Below are positions 1 to 64,000 of a stretch of DNA of 64,000 nt, in pieces (within the stretch, counting starts at the first letter, position 1; each line of letters opens with the position of its first letter). Below the pieces are notes generated by a model. It was not told where the DNA came from. It searched no databases and was given only the letters and a program-made list of their open reading frames with translations. The stretch spans positions 434,001 to 498,000 of the forward strand of contig OZ251248.1 in the NCBI GenBank assembly GCA_965240325.2, read 5' to 3'. The position numbers were made by a program, and so were the translations under genes. The DNA comes from Rebecca billardiae RCC1528 (Eukaryota > Protista > Haptophyta).

Positions 1-425
1 GACTGGGTAAATAGCTATGAAAATTAGAGTCTGAAGTAGTCACAAACTGAGTTTCACACCCTGGGCACTTATTGGCCATCCATAGTAACCCTACTTGGAG
101 CCCTGTGGGACACTTCGGGCGTTCATTCGGCCGCAGGAATGCGAAGATCATTTTCGGTACGCCCGGTTTCTATGATGACCGGACTGGCAGGGGTCAACCG
201 GAGCCAGAGCCCCTTTGGTCCGATCTATATATATATATATATCTAGCTGAACTAACGAGTAACGACTAACGCCGTAACGGCGTAATAATAATCATTTAAT
301 AGCAGTTTAAACGGCCGCTGCACAGCCACAGGCACAGGGCACTCCGCACTCGGCTGACTCGTATCGAGAGTATTCGGACGGTATACTCCGTATAGTCGAC
401 TGATCGTGGACAGTGATATATATAT

Positions 426-1206
426 GTCTAGCCACTCCGCCATGCCCGGCTCGTACAAGGCGTCGGGTACGAATGGACTCTGGAGCTGGATGGTCGCGGC
501 GCGCGGCGTCGTGGAGTAGACAGACCACAATGATCAATCATGGAACGATCAGGTTAGCTATGTTGGGATTTGAGCAACGAACGACAGCGGGCGCTGGCAG
601 CGGCGTGGCGGTTGAGCTGCTGCCCGAGGTCGAGAGGGCGCCCGCGAGTCGTCAGTCACTGAGCAAGGTCGATTAAGGCTGATGGCTCGCTGACACTGCA
701 GTGCTTCCATATCCGCCAGAGGCCGAGGGTGGGCGGGCGGGCAAACGATGAAGCGTGCGGGTTGACGCGACAGCGGCGAGAGCAAGAGACCATTGCATGA
801 GGGGCGACGCGGCGAAGACAGATGATGACGTCGCGCCGCCGAACGATCAGGCGGGGAGCCGGGCCACACAGACAGCCAGCGACCTTACCGAGCAGAGGGG
901 CTGCGGCGACTGCGGTGCACCTCCTGCAGCGGAGCGTGCACCCGGCAGTGCCCGATGCAGGCGATTCCCTTGCCCAGCTCGGCGCCTTCGTCGTGAGCAG
1001 CCCCATGGCGCCCCCGAGAGTGAAGCCTGATCGATCCGATGTGAGCGGTAACCAACCGAGTCCTGCAGGTGCGCCGCTGTGGGCCAGATTGGCAGCGCAC
1101 CAGGACTCCTGCGCGCGGCGGTGCGCACAGGACAACGCAGGAATGCCGTGCGAGCCGGATTCTTGGCGTCGCTCATAGACACTCAGTTATAGGTTCCCTA
1201 TAACGC

Positions 1207-1209
<3 letters not shown>
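426..1209 (-). mobile_element. Diverged member of the (TA)n-inserting element family
   Basis: Flanked by TA tracts. Ends GTCTAGCC... and ...TAGACACTCAGTTATAGGTTCCCTATAACGCCAC resemble the ends of the 29218-30961 element (GTCTAGCC... and ...TAGACAATCAGTTATTGTACCAATAACCCCAC). Confidence 0.6.

Positions 1210-1280
<71 letters not shown>
1210..1280. repeat. (TA)n microsatellite
   Basis: Pure TA run. Confidence 0.95.
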
Positions 1281-1861
<581 letters not shown>

Positions 1862-2783
1862 AAACTACTACGTACTCCGCGCCGCCTGCGGCCCGTGCCA
1901 CAGTGACTTTAACCTGTTTCTCAAAGACTCAGAGCAGGCCCGTACCGTGGTAGTCTACTGTCTCCCTGGACCTGGTAGTCTCACTCGGCACTACGTAGTA
2001 CGTCTACCGACTACCGGCCCCGCCACGGTCCGCGTAGGCTCGGCCGGCCCGCCGCGGACGGGCTCGCGGAGCGGACTGCGCGCCGCTGCATTTAACTACG
2101 TCATCAAGTGTACGCGTCACTATGCTGACTGTAGTACCGGCTAGCATGCGCACTCCGCCTGCTGTTACACTCTTCAGGCAGCCGGCGTCAGTCCGTTCAC
2201 CGTTCAATATTGATGCCGATACCGGGCACCACGGGGCTTCGTCGATCTTCGTGTCCAGTCTGACAACCGCCCCGTTCCCGTTGCGGAGTCGCCCCAGGAC
2301 ACCTGTGAGCGGCACCAACGTGACGGCGCCCGCGCCTGCGGCCCGCAGTCGGCGGTGCCGAAGCCGAGATTTGCTCGCCACGCACGGCTGCCTGTCTGTC
2401 ACCGATCCACGCGCAGCACGTCGGCCTGCCTCATCGCGTGAGGCAGCAAGGCGGCGGAACGCCGAGGGATGCGAGCGCTTCCGCGAGCGCTCCCGCGAGC
2501 GTGATGTGCGCGAGAGCTCACCAGAAGCGGTCGAGAGGCGCAGGGGCTCCGAGGTGCCGACAATGGTGGTCGTGCCGACGCCATCGGAGTGGCGCGGGCC
2601 GAACCGGCGGCGGCGCAGAAGCGAAAACCTCACAGATCGACGAAATCGTCCGGAAAACGGGAAACGTTCATCAAAGAACTCTGGGCACAGGGCTGCTTCA
2701 GCCCTCTGCATGGGCGAGGAGCGGTCGTCGGCCAGCGGGGCGACGCACGCGCCAGCCGGTGCGCTGTGCACAAGCTGGCCGGC

Positions 2784-3845
2784 ATGGTCGGCGTGAAGAA
2801 CCAGAAGCGCGCAGTGTGCGAACATGTTGGCTGCTCCAAGGTGCCTTCGTTTGGCATGCCGGGCGATGCGCGTGCCAGCCGGTGCGCTACACACAAGCTG
2901 GCCGGCATGGTCGACCTGAAGAGCAGCAAGTGTGATCACGCAGGCTGCACCAAGTGGCCTTCATTCGGCATGCCGGGCGACGCGTGCGCCAGCCGGTGCG
3001 CTGCGCACAAGCTGGCCGGCATGGTCGACCTGAATCACCCCAAGTGTGATCACACAGGCTGCACCAAGCAGCCTTACTTCGGGATGCCGGGCGACGCGCG
3101 CGCCAGCCGGTGCGCTGTGCACAAGCTGGCCGGCATGGTCGACCTGAAGAACCGCAAGTGTGAGCACACAGGCTGCACCAAGCAGCCTTCGTTCGGCATG
3201 CCGGGCGACGCGTGCGCCAGCCGGTGCGCTACGCACAAGCTGGCCGGCATGGTCGACCTGAAGCACCCCAAGTGTGATCACGCAGGCTGCACCAAGGTGC
3301 CTTTGTTCGGCATGCCGGGCGACGCGCGCGCCAGCCGGTGCGCTACGCACAAGCTGGCCGGCATGGTCGACGTGGTGAGCCGCAAGTGTGATCACGCCCG
3401 CTGCACCAAGCGGCCTTCGTTCGGCATGCCGGGCGGCGCGCGCGCCAGCCGGTGCGCTGCGCACAAGCTGGCCGGCATGGTCGACCTGAAGAGCCGCAAG
3501 TGTGATCACACAGGCTGCACCAAGGGGCCTTCGTTCGGCATGCCGGGCGACGCGCGCGCCAGCCGGTGCGCTGTGCACAAGCTGGCCGGCATGAAGCGCC
3601 TCAGGAGTGGTGCGCACATTCGGCACAAGCGTGGCCTGGAGCAAGGCTCGAGCACCACAGCGTCGAGCGCCGCCAAGCGACAGCGGACGCGCACCAGCAG
3701 CACAGGCACGACCTCTGACGCCGCAGCAGCCGCAGCGCAGCCGCGGCCGCGGTCGCAGCTGCCGCCGGTGGTCAGGGCCCGCGTTGCATCGACGCCACTA
3801 CCGCATTCTGCACGGCCTGTGGTGATGGCTAGGCGGGTCAACTGA
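2784..3845 (+). CDS. EsV-1-7-like Cys-rich repeat protein, copy 1 (7 repeats)
   Basis: Starts at the ATG of MVGVKNQK, the first ATG shared by the copies; the frame is open from 2589, so the true start is uncertain. 7 x 38-aa CxxxxC...FG.PG...C..HK..GM repeats, then a basic tail. Confidence 0.8.
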   Translation: MVGVKNQKRAVCEHVGCSKVPSFGMPGDARASRCATHKLAGMVDLKSSKCDHAGCTKWPSFGMPGDACASRCAAHKLAGMVDLNHPKCDHTGCTKQPYFGMPGDARASRCAVHKLAGMVDLKNRKCEHTGCTKQPSFGMPGDACASRCATHKLAGMVDLKHPKCDHAGCTKVPLFGMPGDARASRCATHKLAGMVDVVSRKCDHARCTKRPSFGMPGGARASRCAAHKLAGMVDLKSRKCDHTGCTKGPSFGMPGDARASRCAVHKLAGMKRLRSGAHIRHKRGLEQGSSTTASSAAKRQRTRTSSTGTTSDAAAAAAQPRPRSQLPPVVRARVASTPLPHSARPVVMARRVN

Positions 3846-3892
3846 CCGCCGCCCGGCGCGCCGCCGCTACCGCCGCCGCCGCCGCTGTGCTC

Positions 3893-4402
3893 TCGCGCGA
3901 GGAGATCGCAGGACCGATCGTCGAGTTGCTCGCCGAGTTCCACGAGCGCGCGCGCGTGCTCGCGGCGAGCGGCGCCGACGCGGGCGCGCTCGGTGGATGC
4001 TCGTCTCGCCCGCCGACCTCGAGGCGGAGACGGCGGCGGCGGCAAAGGAGGAGCGCAAGAAGGCGCAGGCGCGCGAGGCGGTGCAGGCAAAGGAGGCGGC
4101 GCGGCTGGCGATGCGCGCCGTGCCGCCCGAGGAGATGTTCCGCCCGGAGAACGACGTGCTCTTCGGACGCGAGGCGCCGTTCACGCAGTGCGCGCCGCGC
4201 GCCGTGCGCCGCGCACGCCACGCGTGCCGCGCCTGCGTCCGCTGCTCACCGCCCCTCGGGCGCTGGCCGACGCCCCCCGGGCTGCAGGTGGGACGACAGC
4301 GGCCTGCCCACGCACGGCGCGGACGGCGAGCCGCTCAGCAAGGGCGCGCGCAAGCGCGCGGAGAAGGCGTTCAGCAAGCACAAGGCCAACTTTGAGAAGT
4401 GA
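3893..4402 (+). pseudogene. Cysteinyl-tRNA synthetase C-terminal fragment (frameshifting ~82-bp deletion; intron 4188-4287)
   Basis: Splicing GT..AG gives VPPEEMFR...FTQ/WDDSGLPTHGADGEPLSKGARKRAEKAFSKHKANFEK*, matching the eukaryotic CysRS C-terminus pattern. Confidence 0.7.
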
Positions 4403-5434
4403 ATGGCCGCCGGCTGCGCCTGACTTGCTTGATTTTGATGTGGCTCAAACCCCGCTGCCGCCCGCTTGCCGCGCGCGACGGATAAATATATACCAAATAG
4501 GCCGCCGCCCGCCGTCTCTGACTCTGAGTCTGAGTCTGAGGCCGTCGGCGTCGGCGGCCCGGTCGCGGACTGCGGCGGGCGCGCCGGCCCGCCCGCCGGG
4601 CGCCGCGCCCCGGGCGCCGCTGCAGCCTGCATGTATGAGTCATCATGTAATATGTATCGGATAATAATTAAATATGTCGTAACCGGGCGTTTATTTACTA
4701 CCGCCACCGGCACTCGTCCGGGCGTCCCGTCGTCTGACGTCATTCATCATCTGAACTGCTGTGCGGACGATTGTACGACTGGCATGCGCGCACTCGATGT
4801 GCCTGCTGTGAAGCTCTTCGTCAGACAGCCCGTCAGTTGACGATACCGACTCATACCGCCGGGGCCACCGGCCGCGAGTTCACGGCGGTGTCGGCGCACT
4901 TCGTCTTCGTATCCAGTCTGACAACCGCTCTCCATTCCCGTTGCGAAGTCGACCCACGACACATGTGGGCGGCGCCAAGGTGACGGCGCCCGCGCCTGCG
5001 GCCCGCAGTCGGCGGTGCCGAAGCCGAGCTTTGCTCGCCACGCACGGCTGTCTGTCTGTCACCGATCCACGCGCAGCACGTCGGCCGGCCTGCCTCATCG
5101 CGTGAGGCAGCAAGGCGGCGGAACGCCGAGGGATGCGAGCGCTTCCGCGAGCGCTCCCGCGAGCGTGATGTGCGCGAGAGCTCACCAGAAGCGGTCGAGA
5201 GGCGCAGGGGCTCCGAGGTGCCGACAAGGGTGGTCGTGCCGACGCCATCGGGTGGCGCGGGCCGAACCGGCGGCGCAGAAGCGAAAACCTCACAAATCGC
5301 CTGGAAAACGGGAAACGTTCATCAAAGAACTCTGGGCGCAGGACTGCTGCAGCCCTCTGCGTGGGCGAGGAGCGGTCGTCGGCCAGCGGGGCGACGCACG
5401 CGCCAGCCGGTGCGCTGTGGACAAGCTGGCCGGC

Positions 5435-6382
5435 ATGGTCGGCGTGAAGAACCAGAAGCGCGCAGTGTGCGAACATGTTGGCTGCACCAAGGTGCCTTCG
5501 TTTGGCATGCCGGGCGACGCGCGCGCCAGCCGGTGCGCTACGCACAAGCTGGTTGGCATGGTCGACCTGAAGAACCCCAGGTGTGATCGCACGGGCTGCA
5601 CCACGCGGCCTTACTTCGGGATGCCGGGCGACGCGTGCGCCAGCCGGTGCGCTACGCACAAGCTGGGTGGCATGGTCGACGTGGTGAGCCGCAAGTGTGA
5701 TCACACAGGCTGCACCATGCGGCCTTCGTTCGGCATGCCGGGCGACGCGCGCGCCAGCCGGTGTGCTACGCACAAGCTGGGTGGCATGGTCGACGTGGTG
5801 AGCCCCAAGTGCGGTCACGCGGGCTGCACCAAGTGGCCTTCATTCGGCATGCCGGGCGACAAGCGCGCCAGCCGGTGCGCTACGCACAAGCTGGGTGGCA
5901 TGGTCGACGTGGTGAGCCGCAAGTGTGATCACACAGACTGCAACACGCGGCCTTTGTTCGGCATGCCGGACGACGCGTGCGCCAGCCGGTGCGCTACGCA
6001 CAAGCTGGCCGGCATGGTCGACGTGGTGAGCCGCAAGTGTGATCACGCCCGCTGCACCAAGCGGCCTTCGTTTGGCATGCCGGGCGACGCGCGCGCCAGC
6101 CGGTGCGCTGTGCACAAGCTGCCCGGCATGAAGCGCCTCAGGAGTGGTGCGCACATTCGGCACAAGCGTGGCCTGGAGCAAGGCTCGAGCACCACAGCGT
6201 CGAGCGCCACCAAGCGACAGCGGACGCGCACCAGCAGCACAGGCACGACCTCTGACGCCGCAGCAGCCGCAGCGCAGCCGCGGCCGCGGTCGCAGCTGCC
6301 GCCGGTGGTCAAGGCCCGCGTTGCATCGACGCCACTACCGCATACTGCACGGCCTGTGGTGATGGCTAGGCGGGTCAACTGA
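5435..6382 (+). CDS. EsV-1-7-like repeat protein, copy 2 (6 repeats)
   Basis: 948 bp = 6x114+264; frame open from 5015. Confidence 0.8.
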   Translation: MVGVKNQKRAVCEHVGCTKVPSFGMPGDARASRCATHKLVGMVDLKNPRCDRTGCTTRPYFGMPGDACASRCATHKLGGMVDVVSRKCDHTGCTMRPSFGMPGDARASRCATHKLGGMVDVVSPKCGHAGCTKWPSFGMPGDKRASRCATHKLGGMVDVVSRKCDHTDCNTRPLFGMPDDACASRCATHKLAGMVDVVSRKCDHARCTKRPSFGMPGDARASRCAVHKLPGMKRLRSGAHIRHKRGLEQGSSTTASSATKRQRTRTSSTGTTSDAAAAAAQPRPRSQLPPVVKARVASTPLPHTARPVVMARRVN

Positions 6383-6426
6383 CCGCCGCCCGGCGCGCCG
6401 CCGCCGCCGCCGCCACCGCTGTGCAC

Positions 6427-6839
6427 TCGCGCGAGCAGATCGCAGGGCCAATCGTCGAGGTGCTCGCCGAGATCTGCGAGCGCGTGCGCGTGCTCGCGGC
6501 GAGCGGCGTCGACGCGGGCGCGCTCGGTGGATGCTCGTCTCGCCCGCCGACCTCGAGCCGGAGGCAGTGGCGGAGGTGAAGGAGGAGCGCAAGAAGGCGC
6601 AGGCGCGTGAGGCGGTGCAGGCAAAGGAGGCGGCGCGGCTGGAGATGCGCGCCGTGTCGCCCGAGCAGATGTTCCGCCCAGTGAATGACGTGCTCTTCGG
6701 ACGCGAGGCGCCGTTCACGCAGTGCGCGCCCCGCGCCGTGCGCCGCGCGCGCTACGCGTGTCGCGCCTGTGTCCGCCGGCGCAAGCGCGCGGAGAAGGTG
6801 TTCAGCAAGCACAAGGTCAAGGCCATCTTTGTGAAGTGA
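6427..6839 (+). pseudogene. CysRS C-terminal fragment, further deleted (Y type)
   Basis: Homologous to 3893-4402 but lacks the intron acceptor and the WDDSGLPTH segment. Confidence 0.6.
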
Positions 6840-8125
6840 ATGGCCGCCGTCTGCGCCCGACTTGCTTGATGTGGCGCAAACCCCGCTGCCGCCCGCGTGC
6901 CGTGCTCGACGGATATAGCCGCTGCACGCGTACAGCAGCGGCAGCGCAGTCGTCAGTCCGGCCCGCCGCCCGTCACTACTGTCTACTCACTCTGCAGCGG
7001 CACGCCAAGCACCGTATATATAAGGTTGAACTTTTCCTTTGGTCCGATCTGTATATCTAGCTGATGAACTATATATATATATATATAACGACTAATGCCG
7101 TAATAACGGCGTACGTAATAGTTGAATAAACGGCCGGCGCCACGGGCACTGATGCGACCGTATGGCGTATATCGAGTAGTATCGACTATATCGCGGATAT
7201 ATATATGCTGAAACTACTACGTACTCCGCGCGCCGCCTGCGGCCCGTGCCACAGTGACTTTAACCTGTTTCTCAAAGACTCAGAGCAGGCCCGTACCGTG
7301 GTAGTCTACTGTCTCCCTGGACCTGGTAGTCTACTCACTACGTCTACCGTCCTGACGGTATAATCAACGCCGTACGGTCTAGGCTCGGCCGGCCCGCCGC
7401 GGACGGGCTCGCGGAGCGGACTGCGCGCCGCTGCATTTAACTACGTCATCAAGTGTACGCGTCACTATGCTGACTGTAGTACCGGCTAGCATGCGCACTC
7501 CGCCTGCTGTTACACTCTTCAGGCAGCCGGCGTCAGTCCGTTCACCGTTGAATGTTAATTATTGATGCCGATACCGGGCACCACGGGGCTTCGTCGATCT
7601 TCGTGTCCAGTCTGACAACCGCCCCGTTCCCGTTGCGGAGTCGCCCCAGGACACCTGTGAGCGGCACCAACGTGACGGCGCCCGCGCCTGCGGCCCGCAG
7701 TCGGCGGTGCCGAAGCCGAGATTTGCTCGCCACGCACGGCTGTCTGTCTGTCACCGATCCACACGCAGCACGTCAGCCTGCCTCATCGCGTGAGGCAGCA
7801 AGGCGGTGGAACGCCGAGGGATGCAAGCGCTTCCGCGAGCGCTCCCGCGAGCGTGATGTGCGCGAGAGCTCACCAGAAGCGGTCGAGAGGCGAGGGGCTC
7901 CGAGGTGCCGACAAGGGTGGTCGTGCCGACGCCATCGGAGTGGCGCGGGCCGAACCGGCGGCGGCGCAGAAGCGAAAACCTCACAAATCGTCTGGAAAAC
8001 GGGAAACGTTCATCAAAGAACTCTGGGCGCAGGACTGCTGCAGCCCTCTGCGTGGGCGAGGAGCGGTCGTCGGCCAGCGGGGCGACGCACGCGCCAGCCG
8101 GTGCGCTGTGGACAAGCTGGCCGGC

Positions 8126-9415
8126 ATGGTCGGCGTGAAGAACCAGAAGCGCGCAGTGTGCGAACATGTTGGCTGCACCAAGGTGCCTTCGTTTGGCATG
8201 CCGGGCGACGCGCGCGCCAGCCGGTGCGCTGCGCACAAGCTGGCCGGCATGGTTGACGTGAAGAATAGCAGTTGTGCTCACACCGGCTGCACCAAGGGGC
8301 CTTCGTTTGGCATGCCGGGCGACGCGCGCGCCAGCCGGTGCGCTGTGCACAAGCTGGCCGGCACGGTCGACCTGAAGCACCCCAAGTGCGATCACACCGG
8401 CTGCACCAAGGTGCCTTCGTTCGGCATGCTGGGCGACGCGCGCCCCAGCCGGTGCGCTGCGCACAAGCTGGCTGGCATGGTCGACCTGAAGAACCCCAAG
8501 TGTGATCACACAGGCTGCACCAAGCGGCCTTCGTTCGGCATGCCGGGCGACGCGGGCTCCAGCCGGTGCGCTACGCACAAGCTTGCCGGCATGGTCGACC
8601 TGAAGAGCCGCAAGTGCGATCACACCGGCTGCACCACGCGGCCTTACTTCGGGATGCCGGGCGACGCGGGCGCCAGCCGGTGCGCTACGCACAAGCTGGT
8701 TGGCATGGTCGACCTGAAGAGCCGCAAGTGTGACCACGCAGGCTGCACTAAGCAGCCTTTGTTCGGCATGCCGGGTGACGCGCGCGCCAGCCGGTGCGCT
8801 GTGCACAAGCTGACCGGCATGGTCGACGTGGTGAAGCGCAAGTGTGATCACACAGGCTGCACCATGCGGCCTTCGTTCGGCATGCCGGGCGACGCGCGCG
8901 CCAGCCGGTGCGCTACGCACAAGCTGGCCGGCATGGTCGACGTGAACAACCCCAAGTGTGAGCACGCGAGCTGCACCAAGCGGCCTTCGTTCGGCATGCC
9001 GGGCGACGTGCGCGCCAGCCGGTGCGCTACGCACAAGCTGGCCGGCATGGTCGACGTGATGCACCCCAAGTGTGAGCACGCGAGCTGCACCAAGTGGCCT
9101 TCATTCGGCATGCCGGGCGACGCGCGCGCCAGCCGGTGCGCTGTGCACAAGCTGGCTGGCATGAAGCGCCTTGGGAGTGGTGCGCACATTCGGCACAAGC
9201 GTGGCCTGGAGCAAGGCTCGAGCACCACAGCGTCGAGCGCCGCCAAGCGACAGCGGACGCGCACCAGCAGCACAGGCACGACCTCTGACGCCGCAGCAGC
9301 CGCAGCGCAGCCGCGGCCGCGGTCGCAGCTGCCGCCGGTGGTCAAGGCCCGCGTTGCATCGACACCACTACCGCATACTGCACGGCCTGTGGTGATGGCT
9401 AGGCGGGTCAACTGA
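8126..9415 (+). CDS. EsV-1-7-like repeat protein, copy 3 (9 repeats)
   Basis: 1290 bp = 9x114+264; frame open from 7790. Confidence 0.8.
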   Translation: MVGVKNQKRAVCEHVGCTKVPSFGMPGDARASRCAAHKLAGMVDVKNSSCAHTGCTKGPSFGMPGDARASRCAVHKLAGTVDLKHPKCDHTGCTKVPSFGMLGDARPSRCAAHKLAGMVDLKNPKCDHTGCTKRPSFGMPGDAGSSRCATHKLAGMVDLKSRKCDHTGCTTRPYFGMPGDAGASRCATHKLVGMVDLKSRKCDHAGCTKQPLFGMPGDARASRCAVHKLTGMVDVVKRKCDHTGCTMRPSFGMPGDARASRCATHKLAGMVDVNNPKCEHASCTKRPSFGMPGDVRASRCATHKLAGMVDVMHPKCEHASCTKWPSFGMPGDARASRCAVHKLAGMKRLGSGAHIRHKRGLEQGSSTTASSAAKRQRTRTSSTGTTSDAAAAAAQPRPRSQLPPVVKARVASTPLPHTARPVVMARRVN

Positions 9416-9459
9416 CCGCTGCCCGGCACGCCGCCGCCGCCGCCGTCGCCGCAGCAATT

Positions 9460-9969
9460 TCGCGCGAGGAGATCGCAGGGCCGATCGTCGAGGTGCTCAC
9501 CGAGCTCCGCGAGCGCGTGCGCGTGCTCCGGGCGAGCGGCGCCGAGGCGGGCGCGCTCGCTGGATGCTCGTCTCGCCTGCCGACCTCGAGCCGGAGGCAG
9601 TGGCGGAGGTGAAGGAGGAGCGCAAGAAGGCGCAGGCGCGTGAGGCGGTGCAGGCAAAGGAGGCGGCGCGGCTGGCGATGCGCGCCGTGCCGCCCGAGCA
9701 GATGTTCCGCCCCGAGAACGACGTGCTCTTCGGACGCGAGGCGCCGTTCACGCAGTGCGCGCCGCGCGCACTGCGCCGCGCGCGCCACGCGTGCCGCGCC
9801 TGCGTCCGCCGCTCACCGCCCCTCGGGCGCTGGCCGACGCCCCCCGGGCTGCAGGTGGGACGACAGCGGCCTGCCCACCCACGGCGCAGACGGCGAGCCG
9901 CTCAGCAAGGGCGCGCGCAAGCGCGCGGAGAAGGCGTTCAGCAAGCACAAGGCCAACTTTGAGAAGTGA
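9460..9969 (+). pseudogene. CysRS C-terminal fragment (X type)
   Basis: Same structure as 3893-4402. Confidence 0.65.
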
Positions 9970-11144
9970 ATGGCCGCCGGCTGCGCCTGACTTGCTAGCA
10001 GCTTGATTTTGATGTGGCTCAAACCCCGCTGCCGCCCGCTTGCCGCGCGCGACGGATAAATAATATATATATATATACCAAATAGGCCGCCGCCCGCCGT
10101 CTCTGACTCTGAGTCTGAGTCTGAGGCCGTCGGCGTCGGCGGCCCGGTCCGGCGGACCGTGCGGCGGGCGCGCCGGCCCGCGCCCGCCGGGCGCCGCGCC
10201 CGCCCGGGCGCCGCTGCAGCCTGCCGCACTAGTACAAGAGTGCGTACAGTTTATTTGTTTTAACGTGCGTAAGGCTCACGGTGGCAGGTTGCCGCGCCAT
10301 CCTTCATCGCACGCTCTCCGAAGAGAGACCTGGAAACTGGGGGTTTGAACCCATGACCTCAGACGCAAGTGACTAAATAGTAAATACTATTAAATAGTAA
10401 ATATGTCGTAACCGCCACCGGCACTCGTCCGGGCGTCCCGTCGTCTGACGTCATTCATCTGAACTGCTGTGCGGACGATTGTACGACTGGCATGCGCGCA
10501 CTCGATGTGCCTGCTGTGAAGCTCTTCGTCAGACAGCCCGTCAGTTGACGATACCGACTCATACCGCCGGGGCCACCGGCCGCGAGTTCACGGCGGTGTC
10601 GGCGCACTTCGTCTTCGTGTCCAGTCTGACAACCGCTCTCCATTCCCGTTGCGAAGTCGACCCACGACACATGTGGGCGGCGCCAAGGTGACGGCGCCCG
10701 CGCCTGCGGCCCGCAGTAGGCGGTGCCGAAGCCGAGCTTTGCTCGCCACGCACGGCTGTCTGTCTGTCACCGATCCACGCGCAGCACGTCGGCCGGCCTG
10801 CCTCATCGCGTGAGGCAGCAAGGCGGTGGAACGCCGAGGGATGCGAGCGCTTCCGCGAGCGCTCCCGCGAGCGTGATGTGCGCGAGAGCTCACCAGAAGC
10901 GGTCGAGAGGCGAGGGGCTCCGAGGTGCCGACAATGGTGGTCGTGCCGACGCCATCGGAGTCGCGCGGGCCGAACCGGCGCGGCTGGAGAAGCGGAAATC
11001 GTCATGCGGAAAACGGGAAACGTTCATCGTCGGCGCAGAGGAAGCACTGCTGCAGGCTGCAGCCCTCCGCCTGGGCGAGGAGCGGTCGTCGGCCAGCGGG
11101 GCGACGCGCGCGCCAGCCGGTGCGCTGTGGACAAGCTGGCTGGC

Positions 11145-12320
11145 ATGGTCGGCGTGAAGCACCAGAAGCGCGCAGTGTGCGAACATGTTGGCTGCACCAA
11201 GGTGCCTTCGTTTGGCATGCCGGGCGACGCGCGCGCCAGCCGGTGCGCTACACACAAGCTGGCCGGCATGGTCGACGTGGTGAGCCGCAGGTGTGATCAC
11301 GCGGGCTGCACCACGCGCCCTTTGTGTGGCATGCCGGGTGACGCGCGCGCCAGCCGGTGCGCTGCGCACAAGCTGGCTGGCATGATCGACGTGGTGAGCC
11401 GCAAGTGTGAATGTACCGGCTGCACCAAGCGGCCTTACTTCGGCATGCCGGGCGACGCGCGCGCCAGCCGGTGCGCTACGCACAAGCTGGCCGGCATGGT
11501 CGACCTGAAGCACCCCAAGTGCGATCACACCGGCTGCACCAAGGTGCCTTCGTTCGGCATGCTGGGCGACGCGCGCCCCAGCCGGTGCGCTGCGCATAAG
11601 CTGGCCGGCATGGTCGACGTGGTGAGCCGCAAGTGTGATCACGCAGGCTGCACCAAGGTGCCTTCGGTCGGCATGCCGGGCGACGCGCGCGCCAGCCGGT
11701 GCGCTACGCACAAGCTGGTTGGCATGGTCGACCTGAAGCACCCCAAGTGTGATCACACAGGCTGCACCAAGCGGCCTTCGTTCGGCATGCCGGGCGACGC
11801 GTGCGCCAGCCGGTGCGCTACGCACAAGCTGGGTGGCATGGTCGACGTGGTGAGCCGCAAGTGTGATCACACAGACTGCAACACGCGGCCTTTGTTCGGC
11901 ATGCCGGACGACGCGTGCGCCAGCCGGTGCGCTACGCACAAGCTGGCCGGCATGGTCGACGTGGTGAGCCGCAAGTGTGATCACGCCCGCTGCACCAAGC
12001 GGCCTTCGTTTGGCATGCCGGGCGACGCGCGCGCCAGCCGGTGCGCTGTGCACAAGCTGGCTGCCATGACGTGCCTTGGGAGTGGTGCGCACATTCGGCA
12101 CAAGCGTGGGCTGGAGCAAGGCTCGAGCACCACAGCGTCGAGCGCCGCCAAGCGACAGCGGACGCGCACCAGCAGCACAGGCACGACCTCTGACGCCGCA
12201 GCAGCCGCAGCGCAGCCGCGGCCGCGGTCGCAGCTGCCGCCGGTGGTCAAGGCCCGCGTTGCATCGACACCACTATCGCATTCTGCACGGCCTGTGGTGA
12301 TGGCTAGGCGGGTCAACTGA
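11145..12320 (+). CDS. EsV-1-7-like repeat protein, copy 4 (8 repeats)
   Basis: 1176 bp = 8x114+264; frame open from 10878. Confidence 0.8.
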   Translation: MVGVKHQKRAVCEHVGCTKVPSFGMPGDARASRCATHKLAGMVDVVSRRCDHAGCTTRPLCGMPGDARASRCAAHKLAGMIDVVSRKCECTGCTKRPYFGMPGDARASRCATHKLAGMVDLKHPKCDHTGCTKVPSFGMLGDARPSRCAAHKLAGMVDVVSRKCDHAGCTKVPSVGMPGDARASRCATHKLVGMVDLKHPKCDHTGCTKRPSFGMPGDACASRCATHKLGGMVDVVSRKCDHTDCNTRPLFGMPDDACASRCATHKLAGMVDVVSRKCDHARCTKRPSFGMPGDARASRCAVHKLAAMTCLGSGAHIRHKRGLEQGSSTTASSAAKRQRTRTSSTGTTSDAAAAAAQPRPRSQLPPVVKARVASTPLSHSARPVVMARRVN

Positions 12321-12364
12321 CCGCCGCCCGGCGCGCCGCCGCCGCCGCCGCCACCGCTGTGCTC

Positions 12365-12777
12365 TCGCGCGAGGAGATCGCAGGGCCAATCGTCGAGGTG
12401 CTCGCCGAGATCTGCGAGCGCGTGCGCGTGCTCGCGGCGAGCGGCGTCGACGCGGGCGCGCTCGGTGGATGCTCGTCTCTCCCGCCGACCTCGAGGCGGA
12501 AGCGGCGGCGGCGGCAACGGAGGAGCGCAAGGAGGCGCAGGCGCGCGAGGCGGTGCAGGCAAAGGAGGCGGCGCGGCTGGAGATGCGCGCCGTGTCGCCC
12601 GAGCAGATGTTCCGCCCAGTGAATGACGTGCTCTTCGGACGCGAGGCGCCGTTCACGCAGTGCGCGCCCCGCGCCGTGCGCCGTGCGCGCTACGCGTGTC
12701 GCGCCTGTGTCCGCCGGCGCAAGCGCGCGGAGAAGGTGTTCAGCAAGCACAAGGTCAAGGCCATCTTTGTGAAGTGA
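12365..12777 (+). pseudogene. CysRS C-terminal fragment (Y type)
   Basis: Same structure as 6427-6839. Confidence 0.6.
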
Positions 12778-13012
12778 ATGGCCGCCGTCTGCGCCCGACT
12801 TGCTTGATGTGGCGCAAACCCCGCTGCCGCCCGCGTGCCGTGCTCGACGGATATAGCCGCTGCACGCGTACAGCAGCGGCAGCGCAGTCGTCAGTCCGGC
12901 CCGCCGCCCGTCACTACTGTCTACTCGCTCTGCAGCGGCACGCCAAGCACCGTATATATAAGGTTGAACTTTTCCTTTGGTCCGATCTGTATATCTAGCT
13001 GATGAACTATAT

Positions 13013-13499
13013 GTGGGGTTATTGGTACAATAACTGATTGTCTAAGAGGACGACAAGAACGCCGGGCGCCAGCGCCGCTCATCAGCCACATCGCCCTCTA
13101 CCAGACCATCGCCTCAAAGGGCGCTGCTCCCGGACAAACAGTCTGTCCGGGTTGTTCTGCCGCCCAGGAGATCGATTTCCGGCGCCGGCCTCTGCCGCCT
13201 GCTTCGCCAGGCGCGGCGTGCGAGATGGCTCCAGCCAAGCTCGTCCTGCGTCGCCGGCGGCGGCGGCTCGCACGCGGGTGGCGCGTCGCGTGCACCGACC
13301 AACATCTTTCGGCAACACGCACCGCGTCTCGTCGACGGCGAGCGGCATGCCCACCGCATCTGCTGCCGCTCGCCAAGGCATGAGGACACGTAAATCCCAC
13401 TGAGTAGGAACACACGCAGCCGCCTCGGCATCGACATGCCAGGCGGCGTGCCCACCTTCGGCCAGCAGTTGGCGTCGGCGTTCACGAGGACGGCTAGAC
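13013..13499 (+). mobile_element. Short A+B form of the (TA)n-inserting element
   Basis: Inserted in GATGAAC(TA)nACG. The paralogous sites at ~7062-7090 and ~16470-16490 are empty. Confidence 0.85.
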
Positions 13500-14497
13500 A
13501 TATATATATAACGACGAACGCCGTAACGGCGTAATAGTTGAAACGGCCGGCGCCACGGGCACGACCGTATATCGAGTATCGTCAGTATCGACTATATCGC
13601 GGATATATATATATATATATATATATGCTGAAACTACTACGTACTCCGCGCCGCCTGCGGCCCGTGCCACAGTGACTTTAACCTGTTTCTCAAAGACTCA
13701 GAGCCAGGCCCGTACCGTGGTAGTCTACTGTCTCCCTGGACCTGGTAGTCTACTCACTACGTCTACCGTCCCGACGGTATTACGCCGTACGCCGGTACGG
13801 TCTAGGCTCGGCCGGCCCGCCGCGGACGGGCTCGCGGAGCGGACTGCGCGCCGCTGCATTTAACTACGTCATCAAGTGTACGCGTCACTATGCTGACTGT
13901 AGTACCGGCTAGCATGCGCACTCCGCCTGCTGTTACACTCTTCAGGCAGCCGGCGTCAGTCCGTTCACCGAGTTGAATGTTGATGCCGATACCGGGCACC
14001 ACGGGGCTTCGTCGATCTTCGTGTCCAGTCTGACAACCGCCCCGTTCCCGTTGCGGAGTCGCCCCAGGACACCTGTGAGCGGCACCAACGTGACGGCGCC
14101 CGCGCCTGCGGCCCGCAGTCGGCGGTGCCGAAGCCGAGATTTGCTCGCCACGCACGGCTGTCTGTCTGTCACCGATCCACACGCAGCACGTCAGCCTGCC
14201 TCATCGCGTGAGGCAGCAAGGCGGTGGAACGCCGAGGGATGCAAGCGCTTCCGCGAGCGCTCCCGCGAGCGTGATGTGCGCGAGAGCTCACCAGAAGCGG
14301 TCGAGAGGCGAGGGGCTCCGAGGTGCCGACAAGGGTGCTCGTGCCGACGCCATCGGAGTGGCGCGGGCCGAACCGGCGGCGGCGCAGAAGCGAAAACCTC
14401 ACAAATCGTCTGGAAAACGGGAAACGTTCATCAAAGAACTCTGGGCCAGCGGGGCGACGCACGCGCCAGCCGGTGCGCTGTGGACAAGCTGGCCGGC

Positions 14498-15787
14498 ATG
14501 GTCGGCGTGAAGAACCAGAAGCGCGCAGTGTGCGAACATGTTGGCTGCACCAAGGTGCCTTCGTTTGGCATGCCGGGCGACGCGCGCGCCAGCCGGTGCG
14601 CTGCGCACAAGCTGGCCGGCATGGTTGACGTGAAGAATAGCAGTTGTGCTCACACCGGCTGCACCAAGGGGCCTTCGTTTGGCATGCCGGGTGACGCGCG
14701 CGCCAGCCGGTGCGCTGTGCACAAGCTGGCTGGCATGGTCGACCTGAAGCACCCCAAGTGCGATCACACCGGCTGCACCAAGGTGCCTTCGTTCGGCATG
14801 CTGGGCGACGCGCGCCCCAGCCGGTGCGCTGCGCACAAGCTGGCTGGCATGGTCGACCTGAAGAACCCCAAGTGTGATCACACAGGCTGCACCAAGGTGC
14901 CTTCGTTCGGCATGCCGGGCGACGCGGGCTCCAGCCGGTGCGCTACGCACAAGCTTGCCGGCATGGTCGACCTGAAGAGCCGCAAGTGCGATCACACCGG
15001 CTGCACCACGCGGCCTTACTTCGGGATGCCGGGCGACGCGGGCGCCAGCCGGTGCGCTACGCACAAGCTGGTTGGCATGGTCGACCTGAAGAGCCGCAAG
15101 TGTGACCACGCAGGCTGCACCAAGCAGCCTTTGTTCGGCATGCCGGGTGACGCGCGCGCCAGCCGGTGCGCTGTGCACAAGCTGACCGGCATGGTCGACG
15201 TGGTGAAGCGCAAGTGTGATCACACCGGCTGCACCAAGGGGCCTTCGTTTGGCATGCCGGGCGACGCGCGCGCCAGCCGGTGCGCTACGCACAAGCTGGC
15301 CGGCATGGTCGACCTGAAGAACCCCAGGTGTGATCGCACGGGCTGCACCACGCGGCCTTCGTTCGGCATGCCGGGCGACGCGCGCGCCAGCCGGTGCGCT
15401 ACGCACAAGCTGGCCGGCATGGTCGACGTGGTGAGCCGCAAGTGTGATCACGCCCGCTGCACCAAGCGGCCTTCGTTTGGCATGCCGGGCGACGCGCGCG
15501 CCAGCCGGTGCGCTGTGCACAAGCTGGCTGCCATGAAGCGCCTTGAGTGTGGTGCGCACATTCGGCACAAGCGTGGGCTGGAGCAAGGCTCGAGCACCAC
15601 AGCGTCCAGCGCCGCCAAGCGACAGCGGACGCGCACCAGCAGCACAGGCACGACCTCTGACGCAGCAGCAGCCGCAGCGCAGCCGCGGCCGCGGTCGCAG
15701 CTGCCGCCGGTGGTCAAGGCCCGCGTTGCATCGACACCACTATCGCATTCTGCACGGCCTGTGGTGATGGCTAGGCGGGTCAACTGA
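14498..15787 (+). CDS. EsV-1-7-like repeat protein, copy 5 (9 repeats)
   Basis: 1290 bp = 9x114+264; carries an upstream deletion relative to the other copies. Confidence 0.8.
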   Translation: MVGVKNQKRAVCEHVGCTKVPSFGMPGDARASRCAAHKLAGMVDVKNSSCAHTGCTKGPSFGMPGDARASRCAVHKLAGMVDLKHPKCDHTGCTKVPSFGMLGDARPSRCAAHKLAGMVDLKNPKCDHTGCTKVPSFGMPGDAGSSRCATHKLAGMVDLKSRKCDHTGCTTRPYFGMPGDAGASRCATHKLVGMVDLKSRKCDHAGCTKQPLFGMPGDARASRCAVHKLTGMVDVVKRKCDHTGCTKGPSFGMPGDARASRCATHKLAGMVDLKNPRCDRTGCTTRPSFGMPGDARASRCATHKLAGMVDVVSRKCDHARCTKRPSFGMPGDARASRCAVHKLAAMKRLECGAHIRHKRGLEQGSSTTASSAAKRQRTRTSSTGTTSDAAAAAAQPRPRSQLPPVVKARVASTPLSHSARPVVMARRVN

Positions 15788-15831
15788 CCGCCGCCCGGCG
15801 CGCCGCCGCCGCCGCCGCCACCGCTGTGCTC

Positions 15832-16244
15832 TCGCGCGAGGAGATCGCAGGGCCAATCGTCGAGGTGCTCGCCGAGATCTGCGAGCGCGTGCGTGTGCTC
15901 CCGGCGAGCGGCGTCGACGCGGGCGCGCTCGGTGGATGCTCGTCTCTCCCGCCGACCTCGAGGCGGAAGCGGCGGCGGCGGCAACGGAGGAGCGCAAGGA
16001 GGCGCAGGCGCGCGAGGCGGTGCAGGCAAAGGAGGCGGCGCGGCTGGAGATGCGCGCCGTGCCGCCCGAGCAGATGTTCCGCCCCGAGAACGACGTGCTC
16101 TTCGGACGCGAGGCGCCGTTCACGCAGTGCGCGCCCCGCGCAGTGCGCCGTGCGCGCTACGCGTGTCGCGCCTGTGTCCGCCGGCGCAAGCGCGCGGAGA
16201 AGGTGTTCAGCAAGCACAAGGTCAAGGCCATCTTTGTGAAGTGA
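15832..16244 (+). pseudogene. CysRS C-terminal fragment (Y type)
   Basis: Same structure as 6427-6839. Confidence 0.6.
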
Positions 16245-16539
16245 ATGGCCGCCGTCTGCGCCCGACTTGCTTGATGTGGCGCAAACCCCGCTGCCGCCCG
16301 CGTGCCGTGCTCGACGGATATAGCCGCTGCACGCGTACAGCAGCGGCACGGCGCAGTCGTCAGTCCGGCCCGCCGCCCGTCACTACTGTCTACTCACTCT
16401 GCAGCGGCACGCCAAGCACCGTATATATAAGGTTGAACTTTTCCTTTGGTCCGATCTGTATATCTAGCTGATGAACTATATATATAACGACTAACGCCGT
16501 AACGGCGTAATAGTTGAAACGGCCGGCGCCACGGGCATA

Positions 16540-18315
16540 CAGTGTGAGACCCCCACTGCCGAATCGGACATCAGACGCCACTGGCGGAGCCTCGGCTCAA
16601 CCCCGCAAAATGGCGGCCGGCCGGCGCTCCCTCGCGGTTCGATGCACGCTGCTCGCTGGCCTGCGGTAGGCGCCGCCTTGCCCGGGGGAAGCGGCGAGGT
16701 GGACACGGGCTGACTTGGTGAGTACTACCCCCAGTTGCGCACGGCAGCCAGGGCAGAACAGCGCATCTCGACCGACCTTTCGCCCGCGCGCAAACCTGGC
16801 GCCCAATCGGCCGAGCCACGCGATGAGCTGTGCGCGCCACCGTGCAGCACGGCAATCGTGTCAGAAGCAGGAAATCTGAATTAAAGAGATTATGCGCAAG
16901 TGGGTACGCAAGCGAACAGAGTGTTTTCGGACACTTGGATCGCTCATTCTGACCATGGTCACCCCCTCCGTACGCACTCGCGTGTTTGCGGACGCTTGCG
17001 CAGGGAAGCAGCATGGTCAAATTCGGAGTTTCCAGGGCAGTGCGCTCCCTTCGAGTGACCTGCGGCGCATGCCCCATACTCGCATGACCCCTACGTGCAC
17101 GACCGTACACTCGAGCCCCGCCTTCCAGCTCCACGCTCAACCTGGACGCTCGTCGCTCGCGGCCGAGCCAGCGCTGACCCTTTGCGGCAAGCGACAGGCG
17201 ACCGCGCAGCAGTGCGGAGGGTAGAAAGCCTCGATCGTGGGGAGCCGATGTGAAGGATGTCCACGGGTACGTGCGCGCGTGACGCACGAGCGCTTTCGGA
17301 CGCGCGCGCTGCTCGTTCTGACCGTTGTCACCCTACCGTTCGTCGGTGTCGCCTGCTCCGTTTGAACGCGCGCTCGCGCAGGACAGCAGCACGTGCAGAT
17401 TCACGTTGCTCAAGGCCGCCCACGACGTGCGCGTGGCCCACGCCGCACGAGGCGCACCTCGCAATCCATCGCGAGGTCGTGCTTGCGGCGTCCTGTCGCC
17501 TCGGCATGCGCAGCTAGCCTCGGATTTGGCGCTCCACGAGCTGCAGCAGCCGGCGACGCCCGCACGGCCCACCGGATGCCGAGCAGGAAGTGAGGGCGCG
17601 CGCTTGTCCATGCACGCGCTCTGAAGGTTAGCACGCGTTATCAGCCCCATGTGCCGCTGGAACTCACACATATCGACCCCGAGCGAACGCGCACGCCCAT
17701 CCTCGTCGCGCCGCGCAGTCCTTCTACAGCTGCACGAGCACGACGTTTGACAGCTGCTGTCGGAGTGCGGAAGTGGTACGGCACTGCCGTACGCCCGGCT
17801 CAGATGGCGACATGCTGCTCTGGGCGATGCTGCGTGAGGGCCTGCGCAATCGAGGCCGCGCTCAGCTTCACGTCGGGCGCGATGTACTCGCTCAGACAGC
17901 ACACTACAGCGCACACCCGACGCCGCGCGTCACGGCTCCGAGCGGCTACCGGTCTGCAAATCTTCCTGCTGACGTACGTGGCCGCTGCATCCGAGACAGG
18001 TCTGCAGCTGCGATCTCGCGCGTCGGACGCAACCGGGCCATGGCTGGTGCACGCAGCACGACATCGAGCTCTTCCGCTCGTGCGTCCTTCTCCCCATTTG
18101 GCGCGGCGTTGCTGGCCTCCATGCTTCCAGGAGGGTCAAAAGACCCCCCCTTTTCGCCCGGCGCGGCGGAAAGGCGTGCAGCGAGCTGCTCTCGCGGCTT
18201 GTGTGCACCGCGGGGGTTGCGCCGGGTCGAGCCAAGCCAACTTTCGCTGAGAGTCTCACGGCGGATCGCGAGCAAACGTCTGATGTCCGGTCTCTCACTG
18301 GGGGGTCTCACACTG
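16540..18315. mobile_element. Non-autonomous Tc1/mariner-like TIR element (~1.78 kb)
   Basis: TA|CAGTGTGAGACCCCC...GGGGGTCTCACACTG|TA with a further inverted match CGGACATCAGACG. Absent at the paralogous site ~13551-13570. No recognisable transposase. Confidence 0.8.
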
Positions 18316-18980
18316 TACACGACCGTATATCCGGAGTATCGACTATTATCGCAAATATATTAACGACGTGGCAGCATCCGACAAGCGTCAGGCTCAGAGT
18401 GCAACAGACACATAGAATGCGTCCGCGCCTTCCGTCCAGGTCAGACAGTGCGCCACCCGCAGCCCTGCCCCCCTACGGGAGCGGGGCCGGGATGGAGCAC
18501 CGCCTCGGCCTGGGGCACGCGGCGGCGACGGCAGATGCCGCCGCGGCCGAGCGCCTTCCGGAGCACTTGGATGAGGGTGAGGTCGTAGTCGATGTCGCCG
18601 CCCGCCGACCTAGCGGCGAGCAGCTCCGGCAAGCGGCAGCCGCGGCTGTCGCCCCCGTGCGCCCGTGTGGGCGCCTGGATGAGGATGAGGTCGTAGTACG
18701 CGTCGCCGCGCGCCGGCCAAGCGGCGCGCAGCTGCAGAAGAGGGGCTCGGAGAGTGAGCGCGCCGCCTAGCGCGCTCTGGGCGATGAAGCAGATGAGGTG
18801 GTAGTCGATGTATATATGCTGAAACTACTACGTACTCCGCCGCGCCGCCTGCGGCCCGTGCCACAGTGACTTTAACCTGTTTCTCAAAGACTCAGAGCAG
18901 GCCCGTACCGTGGTAGTCTACTGTCTCCCTGGACCTGGTAGTCTACTCACTACGTAGTACGTCTACCGTCCCGACGGTAT

Positions 18981-20354
18981 TAACGTCTTAACCCCTATTG
19001 TGGAACGATTTTCGGGTTTTCCGCCCCTAGGGCGAGGTAGTGCGGCTCGGCGAGCGATCTTAAGGTGTCAGGTACTGGCCATGGGTCCTACCGAAGGGAC
19101 CATACACCTCTGAGGGTGCGGAGCTCGGAACTCGCCCGCGCGCGCGCGCGCGCGCGCGCGCGCCCGCGGGGTGCGTCGACGGGTCGACTGACCCCTATTG
19201 TGGAACGATTTTGGTTCCTCGCTCAGGACGGTGCCACTGCTGGCTCCTGAGCGTTCGCAGTCGGCCCACTGGCGCTCGCCGGCGCGCTGGTGGTGTGGGC
19301 ACCCGCCCTCGACCCCGCAGCCGCCGGGGGGCACGTCTTGCCCGCGCGAACCCTCTCCACAATGAGTGATGCGGTCGACGAGCGTGTCCGTCATCGACGC
19401 TCGCTCGCCTTCGCGTGGCGCCTGAGCCGCCGCCGACACCACCGCTTCCAGGGCATGCTGGAGAGCGTCGAGAAGGGCGCGCCGCTACGCAGGAAGAGAA
19501 GCGCCGCATCGATGCAGACCTGCCGCGTGGTCGGCGCGAAGCCGAGTAGCGCTATCTCCGCGACCCAGTTGGTGTGCATCTGCTCGACCGTCACAGCCGC
19601 TCAGCCGCGGCTTCAGCCCCAGCGGCCTCGACGGGCTGGTCGGGTCCTTCACCATCCGACAGAGCGTGGCCCGTTGTCACGGCGTATGAGCCGAAGTCGG
19701 CGACAGCTGTGCCCTCACGCAGCTCCCCACTCTACACACAGTCCCTGATGGCTGCATCCGGCGGGTCGTAGTCCACTCGCGCCCAGCCGCTTCGTGCGGC
19801 GCGGCTCTCGCGCGGTCGGCAGGCGATGAAGCTGCTTTGCGGGGTTGGGCGTCGCCTGACGGTCCGGCACCTTCGGCTACGCGTTCATCATCGCCACCAG
19901 TCAGCTCGCGCCGCCGCACCGCCCCCCGCCGCGGCGGGGCGTCCTCGACCCTCCAAACCAGGAATCAGCCATGCTGACCTGACCCAATTCGTGTCACTCG
20001 CGCTCCATCCACGAGTGCGGCAGCGGCAAGCCGGCTTGATTCCCTGCCCGGGCTGCTTTCGGGGAGCTCCCAAAAATACCGTGCGCGCCCTCCCGGCCGA
20101 AGCTTCGGCCTACAGAAGCCGAAAACCATTTTTTCACACCAGATTCTCAGCTCTGACTCCAGCAAACGATCGGCTGCGGACGGCGCTGGGGCGGGGCTAT
20201 GACGACGTTCTTGGGCTCATTGGACGCGCCTTGGCCAGGCGCACACGGCGGTAGCCGCCGATCTCATCGCCTCCGCGACATCCGAGCTCTACATAGGAAA
20301 AACTGGCGCCGTTCCACAATAGGGGTCCGTTCCACAATAGGGGTTAAGACGCTA
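18981..20354. mobile_element. Non-autonomous TIR element with 4-bp TSD (GTAT)
   Basis: 27-bp TIRs TAACGTCTTAACCCCTATTGTGGAACG / CGTTCCACAATAGGGGTTAAGACGCTA (1 mismatch). GTAT on both sides; empty site ACGGTATTACGCC at ~13774. Confidence 0.85.
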
Positions 20355-21118
20355 GTATTACGCCGTACGGTCTAGGCTCGGCCGGCCCGCCGCGGACGGG
20401 CTCGCGGAGCGGACTGCGCGCCGCTGCATTTAACTACGTCATCAAGTGTACGCGTCACTATGCTGACTGTAGTACCGGCTAGCATGCGCACTCCGCCTGC
20501 TGTTACACTCTTCAGGCAGCCGGCGTCAGTCCGTTCACCGTTGAATGTTGATTGTTGATGCCGATACCGGGCACCACGGGGCTTCGTCGATCTTCGTGTC
20601 CAGTCTGACAACCGCCCCGTTCCCGTTGCGGAGTCGCCCCAGGACACCTGTGAGCGGCACCAACGTGACGGCGCCCGCGCCTGCGGCCCGCAGTCGGCGG
20701 TGCCGAAGCCGAGATTTGCTCGCCACGCACGGCTGTCTGTCTGTCACCGATCCACACGCAGCACGTCAGCCTGCCTCATCGCGTGAGGCAGCAAGGCGGT
20801 GGAACGCCGAGGGATGCAAGCGCTTCCGCGAGCGCTCCCGCGAGCGTGATGTGCGCGAGAGCTCACCAGAAGCGGTCGAGAGGCGAGGGGCTCCGAGGTG
20901 CCGACAAGGGTGGTCGTGCCGACGCCATCGGAGTGGCGCGGGCCGAACCGGCGGCGGCGCAGAAGCGAAAACCTCACAAATCGTCTGGAAAACGGGAAAC
21001 GTTCATCAAAGAACTCTGGGCGCAGGACTGCTGCAGCCCTCTGCGTGGGCGAGGAGCGGTCGTCGGCCAGCGGGGCGACGCACGCGCCAGCCGGTGCGCT
21101 GTGGACAAGCTGGCCGGC

Positions 21119-22066
21119 ATGGTCGGCGTGAAGAACCAGAAGCGCGCAGTGTGCGAACATGTTGGCTGCTCCAAGGTGCCTTCGTTTGGCATGCCGGGCG
21201 ATGCGCGTGCCAGCCGGTGCGCTACGCACAAGCTGGCCGGCATGGTCGACGTGGTGAGCCGCAAGTGTGATCACGCCCGCTGCACCAAGCGGCCTTCGTT
21301 CGGCATGCCGGGCGGCGCGCGCGCCAGCCGGTGCGCTGCGCACAAGCTGGCCGGCATGGTCGACCTGAATCACCCCAAGTGTGATCACACAGGCTGCACC
21401 AAGCAGCCTTACTTCGGGATGCCGGGCGACGCGCGCGCCAGCCGGTGCGCTGTGCACAAGCTGGCCGGCATGGTCGACCTGAAGAACCGCAAGTGTGAGC
21501 ACACAGGCTGCACCAAGCAGCCTTCGTTCGGCATGCCGGGCGACGCGTGCGCCAGCCGGTGCGCTACGCACAAGCTGGCCGGCATGGTCGACCTGAAGCA
21601 CCCCAAGTGTGATCACGCAGGCTGCACCAAGGTGCCTTCGGTCGGCATGCCGGGCGACGCGCGCGCCAGCCGGTGCGCTGCGCACAAGCTGGCCGGCATG
21701 GTCGACGTGGTGAGCCGCAAGTGTGATCACGCAGGCTGCACCAAGGTGCCTTCGTTCGGCATGCCGGGCGACGCGCGCGCCAGCCGGTGCGCTACGCACA
21801 AGCTGGCTGCCATGAAGCGCCTTGCGAGTGGTGCGCACATTCGGCACAAGCGTGGGCTGGAGCAAGGCACGCGCACCAAAGCGTCCAGCGCCGCCAAGCG
21901 ACAGCGGACGCGCACCAGCAGCACAGGCACGACCTCAGACGCCGCAGCAGCCGCAGCGCAGCCGCGGCCGCGGTCGCAGCTGCCGCCGGTGGTCAAGGCC
22001 CGCGTTGCATCGACGCCACTACCGCATACTGCACGGCCTGTGGTGATGGCTAGGCGGGTCAACTGA
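21119..22066 (+). CDS. EsV-1-7-like repeat protein, copy 6 (6 repeats)
   Basis: 948 bp = 6x114+264; frame open from 20783. Confidence 0.8.
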   Translation: MVGVKNQKRAVCEHVGCSKVPSFGMPGDARASRCATHKLAGMVDVVSRKCDHARCTKRPSFGMPGGARASRCAAHKLAGMVDLNHPKCDHTGCTKQPYFGMPGDARASRCAVHKLAGMVDLKNRKCEHTGCTKQPSFGMPGDACASRCATHKLAGMVDLKHPKCDHAGCTKVPSVGMPGDARASRCAAHKLAGMVDVVSRKCDHAGCTKVPSFGMPGDARASRCATHKLAAMKRLASGAHIRHKRGLEQGTRTKASSAAKRQRTRTSSTGTTSDAAAAAAQPRPRSQLPPVVKARVASTPLPHTARPVVMARRVN

Positions 22067-22110
22067 CCGCCGCCCGGCGCGCCGCCGCCGCCGCCGCCAC
22101 CGCTGTGCTC

Positions 22111-22625
22111 TCGCGCGAGGAGATCGCAGTTCCGATCGTCGAGGTGCTCGCCGAGTTCTGCGAGCGCGTGCGCGCGCTCGCGGCGAGCGGCGCCGACGCG
22201 GGCGCGCTCGGTGGATGCTCGTCTCGCCCGCCGACCTCGAGGCGGAGACGGCGGCGGCGGCAACGGAGGAGCGCAAGAAGGCGCAGGCGCGCGAGGCGGT
22301 GCAGGCAAAGGAGGCGGCGCGGCTGGCGACGCGCGCCGTGCCGCCCGAGCAGATGTTCCGCCCCGAGAACGACGTGCTCTTCGGACGCGAGGCGCCGTTC
22401 ACGCAGTGCGCGCCGCGCGCCGTGCGCCGCGCGCGCCACGCGTGCCGCGCCTGCGTCCGCCGCTCACCGCCCCTCGGGCGCTGGCCGACGCCCCCCGGGC
22501 TGCAGGTGGGACGACAGCGGCCTGCCCACGCACGGCGCAGACGGCGAGCCGCTCAGCAAGGGCGCGCGCAAGCGCGCGGAGAAGGCGTTCAGCAAGCACA
22601 AGGCCAACTTTGAGCGCAGAAGTGA
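22111..22625 (+). pseudogene. CysRS C-terminal fragment (X type)
   Basis: Same structure as 3893-4402, with a small insertion before the stop. Confidence 0.6.
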
Positions 22626-23620
22626 ATGGCCGCCTGGCTGCGCCTGACTTGCTTGATTTTGATGTGGCTCAAACCCCGCTGCCGCCCGCTTGCCGCGCGC
22701 GACGGATAAATTTATACGTACATACTAAATAGGCCGCCGCCCGCCGTCTCTGACTCTGAGCCTGAGTCTGAGGCCGTCGGCGTCGGCGGCCCGGTCGCGG
22801 ACTGCGGCCGGGGCCGCGCCGGCCCGCCCGCCGCCCCGCCGGGCCCGGGGCGCCGCTGCATGATCTCGACTGAGTAAATAAATTTGTTTCAACCGCCACC
22901 GGCACTCGTCCGGGCGCCCCGTCGTCTGACGTCATTCATCTGAACTGCTGTGCGGACGATTGTACGACTGGCATGGGCGCACTCGATGTGCCTGCTGTGA
23001 AGCTCTTCGTCAGACAGCCCGTCAGTTGACGATACCGACTCATACCGCCGGGGCCACCGGCCGCGAGTTCACGGCGGTGTCGGCGCACTTCGTCTTCGTA
23101 TCCAGTCTGACAACCGCTCTCCATTCCCGTTGCGAAGTCGACCCACGACACATGTGGGCGGCGCCAAGGTGACGGCGCCCGCGCCTGCGGCCCGCAGTCG
23201 GCGGTGCCGAAGCCGAGCTTTGCTCGCCACGCACGGCTGTCTGTCTGTCACCGATCCACGCGCAGCACGTCGGCCGGCCTGCCTCATCGCGTGAGGCAGC
23301 AAGGCGGTGGAACGCCGAGGGATGCGAGCGCTTCCGCGAGCGCTCCCGCGAGCGTGATGTGCGCACGAGCTCACCAGAAGCGGTCGAGAGGCGAGGGGCT
23401 CCGAGGTGCCGACAAGGGTGGTCGTGCCGACGCCATCGGAGTCGCGCGGGCCGAACCGGCGCGGCTGGAGAAGCGGAAATCGTCATGCGGAAAACGGGAA
23501 ACGTTCATGTCGGCGCAGAGGACTGCTGCAGGCTGCAGCCCTCCGCCTGGGCGAGGAGCGGTCGTCGGCCAACGGGGCGACGCGCGCGCCAGCCGGTGCG
23601 CTGTGGACAAGCTGGCTGGC

Positions 23621-25366
23621 ATGGTCGGCGTGAAGCACCAGAAGCGCGCAGTGTGCGAACATGTTGGCTGCACCAAGGTGCCTTCGTTTGGCATGCCGGG
23701 CGACGCGCGCGCCAGCCGGTGCGCTACACACAAGCTGGCCGGCATGGTCGACGTGGTGAGCCGCAGGTGTGATCACGCGGGCTGCACCACGCGCCCTTTG
23801 TGTGGCATGCCGGGTGACGCACGCGCCAGCCGGTGCGCTGCGCATAAGCTGGCCGGCATGGTCGACGTGGTGAACCGCAAGTGTGATTGTACCGGCTGCA
23901 TCAAGCGGCCTTACTTCGGCATGCCGGGTGACGCGCGCGCCAGCCGGTGCGCTGCGCACAAGCTGGCTGGCATGATCGACGTGGTGAGCCGCAAGTGTGA
24001 ATGTACCGGCTGCACCAAGGTGCCTTCGTTTGGCATGCCGGGCGACGCACGCGCAAGCCGGTGCGCTACGCACAAGCTGGCCGGCATGGTCGACCTGAAG
24101 CACCCCAAGTGCGATCACACCGGCTGCACCAAGGTGCCTTCGTTCGGCATGCTGGGCGACGCGCGCCCCAGCCGGTGCGCTGCGCATAAGCTGGCCGGCA
24201 TGGTCGACGTGGTGAGCCGCAAGTGTGATCACGCAGGCTGCACCAAGGTGCCTTCGGTCGGCATGCCGGGCGACGCGCGCGCCAGCCGGTGCGCTACGCA
24301 CAAGCTGGTTGGCATGGTCGACCTGAAGCACCCCAAGTGTGATCACACAGGCTGCACCAAGCGGCCTTCGTTCGGCATGCCGGGCGACGCGGGCGCCAGC
24401 CGGTGCGCTACGCACAAGCTGGCCGGCATGGTCGACCTGGAGAACCGCAAGTGTGATCACACAGGCTGCACCAAGCAGCCTTCGTTCGGCATGCCGGGCG
24501 ACGCGCGCGCCAGCCGGTGCGCTGTGCACAAGCTGACCGGCATGGTCGACGTGTTGAAGCGCAAGTGTGATCACACAGGCTGCACCAAGCGGCCCTCGTT
24601 CGGCATGCCGGGCGACGCGCGCGCCAGCCGGTGCGCTACGCACAAGCTGGCCGGCATGGTCGACGTGAAGCACCCCAAGTGTGAGCACGCAGGCTGCACC
24701 AAGTGGCCTTCATTCGGCATGCCGGGCGACGCGCGCGCCAGCCGGTGCGCTGTGCACAAGCTGACCGGCATGGTTCACGTGTTGAAGCGCAAGTGTGATC
24801 ACACAGGCTGCACCAAGCGGCCTTCGTTCGGCATGCCGGGCGACGCGGGCGCCAGCCGGTGCGCTACGCACAAGCTGGCCGGCATGGTCGACCTGAAGCA
24901 CCCCAAGTGTGAGCACGCAGGCTGCACCAAGTGGCCTTCATTCGGCATGCCGGGCGACGCGCGCGCCAGCCGGTGCGCTGTGCACAAGCTGACCGGCATG
25001 GTTCACGTGTTGAAGCGCAAGTGTGATCACACAGGCTGCACCAAGCGGCCTTCGTTCGGCATGCCGGGCGACGCGCGCGCCAGCCGGTGCGCTGTGCACA
25101 AGCTGGCTGCCATGAAGCGCCTTGGGAGTGGTGCGCACATTCGGCACAAGCGTGGGCTGGAGCAAGGCTCGAGCACCACAGCGTCGAGCGCCGCCAAGCG
25201 ACAGCGGACGCACACCAGCAGCACAGGCACGACCTCTGACGCCGCAGCAGCCGCAGCGCAGCCGCGGCCGCGGTCGCAGCTGCCGCCGGTGGTCAAGGCC
25301 CGCCTTGCATCGACACCACTATCGCATTCTGCACGGCCTGTGGTGATGGCTAGGCGGGTCAACTGA
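23621..25366 (+). CDS. EsV-1-7-like repeat protein, copy 7 (13 repeats)
   Basis: 1746 bp = 13x114+264; frame open from 23204. Confidence 0.85.
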   Translation: MVGVKHQKRAVCEHVGCTKVPSFGMPGDARASRCATHKLAGMVDVVSRRCDHAGCTTRPLCGMPGDARASRCAAHKLAGMVDVVNRKCDCTGCIKRPYFGMPGDARASRCAAHKLAGMIDVVSRKCECTGCTKVPSFGMPGDARASRCATHKLAGMVDLKHPKCDHTGCTKVPSFGMLGDARPSRCAAHKLAGMVDVVSRKCDHAGCTKVPSVGMPGDARASRCATHKLVGMVDLKHPKCDHTGCTKRPSFGMPGDAGASRCATHKLAGMVDLENRKCDHTGCTKQPSFGMPGDARASRCAVHKLTGMVDVLKRKCDHTGCTKRPSFGMPGDARASRCATHKLAGMVDVKHPKCEHAGCTKWPSFGMPGDARASRCAVHKLTGMVHVLKRKCDHTGCTKRPSFGMPGDAGASRCATHKLAGMVDLKHPKCEHAGCTKWPSFGMPGDARASRCAVHKLTGMVHVLKRKCDHTGCTKRPSFGMPGDARASRCAVHKLAAMKRLGSGAHIRHKRGLEQGSSTTASSAAKRQRTHTSSTGTTSDAAAAAAQPRPRSQLPPVVKARLASTPLSHSARPVVMARRVN

Positions 25367-25410
25367 CCGCCGCCCGGCGCGCCGCCGCTGCCGCCGCCGC
25401 CGCCGCAATC

Positions 25411-26002
25411 TCGCGCGAGGAGATCGCAGGGCCGATCGTCGAGGTGCTCGCCGAGTTCCGCAAGCGCGCGCGCGCGCTCGCGGCGAGCGGCGCCGACGCG
25501 GGCGCGCTCCTCGCCGAGTGCGACGCGCTGCGAGATCGCGATCTCAAGAAGGTCGGCGTGCGGCTGGAGGACCGCTCGGGCGAGGCGGCGCGGTGGATGC
25601 TTGTCTCGCCCGCCGACCTCGAGGCGGAGGCGGAGGCGGCGGCGAAGGAGGAGCGCAAGAAGGCGCAGGCGCGCGAGGCGGTGCAGGCAAAGGAGGCGGC
25701 GCGGCTGGCGATGCGCGCCGTGCCGCCCGAGCAGATGTTCCGCCCGGAGAACGACGTGCTCTTCGGACGCGAGGCGCCGTTCACGCAGTGCGCGCCGCGC
25801 GCCGTGCGCCGCGCGCGCCACGCGTGCCGCGCCTGCGTCCGCCGCTCACCGCCCCTCGGGCGCTGGCCGACGCCCCCCGGGCTGCAGGTGGGACGACAGC
25901 GGCCTGCCCACGCACGGCGCAGACGGCGAGCCGCTCAGCAAGGGCGCGCGCAAGCGCGCGGAGAAGGCGTTCAGCAAGCACAAGGCCAACTTTGAGAAGT
26001 GA
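25411..26002 (+). pseudogene. CysRS C-terminal fragment, most intact copy (intron 25788-25887)
   Basis: GPIVEVLAEFRKRAR...LLAECDALRDRDLKKVGVRLEDR...VPPEQMF...FTQ/WDDSGLPTHGADGEPLSKG. The CD.LRD..L...GVRLEDR motif is typical of the CysRS anticodon-binding region. No catalytic domain upstream. Confidence 0.8.
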
Positions 26003-27356
26003 ATGGCCGCCTGGCTGCGCCTGACTTGCTTGATTTTGATGTGGCTCAAACCCCGCTGCCGCCCGCTTGCCGCGCGCGACGGATAAATATATATATATAC
26101 TAAATAGGCCGCCGCCCGCCGTCTCTGACTCTGAGTCTGAGTCTGAGGCCGTCGGCGTCGGCGGCCCGGTCGCGGACTGCGGCGGGCGCGCCGCCGCCCT
26201 AACGCCTAACGGGGGGCCGCCGGGCCGGGGCCGCGGCTGTCGAGTGTCACGCCACTGGCACTCGTCCGGGCGTCCCGTCGCCTGACGTCATTCATCTGAA
26301 CTGCTGTGCGGACGATTGTACGACTGGCATGCGCGCACTCGATGTGCCTGCTGTGAAGCTCTTCGTCAGACAGCCCGTCAGTTGACGATACCGACCGAGT
26401 GGCATACCGCCGGGGCCACCGGCCGCGAGTTCACGGCGGTGTCGGCGCACTTCGTCTTCGTGTCCAGTCTGACAACCGCTCTCCATTCCCGTTGCGAAGT
26501 CGACCCACGACACATGTGGGCGGCGCCAAGGTGACGGCGCCCGCGCCTGCGGCCCGCAGTCGGCGGTGCCGAAGCCGAGCTTTGCTCGCCACGCACGGCT
26601 GTCTCAGTCTGTCTGTCACCGATCCACGCGCAGCACGTCGGCCTGCCTGCCTCATCGCGTGAGGCAGCAAGGCGGTGGAACGCCGAGGGATGCGAGCGCT
26701 TCCGCAAGCGCTCCCGCGAGCGTGATGTGCGCGAGAGCTCACCACAAGCGGTCGAGAGGCGCAGGGGCTCCGAGCCGTGCCGACAATCTCACAATGGTGG
26801 TCGTGCACTCGGAAGAGGCATGCAAACGGACCGACGACACGCTCGTCAAGGCATCGCGGGGCGGCATGGCGTGCGCGCATGGTGTCGCCATCTCGCCCGG
26901 CAGCAGCGCCCGTTCGTTCCCGACCACGCCGCGCACGGCGCGCGCGCGGTCGGCTGCGGCGCAGGCAAGGCTGGCCTTGACGCGGCGCGCATGTGCGCGC
27001 TGCCCTGAGCCGAGGCGAAAGAGGCGTGGCGCAAGACGCGCGGCGCAGGAGGGCGCCGAGTGCTCTCCCGCAACAGCCCGTCCGCACGCGCCGGCTCTGC
27101 GGGCACATCCGCGCCCGCAGCGCTGTGCCCCGAGCGCGCCCCGCCAGCGGAGCACTCGCCCTCGCCGCCGCCGCCGCCCGGCGCTCAGGCAAAACTTTGC
27201 AGTGACGTCGCGCTGGCCGCTCGCTGGGAGCTCCCGGCCCGGACCTCCCTTGGCTGCAGGCAGCCCTTGCAAGCCCTCCGCCTGGGCGAGGAGCGGTCGT
27301 GGGCCAGCGGGGCGACGCACGCACCAAGCCGGTGCGCTACGCACAAGCTGGTCGGC

Positions 27357-28523
27357 ATGGTCGACCTGAAGAGCCGCAAGTGTGATCACACAGGCTGCAC
27401 CAAGTGGCCTTCGTTCGGCATGCCGGGTGACGCGCGCGCCAGCCGGTGCGCTGCGCACAAGCTGGCCGGCATGGTCGACGTGAAGAATTGCAGTTGTGCT
27501 CACACCGGCTGCACCAAGGGGCCTTCGTTTGGCATGCCGGGCGACGCGCGCGCCAGCCGGTGCGCTGTGCACAAGCTGGCCGGCATGGTCGACCTGAAGC
27601 ACCCCAAGTGTGATCACACAGGCTGCACCAAGCAGCCTTACTTCGGGATGCCGGGCGACGCGCGCGCCAGCCGGTGCGCTACGCACAAGCTGGCCAGCAT
27701 GGTCGACCTGATGCACCCCAAGTGCGATCACACCGGCTGCACCAAGGGGCCTTCGTTTGGCATGCCGGGCGACGCGCGCGCCAGCCGGTGCGCTGTGCAC
27801 AAGCTGGCCGGCATGGTCGACCTGAAGCACCCCAAGTGTGATCACACCGACTGCACCAAGCTGCCTTACTTCGGGATGCCGGGCGACGCGCGCGCCAGCC
27901 GGTGCGCTACGCACAAGCTGGCCAGCATGGTCGACCTGATGCACCCCAAGTGCGATCACGCCGGCTGCACCAAGGGGCCTTCGTTTGGCATGCCGGGCGA
28001 CGCGCGCGCCAGCCGGTGCGCTACGCACAAGCTGGCCAGCATGGTCAACCTGAAGCACCCCAAGTGCGATCACGCCGGCTGCACCAAGCAGCCTTCGTTT
28101 GGCATGCCGGGCGACGCGCGCGCCAGCCGGTGCGCTGTGCACAAGCTGGCCGGCATGGGCGACCTGAAGAACCCCAAGTGTGAGCACACAGGCTGCACCA
28201 AGCGGCCTTCGTTCAGCATGCCGGGCGACGTGCGCGCCAGCCGGTGCGCTGTGCACAAGCTGGCTGCCATGACGTGCCTTGGGAGTGGTGCGCACATTCG
28301 GCACAAGCGTGGGCTGGAGCAAGGCACGCGCACCAAAGCGTCGAGCGCCGTCAAGCGACAGCGGACGCGCACCAGCAGCACAGGCACGACCTCTGTCGCC
28401 GCAGCAGCCGCAGCGCAGCCGCGGCCGCGGTCGCAGCTGCCGCCGGTGGTCAAGGCCCGCCTTGCATCGACACCACTATCGCATTCTGCACGGCCTGTGG
28501 TGATGGCTAGGCGGGTCAACTGA
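27357..28523 (+). CDS. EsV-1-7-like repeat protein, copy 8 (8 repeats; lacks the MVGVK..CEHVGC first repeat)
   Basis: 1167 bp = 8x114+255; distinct 5' region. Confidence 0.75.
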   Translation: MVDLKSRKCDHTGCTKWPSFGMPGDARASRCAAHKLAGMVDVKNCSCAHTGCTKGPSFGMPGDARASRCAVHKLAGMVDLKHPKCDHTGCTKQPYFGMPGDARASRCATHKLASMVDLMHPKCDHTGCTKGPSFGMPGDARASRCAVHKLAGMVDLKHPKCDHTDCTKLPYFGMPGDARASRCATHKLASMVDLMHPKCDHAGCTKGPSFGMPGDARASRCATHKLASMVNLKHPKCDHAGCTKQPSFGMPGDARASRCAVHKLAGMGDLKNPKCEHTGCTKRPSFSMPGDVRASRCAVHKLAAMTCLGSGAHIRHKRGLEQGTRTKASSAVKRQRTRTSSTGTTSVAAAAAAQPRPRSQLPPVVKARLASTPLSHSARPVVMARRVN

Positions 28524-28567
28524 CCGCCGCCCGGCGCGCCGCCGCTGCCGCCGCCACCGCTGTGCTC

Positions 28568-28980
28568 TCGCGCGAGCAGATCGCAGGGCCAATCGTCGAG
28601 GTGCTCGCCGAGATCTGCGAGCGCGTGCGCGTGCTCGCGGCGAGCGGCGTCGACGCGGGCGCGCTCGGTGGATGCTCGTCTCTCCCGCCGACCTCGAGGC
28701 GGAAGCGGCGGCGGCGGCAAAGGAGGAGCGCAAGGAGGCGCAGGCGCGCGAGGCGGTGCAGGCAAAGGAGGCGGTGCGGCTGGAGATGCGCGCCGTGTCG
28801 CCCGAGCAGATGTTCCGCCCAGTGAATGACGTGCTCTTCGGACGCGAGGCGCCGTTCACGCAGTGCGCGCCCCGCGCCGTGCGCCGTGCGCGCTACGCGT
28901 GTCGCGCCTGCGTTCGCCGGCGCAAGCGCGCGGAGAAGGTGTTCAGCAAGCACAAGGTCAAGGCCATCTTTGTGAAGTGA
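28568..28980 (+). pseudogene. CysRS C-terminal fragment (Y type)
   Basis: Same structure as 6427-6839. Confidence 0.6.
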
Positions 28981-29217
28981 ATGGCCGCCGTCTGCGCCCG
29001 ACTTGCTTGATGTGGCGCAAACCCCGCTGCCGCCCGCGTGCCGTGCTCGACGGATATAGCCGCTGCACGCGTACACTGAGTCACTACCGTACAGCAGCGG
29101 CAGCGCAGTCGTCAGTCCGGCCCGCCGCCCGTCACTACTGTCTACTCACTCTGCAGCGGCACGCCAAGCACCGTATATATAAGGTTGAACTTTTCCCGTT
29201 TGGTCCGATCTATATAT

Positions 29218-30961
29218 GTCTAGCCGTCCTCGTGAACGCCGACGCCAACTGCTGGCCGAAGGTGGGCACGCCGCCTGGCATGTCGATGCCGAGGCGGCTG
29301 CGTGTGTTCCTACTCAGTGGGATTTACGTGTCCTCATGCCTTGGCGAGCGGCAGCAGATGCGGTGGGCATGCCGCTCGCCGTCGACGAGACGCGGTGCGT
29401 GAGTGATCCCGCGCGGACGTCCGCTGACGGAAGGCTGAGCGCCTGCGGACTCGTCGACTGAACCTCCACCTGACCGCCCGGGAGCAGCACTGCTGGGGAC
29501 CTAACCTGAAAAACCCAATCGTGTTGGGAGGCAGGGGGTCACATGAGCCCTAAGTGCAGCGCCGCAAGACCGGGCGGTCGGACGGCGGGTGTTGTGATCC
29601 CGCCGCCCGAGCACCAGACCAACGGGCCCTGGGTGGGCGGGTTGCCGAAAGATGTTGGTCGGTGCACGCGACGCGCCACCCGCGTGCGAGCCGCCGCCGC
29701 CGGCGACGCAGGACGAGCTTGGCTGGAGCCATCTCGCACGCCGCGCCTGGCGAAGCAGGCGGCAGAGGCCGGCGCCGGAAATCGATCTCCTGGGCGGCAG
29801 AACAACCCGGACAGACTGTTTGTCCGGGAGCAGCGCCCTTTGAGGCGATGGTCTGGTAGAGGGCGATGTGGCTGATGAGCGGCGCTGGCGCCCGGCGTTC
29901 TTGTCGTCCTCTTAGACAATCAGTTATTGTACCAATAACCCCACGTCTAGCCGTCCTCGTGAACGCCGACGCCAACTGCTGGCCGAAGGTGGGCACGCCG
30001 CCTGGCATGTCGATGCCGAGGCGGCTGCGTGTGTTCCTACTCAGTGGGATTTACGTGTCCTCATGCCTTGGCGAGCGGCAGCAGATGCGGTGGGCATGCC
30101 GCTCGCCGTCGACGAGACGCGGTGCGTGAGTGATCCCGTTTCATGGTGTGTTGGGGAGCACCGCGTGGAGGAGAATCCCATTGAGTGATGGGAAGGAACG
30201 GGGGCAAGGCACGTGTGAGTCGCGCACGCACGAGGGCCGGCCAGCGGGGGCTGGGCAGGTGGGGCAGTGCGAGTGAGACGGAACCCGAATAGGAGAGATA
30301 GCAGGCAGCCGGCCCCGAGGCGCGGCGCTGCGGAAGCAGGAGAAGGCTAGACGGCCTTTGCGGATGCTGTGAATGGCCCGCGGGTGCGCACGGGGCCCGG
30401 CGCGCGGTGTGCCGCCAGCGGTCCTTGTGTAGGAGCCGGCTGGCGTTGGCACCGGGGCGATCCCGAGGCAGGGCGGGAGAGATGGAGCAGCGATCCGCGT
30501 GGGGGCGCACCCACGGAGGAGGAGGCATGTGGCGAAGAGGGAACGGTGCGATCGGGGCGGGTGCGGAAGAGCCACAGGGTGCGCACGCACACAGAGAGAG
30601 AAGAGGCGGTGGCCCGAAGCGCGAGGGGGCGCGATGCGGAGCGTTGCTTACCGCCGAGTTGCCGAAAGATGTTGGTCGGTGCACGCGACGCGCCACCCGC
30701 GTGCGAGCCGCCGCCGCCGGCGACGCAGGACGAGCTTGGCTGGAGCCATCTCGCACGCCGCGCCTGGCGAAGCAGGCGGCAGAGGCCGGCGCCGGAAATC
30801 GATCTCCTGGGCGGCAGAACAACCCGGACAGACTGTTTGTCCGGGAGCAGCGCCCTTTGAGGCGATGGTCTGGTAGAGGGCGATGTGGCTGATGAGCGGC
30901 GCTGGCGCCCGGCGTTCTTGTCGTCCTCTTAGACAATCAGTTATTGTACCAATAACCCCAC
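29218..30961 (-). mobile_element. (TA)n-inserted element with A-u1-B-A-u2-B split direct repeats (PAT/TOC1-like, non-autonomous)
   Basis: On the minus strand: A ~30961-30658, unique, B ~30139-29945 abutting A ~29944-29641, unique, B ~29411-29218. Flanked by TA runs with no other TSD. Confidence 0.7.
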
Positions 30962-31204
30962 ATATATATATGTCTAGCTGAACTACTAACTATAATATAT
31001 ATATATATATATATTAACGAATATAACGCCGTATTCGTATTACGTGGCGTAATAGTTTTATATAAAACGGCCGCGCGACGCTGCGGGAGTCCGGGGCACG
31101 TATCGGCGAGTATCGACTATCGCGGACTGATATGATGAAACTACGACTACGTACTCCGCGCCGCCTGCGGCCCGTGCCACAGTGACTTTAACCTGTTTCT
31201 CAAA

Positions 31205-31852
31205 GACTCAGAGCAGGCCCGTACCGTGGTAGTCTACTGTCTCCCTGGACCTGGTACGGTCTACCGTCATCACTAGTTAGTAGTTACGTCTACCGTCTAC
31301 GGTACCGTACTTACTACGGTCTAGGCTCGGCCCGCGGGCCCGCCGCGGACGGGCTCGCGGAGCGGACTGCGCGCCGCTGCATTTAACTACGTCGTCATCA
31401 AGTGTACGCGTCACTATGCTGATGACTGTAGTACCGGCTAGCATGCGCACTCCGCCTGCTGTTACACTCTTCAGGCAGCCGGCGTCAGTCCGTTCACCGT
31501 TGAATGTTGATGCCGATACCGGGCACCACGGGACTCAGAGCAGGCCCGTACCGTGGTAGTCTACTGTCTCCCTGGACCTGGTAGTAGCCTACTCATCACT
31601 AGTTAGTAGTTACGTCTACCGTCTACGGTACCGCGTACTTACTACGGTCCGTAGGCTCGGCCCGCGGGCCCGCCGCGGACGGGCTCGCGGAGCGGACTGC
31701 GCGCCGCTGCATTTAACTACGTCATCAAGTGTACGCGTCACTATGCTGACTGTAGTACCGGCTAGCATGCGCACTCCGCCTGCTGTTACACTCTTCAGGC
31801 AGCCGGGTTAGCCCGTTCACCGTTGAATGTTGATGCCGATACCGGGCACCAC
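31205..31852 (+). repeat. Local ~325-bp tandem duplication of the type-A upstream region
   Basis: GACTCAGAGCAGGCCCGTACC...GGGCACCACGGG occurs twice in succession (~31205 and ~31532). Confidence 0.8.
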
Positions 31853-32387
31853 GGGGCTTCGTCGATCTTCGTGTCCAGTCTGACAACCGCCCCGTTCCCG
31901 TTGCGGAGTCGCCCCAGGACACCGGTGAGCGGCACCAACGTGACGGCGCCCGCGCCTGCAGCCCGCAGTCGGCGGTGCCGAAGCCGAGATTTGCTCGCCA
32001 CGCACGGCTGTCTGTCTGTCACCGATCCACGCGCAGCACGTCGGCCTGCCTCATCGCGTGAGGCAGCAAGGCGGTGGAACGCCGAGGGCTGCGAGCGCTT
32101 CCGCGAGCGCTCCCGCGAGCGTGATGTGCGCACGAGCTCACCAGAAGCGGTCGAGAGGCGAGGGGCTCCGAGGTGCCGACAAGGGTGGTCGTGCCAACGC
32201 CGTCGGAGTGGCGCGGGCCGAACCGGCGCGGCTGGAGAAGCGGAAATCGTCATGCGGAAAACGGGAAACGTTCATCAAAGAACTCTGGGCGCAGGACTGC
32301 TGCAGCCCTCTGCGTGGGCGAGGAGCGGTCGTCGGCCAGCGGGGCGACGCACGCGCCAGCCGGTGCGCTGTGGACAAGCTGGCCGGC

Positions 32388-33449
32388 ATGGTCGGCGTGA
32401 AGAACCAGAAGCGCGCAGTGTGCGAACATGTTGGCTGCACCAAGGTGCCTTCGTTTGGCATGCCGGGCGACGCGCGCGCCAGCCGGTGCGCTGCGCACAA
32501 GCTGGCCGGCATGGTTGACGTAAAGAATAGCAGTTGTGCTCACACCGGCTGCACCAAGGGGCCTTCGTTTGGCATGCCGGGTGACGCGCGCGCCAGCCGG
32601 TGCGCTGCGCACAAGCTGGCAGGCATGGTCGACCTGAAGCACCCCAAGTGTGATCACACAGGCTGCACCAAGCAGCCTTACTTCGGGATGCCGGGTGACG
32701 CGCGCGCCAGCCGGTGCGCTGCGCACAAGCTGGCCGGTATGGTCGACCTGAAGAACCCCAAGTGCGATCACACCGGCTGCACCAAGGTGCCTTCGTTCGG
32801 CATGCCGGGCGACGCGCGCGCCAGCCGGTGCGCTACGCACAAGCTTGCCGGCATGGTCGACCTGAAGAGCCGCAAGTGTGATCACACAGGCTGCACCACG
32901 CGGCCTTACTTCGGGATGCCGGGCGACGCGGGCGCCAGCCGGTGCGCTACGCACAAGCTGGCCGGCATGGTCGACCTGAAGAGCCGCAAGTGTGATCACA
33001 CAGGCTGCACCAAGCGGCCTTCGTTCGGCATGCCGGGCGACGCGCGCGCCAGCCGGTGCGCTACGCACAAGCTGGCCGGCATGGTCGACCTGAAGAACCG
33101 CAAGTGTGATCACACAGGCTGCACCAAGCAGCCTTCGTTCGGCATGCCGGGCGACGCGCGCGCCAGCCGGTGCGCTGTGCACAAGCTGGCTGCCATGACG
33201 TGCCTCGCGAGTGGTGCGCACATTCGGCACAAGCGTGGGCTGGAGCAAGGCTCGAGCACCAAAGCGTCGAGCGCCGCCAAGCGACAGCGGACGCGCACCA
33301 GCAGCACAGGCACGACCTCTGTCGCCGCAGCAGCCGCAGCGCAGCCGCGGCCGCGGTCGCAGCTGCCGCCGGTGGTCAAGGCCCGCGTTGCATCGACACC
33401 ACTACCGCATTCTGCACGGCCTGTGGTGATGGCTAGGCGGGTCAACTGA
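32388..33449 (+). CDS. EsV-1-7-like repeat protein, copy 9 (7 repeats)
   Basis: 1062 bp = 7x114+264; frame open from 32058. Confidence 0.8.
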   Translation: MVGVKNQKRAVCEHVGCTKVPSFGMPGDARASRCAAHKLAGMVDVKNSSCAHTGCTKGPSFGMPGDARASRCAAHKLAGMVDLKHPKCDHTGCTKQPYFGMPGDARASRCAAHKLAGMVDLKNPKCDHTGCTKVPSFGMPGDARASRCATHKLAGMVDLKSRKCDHTGCTTRPYFGMPGDAGASRCATHKLAGMVDLKSRKCDHTGCTKRPSFGMPGDARASRCATHKLAGMVDLKNRKCDHTGCTKQPSFGMPGDARASRCAVHKLAAMTCLASGAHIRHKRGLEQGSSTKASSAAKRQRTRTSSTGTTSVAAAAAAQPRPRSQLPPVVKARVASTPLPHSARPVVMARRVN

Positions 33450-33493
33450 CCGCCGCCCGGCGCGCCGCCGCCGCCGCCGCCACCGCTGTGCTC

Positions 33494-34003
33494 TCGCGCG
33501 AGGAGATCGCAGGGCCGATCGTCGAGGTGCTCGCCGAGTTCTGCGAGCGCGTGCGCGCGCTCGCGGCGAGCGGCGCCGACGCGGGCGCGCTCGGTGGATG
33601 CTCGTCTCGCCCGCCGACCTCGAGGCGGAGACGGCGGCGGCGGCAACGGAGGAGCGCAAGAAGGCGCAGGCGCGCGAGGCGGTGCAGGCAAAGGAGGCGG
33701 CGCGGCTGGTGATGCGCGCCGTGCCGCCCGAGCAGATGTTCCGCCCGGAGAACGACGTGCTCTTCGGACGCGAGGCGCCGTTCACGCAGTGCGCGCCGCG
33801 CGCACCGCGCCGCGCGCGCCACGCGTGCCGCGCCTGCGTCCGCCGCTCACCGCCCCTCGGGCGCTGGCCGACGCCCCCCGGGCTGCAGGTGGGACGACAG
33901 CGGCCTGCCCACGCACGGCACAGACGGCGAGCCGCTCAGCAAGGGCGCGCGCAAGCGCGCGGAGAAGGCGTTCAGCAAGCACAAGGCCAACTTTGAGAAG
34001 TGA
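33494..34003 (+). pseudogene. CysRS C-terminal fragment (X type)
   Basis: Same structure as 3893-4402. Confidence 0.65.
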
Positions 34004-34885
34004 ATGGCCGCCGGCTGCGCCTGACAGTGACTTGCTTGATTTTGATGTGGCTCAAACCCCGCTGCCGCCCGCTTGCCGCGCGCGACGGATAAATATATAC
34101 CAAATAGGCCGCCGCCCGCCGTCTCTGACTCTGAGTCTGAGTCTGAGGCCGTCGGCGTCGGCGGCCCGGTCGCGGACTGCGGCGGGCGCGCCGGCCCGCC
34201 CGCCGGGCGCCGCGCCCCGGGCGCCGCTGCAGCCTGCCGCACTCATAGTCATACAGTCATACAATGAAGTACAGAATAACAGAGTACTGATGACTAAATA
34301 TGTCGTAACCGCCACCGGCACTCGTCCGGGCGTCCCGTCGTCTGACGTCATTCATCTGAACTGCTGTGCGGACGATTGTACGACTGGCATGCGCGCACTC
34401 GATGTGCCTGCTGTGAAGCTCTTCGTCAGACAGCCCGTCAGTTGACGATACCGACTCATACCGCCGGGGCCACCGGCCGCGAGTTCACGGCGGTGTCGGC
34501 GCACTTCGTCTTCGTGTCCAGTCTGACAACCGCTCTCCATTCCCGTTGCGAAGTCGACCCACGACACATGTGGGCGGCGCCAACGTGACGGCGCCCGCGC
34601 CTGCGGCCCGCAGTCGGCGGTGCCGAAGCCGAGCTTTGCTCGCCACGCACGGCTGTCTGTCTGTCACCGATCCACGCGCAGCACGTCGGCCGGCCTGCCT
34701 CATCGCGTGAGGCAGCAAGGCGGTGGAACGCCGAGGGATGCGAGCGCTTCCGCGAGCGCTCCCGCGAGCGTGAGGTGCGCGAGAGCTCACCAGAAGCGGT
34801 CGAGAGGCGAGGGGCTCCGAGGTGCCGACAAGGGTGGTCGTGCCGACGCCATCGGAGTGGCGCGGGCCGAACCGGCGGCGCAGAA

Positions 34886-35902
34886 CAGGGATGGGCAGAT
34901 TCGCCGAATGGCCTCAGCCTTCGCTTCTTCGCCGAATTCGCCGAATTCGGCGAATTCGGCGAATATGGCGAATTTCTGCGTTGCGAACATTTCCGCGCCA
35001 TGTGTCACCCGAGCTGACAGGCTACGAGTGTCAGGATGACGCGTGGCACACCCCGTCGACTTCCAGGGACCGTGCCCAAGCTGTGAAGCCTCTACGCGGC
35101 CGAGCTCTGGGACGCGCGCGGCGGGTCAGACATCTTCATTGCGCGCCATTGCGCGCCTCGCGTGGCACGGGCTTATGACACGGACCTCGGCCCGGCCAGC
35201 TTCCTCAGCCTTCGCTAAGTTGGCGGCAAGTCTCAGTGCAAGCGTGCCAGGAAGCATTGTGCTCGAGTCTGCCGCGCCGCCCGGCGAACGCCAGCCTCGC
35301 CGATGCCACGACCACCAAGGCCGGCGCACAGGCTGTCCGTCGGCCTGAGTTCACGGCTGCTCGGCAGTCCGCCTTCAGCGTATGCACGCAACGCTGCCCG
35401 CGCCAGAAGTCGTCGCGACGCTCGTCTGACGCCTCGTCAGAGCGCACGTCGCTACACTTGTAGCGGAGATGCGCTGCGTGACCCTGTGCGTCAACGACGC
35501 GTGCAAGGCGCCGAGCTGCCCGCGGCCACCTACTGACAACGTAGCGCGGCGCCGAGTTCAGCAGGCGCGCCCGCTCTCCGCGCTCGACGACTGGCTGCCG
35601 CCGCCGCTGCGGAGGCATGCAAGCGCCGACCGCGTCATATTCGACAGCCCGCTTGGCGAGTTAGCGTCGTACGCCGCACGCCTCGGCGCGGCGGACGCGC
35701 ACGTGGCGGCGCGCGGGTCGCGCTCCGATGCGCCGAGCGGCGGCCGTCGGCCGCCGGCCGGGAGATACTGAGTCCGGCAACGGCAATACCGCCCGGATCG
35801 GGGATTTCGCCACCTTCGCCGAATGCGCCCAGCCTTCGCCGTTCGCCGATTCGGCGAATTCGGCGAATTGAAAATTCGGCGATTCGCTTGCGCCCATCCC
35901 TG
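34886..35902. mobile_element. Non-autonomous hAT-like element (~1.0 kb)
   Basis: 8-bp TSD GCGCAGAA, 11-bp TIR CAGGGATGGGC, many subterminal TTCGCCGAA motifs at both ends. The site is empty in paralogous units such as copies 1-3. Confidence 0.9.
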
Positions 35903-36050
35903 GCGCAGAAGCGAAAACCTCACAAATCGTCTGGAAATTGGAAAACGGGAAACGTTCCAACGTTCATCAAAGAACTCTGGGCGCAGGACTGCTGCAGCCC
36001 TCTGCGTGGACGCACGCGCCAGCCGGTGCGCTGTGGACAAGCTGGCCGGC

Positions 36051-37340
36051 ATGGTCGGCGTGAAGAACCAGAAGCGCGCAGTGTGCGAACATGTTGGCTG
36101 CACCAAGGTGCCTTCGTTTGGCATGCCGGGCGACGCGCGCGCCAGCCGGTGCGCTGCGCACAAGCTGGCCGGCATGGTTGACGTGAAGAATAGCAGTTGT
36201 GCTCATACCGGCTGCACCAAGGGGCCTTCGTTTGGCATGCCGGGCGACGCGCGCGCCAGCCGGTGCGCTGTGCACAAGCTGGCCGGCATGGTCGACCGGA
36301 AGCACCCCAAGTGCGATCACACCGGCTGCACCAAGGTGCCTTCGTTCGGCATGCCGGGCGACGCGCGCGCCAGCCGGTGCGCTGCGCACAAGCTGGCCGG
36401 CATGGTCGACGTGGGGCACCCCAAGTGTGAGCACGTGGGCTGCACCACGCGGCCTGTGTTTGGCATGCCGGGCGACGCACGCGCCAGCCGGTGCGCTACG
36501 CACAAGCTTGCCGGCATGGTCGACCTGAAGAGCCGCAAGTGTGATCACACAGGCTGCACCACGCGGCCTTACTTCGGGATGCCGGGCGACGCGGGCGCCA
36601 GCCGGTGCGCTACGCACAAGCTGGTTGGCATGGTCGACCTGAAGAGCCGCAAGTGTGACCACGCAGGCTGCACCAAGCAGCCTTTGTTCGGCATGCCGGG
36701 TGACGCGCGCGCCAGCCGGTGCGCTGTGCACAAGCTGACCGGCATGGTCGACGTGGTGAAGCGCAAGTGTGATCACACAGGCTGCACCATGCGGCCTTCG
36801 TTCGGCATGCCGGGCGACGCGCGCGCCAGCCGGTGCGCTACGCACAAGCTGGCCGGCATGGTCGACGTGAACAACCCCAAGTGTGAGCACGCGAGCTGCA
36901 CCAAGCGGCCTTCGTTCGGCATGCCGGGCGACGTGCGCGCCAGCCGGTGCGCTACGCACAAGCTGGCCGGCATGGTCGACGTGATGCACCCCAAGTGTGA
37001 GCACGCGAGCTGCACCAAGGGGCCTTCATTCGGCATGCCGGGCGACGCACGCACCAGCCGGTGCGCTACGCACAAGCTGGCTGCCATGAAGCGCCTTGAG
37101 TGTGTTGCGCACATTCGGCACAAGCGTGGCCTGGAGCAAGGCACGAGCACCAAAGCGTCCAGCGCCGCCAAGCGACAGCGGACGCGCACCAGCAGCACAG
37201 GCACGACCTCTGACGCCGCAGCAGCCGCAGCGCAGCCGCGGCCGCGGTCGCAGCTGCCGCCGGTGGTCAAGGCCCGCGTTGCATCGACACCACTACCGCA
37301 TTCTGCACGGCCTGTGGTGATGGCTAGGCGGGTCAACTGA
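36051..37340 (+). CDS. EsV-1-7-like repeat protein, copy 10 (9 repeats)
   Basis: 1290 bp = 9x114+264; hAT insertion ends ~150 bp upstream of the ATG. Confidence 0.8.
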   Translation: MVGVKNQKRAVCEHVGCTKVPSFGMPGDARASRCAAHKLAGMVDVKNSSCAHTGCTKGPSFGMPGDARASRCAVHKLAGMVDRKHPKCDHTGCTKVPSFGMPGDARASRCAAHKLAGMVDVGHPKCEHVGCTTRPVFGMPGDARASRCATHKLAGMVDLKSRKCDHTGCTTRPYFGMPGDAGASRCATHKLVGMVDLKSRKCDHAGCTKQPLFGMPGDARASRCAVHKLTGMVDVVKRKCDHTGCTMRPSFGMPGDARASRCATHKLAGMVDVNNPKCEHASCTKRPSFGMPGDVRASRCATHKLAGMVDVMHPKCEHASCTKGPSFGMPGDARTSRCATHKLAAMKRLECVAHIRHKRGLEQGTSTKASSAAKRQRTRTSSTGTTSDAAAAAAQPRPRSQLPPVVKARVASTPLPHSARPVVMARRVN

Positions 37341-37384
37341 CCGCCGCCCGGCGCGCCGCCGCTGCCGCCGCCGCCGCCGCAATC

Positions 37385-37889
37385 TTGCGCGAGGAGATCG
37401 CAGGGCCGATCGTCGAGGTGCTCGCCGAGTTCCGCGAGCGCGCGCGCGCGCTCGCGGCGAGCGGCGCCGACGCGGGCGCGCTCCTCGCCGAGTGCGACGC
37501 GCTGCGAGATCGCGATCTCAAGAAGGTCGGCGTGCGGCTGGAGGACCGCTCGGGCGAGGCGGCGCGGTGGATGCTTGTCTCGCCCGCCGACCTCGAGGCG
37601 GAGGCGGTGGCGGAGGTGAAGGAGGAGCGCAAGAAGGCGCAGGCGCGCGAGGCAGTGCAGGCGAAGGGGGGCGCGTGGCTGGCGATGCGCGCCGTGCCGC
37701 CCGAGCAGATGTTCCGCCCCGAGAACGACGTGCTCTTCGTTTGGACGCGAGGCGCCGTTCACGCAGTGCGCCAGTCAGTGCGCGCCCCGCGCCGTGCGCC
37801 GCGCGCGCTACGCGTGTCGCGCCTGCGTCCGCCGGCGCAAGCGCGCGGAGAAGGCGTTCAGCAAGCACAAGGCCAACTTTGTGAAGTGA
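37385..37889 (+). pseudogene. CysRS C-terminal fragment (retains CDALRDRDLKKVGVRLEDR; frameshifted and deleted 3')
   Basis: Homologous to 25411-26002. Confidence 0.7.
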
Positions 37890-38678
37890 ATGGCCGCCGG
37901 CTGCGCCCGACTTGCTTATTGATGTCGTGGTGCAAACCCCGCTGCCGCCCGCGTGCCGCGCTCGACGGATCGATAGCCGCTGCACGCGTATGCCGTATCG
38001 ATGATCATGACCGACACGAGAGTCCCCGACAGGCGACAGCTAGTGAGTAGTGACCGGCGGAGCCTACGATATATATCATATATCATCGACGATATATGAT
38101 CGTTTATTGCTGTATCATACCGCGCCAGCAGGTGAGACCGGCGGACAGTAGAGTCAGACTACGAGACGGAAAGCAGATATAGCAGCACGCAGAAGCTCGG
38201 ACGGCCTCACGCCAGCCCGGCCGACAGGCGACCGAACGAGTGATGCCGTGCGATCGGACGGTAGCCACGGTAGGCGCGGCGGCGACACGATGTCGGTGGT
38301 CGTCGTCGACTGTTGGGTATCATCCGCCGCCCTGCCGCGATCTGTGCTGCCGTGCCATCCGCCTGACCGCCTCAAGGCAGATCGAGCGGCGGCGGCGCGT
38401 CGAGCAGCGTGCGCGCGCTCGTCGACGTCAGGCGACGACCGACGGGCCGCGCACAAACATGGAGGGCATGCGTCGCCGTGACACAGCCCGCGACGCGCGC
38501 GCACGTCGAGAGGTAGTAGGATGCCGCTGGCTTCGCCGCTCTGATAGCGCCCGAGCCGCGCGGACAAGCGCGGCACTGCCCGCCGCCCCGCCAGGCGGGC
38601 TCACGCCGCACGCACGTGCTCCTGACAGGATGACAGGGCCGCGCGCAGAACGGCGCCGCCGCCTGTCGGCCAGGCCGC

Positions 38679-39482
38679 TCACAGGATGACGCACCCGCTC
38701 GGCTGCTTCAATCGAGGCGGCGGCTCATACCGCGGCGCGAGGACGGTGCGGATGGCTGTGTCGAAGACGGACTTCAGCCCCTGCTGCGTGAGCGCGGAGC
38801 ACTCGATGTACTCCACCGCGCCGATCTCTGACGCGAGCGCGCGCGCCTCCTCCGAGTCCACCGCGTTCTGCTGCTCCCTCGGGTCGTTCTTGAGGTCGAG
38901 CATCGTGCCGACCAGAATGACAGGCGTGCCGGGCGAGTGTTCCCGCAGCTCGGGGATCCACTTGCTCCGCACGTTGAGGAGCGAGACGCGCGAGACGAGC
39001 GAGAACGCGACGAGGAATATGTCCGTGTTCTGGTAGCTCAAGGGCCGCAGCTTGTCGTAGTCCTCCTGGCCTGCGCGCGGTGCGCGCGCATCCCGCGCGG
39101 GCGGCGGTGGCGGGGGCGCGTGCGCGGCGCATGCCCACTCAGCACGGCTTTCGCGCGTGCGCTCGCGGCGCGCACGCTCAGGCCCGAATGGCGCCGCCGA
39201 TCAGCGCACACGCGCAAGGCGCGCTCGGCCGCCGCGCGCGGCGCCGCGCGCACCGGCCGTGTCCCACAGCGCGAGGGAGATCGGGCGGTTGTCCACGAGA
39301 ACGGATGCGGTGTAGTTGTCAAAGATGGTTGGGATGTAGTCTTCCGGGAAGGCGTTGGTGGTGTATGAGATGAGTAGGCACGTCTTGCCCACCGCGCCGT
39401 CGCCGACGATCACCGTCTTCACGACGGTGAGCGCTCCCAGCGCAGTGGGCTCCGCACCGTACGCGGACCCTGACGACGCCAT
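38679..39482 (-). CDS. Rho-family (Rac-like) small GTPase, 2 exons (39482-39254, 39070-38679)
   Basis: GDGAVGKT P-loop, YIPTIFDNY switch I, LWDTAG/QEDYD across GT-AG intron 39253-39071, [10 protein letters not shown]-terminal CaaX CVIL. Confidence 0.95.
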
Positions 39483-40280
39483 AGTTGAAATCCTCCGCGC
39501 GTCCGCCTCTCGCCCGTGCGTTGGTGGCTGGGTGCGCGCCGGACTGCAGGCTCGCGCAGCAGCCGGACTGCTTGCTGACTTACTACCGTCACTCTTCCAA
39601 GGGCCGTGACTCAGTGACTCGGTGACTGTCCTTTGCCTTTGGTGACTCTTCAGTGTCACATCTGACTTCTGAGTTACGGACACTGACAGACTCCGCAGGA
39701 TGCCGCGCCCGGGGCCCGCGCGCGGCCGTTGTCACCGGGCGCACGGCGGGCGGCGCCTAATACCGCGACTAATAACCCGCGCGCTCAAACCGGGCTTTCA
39801 GAGTGATCAGTGAGTGCTGACTGCTGAGTGCTGGCGGCTGCCGCACCCCATTCATCGGCACTTTCCCCAATCCCCATCCGGGTCGGCGTGCCTGCTGGGC
39901 TCACATATGATCATGATGCTGATGCCATGCCTCTCTGACTCTGAGTCAGTCTGCCGTCAATGTCACTACTGCGGCACTGCCACCCGGGTAATCTCGTACC
40001 GACAGGCGGCCAGGCGGCGCGCCTGCCGCCTCGGTCGTCGGCCGGCCGCCATCAAGCTTGCTCACCGCGCGGACGCGCCGGCGCGGTCGCGGCGGCGTCC
40101 GCGGGACAGCGGGCGACAGCGGGTGTAGCTCGGGCTGATCTGCGCGGCTCCCGCAGTCCCGCGCCGTCCAGCGGGCGGCGACACGGATGAGTCGTGCGGC
40201 GCGGCGGCGCCGGCCCGCCATTCCTGGGCCCACGAGACCGGGGCCATGCTCCGCCACCGTCGCCACCGCGCGTCGGCGCC

Positions 40281-43200
40281 TCAGGCGTGTTGCTGGTGCG
40301 GCTGGCGCGACCGCACCTGCGCAGTCATGCCCACGGTGTGCGCGCCGCCTCTGGCGGCGGCGGCGCCATTCCTCGGCGGCGAGGCCGCGCCGCCGGCTGG
40401 CCGGTCGTGTCTCGCGTCGCCCGGCGTCGGCTTGGCGGGCACCGCCGGGGACGCGGCGACCGCGCCGTCGGCGCCCCCGTCCTCCTCCTCCACGTCAGGG
40501 ATCTTGCCCAGCTCGACAGTGCGCACGGCGCGCAGAGCCTGCCGGCGCGTGCTTCCTGCGGCGCGGCGTGCCCGGGGGCGTGCGTGCGCGCGCGCAGGGG
40601 TGCCGCGCGCGCCGGCGTCGGCGTCCGCCGTCGGGCGCGGGCGTGGCGATGCGCGACCGCGCGGGCGCATATACGCGCGCGCGCGCACCCTTATCCTCCA
40701 GCCGGCCCAGATACGATCTCCGGTACTCGACGCGCTTCTGCGCGCGCACCGTCCACCACGGCCGGTCGGGCATGAGCTTGTCGATGAAAAGGCGCACGGC
40801 GATGAGCACGTGCTCGAGTACCACCATGACCACCAGAGGCCCGCCCGGGAGCGACTCGACGTCGCCAAGGCCGAGCTGGGAGGCGATCAGCTCAGGGCCG
40901 TCGGTCGCGCGCCACAGGATAAAAATATTGGACACGATCGAGAGATAGCTCATCATCTCGAGAAAGAATGCCCAGTTGCCGATGCCCTCCGCGCCCGAGT
41001 AGAGCGGGCGGCGCGAGTGCTCGACCAGCTTGATCGCGTCCGTCTTGCGCTCGACCTGCGGAGGGGTGCGTGGGTTAGGGTTAGGGTTAGGGTTTGGGTT
41101 AGGGCGCGTGTCGTGTCGGTCGGTCGGCTGGCGGCGACAGGGGCGCGGTCCCGCCGGTGGGTGGGCTCGTGAGGGAGGTACGCGCCGGCGCGCCCCACCG
41201 GCGCGCTTGCGCGCCGGGGCACGGCTGCGCGCGTGGGACCCAGCGGCTGGAGCCACTCTCGCATCCCGCGCCCCGCGCGCAGCCCGCCGCGCCGCGCGCG
41301 CCGTGCGCCGCTCGCCGCGCGCAGCGCGCCGCCCGCCGCCCTGCGCCGCCCGGCGGCGACGCGCCGCGCGCCACACAGCGGCGACGCGCCGCACCATGTT
41401 GTTGACAAAGGCGAAGATGGCGGTGGGCGGGAAGGCGACGGCGAAGAGCGTGACGTAGCCGAACTGCACCGCCATCTCGCTCAGCTCGAGCAGCGCGCCG
41501 GGGTACTCGGGCAGGTTCCGCTCGCGCTCGAGCCTCGCGAGCAGCGGCCTGCTGAGCGTCGTCTTGACGTGTCGCTCCTCGAGATCTGAGACGCCGCTGC
41601 CAAAGGTGGCGGTGACGAAGTCGCGGAGCGCGTCGGTGAGGTCGTCGTACACGTTGTTCGAGCCGTACTGCGCGGGCTCCCACCCCTGCTCGTCGTCGCT
41701 CGACGACGACGACGACTCGGCGTCGGACGCGCGCGCGGCGGCGCGGGGCGGGCTGCGCGGCGCGCCGCGCGCGGCCGCGCGCGGCGCGTCGCGCTCGCGC
41801 AGCGTCGCTGGCGGCGGCGGGCGGCTGCCAGCGCCTTTGGAGGTGGGGCCGATGACGCTGCGCCGGCGGGCGGCGGCGCCCGTCCCCACGCCGCCGCCCA
41901 GCGCGCCGCCCAGCGTCGAGCGCCTCGGCGCCGACGAGAAGCCCACCCGGCTGCCATACTGATGCAGCGCGCGCAGCAGGCTCTCAGTCTCGTGCCGGTC
42001 GGCCTTGTAGCTGTCGTCGGCGAGCGCTGCCGCCTCGGCCCTCTCGGCGGCGGCGGCGTGGACGAGGCGCTGGCGGAAGCGCACGCGGAGCCAGCCGAAG
42101 AGGCGCGGCGCGATCAGCGTCTTGAAGTGCCGCGCGAGCGTCTCCTTGAAGATCAGGATCGCGATCATCTGCACCGTCAGGTCGGGGAGGCACGAGCCGT
42201 CGCACGAATCGGCTAATTCGGGGTTATTAAATAACGCGCCGCCCTCCTGCTTGAAGAAGGCGATGTAGATCAGCGCGATGTACGAGTTGACGAACTGGAA
42301 GGCGAAGGTCTTCACGATCAGCGAGTCCTCGAACTCCGAGTCCGTGCGGTGCAGCTCCCACTCCGTGATCGCCTTCCCCACCAGCCCCCACAGCACGTTC
42401 GAGCCGTTAATAAACACCGCAGTCATGGCCGAGCCGAGCACGAGCGCCGCCCACGGGTGCAGCCCGCGGCCGCTGACGAGCCACACGCGCAGCGCGATGA
42501 TGGCGAAGGCGCCGAGCGCGACGGCGAGGATGGTGACCAGCGTGAGCGCGTACCCCACGCGCACGCGCGCCCGGTGCACGCGCGGGTTCACCACCTTCGT
42601 CAGCGGCGCGCCCTCTTGCTGGTCGAGTCGGATGAAACCACCGCCGCCGCGCGCGTGGATGCCGCGCCGCCGCACCGCGAGCCGGTGCGACGTGTACGCG
42701 ACGCGCGAGGGCTCGTTGTCCTTGTACGCGCCGATGTTCCACGCGAACTTGAGCTCCGCGTTGCGCTGCGTCCACCGCTTCAGCACCACGATCGTCCACA
42801 CCGACACGCACAGCGTATATGCGGGTAAAAGCGTATAGCTGAGCCGCCCGTCGCGCAGCAGGCCGACGAGGACGTGGACGAAGACGACAAAGGACGCGAG
42901 GGCGAGGGGGACGAGGTAGCGCGTGTACACCTGGGGCGGGCGGGGCCGCGCGCGGCGCGCGGGCGGGGTGTGCTCGACGCCTCGGCCGCCGGTGCGCGTG
43001 GCGCGCGCGCGCACGTGCGCACGCAGGCGGGCGGGCTGGCAGGCAGGCAGCGCGCGCGCGCGCGCGCTGCCGAGCTGGGCCGGCGGTGCCTGGAGCACGA
43101 GCCGCGCGCGCGCTGTGCCGGCGCCGGCGCCGCACTTCGAGGAACTCAAAGTAGAGCGCGATCTGGTCGCCGAGATACTGGCGTGCCGCGCGCCGCCGCG

Positions 43201-44205
43201 GCCAAAGGAGGAGCAGGGCAGCGGGCACGGGCGGTGAGCCATCGCGCCGCCGCAGCAGTGTGCCCGCGGCCCACGCGCCGCGCCGCGTGCCGAGTGCGAC
43301 CGCCGCCGACTGCGCGCCGCCCGGCCCATCGCACGCCCCGCGCCGTCCCGCCGCGCCGCGCCGCCCCTCGCGCTCGCTCCCCACGCCGCGCCCCGCCCCG
43401 CCCAGCCCGCCCACCGCCCGGCCCCGCGCCTAGCGCCTGCAGCCTGCCCGCCGCGCCCGCCGCGCCCCGCCGCAGTGCCGCACCTCGTGGATCAGATCCC
43501 GCGGGTGGTCGAGCGAAGGGAACGCCCACTCGCACCCGGCCCCGCGCCGCGCCCAGCGCCCCGCCGCGCCCCGCCGCAGTGCCGCACCTCGTGGATCAGA
43601 TCCCGCGGGTGGTCGAGCGAAGGGAACGCCCACTCGCGCAGCAGCCGCGCGTGCGCGAACGGGTCGTGCATGCAGAACCAGTCGTGGATGAGGCCCTCGC
43701 TCTTGGCGGAGTTGAGGAAGACGTTGCACCCGTTGAACTCCTCCGCCCCCTCCAGGATCGAGACGATCAGCCGCTGCCGCTCCAGCGACGAGAAGACAAA
43801 CTCTCCGAGCGTCATCTCGTCGACTGCGAATTTGTCCGCGCGCGCGGAGCTGAAGTGCGCGTACGAGGCGGCGTTGGACTCGGGGTCGTTGTACCGCGGG
43901 CTGAGCATGACGGAGAGCGCGATCTCCTCCGCGCGCCGGCGCACCAGCTCCTTCGGCGCGGCGATCACCACATAAAAAATGGTCGGGTCCGCGACCGAGT
44001 CGAGCTTGCGCAGCAGCAGCCCCGCGCGCCGCATCTTGCGGAACATGGTCTTGCGCTTCGCGACCTCGTGCGCCGAGCGGCCGTGGCGGCGGACGACGAT
44101 GCAGATCGAGTACGCCACCTCGCCGTTCATGTACCGCGGCACGCCGGGCACGTCGAGGTTCGGGTCGTGGCCCGGGCCGTGCGCGCTCTTCCGAGCGCGC
44201 CCCAT
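40281..44205 (-). CDS. Anoctamin/TMEM16 family protein (Ca2+-activated Cl- channel/scramblase), ~5 exons
   Basis: RQYLGDQIALYFEFL, ITEWELHRTDSEFEDSLIVKTFAFQFVNSY, EMAVQFGYVTLFAVAFP, ERKTDAIKL and GIGNW motifs. Start codon and exon limits are inferred. Confidence 0.88.
41072..41104 (+). repeat. Interstitial telomere-like (TTAGGG)n tract in an anoctamin intron
   Basis: GGGTTAGGGTTAGGGTTAGGGTTTGGGTTAGGG. Confidence 0.85.
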
Positions 44206-44648
44206 GGCGCCGAGCGAGAATCGCGGCGTGCGCGAGGCGCGGTGCTCGCGCGCCGGGGCCGGCCGGCTACCCAGGCCGCCGGGCAGGGGTGGCAGCCGCA
44301 TGGGCGCCCAGAGTGCGCGCGCCGCGCCGACGACGGGGCGCGCCGCAAACTGGGGCGTCGCCGCCCGCTTGTACGTGTCGTATGACGTCCAGCGACGATC
44401 TGCCAGCACAATCTTCATCAATCTGCGGACAGTGATATACTCATGTGGCGCGCACAAAACTGCTTCGGGGTGAGTACTGGTACTACCCGGTACGCACGAT
44501 ACAATCGTCCGCCGGAGATCTGGGTACGGCCATTGTACGATCTGAGCTGTACTTGCATGATGGAGAAGAACCCCGTCCCCACCCCGACCGGGCACAGGCG
44601 ACGGCCGCTGCCGGCACATGGCGGCGACACCCCGCCCGCTGGCCTCGC

Positions 44649-47600
44649 TCACCCGGCCACGCGACGCTGCTGCGGGCGCGCGTGCTTCGCCGCGGGCGAC
44701 GGCCGGCCGCCGCCGTACTGGTGCGGCGACGGCGCGCCCCCACCGACGCACGGCCCGCGCTCGCGCCTACTCCCGCCGCCACGCCCGCCGCCGCCGCCGC
44801 CGCCGCCTCCGCGGCCCGGCGGAGAGTGATGGCCGTGTGGCGGAGCGGGCAGGTGTTGGTGCTTCTCGAGCTTGCTCAGGATGTGCTTGCCGTGCGTGAT
44901 GCTGCGGAGCGCGTCGCTGCGCGGAGCACAGGGTCGGCGCAGCACCAGGCGGCAGCGACGCGTGAGCCGGGATGCGCCGCCACGCGCGCCGCGCCACGCC
45001 CGCCGCGCGCACGGCCGCGTGTTTGAATCGCGTGCGCGCACATGTGCAGCCGAGCGTACTGGGCGATGATCGCGCGCTGCTTGGAGGAGCACACGTCGAT
45101 GGCGCGCTGGATCACGTAGTTCCCGAACTGGTCGTGCACCAGCGCGTGGAGAGTCGCCAGCCTGCGCGCGCGGGCGGCGGCGGTGCTCAGCCACTGGTGG
45201 CGAGCGCGCGCGCGGCGGCGCGACCTGGCGGCAGCGGGACACACGGGGTGCGGGGCGCGGCGGCGCGCGCACACCCGCCGCTGCAGTCGTCGGGCCCGCC
45301 CTCGCCGCCGATGAGCGCGGCGACGAGCGCCTCGCGCTCGCTCGCCGAGCCGTACTGCAGCACCTTCTCCACCACGTTCGACGCGTACTTGTGCGAGGAG
45401 TAGGCGCGCGCGTGCCCCAGCACGTGCGCTGCAATCGCCGCGCGCGGCTCCGGCCCTCCGAGCTGCGCGGCGTGCTGCATGACGAAATTGCCGTACTGAT
45501 CTCGGCACAGGAGATCGCACGCCTGCAAAGCGCGAGGGGGCGGGGCGCGGCGGTGGGGCGGGGCGGGATGAGCCGCCGCGTCGCGGGAGCCGCGCACAGC
45601 GGCGGGCCGCGCGCGCGCTGCCGGCGGCAGCGGAGCGCGCACGGCTCGGAGTGGCCGCCGGCGCGCGCGGCGAGGGGCGGCGGTGCCGCGCGCGCGGCCC
45701 GGCGCTGTGCTGTGCGCGGCACGCACCGGCAGGACTTCGCGGAGCACGCTCGCCTTCTGCGGCTCGGAGGAGTGCTCGAGGACGCGCTGCAGCACGCGGC
45801 AGCCGTACGAGTGCACCGCGAGCCCCACCGCCTGTCCCTCGAGCTCGGCGATGAGCGCGGCGCCATGCTCGGCCGGAATAGATTCAATCGCCTTTTGAAT
45901 CACGTGATTTCCGTTCTGGTCGCGGACGCAGCGGAGCACGCTGCCGCGGAGCTCGGCGAGGATGGCGAGCTTGTGCTCGAGCGCGGCGACCTCGAGCACC
46001 TTCTGCACCACGCGGCACGAGCACGTGTGCAGCGCGAGCGCCACGACGGAGCCGCGCAGCGCGCGCGCGAGCGAGTCGACCATCTGCGCCGACCCGCAGC
46101 AAAGGAATTTGTGAACGACGTAGTTGCCGAAAATCGCGCTCATCAGCCGCGGCGCGTGCGGCTCGAGCTCGGCGAAGGCGGCGGCGCGCTCGGCGTCGGT
46201 GGCGTGCTCGAGCTGCGTCTGCACCCAGCGCGAGCCGAGCTGGTCCTCCGCGAGCGCGAGCAGCCGCCCGGCCGCATCGGCGAGTGAGTGGCAGTGCGGC
46301 GGCGGCGGCAGCGGCGGCTGCGGCGGCAGCAGCAGCGCGCTTGCGGCCGCCTCTGCGCCCACGCCGTGAGCCGCGCAGCTCGCGAGCGGCGCGGGCGTGG
46401 CGAGGAGCGGCTCGGCGCGGCGCGGTGGAGCGGACGCCGAGCCCCCCGGCCAGTACTCGCCGCCGCCCTCACGCGCGCCGCGGCGCGCGCCGCCGTCGCG
46501 GCCGCCGCGCCCACGGCCGGCGCGCGACCCGGTGCGCATCGCGCCCGCCTCGTGGGCGATCGGCGCTGCGGTTGGCGCGCAGTGCATGGCGCCCGCGATC
46601 GCGCCGAGGCCGTGCGCGCCCGGCATGCCCGGCTGCGGCGGCATCACGCACACCCACGCGCCGTTCGGGAGCTGCGTGAGCGCTGGCGCAGCCGCTGGAT
46701 GCGGCACGCCGGCCACGCAGCAGCCGGGCGCGGGCCCAGGCGGCAGCGGCGGCTGCGCGGCCGGCTGCATGCGGCTCAGGTGCAGCTGGTGCTCGGCGTA
46801 CGCAGCCGCCGCCGGGTGCGGCAGGCAGACGGGCGGCATCGCGCACCCGCCCATCCGCTCCGCCTGGGCGTACAGGGCCGCGAGCGGCGAGGCAAAGGCC
46901 GGCGCCGCAGCCGGCTGGCCACCGCGCGCGCGCGCGCTCGCCGGCACTGGCGCGCCGCCGCGCGCCGCCGGCATGCCGGCAGCTGCGCCGGCCCCCAGCT
47001 GCACAGGCGTCAGCTGCGCGCGGCTGGCACCCGGCGCGGCAGGCACGGGTGGCGCCGCGAAGCGGCCCGTCACGCCAGCCCCGACGGCGGTCGCAGCGAC
47101 GATCTCCGCCGCCGAGATTGCAATCTCCGCCGGGGAGAGTGCCGAGGTCGCGGGCGCGGAGGCGGCGGGCAGCGGCGGCGTGCGGCTGCGCGCGGCTGGC
47201 AGAGTCGCGCCGTGGGCCGCCGCACCGCCGACAGCGGCGCATGCCGCCACGCAGGGCGCGTGCGCGCACGGAGGCGCTGCCCAGCCCGGCGTGGCGTGCG
47301 GCTGCTGCGCCGCGTCGAAGCCGTGCGGCGGCACCGATGGCGCGTCTCCGAGTGCGCCGCCGCGGGGTGCCGCGCTCGCGGGCGGCGCCGGCGCGGCGCA
47401 GCTGCCGCCATGCCAGAGATCCCGCGGCAGCGCCGGCTGCCACGGCGCCGGCGGCGCGGGCGGCCGAGGCTCGCCACCGCCGCGGACCGCGGCGTGCGCG
47501 GGGCGGCCCGAGAGTCCGCCGTGCTGCCGCTGCTCGGCCCAGCCGTGCGGCGGCGGCGGCTGCGTCTCGCCGAGTACGCCCGGGCCGATGACCATCTGCA

Positions 47601-48012
47601 GGACACGCTGCTCGAGGCCCAGCTCGGCGTGGTCGGCACTGTCGGCGGCCTCCGCCGGCGCACCGAACAGCGCCGAGCCGCCATGCTGCGCGCCCGGAGC
47701 CTCGTCTGCGCCCGAGCTCTTGAGCGACGGCGCGGGCGTCGTCGCAGCGCTCGACGTCGGCGAGGTGAAGGCGGAGCTGCCGATCAGGTCGACGGCGTGC
47801 GCGTCGGCGAGCTCGGCGAAACGGCGCGTGTGCTTCTCCACGTCGGGCGCCGAGGCCCAAGCGGACAGCATCGCGAGCGGCAGGTCCGCGTCGAACGCGG
47901 CGTCGGCGTCTGAAGGCCGCTCGCGCCGCGGCCCGTCCATCAGCTTGCTGCGGAGGTGGTCGTCGGCGGTGCCGACGCCATTGCGCGATAGGAGGAAGGA
48001 CTGCTCCCGCAT
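44649..48012 (-). CDS. Pumilio/PUF RNA-binding protein, classical type, 4 exons
   Basis: Eight PUF repeats: DQLGSRWVQ, FGNYVVH, SCRVVQ, DQNGNHVIQ, HSYGCRVLQ, DQYGNFVMQ, HKYASNVVE, DQFGNYVIQ, then HGKHIL. Low-complexity N-terminus. Confidence 0.92.
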
Positions 48013-48878
48013 GCTCGCGCGGGCGAGCACTCAGTCACGCGCTCAGGCGGCGCGCGCCCCGGAAGCGGCTGGTTGCGTCGGCCGCGGCGGCTGGCTCACC
48101 GGTCCCGGGACTTGCAAGTCGGCACGGCCAAGCGTCGCGGCCAATCGCGGTCTTTCCCTCCAAACCTCATATCCACGTGTCGCGCGGGGAGAATGAGAGA
48201 TCAGACTTGGAGCCAGTAAGCGAGCCTGACGACTTTGCGACTGATTGGCGGATTTGTAGTCCATCAGACGATTCGGAGCTTCAGGATGATGAAGCGCCCG
48301 GGGAACCACCCGCACCCGTACGACAACCGAAAAGCAATCAACTCCTCGCAATTCGCAAAAGTCAGAATGAGCCGGTCTTCTTTGGTATTCATCGAACCCG
48401 CATCACCTTGAATACGATCATAGAATGAGTAAAAAGCTGACGAAGGGATATTCCGATCGGAATATTTGCGCGATCAATGTTACGCGGCTCACGTTTTGGC
48501 CGTTGGCACTTTTCGCGCCAAACGTCATGTAATCAACCCGCCGCACCCGGACGCCAGTTGCCACGGCCGGCACGCGTGTGGCGGGGGCCTAGCGCGGGGG
48601 CCAAGGGCACTTGGCTGCCCGCCCCGGGTCCGCTCGATGCGCGTGATGACTCCGGCACCGTCGTCAGCGTTCTCATAGTGTCCGCTCAACGGTGTCCCGG
48701 CCGATATCGCGGCCCTTCGGTCCTTCGGATTCGGCCGCCGCCGACGCCGCGCGGTACGTACTGTAGTCTGTGTACCGTGCTCTGTAGCTGAATCACAGTG
48801 CAGCGAGCGGCATCGCGATAGCGCGCAGCTCGACGCGCCGGCGGCCCGGACCGCGCGCGCAGCGCAGTCAGCCCTTCG

Positions 48879-51800
48879 TCAGCTGCGCTCGACCGCGACG
48901 GCGAGCTGCGGGAACCGTTTGAGCAGCTTTGCCTGGATGCGCTTGCCATACAGCGTGTCTCGGAGGCCGCCCATGTGCGGCCCGACTCGCTCGAGGAGCA
49001 GCTTGAGCTCGGCGTCGGACCCGACCTGCAGGATGCGCTGCACGACGTAGTTGCCGAACGGGTCGTGCAGCAGCGAGCTCAGACTGTCCGCCTCGAGCAG
49101 CTCGGTGATCACCATCGACACCGCCTCCTCGTCCTGCGCGCGCGCGCGTGGCCGGCGGCGCGTCGCGGGCGGCCGGCGGCGCGTCGCGGGCGGGCGGGAT
49201 GGCGCGCGGCATGCGCGGCGGGTGAGCGCCCTGCGGCCCGTGGCGCGCTGCCGGGCGGCGCCGCCCGCACGGCGGGCGGCGGGGCGGGCGCGTGCCCGCC
49301 CGCGGCGATGAACGATGGGGCTAGGCGCCCCACGCCCCCGCCTCCGCGCGCACGCGCGCGCGCGCACCCCGGACGTGAGGCATTTTTCGATCACGTTCGA
49401 GGAGAACTTCTGCGTCGCGAGCTCGGCGATGCTGCCTCGGATGGCGGCGGCAACCTTGCGCGTCAGCGCGGGCGCCTTGAGCTGGAGGACGTACTGCACG
49501 ACGTAGTTGCCGTACGGGTCGGCGATGAGCTCGGCGGTGTGCTCGACCACCTGCGCGCGCGCGCACGCGCCCGCCGAGCGCGCCGTGCGCCGCCGAGTGG
49601 AAGCGCGACGCGGTGAGCGCGCGGCGGGCTCGGGCGCAGCGCGCAGGCAGGCGCGCGCGCGCGCGCGGCGGCGCGCTTCGGCGCGCGGCCGGCGCGCACA
49701 TCGGTGATGAGGTTGTCCCGCCGCTGCCCCGTCGCGTTGTCCAGGCAGCGCTGCAGCACGCAGCACCCGTGCCTGTGAGTGCCCACCTCGACAAACGCGC
49801 GCCGCACCGCGTCGACCACAAAATGGGTGTGCTCTTCGCCGAGCGTCGCCACGCAGCGCTGGATGACGTGGTTGGCGTTCTGGTCCTTGACCAGCTCGTC
49901 GACGCGCGGGCGGAGCGCGTTGGCGATCACCTCGTGCGCGCGCGGCTCGCGCAGGCTCTCGAGCAGCCGCTGCACGGAGCGCGTGCCTGCGCGCGCGCAG
50001 CACACGCGGAGGCGCGCGCGGCGCCAGCGGTGGACAGCGGTTAGGCTCCGCCGCTCGGCCGGCTGGCGGGCGCCGAGCGCCGAGCGCCGCCACCGCACCA
50101 CGCAGCGCAGTGGCTCCCGCGGGCCCCGACCGACGCGCAGGGCGCACGCGTGCGCGCTCGCGGGCCCTCCGCCCGCCCGCCCACCCGCGCGCGCGGGCGT
50201 GCGCGCGCGCGCACCGTGAACGTTCAGAGAAATGTCCGCGAGCGCGGGCGCGATCCGGGTGATGATCTCGAGCTGCTGCTCCGGCCCGGAGTACTGGGCG
50301 ACTTTCTGGCAGAGGTAGTTGCCGAAGGGGTCGACCATCAGCCGCTCAAAGTCCGGGAGCAGCAGCTCGAGCATCAGCCCGAGCGCCTTCTGCGGCGCAT
50401 GCTCCAGCTGCTCCTGCAAGAAGCGGCAGCCATGCTGATCGAGCGCGAGCTCGCACACGCCGCCCAGGGCGCACACCTCCTCCAGGGTGAACACCTCCTG
50501 CCCGCCGACGAGCAGCCGCTTGGGCGCGCGCTCGCGAGGCTCGGCGGCGGCGAGGCGCTCGGCGCGATCCGCGCGCTCGGCGCCGCGCGCGCCGCCGCCG
50601 TCGCCGCCGCCGTCGCCGCGCGAGTGCCGGCCGCCGCCGCCGCCGCCGCCGCCAGCGACAGCACGGCCGGTCGCGGCGCCGCCGTCGCCGCCGTGATGCC
50701 TCTGCTGCGCGCCCGCCATCCCGCCACCTCCTCTCCCGGGCATCCAGCCCGCGCCCTGCGGCTGCTGCGCCATCTGCGAGGGCATGTACACCGAGCCGCC
50801 CATCCCGCCCATCCCGCCCATCCCCATGTGCCCGCCGCCCGCGCCGCCCATCATCATGCCCGGGCTGAGCATCTGGCCGGCGCCGGGCGCGCCCATCTGG
50901 TGCTGCGCCGCGTGCATCGCGTGCATGCCGCCCATCCCGTCGCCGCCGCCCTGCGGGCTGGCGTAGTGGCCGCCCGCGCCGTACTGCGCGGCGGGCGGCG
51001 CCCAGTGCTGCTGCGCGTACGCCGGCATGCCGTACGGCTGCGCGGCGCCGTACGGAGCTCCGGCGTACATTTGCTGGCCGGCCGCGTACATTGGGTGCAG
51101 CCCGTGCGCGCCCGGCGGCAGCATGCCGGGCATGCCGGGCTGCATGCCGGGCATCGGCATCATCGGGCCGCCCATGTGCTGCGGCACCATGCCGTGCGCG
51201 CCCATCGCGCCCATGTGCACCGGCTGCATGCCCATGCCCATGCCCATCTGCCCCGCCATCGCGCCCGGCACGCAGGACATGGCCATCGGCATCATGGCCG
51301 AATGCATCGCGCCCGCCATCTGCTGCTGCTGCTGCTGCAGCGCGTACGCGTGGTGGTGCGCGGCGGGCACGTCCTCACCGTCCGCGCCACCGCCCGTACT
51401 GCGCCGCCCGCCCACGCCGCCGTCGCGCCGCACGCCGCCGCTGTCCGAGCCGCCGCCGTGCCCGTGGCCGTCCGCGCGGCCGTGCCCTTGCTGCGAGCGG
51501 CGCGCGTGGTGCTGCTGCTTGGCCGCGTGCTGCGCGTGCGAGTCGCGGGACGAGCCGATGCGCAGCTCGGCGACGCTCGGCGGCTCGCCCGACTGCGCGC
51601 TCAGGCCGGGCGAGCCCGACGCCGACCCCGGCAGCCGCAGCGGCTCGCCGTCGTCGTCCTCGGCGAGACTCGACGATGGCGAGCGCCGGCGGTCGCGCCG
51701 GCCGTGGTGGTCGTGCCAGCTCGGCAGCGAGTGGAACTCGCTGGGCAGCGTGGGCCGGTCGCGGTAGATACCCACGCCGCCGTCACCACCGAGCGAGAGC

Positions 51801-52219
51801 GGCAGGTCCGAGCCCTGCAGCAGGTAGTTGAGCGAGAAGGACGCCGGCACGCCGCTCGGCTTGTACGTGCCGTTCCCGATCGTCCCGAACGCGCCCGGCC
51901 GGCGGCCGCCGCCGCTGCTGTCGCCGCCGGAGAGCTGCGGCGCGGGCGTGGGGCCGTCGAGCACGGACGATGTCTCCGGCGAGGACATGTCCGACAGGTT
52001 CGCGATCGTCGGCAGCACGGTGAACGTGCGAGCGGCCGAGACGCGGCCGTCGGTCAGCGTGCCGCCACGCGCGCGCGCACCCGGCCGCTCACCGTCGAGC
52101 TTGGCGAGCAGGTTGGAGTACTGCTGCGTGTTGAAGGCGAAGAGGCTCTGCACGCCTTCGTCGAGCGGCGCGGGGCCCGCCTTCGCCCGCTCGCGGCCCT
52201 CGTCGCCTCCGTCCGCCAT
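48879..52219 (-). CDS. Pumilio/PUF RNA-binding protein, Puf4/Mpt5/APUM7-like type, 4 exons
   Basis: DQHGCRFLQ, DPFGNYLCQ, HG/TRSVQ, DQNANHVIQ, HRHGCCVLQ, DPYGNYVVQ, QKFSSNVIE, DPFGNYVVQ, YGKRIQ. G/M/Q-rich N-terminus. Confidence 0.92.
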
Positions 52220-52584
52220 TAATGCGGCTCGCCCAACTTCCGCCACAATCCACGGGCTGGGTGTTGAGCCGCGTCTCTGAGGAGCTGGCGTTGGAGATGC
52301 GAAGTTTCAAGTTGACGAGACGTGAGAATGTCATTGGTTCGCATCGGAGGCGGGTGCGAAGATCATAGCCCGAGTATGACTCGCCATATGACCATGGCCT
52401 GGGCTCACATACTCAGCTGAGTATGTATCAGTGATCCTCGATGACATCATTTCAGCTGGCGACTACTATTCATTGGGATTCATTACTGTACCGGTTCCTG
52501 ATGATATAGTCAGGTCGGCGAATAGAACCGATCCGCACCGCTCTGCATCAGCATGCCGGTCGTCGCCAGCACGATGAGTTCTGA

Positions 52585-53701
52585 CAAGGGCGGTAAGGGC
52601 TGCGAATTCCCAGTGCCGCGAGTGAGAGGAGGTTGGTTATCGATCAACGCGTGCGCCCTCGCGGCGCAGCGGCTAAGTCTCCTGGGGCGCCGCCCTGGAG
52701 GGCGCGTGGGGTGCGCACGCCGCGTGCTCCTGCGCCCGCGGCAGCGGCCGCGGACACGGCGCGCGTGGTTGGTCGCATGCTAGACAGCACGAAGTACCCT
52801 CCCACGCCGCGCGCCGCGCTCGCCGGCGCCCTCGCCGTGCCTCAGGCCAGCCCGCGCCCGCGCGCCGCACCAAGAGCCAGCCGTGGCCACGCGCCGGCCG
52901 CCAGCGCGCGCGCGGTGCGCGGTGCGGGCGCGCGCCCGGGGCGAGGCTCGTGTACGATCGGCGCGCGCCATGCCGCCACGCGTCGCCGAACACGAGCTTG
53001 ATCACGTTCCACGCGGCTGCTGATGGGTGCTCGTCGAGCATTCCTCAGCCATCAGAAATGAGCTTGGACAAGCGGCTGTGAGCGCGTCAGTGCGAGGAAT
53101 GCGACGACTTGGCGACTCTTGCGCCATCATAGGATGCCAATCGTTCACACATCAGTGGTCTGCGCATGTCTATCGCGCTTCGCTGCCTTCCCGTGATCGT
53201 CTCAACATGAGCATCTTCAAACTTGGCAATGCACACTCGACAGCATGAAAACGCGTGCGCGCCGACCCATGCGGCCGCCAGCGTGGCGGCGCGTGGCGGC
53301 ATGGCGCGCGCCGATCGTACACGAGCCTCGCCCCGGGCGCGCGCCCGCACCGCGCCGACCGCACCGCGCACCGCGCGCGCGCTGGCGGCCGGCGCGTGGC
53401 CACGGCTGGCTCTTGGTGCGGCGCGCGGGCGCGGGCTGGCCTGAGGCACGGCGAGGGCGCCGGCGAGCGCGGCGCGCGGCGTGGGAGGGTACTACGTGCT
53501 GTCTAGCATGCGACCAACCACGCGCGCCGTGTCCGCGGCCGCTGCCGCGGGCGCAGGAGCACGCGGCGTGCGCACCCCACGCGCCCTCCAGGGCGGCGTC
53601 CCAGGAGACTTAGCCGCTGCGCCGCGAGGGCGCACGAGTTGATCGATAACCAACCTCCTCTCACTCGCGGCACTGGGAGTTCGCAGCCCTTACCGCCCTT
53701 G
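52585..53701. mobile_element. Foldback element with ~400-bp TIRs and 7-bp TSD (P-element-like ends)
   Basis: GTTCTGA|CAAGGGCGGTAAGGGCTGCGAA...TTCGCAGCCCTTACCGCCCTTG|GTTCTGA. 52585-~52982 is the near-perfect reverse complement of ~53289-53701. Confidence 0.9.
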
Positions 53702-54879
53702 GTTCTGAGTTCTCACTGGGCACCGCGCTCATGGCCAAGCTCGCGTAGAGCGGGCTTGCAGCCACATACCGCCCTGCACTGTTGTCATCCCTGCGAGCGA
53801 CAGGGTAGTCTACCTTGTCACGGCTGAACGTGTCGGTGTACAGTCAAAAGTGGTGCGCGTGAAGGCTACCCACCGGGTGGCATGTGCGCTTCTCATCCGG
53901 AGCACGCGCGGTTCAGAGAGATCACCCCCGCCCTATCAGTATCACTCCACAATGCTAGACTCTCAACTCTCAGGTCTGAGACTATGCTCCGCGAAGCTGG
54001 CGCCTGTGGCGTTGCGGCCGAGGCGTATCCGAGTGAAACAACTCACACGGACTCAGTTCCCAGCGGACTCGTCAAAATCACGAAATCCTCTGGCGGCACG
54101 GCGGCCACGGCATCGCACCCGACGACCCGAGCCTCCACCGCACAACGGCACAAGCCCAGTAATAGTTCCTTTTAGAACTACGCCTCCGACACCCGCGGTC
54201 CCGGTCGGACTGACAGGCCCAGGCCAGGCAGCCGAATGCTCGACGCCATCAGCGGCCCGAGGCTTCAGAGCAGCACGCGCGGCGGGCATCGGAGGCCAGG
54301 CCAACGCGCCGTTCCAAGCTGGGTGGGGCGGGCCGCGCCGGGCGGGCTGCGATCTCTTGACAGTGAGAGCACGGTGGCGGAGGCCATCGTGAGCCGGGAC
54401 CTACAATAAAAGCGAAATCGCGACTCGCCGACGGAGGGAAATTCCGATGTCGGTTTCCCGCTGGGCCTCGTGAACGGTAGTTAGAGCTCCACAAGGCCCG
54501 TCAATATGGGCACTTTCCCTATTCGGTGGTATTCGGCGTGGGCGAGCGAACGTTTCGCCCCTAGGTGAGCGGGTAAAGCAGGTGGCCCTCGAGCAGTCGA
54601 GCACGTTTGGCGTTTGTGTCGGGCCCTTTGGTGAGGGCGGCCGCGACAAGGCCGCCCCCGCGTGGGGAAGATACAGGTGCGTGCGCGCGCTCGGGGCGGC
54701 GTGCGGGCGGCCCGTGGCGTGGCCGGCGTGATCACCATCCACGCCTCCGCTTGGCGCGCGCCGGCTTCGCTCGCGCGCGGCGCTGCGCGCGCGCGGCGTG
54801 ATCGCGTCTCGCCCTGCCGCCCCACTCGCGCCGCCAATCGCGCCGCCGCGCGCAGGTGGAGGTCTTGCCCGTCGTGGAC

Positions 54880-57800
54880 ATGTCGGGTGACGAGGAGGAG
54901 GCGTCGCAGTCGTCCGCGCAGCCCGTGAGGGCCGCGCGGCCCGTCGCTGCGCCGTCTGAGAGTGCGCCGCGGATCAGCGCCGCGGCGGAGGACGGAGCCA
55001 GAGCCAGCCCGTCCGGCAGCGCGCAGGAGCCGCTCCCGGGCGCGGGCTCGGCGGAGGGCAGCGCGGCGGGCGCGGGCGCGGGCGCGGAGGGTAGCGAGAG
55101 CGGCGGTGGCACGCCGAGCTCGGCCGTCGGCCCCGCGCCGAGCGCGCCGCCGCCCGCGGCGGGCGGCGGCGGCCCGGCGCACCTGAGCCGCGTGACGACC
55201 CCGGGCGGCACGGGCGGCGCGCCGGAGAATTTGCTCGACGTGATCGACGGGACGCTGCTGGCGGAGGACACGTACGAGCACCAGATCGTGCTCTGCTGCC
55301 TGCCCGCGTCGCACCCGCTCCGCCGCCTCGCCATCGACCTGATGCGCAGCCCGTGGTTTGACCGCGTGATCATGTCGCTCATCCTCGCCAACTGCGTTCA
55401 GATGGCGGTGCAGGACCCGCTGATGGACACGAACTCGCAGCGGTACGTGGAGTGGCAGGCGTTCAACCTGTACTTCGACACGGGGATGATCACCGCCTTC
55501 ACCGTCGAGATGACCGTCAAGATCCTCGCGATGGGCTTTGCGTTCCACCGGCAGGCGTATTTGCGCGACGCGTGGAACTGGATCGATTTTGTGTGCGTCG
55601 TGTCCGGGCTGCTCGACCTGGTGACGAACTACGTGGGCGGCGCGAACGGCGCGGGCGCGCTCACCGCGCTCCGCGCCGTGCGCGTGCTCCGGCCGCTGCG
55701 CACGCTCACGCGCATGCGCGGCATGCGCAACCTGATCGCGTGCCTGCTCAGCTCGATCCCGCAGCTGTCGAACGTGGTGGGCATTCTCTTCTTCCTGCTC
55801 GCCATCTTCGGCATCATCGGCGTGCAGCTGTTCCAGGGGAAGCTGCGGCACCAGTGCTGGGGGCCGACGGACGAGTCGGCGTGGGGGCCGACGGGCGACG
55901 TGTGCAACCCGTTCGGCGACCCGCTCACCTACTCGTGCCCCGCGCCGTACGAGTGCCGCTGCGGCGTCTCGGGTGAGGTCGCGCTCGACGCGAGCGGCGC
56001 GTCGCGCTGCAAGCGCTCGGACAACCCCAACTTCGGGATCAACCACTTCGACCACTTCTGGGGCGCGTTCATCACGATCTTCCAGTCGATCACGCTCGAG
56101 GGCTGGGTGGACAACATGTACATGGTGCAGGACGGCGTGAACGAGTACATGTGGATCTACTTTCTGTTCATCGTCACGTTTGGCGCGTTCCTCGTCGTGC
56201 AGCTCTTCCTGGTGGTCCTCTCCGACACCTTCTCGAGCGTCTCGCACGACGACGCGCGGATGGAGGCGGAGGAGAAGGCGGAGGAGGAGAAGGCGGCCGC
56301 GGCGCACGCCGACGGCGCGGGCGGCGCCGCGGCCGGCTCGTTCAAGTCCGAGATGCCCGCCGAGTACACGGACGAGGACGGCGACGGCATCATGGACCTC
56401 GACGTCGCGCGCATGGGCTGGGCGCAGAAGCACGCGTACCAGATCGTGACGCAGCCCTTCTTCACGACGTTCATCCTCGGGATGATCGTGGTGAACACGA
56501 TCACGATGTGCTGCGAGTACTTCGAGCAGCCCGCGGACGAGGCCTTCGTCTTCTCCATCATCAACTTCGTGCTGACCGCCATCTTCACGGTCGAGATTGT
56601 GCTCAAGCTGCTCGCGATGGGGTGGGCGAACTGCATGCGCGACACGTTCAACCGGTTCGACGCGATCGTGGTGGCGCTCTCGCTGGTGGAGGTGGCGCTG
56701 CAGGTGGCGGGCGCGGGGGTGGTCAACCTCGCCGTGCTCCGCACCTTCCGCCTCCTCCGCCTCGTGCGCGTCTTCAAGGTGATGCGCTCGCTCGAGGGGC
56801 TGCACCACGTGATGCAGGCGCTGCTCTCCTCGCTGCGCTCCGTCTCCTCGCTCGCGGTGCTGCTGCTGCTGCTCGTGGTGGTGTTCGCGCTGCTCGGGAT
56901 GGAGCTCTTCGGCGGGATCTACACGCCGCCGCCCTTCGGGCGCAACGCCAACTACGACGGCGGCGAGTCGCCCCGCGCCAACTTTGACGGCTTCGGCATG
57001 TCGTGCCTTTCTATCTTCATCGTGCTCTCGGGCGAGAACTGGAACGAGGTCTACTTCGACACGGCGAACGGGCTGCAGACGATGTACGAGCAGGAGGGGT
57101 ACCGCGAGATCGCGACGCTGTACTTCCTCACGCTCTTCCTGCTGGGCAACTACGTCGTCTTCAACCTCTTCGTCGCCATCATCCTGCTCAACATCGACGT
57201 GGTCGAGGAGGCGGAGATGACGGAGGAGGAGCGAGCCGCCAAGATCGACGACTCGGGCAAGGTCGTGTTCGCGTTCGGCGGGCTCGTGCAGGTGGCGGAC
57301 GACGTGGTCGACGCGATCGGCGACGCGGCGTCGTCGTCGCTCTCGCGCCTGATCCAGCTCAACGCGAAGCCGCTCATCGCCGACCGCGGCCCGGTGGGCG
57401 ACAAGTCGGGGCGCGAGCTGCGCGGCGGCGCGGGCGCGCTCTTTGCGCGCTCGCGCACGCGCGGCGTGAAGGCGGTCGGCTCGGGCGCGGACACGCCGAC
57501 GAAGCGCGAGATGTCGGGCGACATGCGGCGGCGCACGGAGGACGGCGGCTCGTTCGTCTGGCCCGAGGACAGCCCCGCCGACCGCTCGCTCTTCCTCTTC
57601 CCGTGGTCGCACCCCGTGCGGCGCGCGTGCGCGCTCGTCGTGTGGCACCCGATGTTCGACCGGATGATCCTCGCGCTCATCTTCGCCTCGTCGATCGCGC
57701 TGGCGTTCGAGACGCCGGACAAGTCGGCGGAGACGGAGGCGGCGCTGTTCATCCTGAACTGGATCTTCACCGTCGTCTTCTTCGTCGAGATGATCCTCAA

Positions 57801-60428
57801 GGTCGTCGTCCTCGGCTTTGTCGCGCCCAAGCCGACCGCGTACCTGCGCTCCGCGTGGAACGTGCTTGACTTTTGCATCGTCGTGATCTCGTGCGTGCTC
57901 CTCGCGCTCGAGTACGGCGACGGGCTGTCGACGGGGCAGCTCTCGTGGCTCAAGGCGCTGCGCGTCGTGCGCACGCTGCGCCCGCTGCGCATGGTCACGC
58001 GCATGGCCGGCATGAAGCAGGTCGTCAACTCGCTCATCGCCGCCGTGCCGCAGTGCGGCAACGTCGCAATGCTCATGTGCCTGTTCGTGCTGATCTTCTC
58101 GATCATCGGCGTGCAGCTCTTCAAGGGCAAGTTCTACTCGTGCACGGACGAGCGCTGGCTCACCGCGGCGGAGTGCGCGGCGAACGGCGGGCGCTGGGTC
58201 AACCCGCCCTTCGGCAACTTCGACAACGTCGGCTTCGGCGTGCTGCTGCTGCTCGAGATGGCCGGGCTCGAGGGCTGGCCCGACGTCATGTTCACCGGGA
58301 TGGCGGTCACAGAGGAGTACCACGCGCCCGTGCGCGACGACCGCGACCCGAAGGTGGCGTACTCGCTGTACTTCGTGATCTGGATCTTCGCGGGCGCATT
58401 CCTCGTGTGGAACATGTTCGTCGGCGTCGTGCTCGACACGTTCAACCAGATCCGCAAGAAGGACGACGGCGCGGCGTTCATGTCTCCCGCGCAGCGCGAC
58501 TGGATGGAGGCGCAGCGCGCCGTGTACGCGATGCGCCCGCTCAAGGTGGCGGAGTGCCCGTCGGCGAGCCCGCTGCGCCAGCGCGTGTTCAAGGTGATCC
58601 AGGCGCAGTGGTTCGAGATCACCATCATGTGCATGATCCTGCTCAACGTCATCGCGATGATGCTCGACTGGCACGACAAGCCGCCTGACTACGCGTACGC
58701 GCTGCGCATTATTAACTACTTCTTCACGATCTTCTTCTTCCTCGAGATGGCGCTCAAGCTGACGGGGCTCGGCGTGAAGCAGTACATCACGAACGCGTGG
58801 AACGCGTTCGACGCGCTGCTCGTCACCGTCTCGATGATCGACCTCCTCTTCGAGCTCGCGGGCGACCTGCTCGTCGCGCCGATCAACCCGAACATTCTGC
58901 GCGTGCTCAGAATGTTCCGCGTCGTGCGCATCCTGCGCGTCGTCAAGACGGCCAAGGGGCTGCGCACGCTGCTCGTCACGCTGTGGACGTCGCTGCCCGC
59001 GCTGCAGAACGTGATGCTGCTGCTCGGGCTCATCATGTTCATCTACGCGATCGCAGGCGCGCGCGCCGCGCCGCGCCGCGCCCTGCGGCGCGCGCGCGCC
59101 GCCGCGCCCGGAGCGCGCCGCCTGACAGCGCCCATCACTCGCTCGGCCGCCCCTCCTCCCCCCCCCCCGCATCGCCGCGTGCGCCGCGGGGTGGCGGCGC
59201 AGGCATGCTCATGTTCCACAACGTGCCCTTCGGCGACTGCCTCAACCGGCACGCCAACTTCCGCACGTTCTGGATGGCGCTGCTCACGCTGTTCCGCTGC
59301 TCGACCGGCGAGTCGTGGAACTGCATCATGCACGACGCGATGGGTGCGGAGTGGGGCGACAACGCGGCGCGGTGCGAGGGCGAGGTGTGCGGCTCGACGC
59401 CGCTCGCCGCGGGCTACTTCCTCTCGTACTACATCGTCGGCCAGGCGATCCTGCTCAACCTGGTGATCGGCGTCATTCTCGAGAACTTCTCCGCGATCGG
59501 CTCGGAGAACAAGCCCATCACCGTGGAGCAGCTCGAGGTGCGGGCCGCGCCGCGCCGCGCGCCCGGCGCGCGGCGCGCGGGGCGCGCGCGGCGTGTGGCC
59601 GCGCGCCGCGCGCCGCGCACGTGCGCCCGCTCACGGCGCCGCCGCTCCGCCGCGCGCACACACAGGAGTTCCGCGAGATCTGGCTGCGGTACGACCCAAA
59701 GGCTACTTACGTGATCCCGTCCTACCAGCTGCTGCCGCTCATCTCGCAGCTGAGCTACCCGCTCGGGCTGGGCGGGCGCAAGCCGGCCGCGAGCCGCGCG
59801 CAGCTGCTCAAGTTCATGCGCAAAATCGACATCCCCGACCACAACGGCGAGATCCACTTCATCGAGACGATCACGGCGATCGCCAACTCGATCTGCGGCG
59901 TGCCGCTGCCGATCTGCGACGAGACGTTCAAAATCGTGCGCCGCCCGGCCGCGCCCGGCCGCGCCGCCGCGACGCCGGCCGCGACGCGCCACGCGCGCGC
60001 GCGCGCGCCGCCGCGGGGCTGCCGCGGCTCACGCGCGCGGCGCTCGCGCGCCCGCCCGCGCGCGCGCGCGCGACGGAGCACAGGCGCAGCAGGCGGAGAA
60101 GGTGCCAAAGGACCCGCGCTCCCTCGGCGCCCCCGACAACAACGCGATGACTTCCTACCTCGTCTCGCTGCTGCAGCACCGGTACCGCAACTACCACGCG
60201 CAGAAGCAGTGGGAGATGGACATCAACGCGACCGGCGCGCGCGCGGTCGAGAGCATGGACGACGTGGACGCGTCCGACTTTGGGCGCAGCACTGGCACGG
60301 AGCGCTCGCGCTCGCATCAGAACAGCGCGGCGGGCGCTGGCATGAGCGGCGTGACGCGCTTCCTCAGCGGCAGCGGCAGCAAGTCGGCACAGGTGGTGCC
60401 GGCAAGACAAACAGCGGGCGGCAGCTGA
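54880..60428 (+). CDS. Four-domain voltage-gated Ca2+ channel alpha-1 subunit (introns 59057-59202 GC-AG, 59538-59665, 59936-60083)
   Basis: Four S4 segments (e.g. LRAVRVLRPLRTLTR, LRTFRLLRLVRVFK). Pore loops TLEGW, SGENW, GLEGW, TGESW (EEEE). EF-hand-like and IQ-like (LQHRYRNY) C-terminus. Probable upstream intron 54677-54855. Confidence 0.95.
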
Positions 60429-60894
60429 CGCCGCGCAGTCGGCGCGCAGATATTGCCTAGTGGCGGCGGATGCCCGCTCCATATATATATATATACATCA
60501 TATATATATATATTATATTCGCGCGTCATCGATATATGTGGCGTTATAACGCAGTTAATAACCGAATGTGTCGGGAGGCTGGAAGGTGATGCGTCGCAGT
60601 GTCGTGACAGCCAAGGCCAAGGGCCTCCATCGTCTACCTGATCCTGCAGGTAGTTGCTTCGTGCTGGTACGGCGCTCGAGATCATATCCAAGATCATCTG
60701 CAGTCATCCGAGTGGCAGCTTTCCAGTTCATCAAGCAACTAACCAGTCGAGCTCACACAAATCGGCACTTTACGACCTTTCGCGCCGAGCTCACAAGCTG
60801 CTCATCAGTTACTGCCAGTCGGCCCCTTGCCTCATCATCAGCAAACGAGGCCCCATCTCCTTCGCCGTCGCGTGCTTCTTTGCTCGTGCTCGCT

Positions 60895-63150
60895 CGCTCG
60901 TCGCTGCTGCCGCCAAGGCGCGCGGTGGTGGTGCCGCTCGCACTCGGCGTGGCCGTGCTCGCCGCACACTCCATTCGCGCCACCGCTCGCTGCCGCTCGC
61001 CCGCAGCGGGGCGAGCGCGCGCCCACACAACGCAACAGGCGCGCGATGGTGGTGGTGCTTGTTTGCTCGTGCTCGTCGTCGCTGCTGCCGCCGCCACGGC
61101 GCGCGGTGGTGGTGCCGCTTGCACTCGGCGTGGCCGTGCTCGCCGCGCACTCCATTCGCGCCGCCGCTCGCTGCCGCTCGCCCGCAGCAGGGCGAGTGCG
61201 CGCTCGCACAACGCAACAGGCGCGCGATGGTGGTGGTGCTTGTTTGCTCGTGCTCGTCGTCGCTGCTGCCGCCGCCACGGCGCGCGGTGGTGGTGCCGCT
61301 TGCACTCGGCCCGCCACGGCGCGTGGTGGTGGTGCCGCTTGCACTCGGCGTGGCCGTGCTCGCCACACGCTCCATTCGCGCCACCGCTCGCTGCCGCTCG
61401 CCCGCAGCAGGGCGAGCGCGCGCCCGCACAACGCAACAGGCGCGCGATGGTGGTGGTGCTTGTTTGCTCGTGCTCGTCGTCGCTGCTGCCGCCGCCACGG
61501 CGCGCCGTGGTGGTGCCGCTTGCACTCGGCGTGGCCGTGCTCGCCGCCCGCTCCATTCGCGCCGTCGCTCGCTGCCGCCCGCCCGCAGCAGGGCGAGCGC
61601 GCACTCGCGCAGCCCAACAACAGCCTGCTGCCACACTGCCGCCGCGCTCGCTGCTGCCGCGCTCCTGCCTCGACGGCTCGCTGCCCGCTGCGCCTGCTGC
61701 CGCCACAGCACGCGGTGGTGGTGCCGCTTGCACTCGGCGTGGCCGTGCTCGCCGCACGCTCCATTCGCGCCGCCGCTCGCTTTTGCTGCCGCTCGCCCGC
61801 AGCAGGGCGAGCGCGCACTCGCGCAGCCCAACAACAGCCTGCTGCCACACTGCCGCCGCGCTCGCTGCTGCCGCGCTCCTGCCTCGACGGCTCGCTGCCC
61901 GCTGCGCCTGCTGCCGCCACAGCACGCGGTGGTGGTGCCGCGTGCACTCGGCGTGGCCGTGCTCGCCGCACGCTCCATTCGCGCCGCCGCTCGCCTTTGC
62001 TGCCGCTCGCCCGCAGCAGGGTGAGCGCGCACTCGCGCAGCCCAACAACAGCCGGCTGCCACACTGCCGCCGCGCTCGCTGCTGCCGCGCTCCTGCCTCG
62101 ACGGCTCGCTGCCCGCTGCGCCTGCTGCCGCCACAGCACGCGGTGGTGGTGCCGCTTGCACTCGGCGTGGCCGTGCTCGCCGCACGCTCCATTCGCCCCG
62201 CCGCTCGCTGCCGCTCGCCAGCAGCAGGGCGAGCGCGCACTCGCGCAGCCCAACAACAGCCTGCTGCCACACTGCCGCCGCGCTCGCTGCTGCAGCGCTC
62301 CTGCCTCGACGGCTCGCTGCCCGCTGCGCCTGCTGCCGCCACAGCACGCGGTGGTGGTGCCGCTTGCACTCGGCGTGGCCGTGCTCGCCGCACGCTCCAT
62401 TCGCGCCGCCGCTCGCTTTTGCTGCCGCTCGGCCGCAGCAGGGTGAGCGCACGCTCGCGCAGCTCGACACAGCCTGCTGCCACACTGCCGCCGCGCTCGC
62501 TGCTGCCGCGCTCCTGCCTCGACGGCTCGCTGCCCGCTGCGCCTGCTGCCGCCACAGCACGCGGTGGTGGTGCCGCTTGCACTCGGCGTGGCCGTGCTCG
62601 CCGCACGCTCCATTCGCGCCGCCGCTCGCTGCCGCTCGCCCGCAGCAGGGCGAGCGCGCACTCGCGCAGCCCAACAACAGCCTGCTGCCACACTGCCGCC
62701 GCGCTCGCTGCTGCCGCGCTCCTGCCTCGACGGCTCGCTGCCCGCTGCGCCTGCTGCCGCCACAGCACGCGGTGGTGGTGCCGCGTGCACTCGGCGTGGC
62801 CGTGCTCGCCGCACGCTCCATTCGCGCCGCCGCTCGCTTTTGCTGCCGCTCGCCCGCAGCAGGGTGAGCGCACGCTCGCGCAGCTCGACACAGCCTGCTG
62901 CAGCGCCGCCGCCGCGCTCGCCGCCGCCGCGCTCCGGCCTCGACAGCTCGCCGCCCGCTGCTGCCTCCTCGGCGCGCGGTGGCGGTGCCGCTCGCACTCG
63001 GCGTGGCCGTGCTCGCCGCACGCTCCATTCGCACCGCCGCTCGCTGCCGCTCGCCCGCAGCAGGGCGAGCGCGCGCTCGCGCAGCTCAACAACGGCCTGC
63101 GGCCGCCCCGCCGGCGCGCTCGCTGCCGCAGCGCTCCTGCCTCGACACTG
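60895..63150. repeat. GC-rich satellite: ~181-bp units grading into ~208-214-bp units
   Basis: Recurrent GCGGTGGTGGTGCCGCTTGCACTCGGCGTGGCCGTGCTCGCCGCACGCTCCATTCGCG core. Confidence 0.9.
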
Positions 63151-63184
63151 CTCAGTCAGCGACGTTCTCTGCCTGACTGGCACT

Positions 63185-64000
63185 TGGTTTTGGCGACTTT
63201 GTTTTGTTCCAGTTCCGCAGCATGCGTATGCTCGGCGGGGGGCGGCCCCTTCGCGGCTGCCCCGGGCTTTTTTGCCCCACTGGCCCGGGCTTTTCTGCCC
63301 GGGTGACTTTGTTTTGTTCCAGTTCCGCAGCATGCATATATGCTCGGCGGAGGGCGGCCCCGTCGCGGCTGCCCCGGGCTTTTCTGCCCGACTGGCCCGG
63401 GCTTTTCTGCCCGGGTGACTTTGTTTTGTTCCAGTTCCGCAGCATGCGTATGCTCGGCGGGGGGCAGCCCCTTCGCGGCTGCCCCGGGCTTTTCTGCCCG
63501 ACTGGCCCGGGCTTTTCTGCCCGGGTGACTTTGTTTTGTTCCAGTTCCGCAGCATGCGTATGCTCGGCGGGGGGCGGCCCCTTCGCGGCTGCCCCGGGCT
63601 TTTCTGCCCGACTGGCCCGGGCTTTTCTGCCCGGGTGACTTTGTTTTGTTCCAGTTCCGCAGCATGCATATATGCTCGGCGGGGGGCGGCCCCTTCGCGG
63701 CTGCCCCGGGCTTTTCTGCCCGGGTGACTTTGTTTTGTTCCAGTTCCGCAGCATGCGTATGCTCGGCGGGGGGCGGCCCCTTCGCGGCTGCCCCGGGCTT
63801 TTCTGCCCGACTGGCCCGGGCTTTTCTGCCCGGGTAACTTTGTTTTGTTCCAGTTCCGCAGCATGCGTATGCTCGGCGGGGGGCGGCCCCTTCGCTGCTG
63901 CCCCGGGCTTTTCTGCCCGACTGGCCCGGGCTTTTCTGCCCGGGTGACTTTGTTTTGTTCCCGTTCCGCAGCATGCGTATGCTCGGCGGGGGGCGGCCCC
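63185..64000. repeat. ~110-bp tandem repeat, truncated by the window end
   Basis: GACTTTGTTTTGTTCCAGTTCCGCAGCATGC... recurs at 63417, 63527, 63637, 63726 and 63946; internal CCCGGGCTTTTCTGCCCG subrepeats. Confidence 0.92.

Follow-up and report, generated by a model that had tools for sequence, protein, structure and literature searches.

The window analysed here, a stretch of 64,000 nucleotides from the haptophyte Rebecca billardiae RCC1528, contains ten tandem genes built of near-identical Cys/His repeats and raises the question of whether such a cluster encodes a repertoire of modular recognition proteins, each with its own string of variable residues. The genes share the + strand between 2784 and 37340 and together comprise 82 EsV-1-7 modules. 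A preliminary description had placed the cluster limits at these two positions, which coincide with the ATG, itself conserved, that opens gene 1 and with the stop codon of gene 10. The features are listed below, with the residues at module position 9 given as a string for each gene.

1848-37990, + strand: whole cluster, ten segmental tandem duplicates of ~3 kb, each a gene with its 5' and 3' flanks
2784-3845, + strand: gene 1, starting at the conserved ATG; 7 modules (array 2817-3614), VWQQVRG, tail of 86 aa; its cassette map has ..FAG.. in common with gene 6
5435-6382, + strand: gene 2; 6 modules (array 5468-6151), VRRWRR; module 5 is identical to module 7 of gene 4
8081-8158, + strand: decayed partial module preceding module 1 (example from gene 3)
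8126-9415, + strand: gene 3; 9 modules (array 8159-9184), VGVRRQRRW
9185-9415, + strand: tail (example from gene 3); basic, low-complexity, no domain
11145-12320, + strand: gene 4; 8 modules (array 11178-12089), VRRVVRRR; cassettes M, N and O are common to gene 7
14498-15787, + strand: gene 5; 9 modules (array 14531-15556), VGVVRQGRR; modules 1-6 are collinear with gene 3
21119-22066, + strand: gene 6; 6 modules (array 21152-21835), VRQQVV
23621-25366, + strand: gene 7; 13 modules (array 23654-25135), VRRVVVRQRWRWR
27357-28523, + strand: gene 8; 8 modules (array 27381-28292), WGQGLGQR; the upstream region has diverged, and a pair of cassettes is duplicated internally (B Q B Q)
32388-33449, + strand: gene 9; 7 modules (array 32421-33218), VGQVRRQ
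36051-37340, + strand: gene 10; 9 modules (array 36084-37109), VGVRRQRRG; modules 5-8 differ little from gene 3

TRF reported ten arrays of period 114, all without exception on the + strand. A regex scan of the ten ORFs, which also yielded the module counts above, fitted the motif C-x4-C-x16-C-x2-H to 82 of 82 modules at an exact spacing of 38 aa. Every module measures exactly 114 bp (C-x4-C-x16-C-x2-H-x12), as had been described, and neither stops nor indels occur in about 9.3 kb of array. At the DNA level the modules are about 88% alike. The claimed invariance of C1, C6, C23 and H26 was borne out and extends to seven further positions (P10, M14, S21, R22, A24, K27 and L28); the position-9 strings agreed letter for letter with those reported earlier. 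The proposed EsV-1-7 identity was examined by HMM search and Pfam EsV_1_7_cys (PF19114) matched with E values of 1e-109 to 1e-177. In the three genes tested the matches reached 355-574 bits over 8-13 stretches, against a gathering score of 25 bits (E 1.8e-122 for gene 3 and 3.5e-177 for gene 7). The EsV-1-7 motif, as Macaisne et al. are said to have defined it in 2017, is C-x4-C-x16-C-x2-H followed by about 12 residues, in tandem. Other Pfam domains appeared in the three window proteins scanned only as spurious sub-threshold overlaps. The arrays are strongly basic, with about +3 net charge per module and a pI of about 10, and their GC3 of 0.84 is coding-like and resembles that of neighbouring genes; in gene 3, which served as reference for the searches and for the structure model, a GC3 of 0.85 is confined to the array.

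When unit 3 (6383-9415) was compared with the window by self-BLAST, duplicate-unit homology began at 1848 and ended at 37990, and the unit flanks are 91-97% identical across all units. Unrelated insertions split the cluster at about 16537-20360 and 29217-31109, and a transposon-like insertion is present inside it. The right flank of the window carries cellular genes, namely an anoctamin, two PUF genes and a four-domain ion channel; among the nearest clusters of this channel, an atlas search ranked Oomycota first and Haptophyta second. These genes, together with the uniform GC content, ruled out an endogenous giant-virus island as the identity of the window. The cluster would lie on a host chromosome and have arisen through recent tandem duplication of one EsV-1-7 gene into ten copies, a reading that forms part of the overall explanation weighed below. 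Further EsV-1-7 clusters are numerous in the same genome.

The start ATG is kept at the same position in all ten copies, and translation of each gene probably begins at this codon, 8-11 codons upstream of the first module. The ATG itself comes from the decayed partial module, and the other copies have an equivalent 78 bp stretch ahead of module 1. C1 and C6 are missing from the partial module, and H26 is replaced by D in 8/10 copies, the H being kept in gene 1 and in the diverged gene 8. The long upstream ORF extensions look non-coding and contain frame-breaking indels; the 5' flanks of the genes have several indels of non-3n length, unlike the arrays. At the other end, the same 86 aa (from module position 29 on) are present in 10/10 genes, free of indels, stops and frameshifts. 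This tail had been described as conserved and NLS-like. Its diversity among copies (pi about 0.037) is near that of the non-coding flanks (0.056-0.068), piN/piS is 1.04 and GC3 is flat (GC1/2/3 0.67/0.68/0.74), so that selective conservation is not indicated and the tail looks non-coding. The statement that it holds no recognisable enzyme domain agrees with the Pfam result.

These properties bear on the possibility that the cluster arose by recent amplification of a virus-derived gene fragment without its former nuclease domain and is now largely inert, its copies silent or functionless, while intact ORFs and ordered variation go back to an ancestor that did function. The near-identity of the units including their flanks, the tail values, the indels in the upstream extensions, the decayed partial module at the 5' end and the transposon-like insertion are all compatible with it, as is the closest relative, which bears the nuclease-like domain and lies beside RNR on a compact contig of 66% GC. 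However, all 82 modules and ten tails are free of stops and frameshifts despite indels in the adjoining 5' flanks, and the start ATG persists in ten of ten copies. Of the 133 differences between the most similar pairs of modules, 48 are synonymous, compared with about 24% expected, which corresponds to a rough dN/dS of about 0.55. Furthermore, the many additional EsV-1-7 clusters in the genome argue for retention. We consider inert amplification of the cluster unlikely; single copies could be inert, given the youth of the duplicates. A search for RNA runs yielded none, which would also be compatible with inert copies; sequencing run X1, the sole run obtained, provided short divergent fragments, on modules only, which do not demonstrate expression.

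The arrays combine a constrained scaffold with a nonsynonymous excess at few codons (piN/piS 0.32 for scaffold codons, 2.0 for variable codons). On a module tree, codons 9, 25, 35, 36 and 4 carried nonsynonymous changes at 2.3-3.8 times the mean synonymous rate, and at 4-5 times when CpG transitions were left out. Since synonymous changes per site are uneven (0 to 10), the omega above 1 at these codons is suggestive rather than a formal proof. Ranked by entropy, the variable positions are 35, 9, 36, 37, 25, 4, 2 and 11. The preliminary description had located the variation at positions 8-9, 11 and 34-37; this is correct for 9, 11 and 35-37, but position 8 varies only modestly, and 25, 4 and 2 had been overlooked. 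Positions 9, 11, 4, 36, 25 and 8 also vary most in distant homologues and in nuclease-bearing viral arrays.

How the strings came to differ is visible in the distribution of whole modules. Seventeen cassette families of modules are common to several genes, and modules are closer to their counterparts in other genes (median distance 3 nt) than to their neighbours within their own gene (median 10 nt). Gene 7 contains an internal duplication of two modules (A P A P), with modules 10 and 12 identical. A single codon separates module 4 of gene 5 from module 4 of gene 3 (CGG>GTG at codon 9, R versus V). The differences between genes are mostly reshuffled shared cassettes in young duplicates, not point changes. 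The strings do all differ, as had been noted, but their diversity is mostly a matter of recombinational shuffling and not of point diversification. Unequal crossing-over and gene conversion would add, drop, duplicate and exchange whole modules among the paralogues, and point substitutions at the few variable codons would supplement this process.

The AlphaFold model (pLDDT 83.6) predicts a hairpin and a helical turn at C23-H26, with almost no helix. From this model and the motif, the modules are predicted to bind zinc, most likely one ion each via C1, C6, C23 and H26, arranged as a knuckle with a short beta hairpin and a single helical turn. The constant scaffold would then present residues 9 (with 11), 25, 35-36 (with 37) and 4, which may set the contacts of each module. 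No significant fold match of the module was obtained with PDB Foldseek, VIA-align, AFDB Swiss-Prot or an HMM comparison with PDB sequences; GATA3 and LIM tandems led the Foldseek list with E values of 1 or more, and VIA-align Z stayed below 2 throughout. Weak structural neighbours of a four-module model comprised LIM tandems with peptide partners (LMO2/LMO4-LDB1, Lhx3-Isl1, PINCH), PHD fingers and the nsp13 zinc-binding domain. They would suit arrays that serve, in the manner of tandem LIM and other treble-clef fingers, as scaffolds for proteins or peptides, with the variable residues tuning partner choice; the literature on Ectocarpus IMM, which gives a developmental regulator only and leaves its biochemistry undescribed, is also compatible with such a role. 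All of these neighbours are non-significant, however (E at least 0.15, Z below 2), and the net charge of the arrays speaks against a protein scaffold, as does the domain company described next. We regard a protein-binding function as unlikely.

Close relatives of the arrays mostly continue into a further domain. The motif RPD..E.DE..H..R[FYW]NPD, the pattern by which domain-bearing relatives were counted, occurs C-terminally in 79/120 best homologues and in 86/109 giant-virus ORFs (IMG/VR), the viral loci being collected with a degenerate DNA pattern scan. In the relatives bearing it, the array stands N-terminal of a domain of ~185 aa. This domain had no match among Pfam families. Its structure model (pLDDT 87, pTM 0.78) retrieved BstEII, McrC, Hjc, Bax1 and the R2 endonuclease as top PDB matches (prob 0.9-0.99, E 1e-3 to 1e-2), and a profile match to Hjc aligns with the D...E.K stretch of Hjc. 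By this borderline fold match it is a putative PD-(D/E)xK nuclease. The family of the nuclease-like domain counts 7486 representative clusters, with C2H2 fingers or Bro-N taking its N-terminal slot wherever an EsV-1-7 array does not. The closest relative, P0005 (57% identity), carries the domain and is collinear with gene 3 from residue 1 (ATG at 8126). In two informative groups of viral orthologues dN/dS was 0.42 and 0.20 for the arrays and 0.25 and 0.11 for the nuclease-like domain, values that indicate purifying selection but are not decisive, most same-length groups being identical copies. A Vsr-like C-terminal domain, suspected from a motif in P0090, found no backing in Pfam and PDB sequence searches. 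Additional Pfam domains on homologues (DUF2540, DUF1936, MIZ, FAM86 and others) proved to be spurious overlaps with modules, with 0 independent stretches. One ELO fusion among the homologues is genuine and may be a gene-model fusion. The nuclease-like domain finds no mention in the EsV-1-7 literature consulted.

Within the window, tblastn and six-frame HMM searches detected no nuclease-domain homology in any frame, only module-to-module matches; neither a hidden downstream exon nor a nuclease remnant was found, and the downstream ORFs had no Pfam match. The window genes are apparent nuclease-less counterparts of a very large, mostly giant-virus family. The arrays likely bind DNA because close relatives mostly fuse the same arrays to the PD-(D/E)xK-like domain, an argument by analogy since the window genes are without it. 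The earlier suggestion of nucleic-acid binding gains indirect support in this way; the literature searched held no direct evidence of DNA binding by any EsV-1-7 protein, or of any ligand. RNA in place of DNA, as bound by some CCCH and CCHC zinc modules, would also fit the CCCH ligands and the strongly positive charge. Tandem CCCH RNA-binding fingers have a spacing other than C-x4-C-x16-C-x2-H, though, the domain fused in relatives resembles DNA endonucleases (restriction enzymes, Hjc, R2 endonuclease) and its alternative N-terminal partners are DNA binders, all of which makes RNA a very improbable ligand.

The explanation we prefer, and to which we assign about an even chance as a whole, is that the cluster consists of young tandem EsV-1-7 duplicates whose products most likely perform sequence-directed DNA binding, with a repertoire generated mainly by module shuffling. 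Their present-day role in the alga may be that of regulators or of antagonists of viral nucleases. A bolder version, which we deem decidedly unlikely, would place EsV-1-7 arrays beside C2H2 fingers and TALEs as the third kind of natural DNA reader that is modular and programmable by recombination. A module of 38 aa would recognise a short step of DNA through residues 9/11, 25 and 35-36. In giant viruses the arrays would direct a PD-(D/E)xK nuclease to its target, and the many nuclease-less clusters of the alga would be a diversifying counter-repertoire, which might for example occupy or mask target sites, or regulate integrated viral DNA. The ten paralogues form a natural module-swap series, with collinear blocks in genes 3, 5 and 10 and module 4 of genes 3 and 5 one variable residue apart, and thousands of relatives with an array before a nuclease-like domain indicate DNA as ligand. 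This paralogue panel and the link to DNA through the nuclease domain make the question of the EsV-1-7 ligand testable. Modular binding would give programmable DNA recognition a new scaffold and add a new element to the conflict between giant viruses and their hosts; otherwise what remains is a known family that has recently expanded in tandem, in an ordinary way.

The EsV-1-7 family (PF19114), with EsV-1 gene 7, IMMEDIATE UPRIGHT and the brown-algal arrays, shares with the window genes the motif, its spacing, tandem modules, the lack of any other Pfam domain and tandem clustering of genes. It is among the largest brown-algal gene families, includes the developmental regulator IMM and is shared with giant viruses (Nucleocytoviricota). 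All Ectocarpus members are without other recognisable domains (10.64898/2026.04.27.720984). The modules of its homologues measure 37-39 aa and are far more diverged, whereas those described here are near-identical and strictly 38 aa, and the host is an alga of 65-70% GC, not a brown alga. The array-plus-nuclease-like proteins, mostly from giant-virus contigs, have the same module family, collinear N-terminus and variable positions, but the window genes end in the 86-aa basic tail instead of a PD-(D/E)xK-like domain. A relationship to the WRKY19-type zinc finger (PF24906; Arabidopsis WRKY19 N-terminal repeats) is only suggested by overlapping Pfam hits on homologues and by its rank as best, though non-significant, Swiss-Prot structural neighbour; the Pfam matches of the three scanned window proteins did not include it.

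TALE repeats are helical and 33-35 aa long, with a variable di-residue at positions 12-13. Like the arrays, TAL effectors consist of near-identical, fixed-length repeats in which few residues vary; in both, the first and last repeats stand apart from the rest and recombination drives the repertoire. TALE repeats differ in being metal-free and in their proven one-repeat-one-base code; the module described here, a predicted zinc-type mini-domain, is 38 aa long, has Cys/His ligands and varies at five or more positions that lie apart (4, 9, 25 and 35-36). C2H2 fingers follow C-x2-4-C-x12-H-x3-5-H with TGEKP-type linkers. The window proteins are not C2H2 arrays, as they gave no zf-C2H2 Pfam match and their ligand spacing differs, and in comparison with PRDM9/KRAB C2H2 arrays their module is a CCCH unit of 38 aa and KRAB, SET and other effector domains are missing. 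Common to both are minisatellite-like zinc modules, a constrained scaffold with a nonsynonymous excess at few positions, and unequal crossing-over combined with module shuffling.

Ten arrays with a period of 114 bp were detected by TRF in the whole window (GC content 65-70%), between 2.7 and 37.1 kb and on the forward strand only. The translated ORFs were scanned with the pattern C.{4}C.{16}C..H.{12}, which counted 82 modules with a start-to-start spacing of 38 residues without exception. The four putative ligands (C1, C6, C23 and H26) and seven further positions were invariant across the modules. In a Pfam scan, three of the proteins matched PF19114 (EsV_1_7_cys) with E-values from 1e-109 to 1e-177; besides this family, no match above the cut-off occurred as an independent stretch. 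The repeat arrays and the EsV-1-7 assignment of the preliminary description were thus upheld, and translation of the ORFs reproduced exactly the strings of position-9 residues listed there. The gene cluster is real and belongs to the already known EsV-1-7 family. According to the literature searched, this family may be a new zinc-finger class and is common to brown algae and Nucleocytoviricota. In brown algae it has expanded to hundreds of genes, often in tandem, and its members include the developmental regulator IMM.

The genes are shorter than the long bacterial-style ORFs suggest. Upstream of the arrays, the ten copies differ by several indels whose lengths are not divisible by three, and only five copies retain the reading frame back to a common 'MCARAH' ATG. 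An in-frame ATG located 8-11 codons 5' of module 1, within a decayed partial module, is kept in all ten copies. When translated from this ATG, gene 3 aligned residue 1 to residue 1 with the database homologue P0005 (57% identity, 253 aa).

Genes of the cluster (all on the forward strand): conserved start ATG, number of modules and map of shared cassettes
g1: 2784; 7 modules; ..FAG..
g2: 5435; 6 modules; ....H.
g3: 8126; 9 modules; CBIJDEKL.
g4: 11145; 8 modules; M..NO.H.
g5: 14498; 9 modules; CBIJDE...
g6: 21119; 6 modules; ..FAG.
g7: 23621; 13 modules; M...NOA.APAP.
g8: 27357; 8 modules;.BQBQ...
g9: 32388; 7 modules; CB..DA.
g10: 36051; 9 modules; CB..DEKL.

The GC3 amounted to 0.84 over partial module and array and was flat, at 0.68-0.74, in the upstream extension of the ORF as well as in the tail of 86 aa; neighbouring cellular genes reached 0.89-0.95. 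The tail, described earlier as conserved and NLS-like, had no indels among the ten copies. Its piN/piS of 1.04 (piS 0.036, piN 0.038) and a diversity only slightly lower than that of the non-coding flanks (0.056-0.068) do not demonstrate selection, and the similarity of the tails is attributed to the young age of the duplicates. The ORFs downstream of the genes contained no Pfam domains. Long reverse-strand ORFs cover every array (e.g. 7751-9079, 10890-12119 and 14399-15586). These are by-products of the GC-rich repeats, as none of them matched a family and GC3 was coding-like in the forward frame.

The cluster is placed on a host chromosome because its right flank contains cellular genes, which are long ORFs with no obvious introns:
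40498-43329, reverse strand, anoctamin gene
45190-48030, reverse strand, Pumilio-family (PUF) gene
49466-52246, reverse strand, Pumilio-family (PUF) gene
54856-59463, forward strand, four-domain voltage-gated Ion_trans channel gene

The two PUF genes are adjacent and share their orientation, and may represent a tandem duplicate. In an atlas search with the channel, Oomycota ranked first and Haptophyta second among the nearest clusters. Just upstream of the cluster, perfect (AT)36 and (AT)68 microsatellites (1210-1281 and 1722-1857) sit in a stretch of locally low GC content (54%). The right end of the window (60872-64000) is filled with dense nested tandem repeats with units of 181, 214/421 and 110/222/309 bp, which are 92-97% identical and have a strongly negative AT skew.

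Each gene lies within a unit of about 3 kb; compared across units, the flanking sequence on the 5' and 3' sides shows 91-97% identity. The tandem order is broken in two places by unrelated insertions:
16537-20360, between genes 5 and 6, with ORFs that had no Pfam match
29217-31109, between genes 8 and 9

Modules were closest to those at the corresponding position of another gene (median distance 3 of 114 nt), and neighbouring modules of the same gene were far more distant (median 10 nt). A counterpart at most 2 nt away was present in another gene for 38 of the 82 modules and within the same gene for four. Clustering at a threshold of at most 3 nt yielded 17 shared cassette families. The arrays are mosaics of older modules that had differentiated before unequal crossing-over or gene conversion rearranged them, two-module duplications included. 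The position-9 strings do differ between all genes, as the preliminary description stated; this diversity is chiefly the product of the shuffling of cassettes between genes.

In the 72 internal modules, piN/piS was 0.79 overall, 0.32 at the scaffold codons and 2.0 at codons 2, 4, 9, 11, 25 and 34-37. A tree of the 58 distinct modules served to count the changes per codon by parsimony; homoplasy on such a tree is inflated by recombination.

Codons with excess change: nonsynonymous to synonymous changes, rate relative to the mean synonymous rate, p value
Codon 9: 20:1; 3.8-fold; 3e-6
Codon 25: 16:2; 3.1-fold; 3e-4
Codon 35: 19:0; 2.95-fold; 1e-4
Codon 36: 16:2; 2.3-fold; 0.005
Codon 4: 13:10; 2.5-fold; 0.007

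Among modules, 46% of synonymous changes were CpG transitions; without these, codons 4, 9, 25, 35 and 36 changed at four to five times the synonymous rate. This share in the module DNA (2817-37109) suggests CpG hypermutability and hence perhaps methylation of cytosines within the gene bodies. The four-fold degenerate sites were uneven, with 0 to 10 changes (mean 2.4). Given this unevenness and the recombination, the claim is limited: the variable codons are at least unconstrained inside a constrained scaffold, and diversifying selection on them is suggested. The only difference between module 4 of gene 3 and module 4 of gene 5 lies in codon 9, CGG>GTG (R>V). Position 9 was also the most variable (0.78) in 32 distant homologues, followed by 11, 36, 7, 24 and 35, and the variability profiles of these homologues and the cluster were correlated (Spearman 0.61). 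In 29 nuclease-bearing viral arrays the order was 11, 9, 4, 38, 36, 8, 14 and 25.

Those viral arrays belong to a family of relatives with an additional C-terminal domain. A scan of IMG/VR with a degenerate DNA pattern for C..HK..GMVDV retrieved 120 loci, many of them labelled as giant-virus MAGs, with 109 ORFs of at least two modules. An N-terminal array followed by a domain of 170-260 aa was present in 86 of the 109 ORFs, for example:
L012:743-1990, reverse strand, array and nuclease-like domain (IMG/VR)
L028:3416-5329, forward strand, array and nuclease-like domain (IMG/VR)

The invariants of the domain are D, R-P-D, E-x-D-E-x-x-H, R and R-x-N-P-D. It matched no Pfam family, and a profile search of PDB sequences returned only Hjc resolvase (E 0.24), over its D...E.K stretch. 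The best PDB matches to its AlphaFold model (pLDDT 87, pTM 0.78) were PD-(D/E)xK nucleases, namely BstEII, McrC, Hjc, Bax1, R2 endonuclease, AbaSI and PspGI, with probabilities up to 0.99, yet E-values of just 1e-3 to 1e-2. When 1.84 billion representatives were searched with a profile, 7486 clusters were assigned to the domain family at E ≤1e-3 and 1444 at ≤1e-30. Among the best 150 clusters, 113 had at least one strict CCCH module; others had CCCC variants. Alternative occupants of the N-terminal slot were C2H2 fingers (P0182, P0222), Bro-N (P0245, E 1e-14) and PriCT_2. The family of arrays with a nuclease-like domain of about 185 aa is very large, lacks Pfam annotation and resides mostly on giant-virus contigs. 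Neither a nuclease fusion of EsV-1-7 arrays nor a ligand was reported in the literature searched.

Of the 120 top-ranking homologues of gene 3, 79 had the RPD motif that marks the domain, including the closest, P0005 and P0020 (57% identity; L121:3452-4777 and L122:1864-3063). Their genes adjoin a gene for the RNR small subunit on compact metagenome contigs with 66% GC, which may represent a giant virus of high GC content or else an element endogenous to a related alga; the GC content is about 34% for most loci of the family in IMG/VR. No trace of the nuclease-like domain was found in any frame of the window. A variant module, C-x-C ... C-C-x2-C, was observed in P0090 and P0095 (Effrenium voratum), with similar matches in P0016, P0049 and P0098. 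These dinoflagellate and metagenome relatives still share the FGMPGDARA motif with the genes of the window, and the C-terminal domain of P0090, which is unlike the nuclease-like one, was not identified by Pfam or PDB sequence searches.

A four-module segment was modelled with AlphaFold2 from an alignment of four-module windows of the cluster and 46 homologue segments (mean pLDDT 83.6, pTM 0.49). Each module was predicted to have a single helical turn, starting at C23, besides two to three very short strands, which would fit a zinc module of the knuckle-hairpin-helix (treble-clef-like) type. A PDB sequence search yielded no solved relative of the modules. Searches with the model returned nothing significant in the PDB by Foldseek (E ≥1; top matches GATA3, LIM tandems, PHD and the nsp13 zinc-binding domain) and no Z ≥2 by VIA-align. 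The best of the Swiss-Prot models was Arabidopsis WRKY19, residues 60-162, at a non-significant E of 0.15. The matched region comprises the N-terminal repeats (Pfam Zf_WRKY19), a hint that land plants may have a related module; one paper states that the EsV-1-7 family is absent from land plants.

EsV-1-7 arrays habitually hold the position of a targeting domain before a probable DNA endonuclease, and this position in the relatives is the best available argument that the arrays bind DNA. Their charge of about +3 per module and pI of about 10 are in keeping with DNA binding. The most likely mechanism for the nuclease-less arrays would be modular, zinc-dependent DNA binding, with a repertoire arising from module shuffling and change at about five codons; in our judgement, the odds of this reading are about even. 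The analogy to TALE and PRDM9 describes the evolutionary behaviour of the arrays in the window well.
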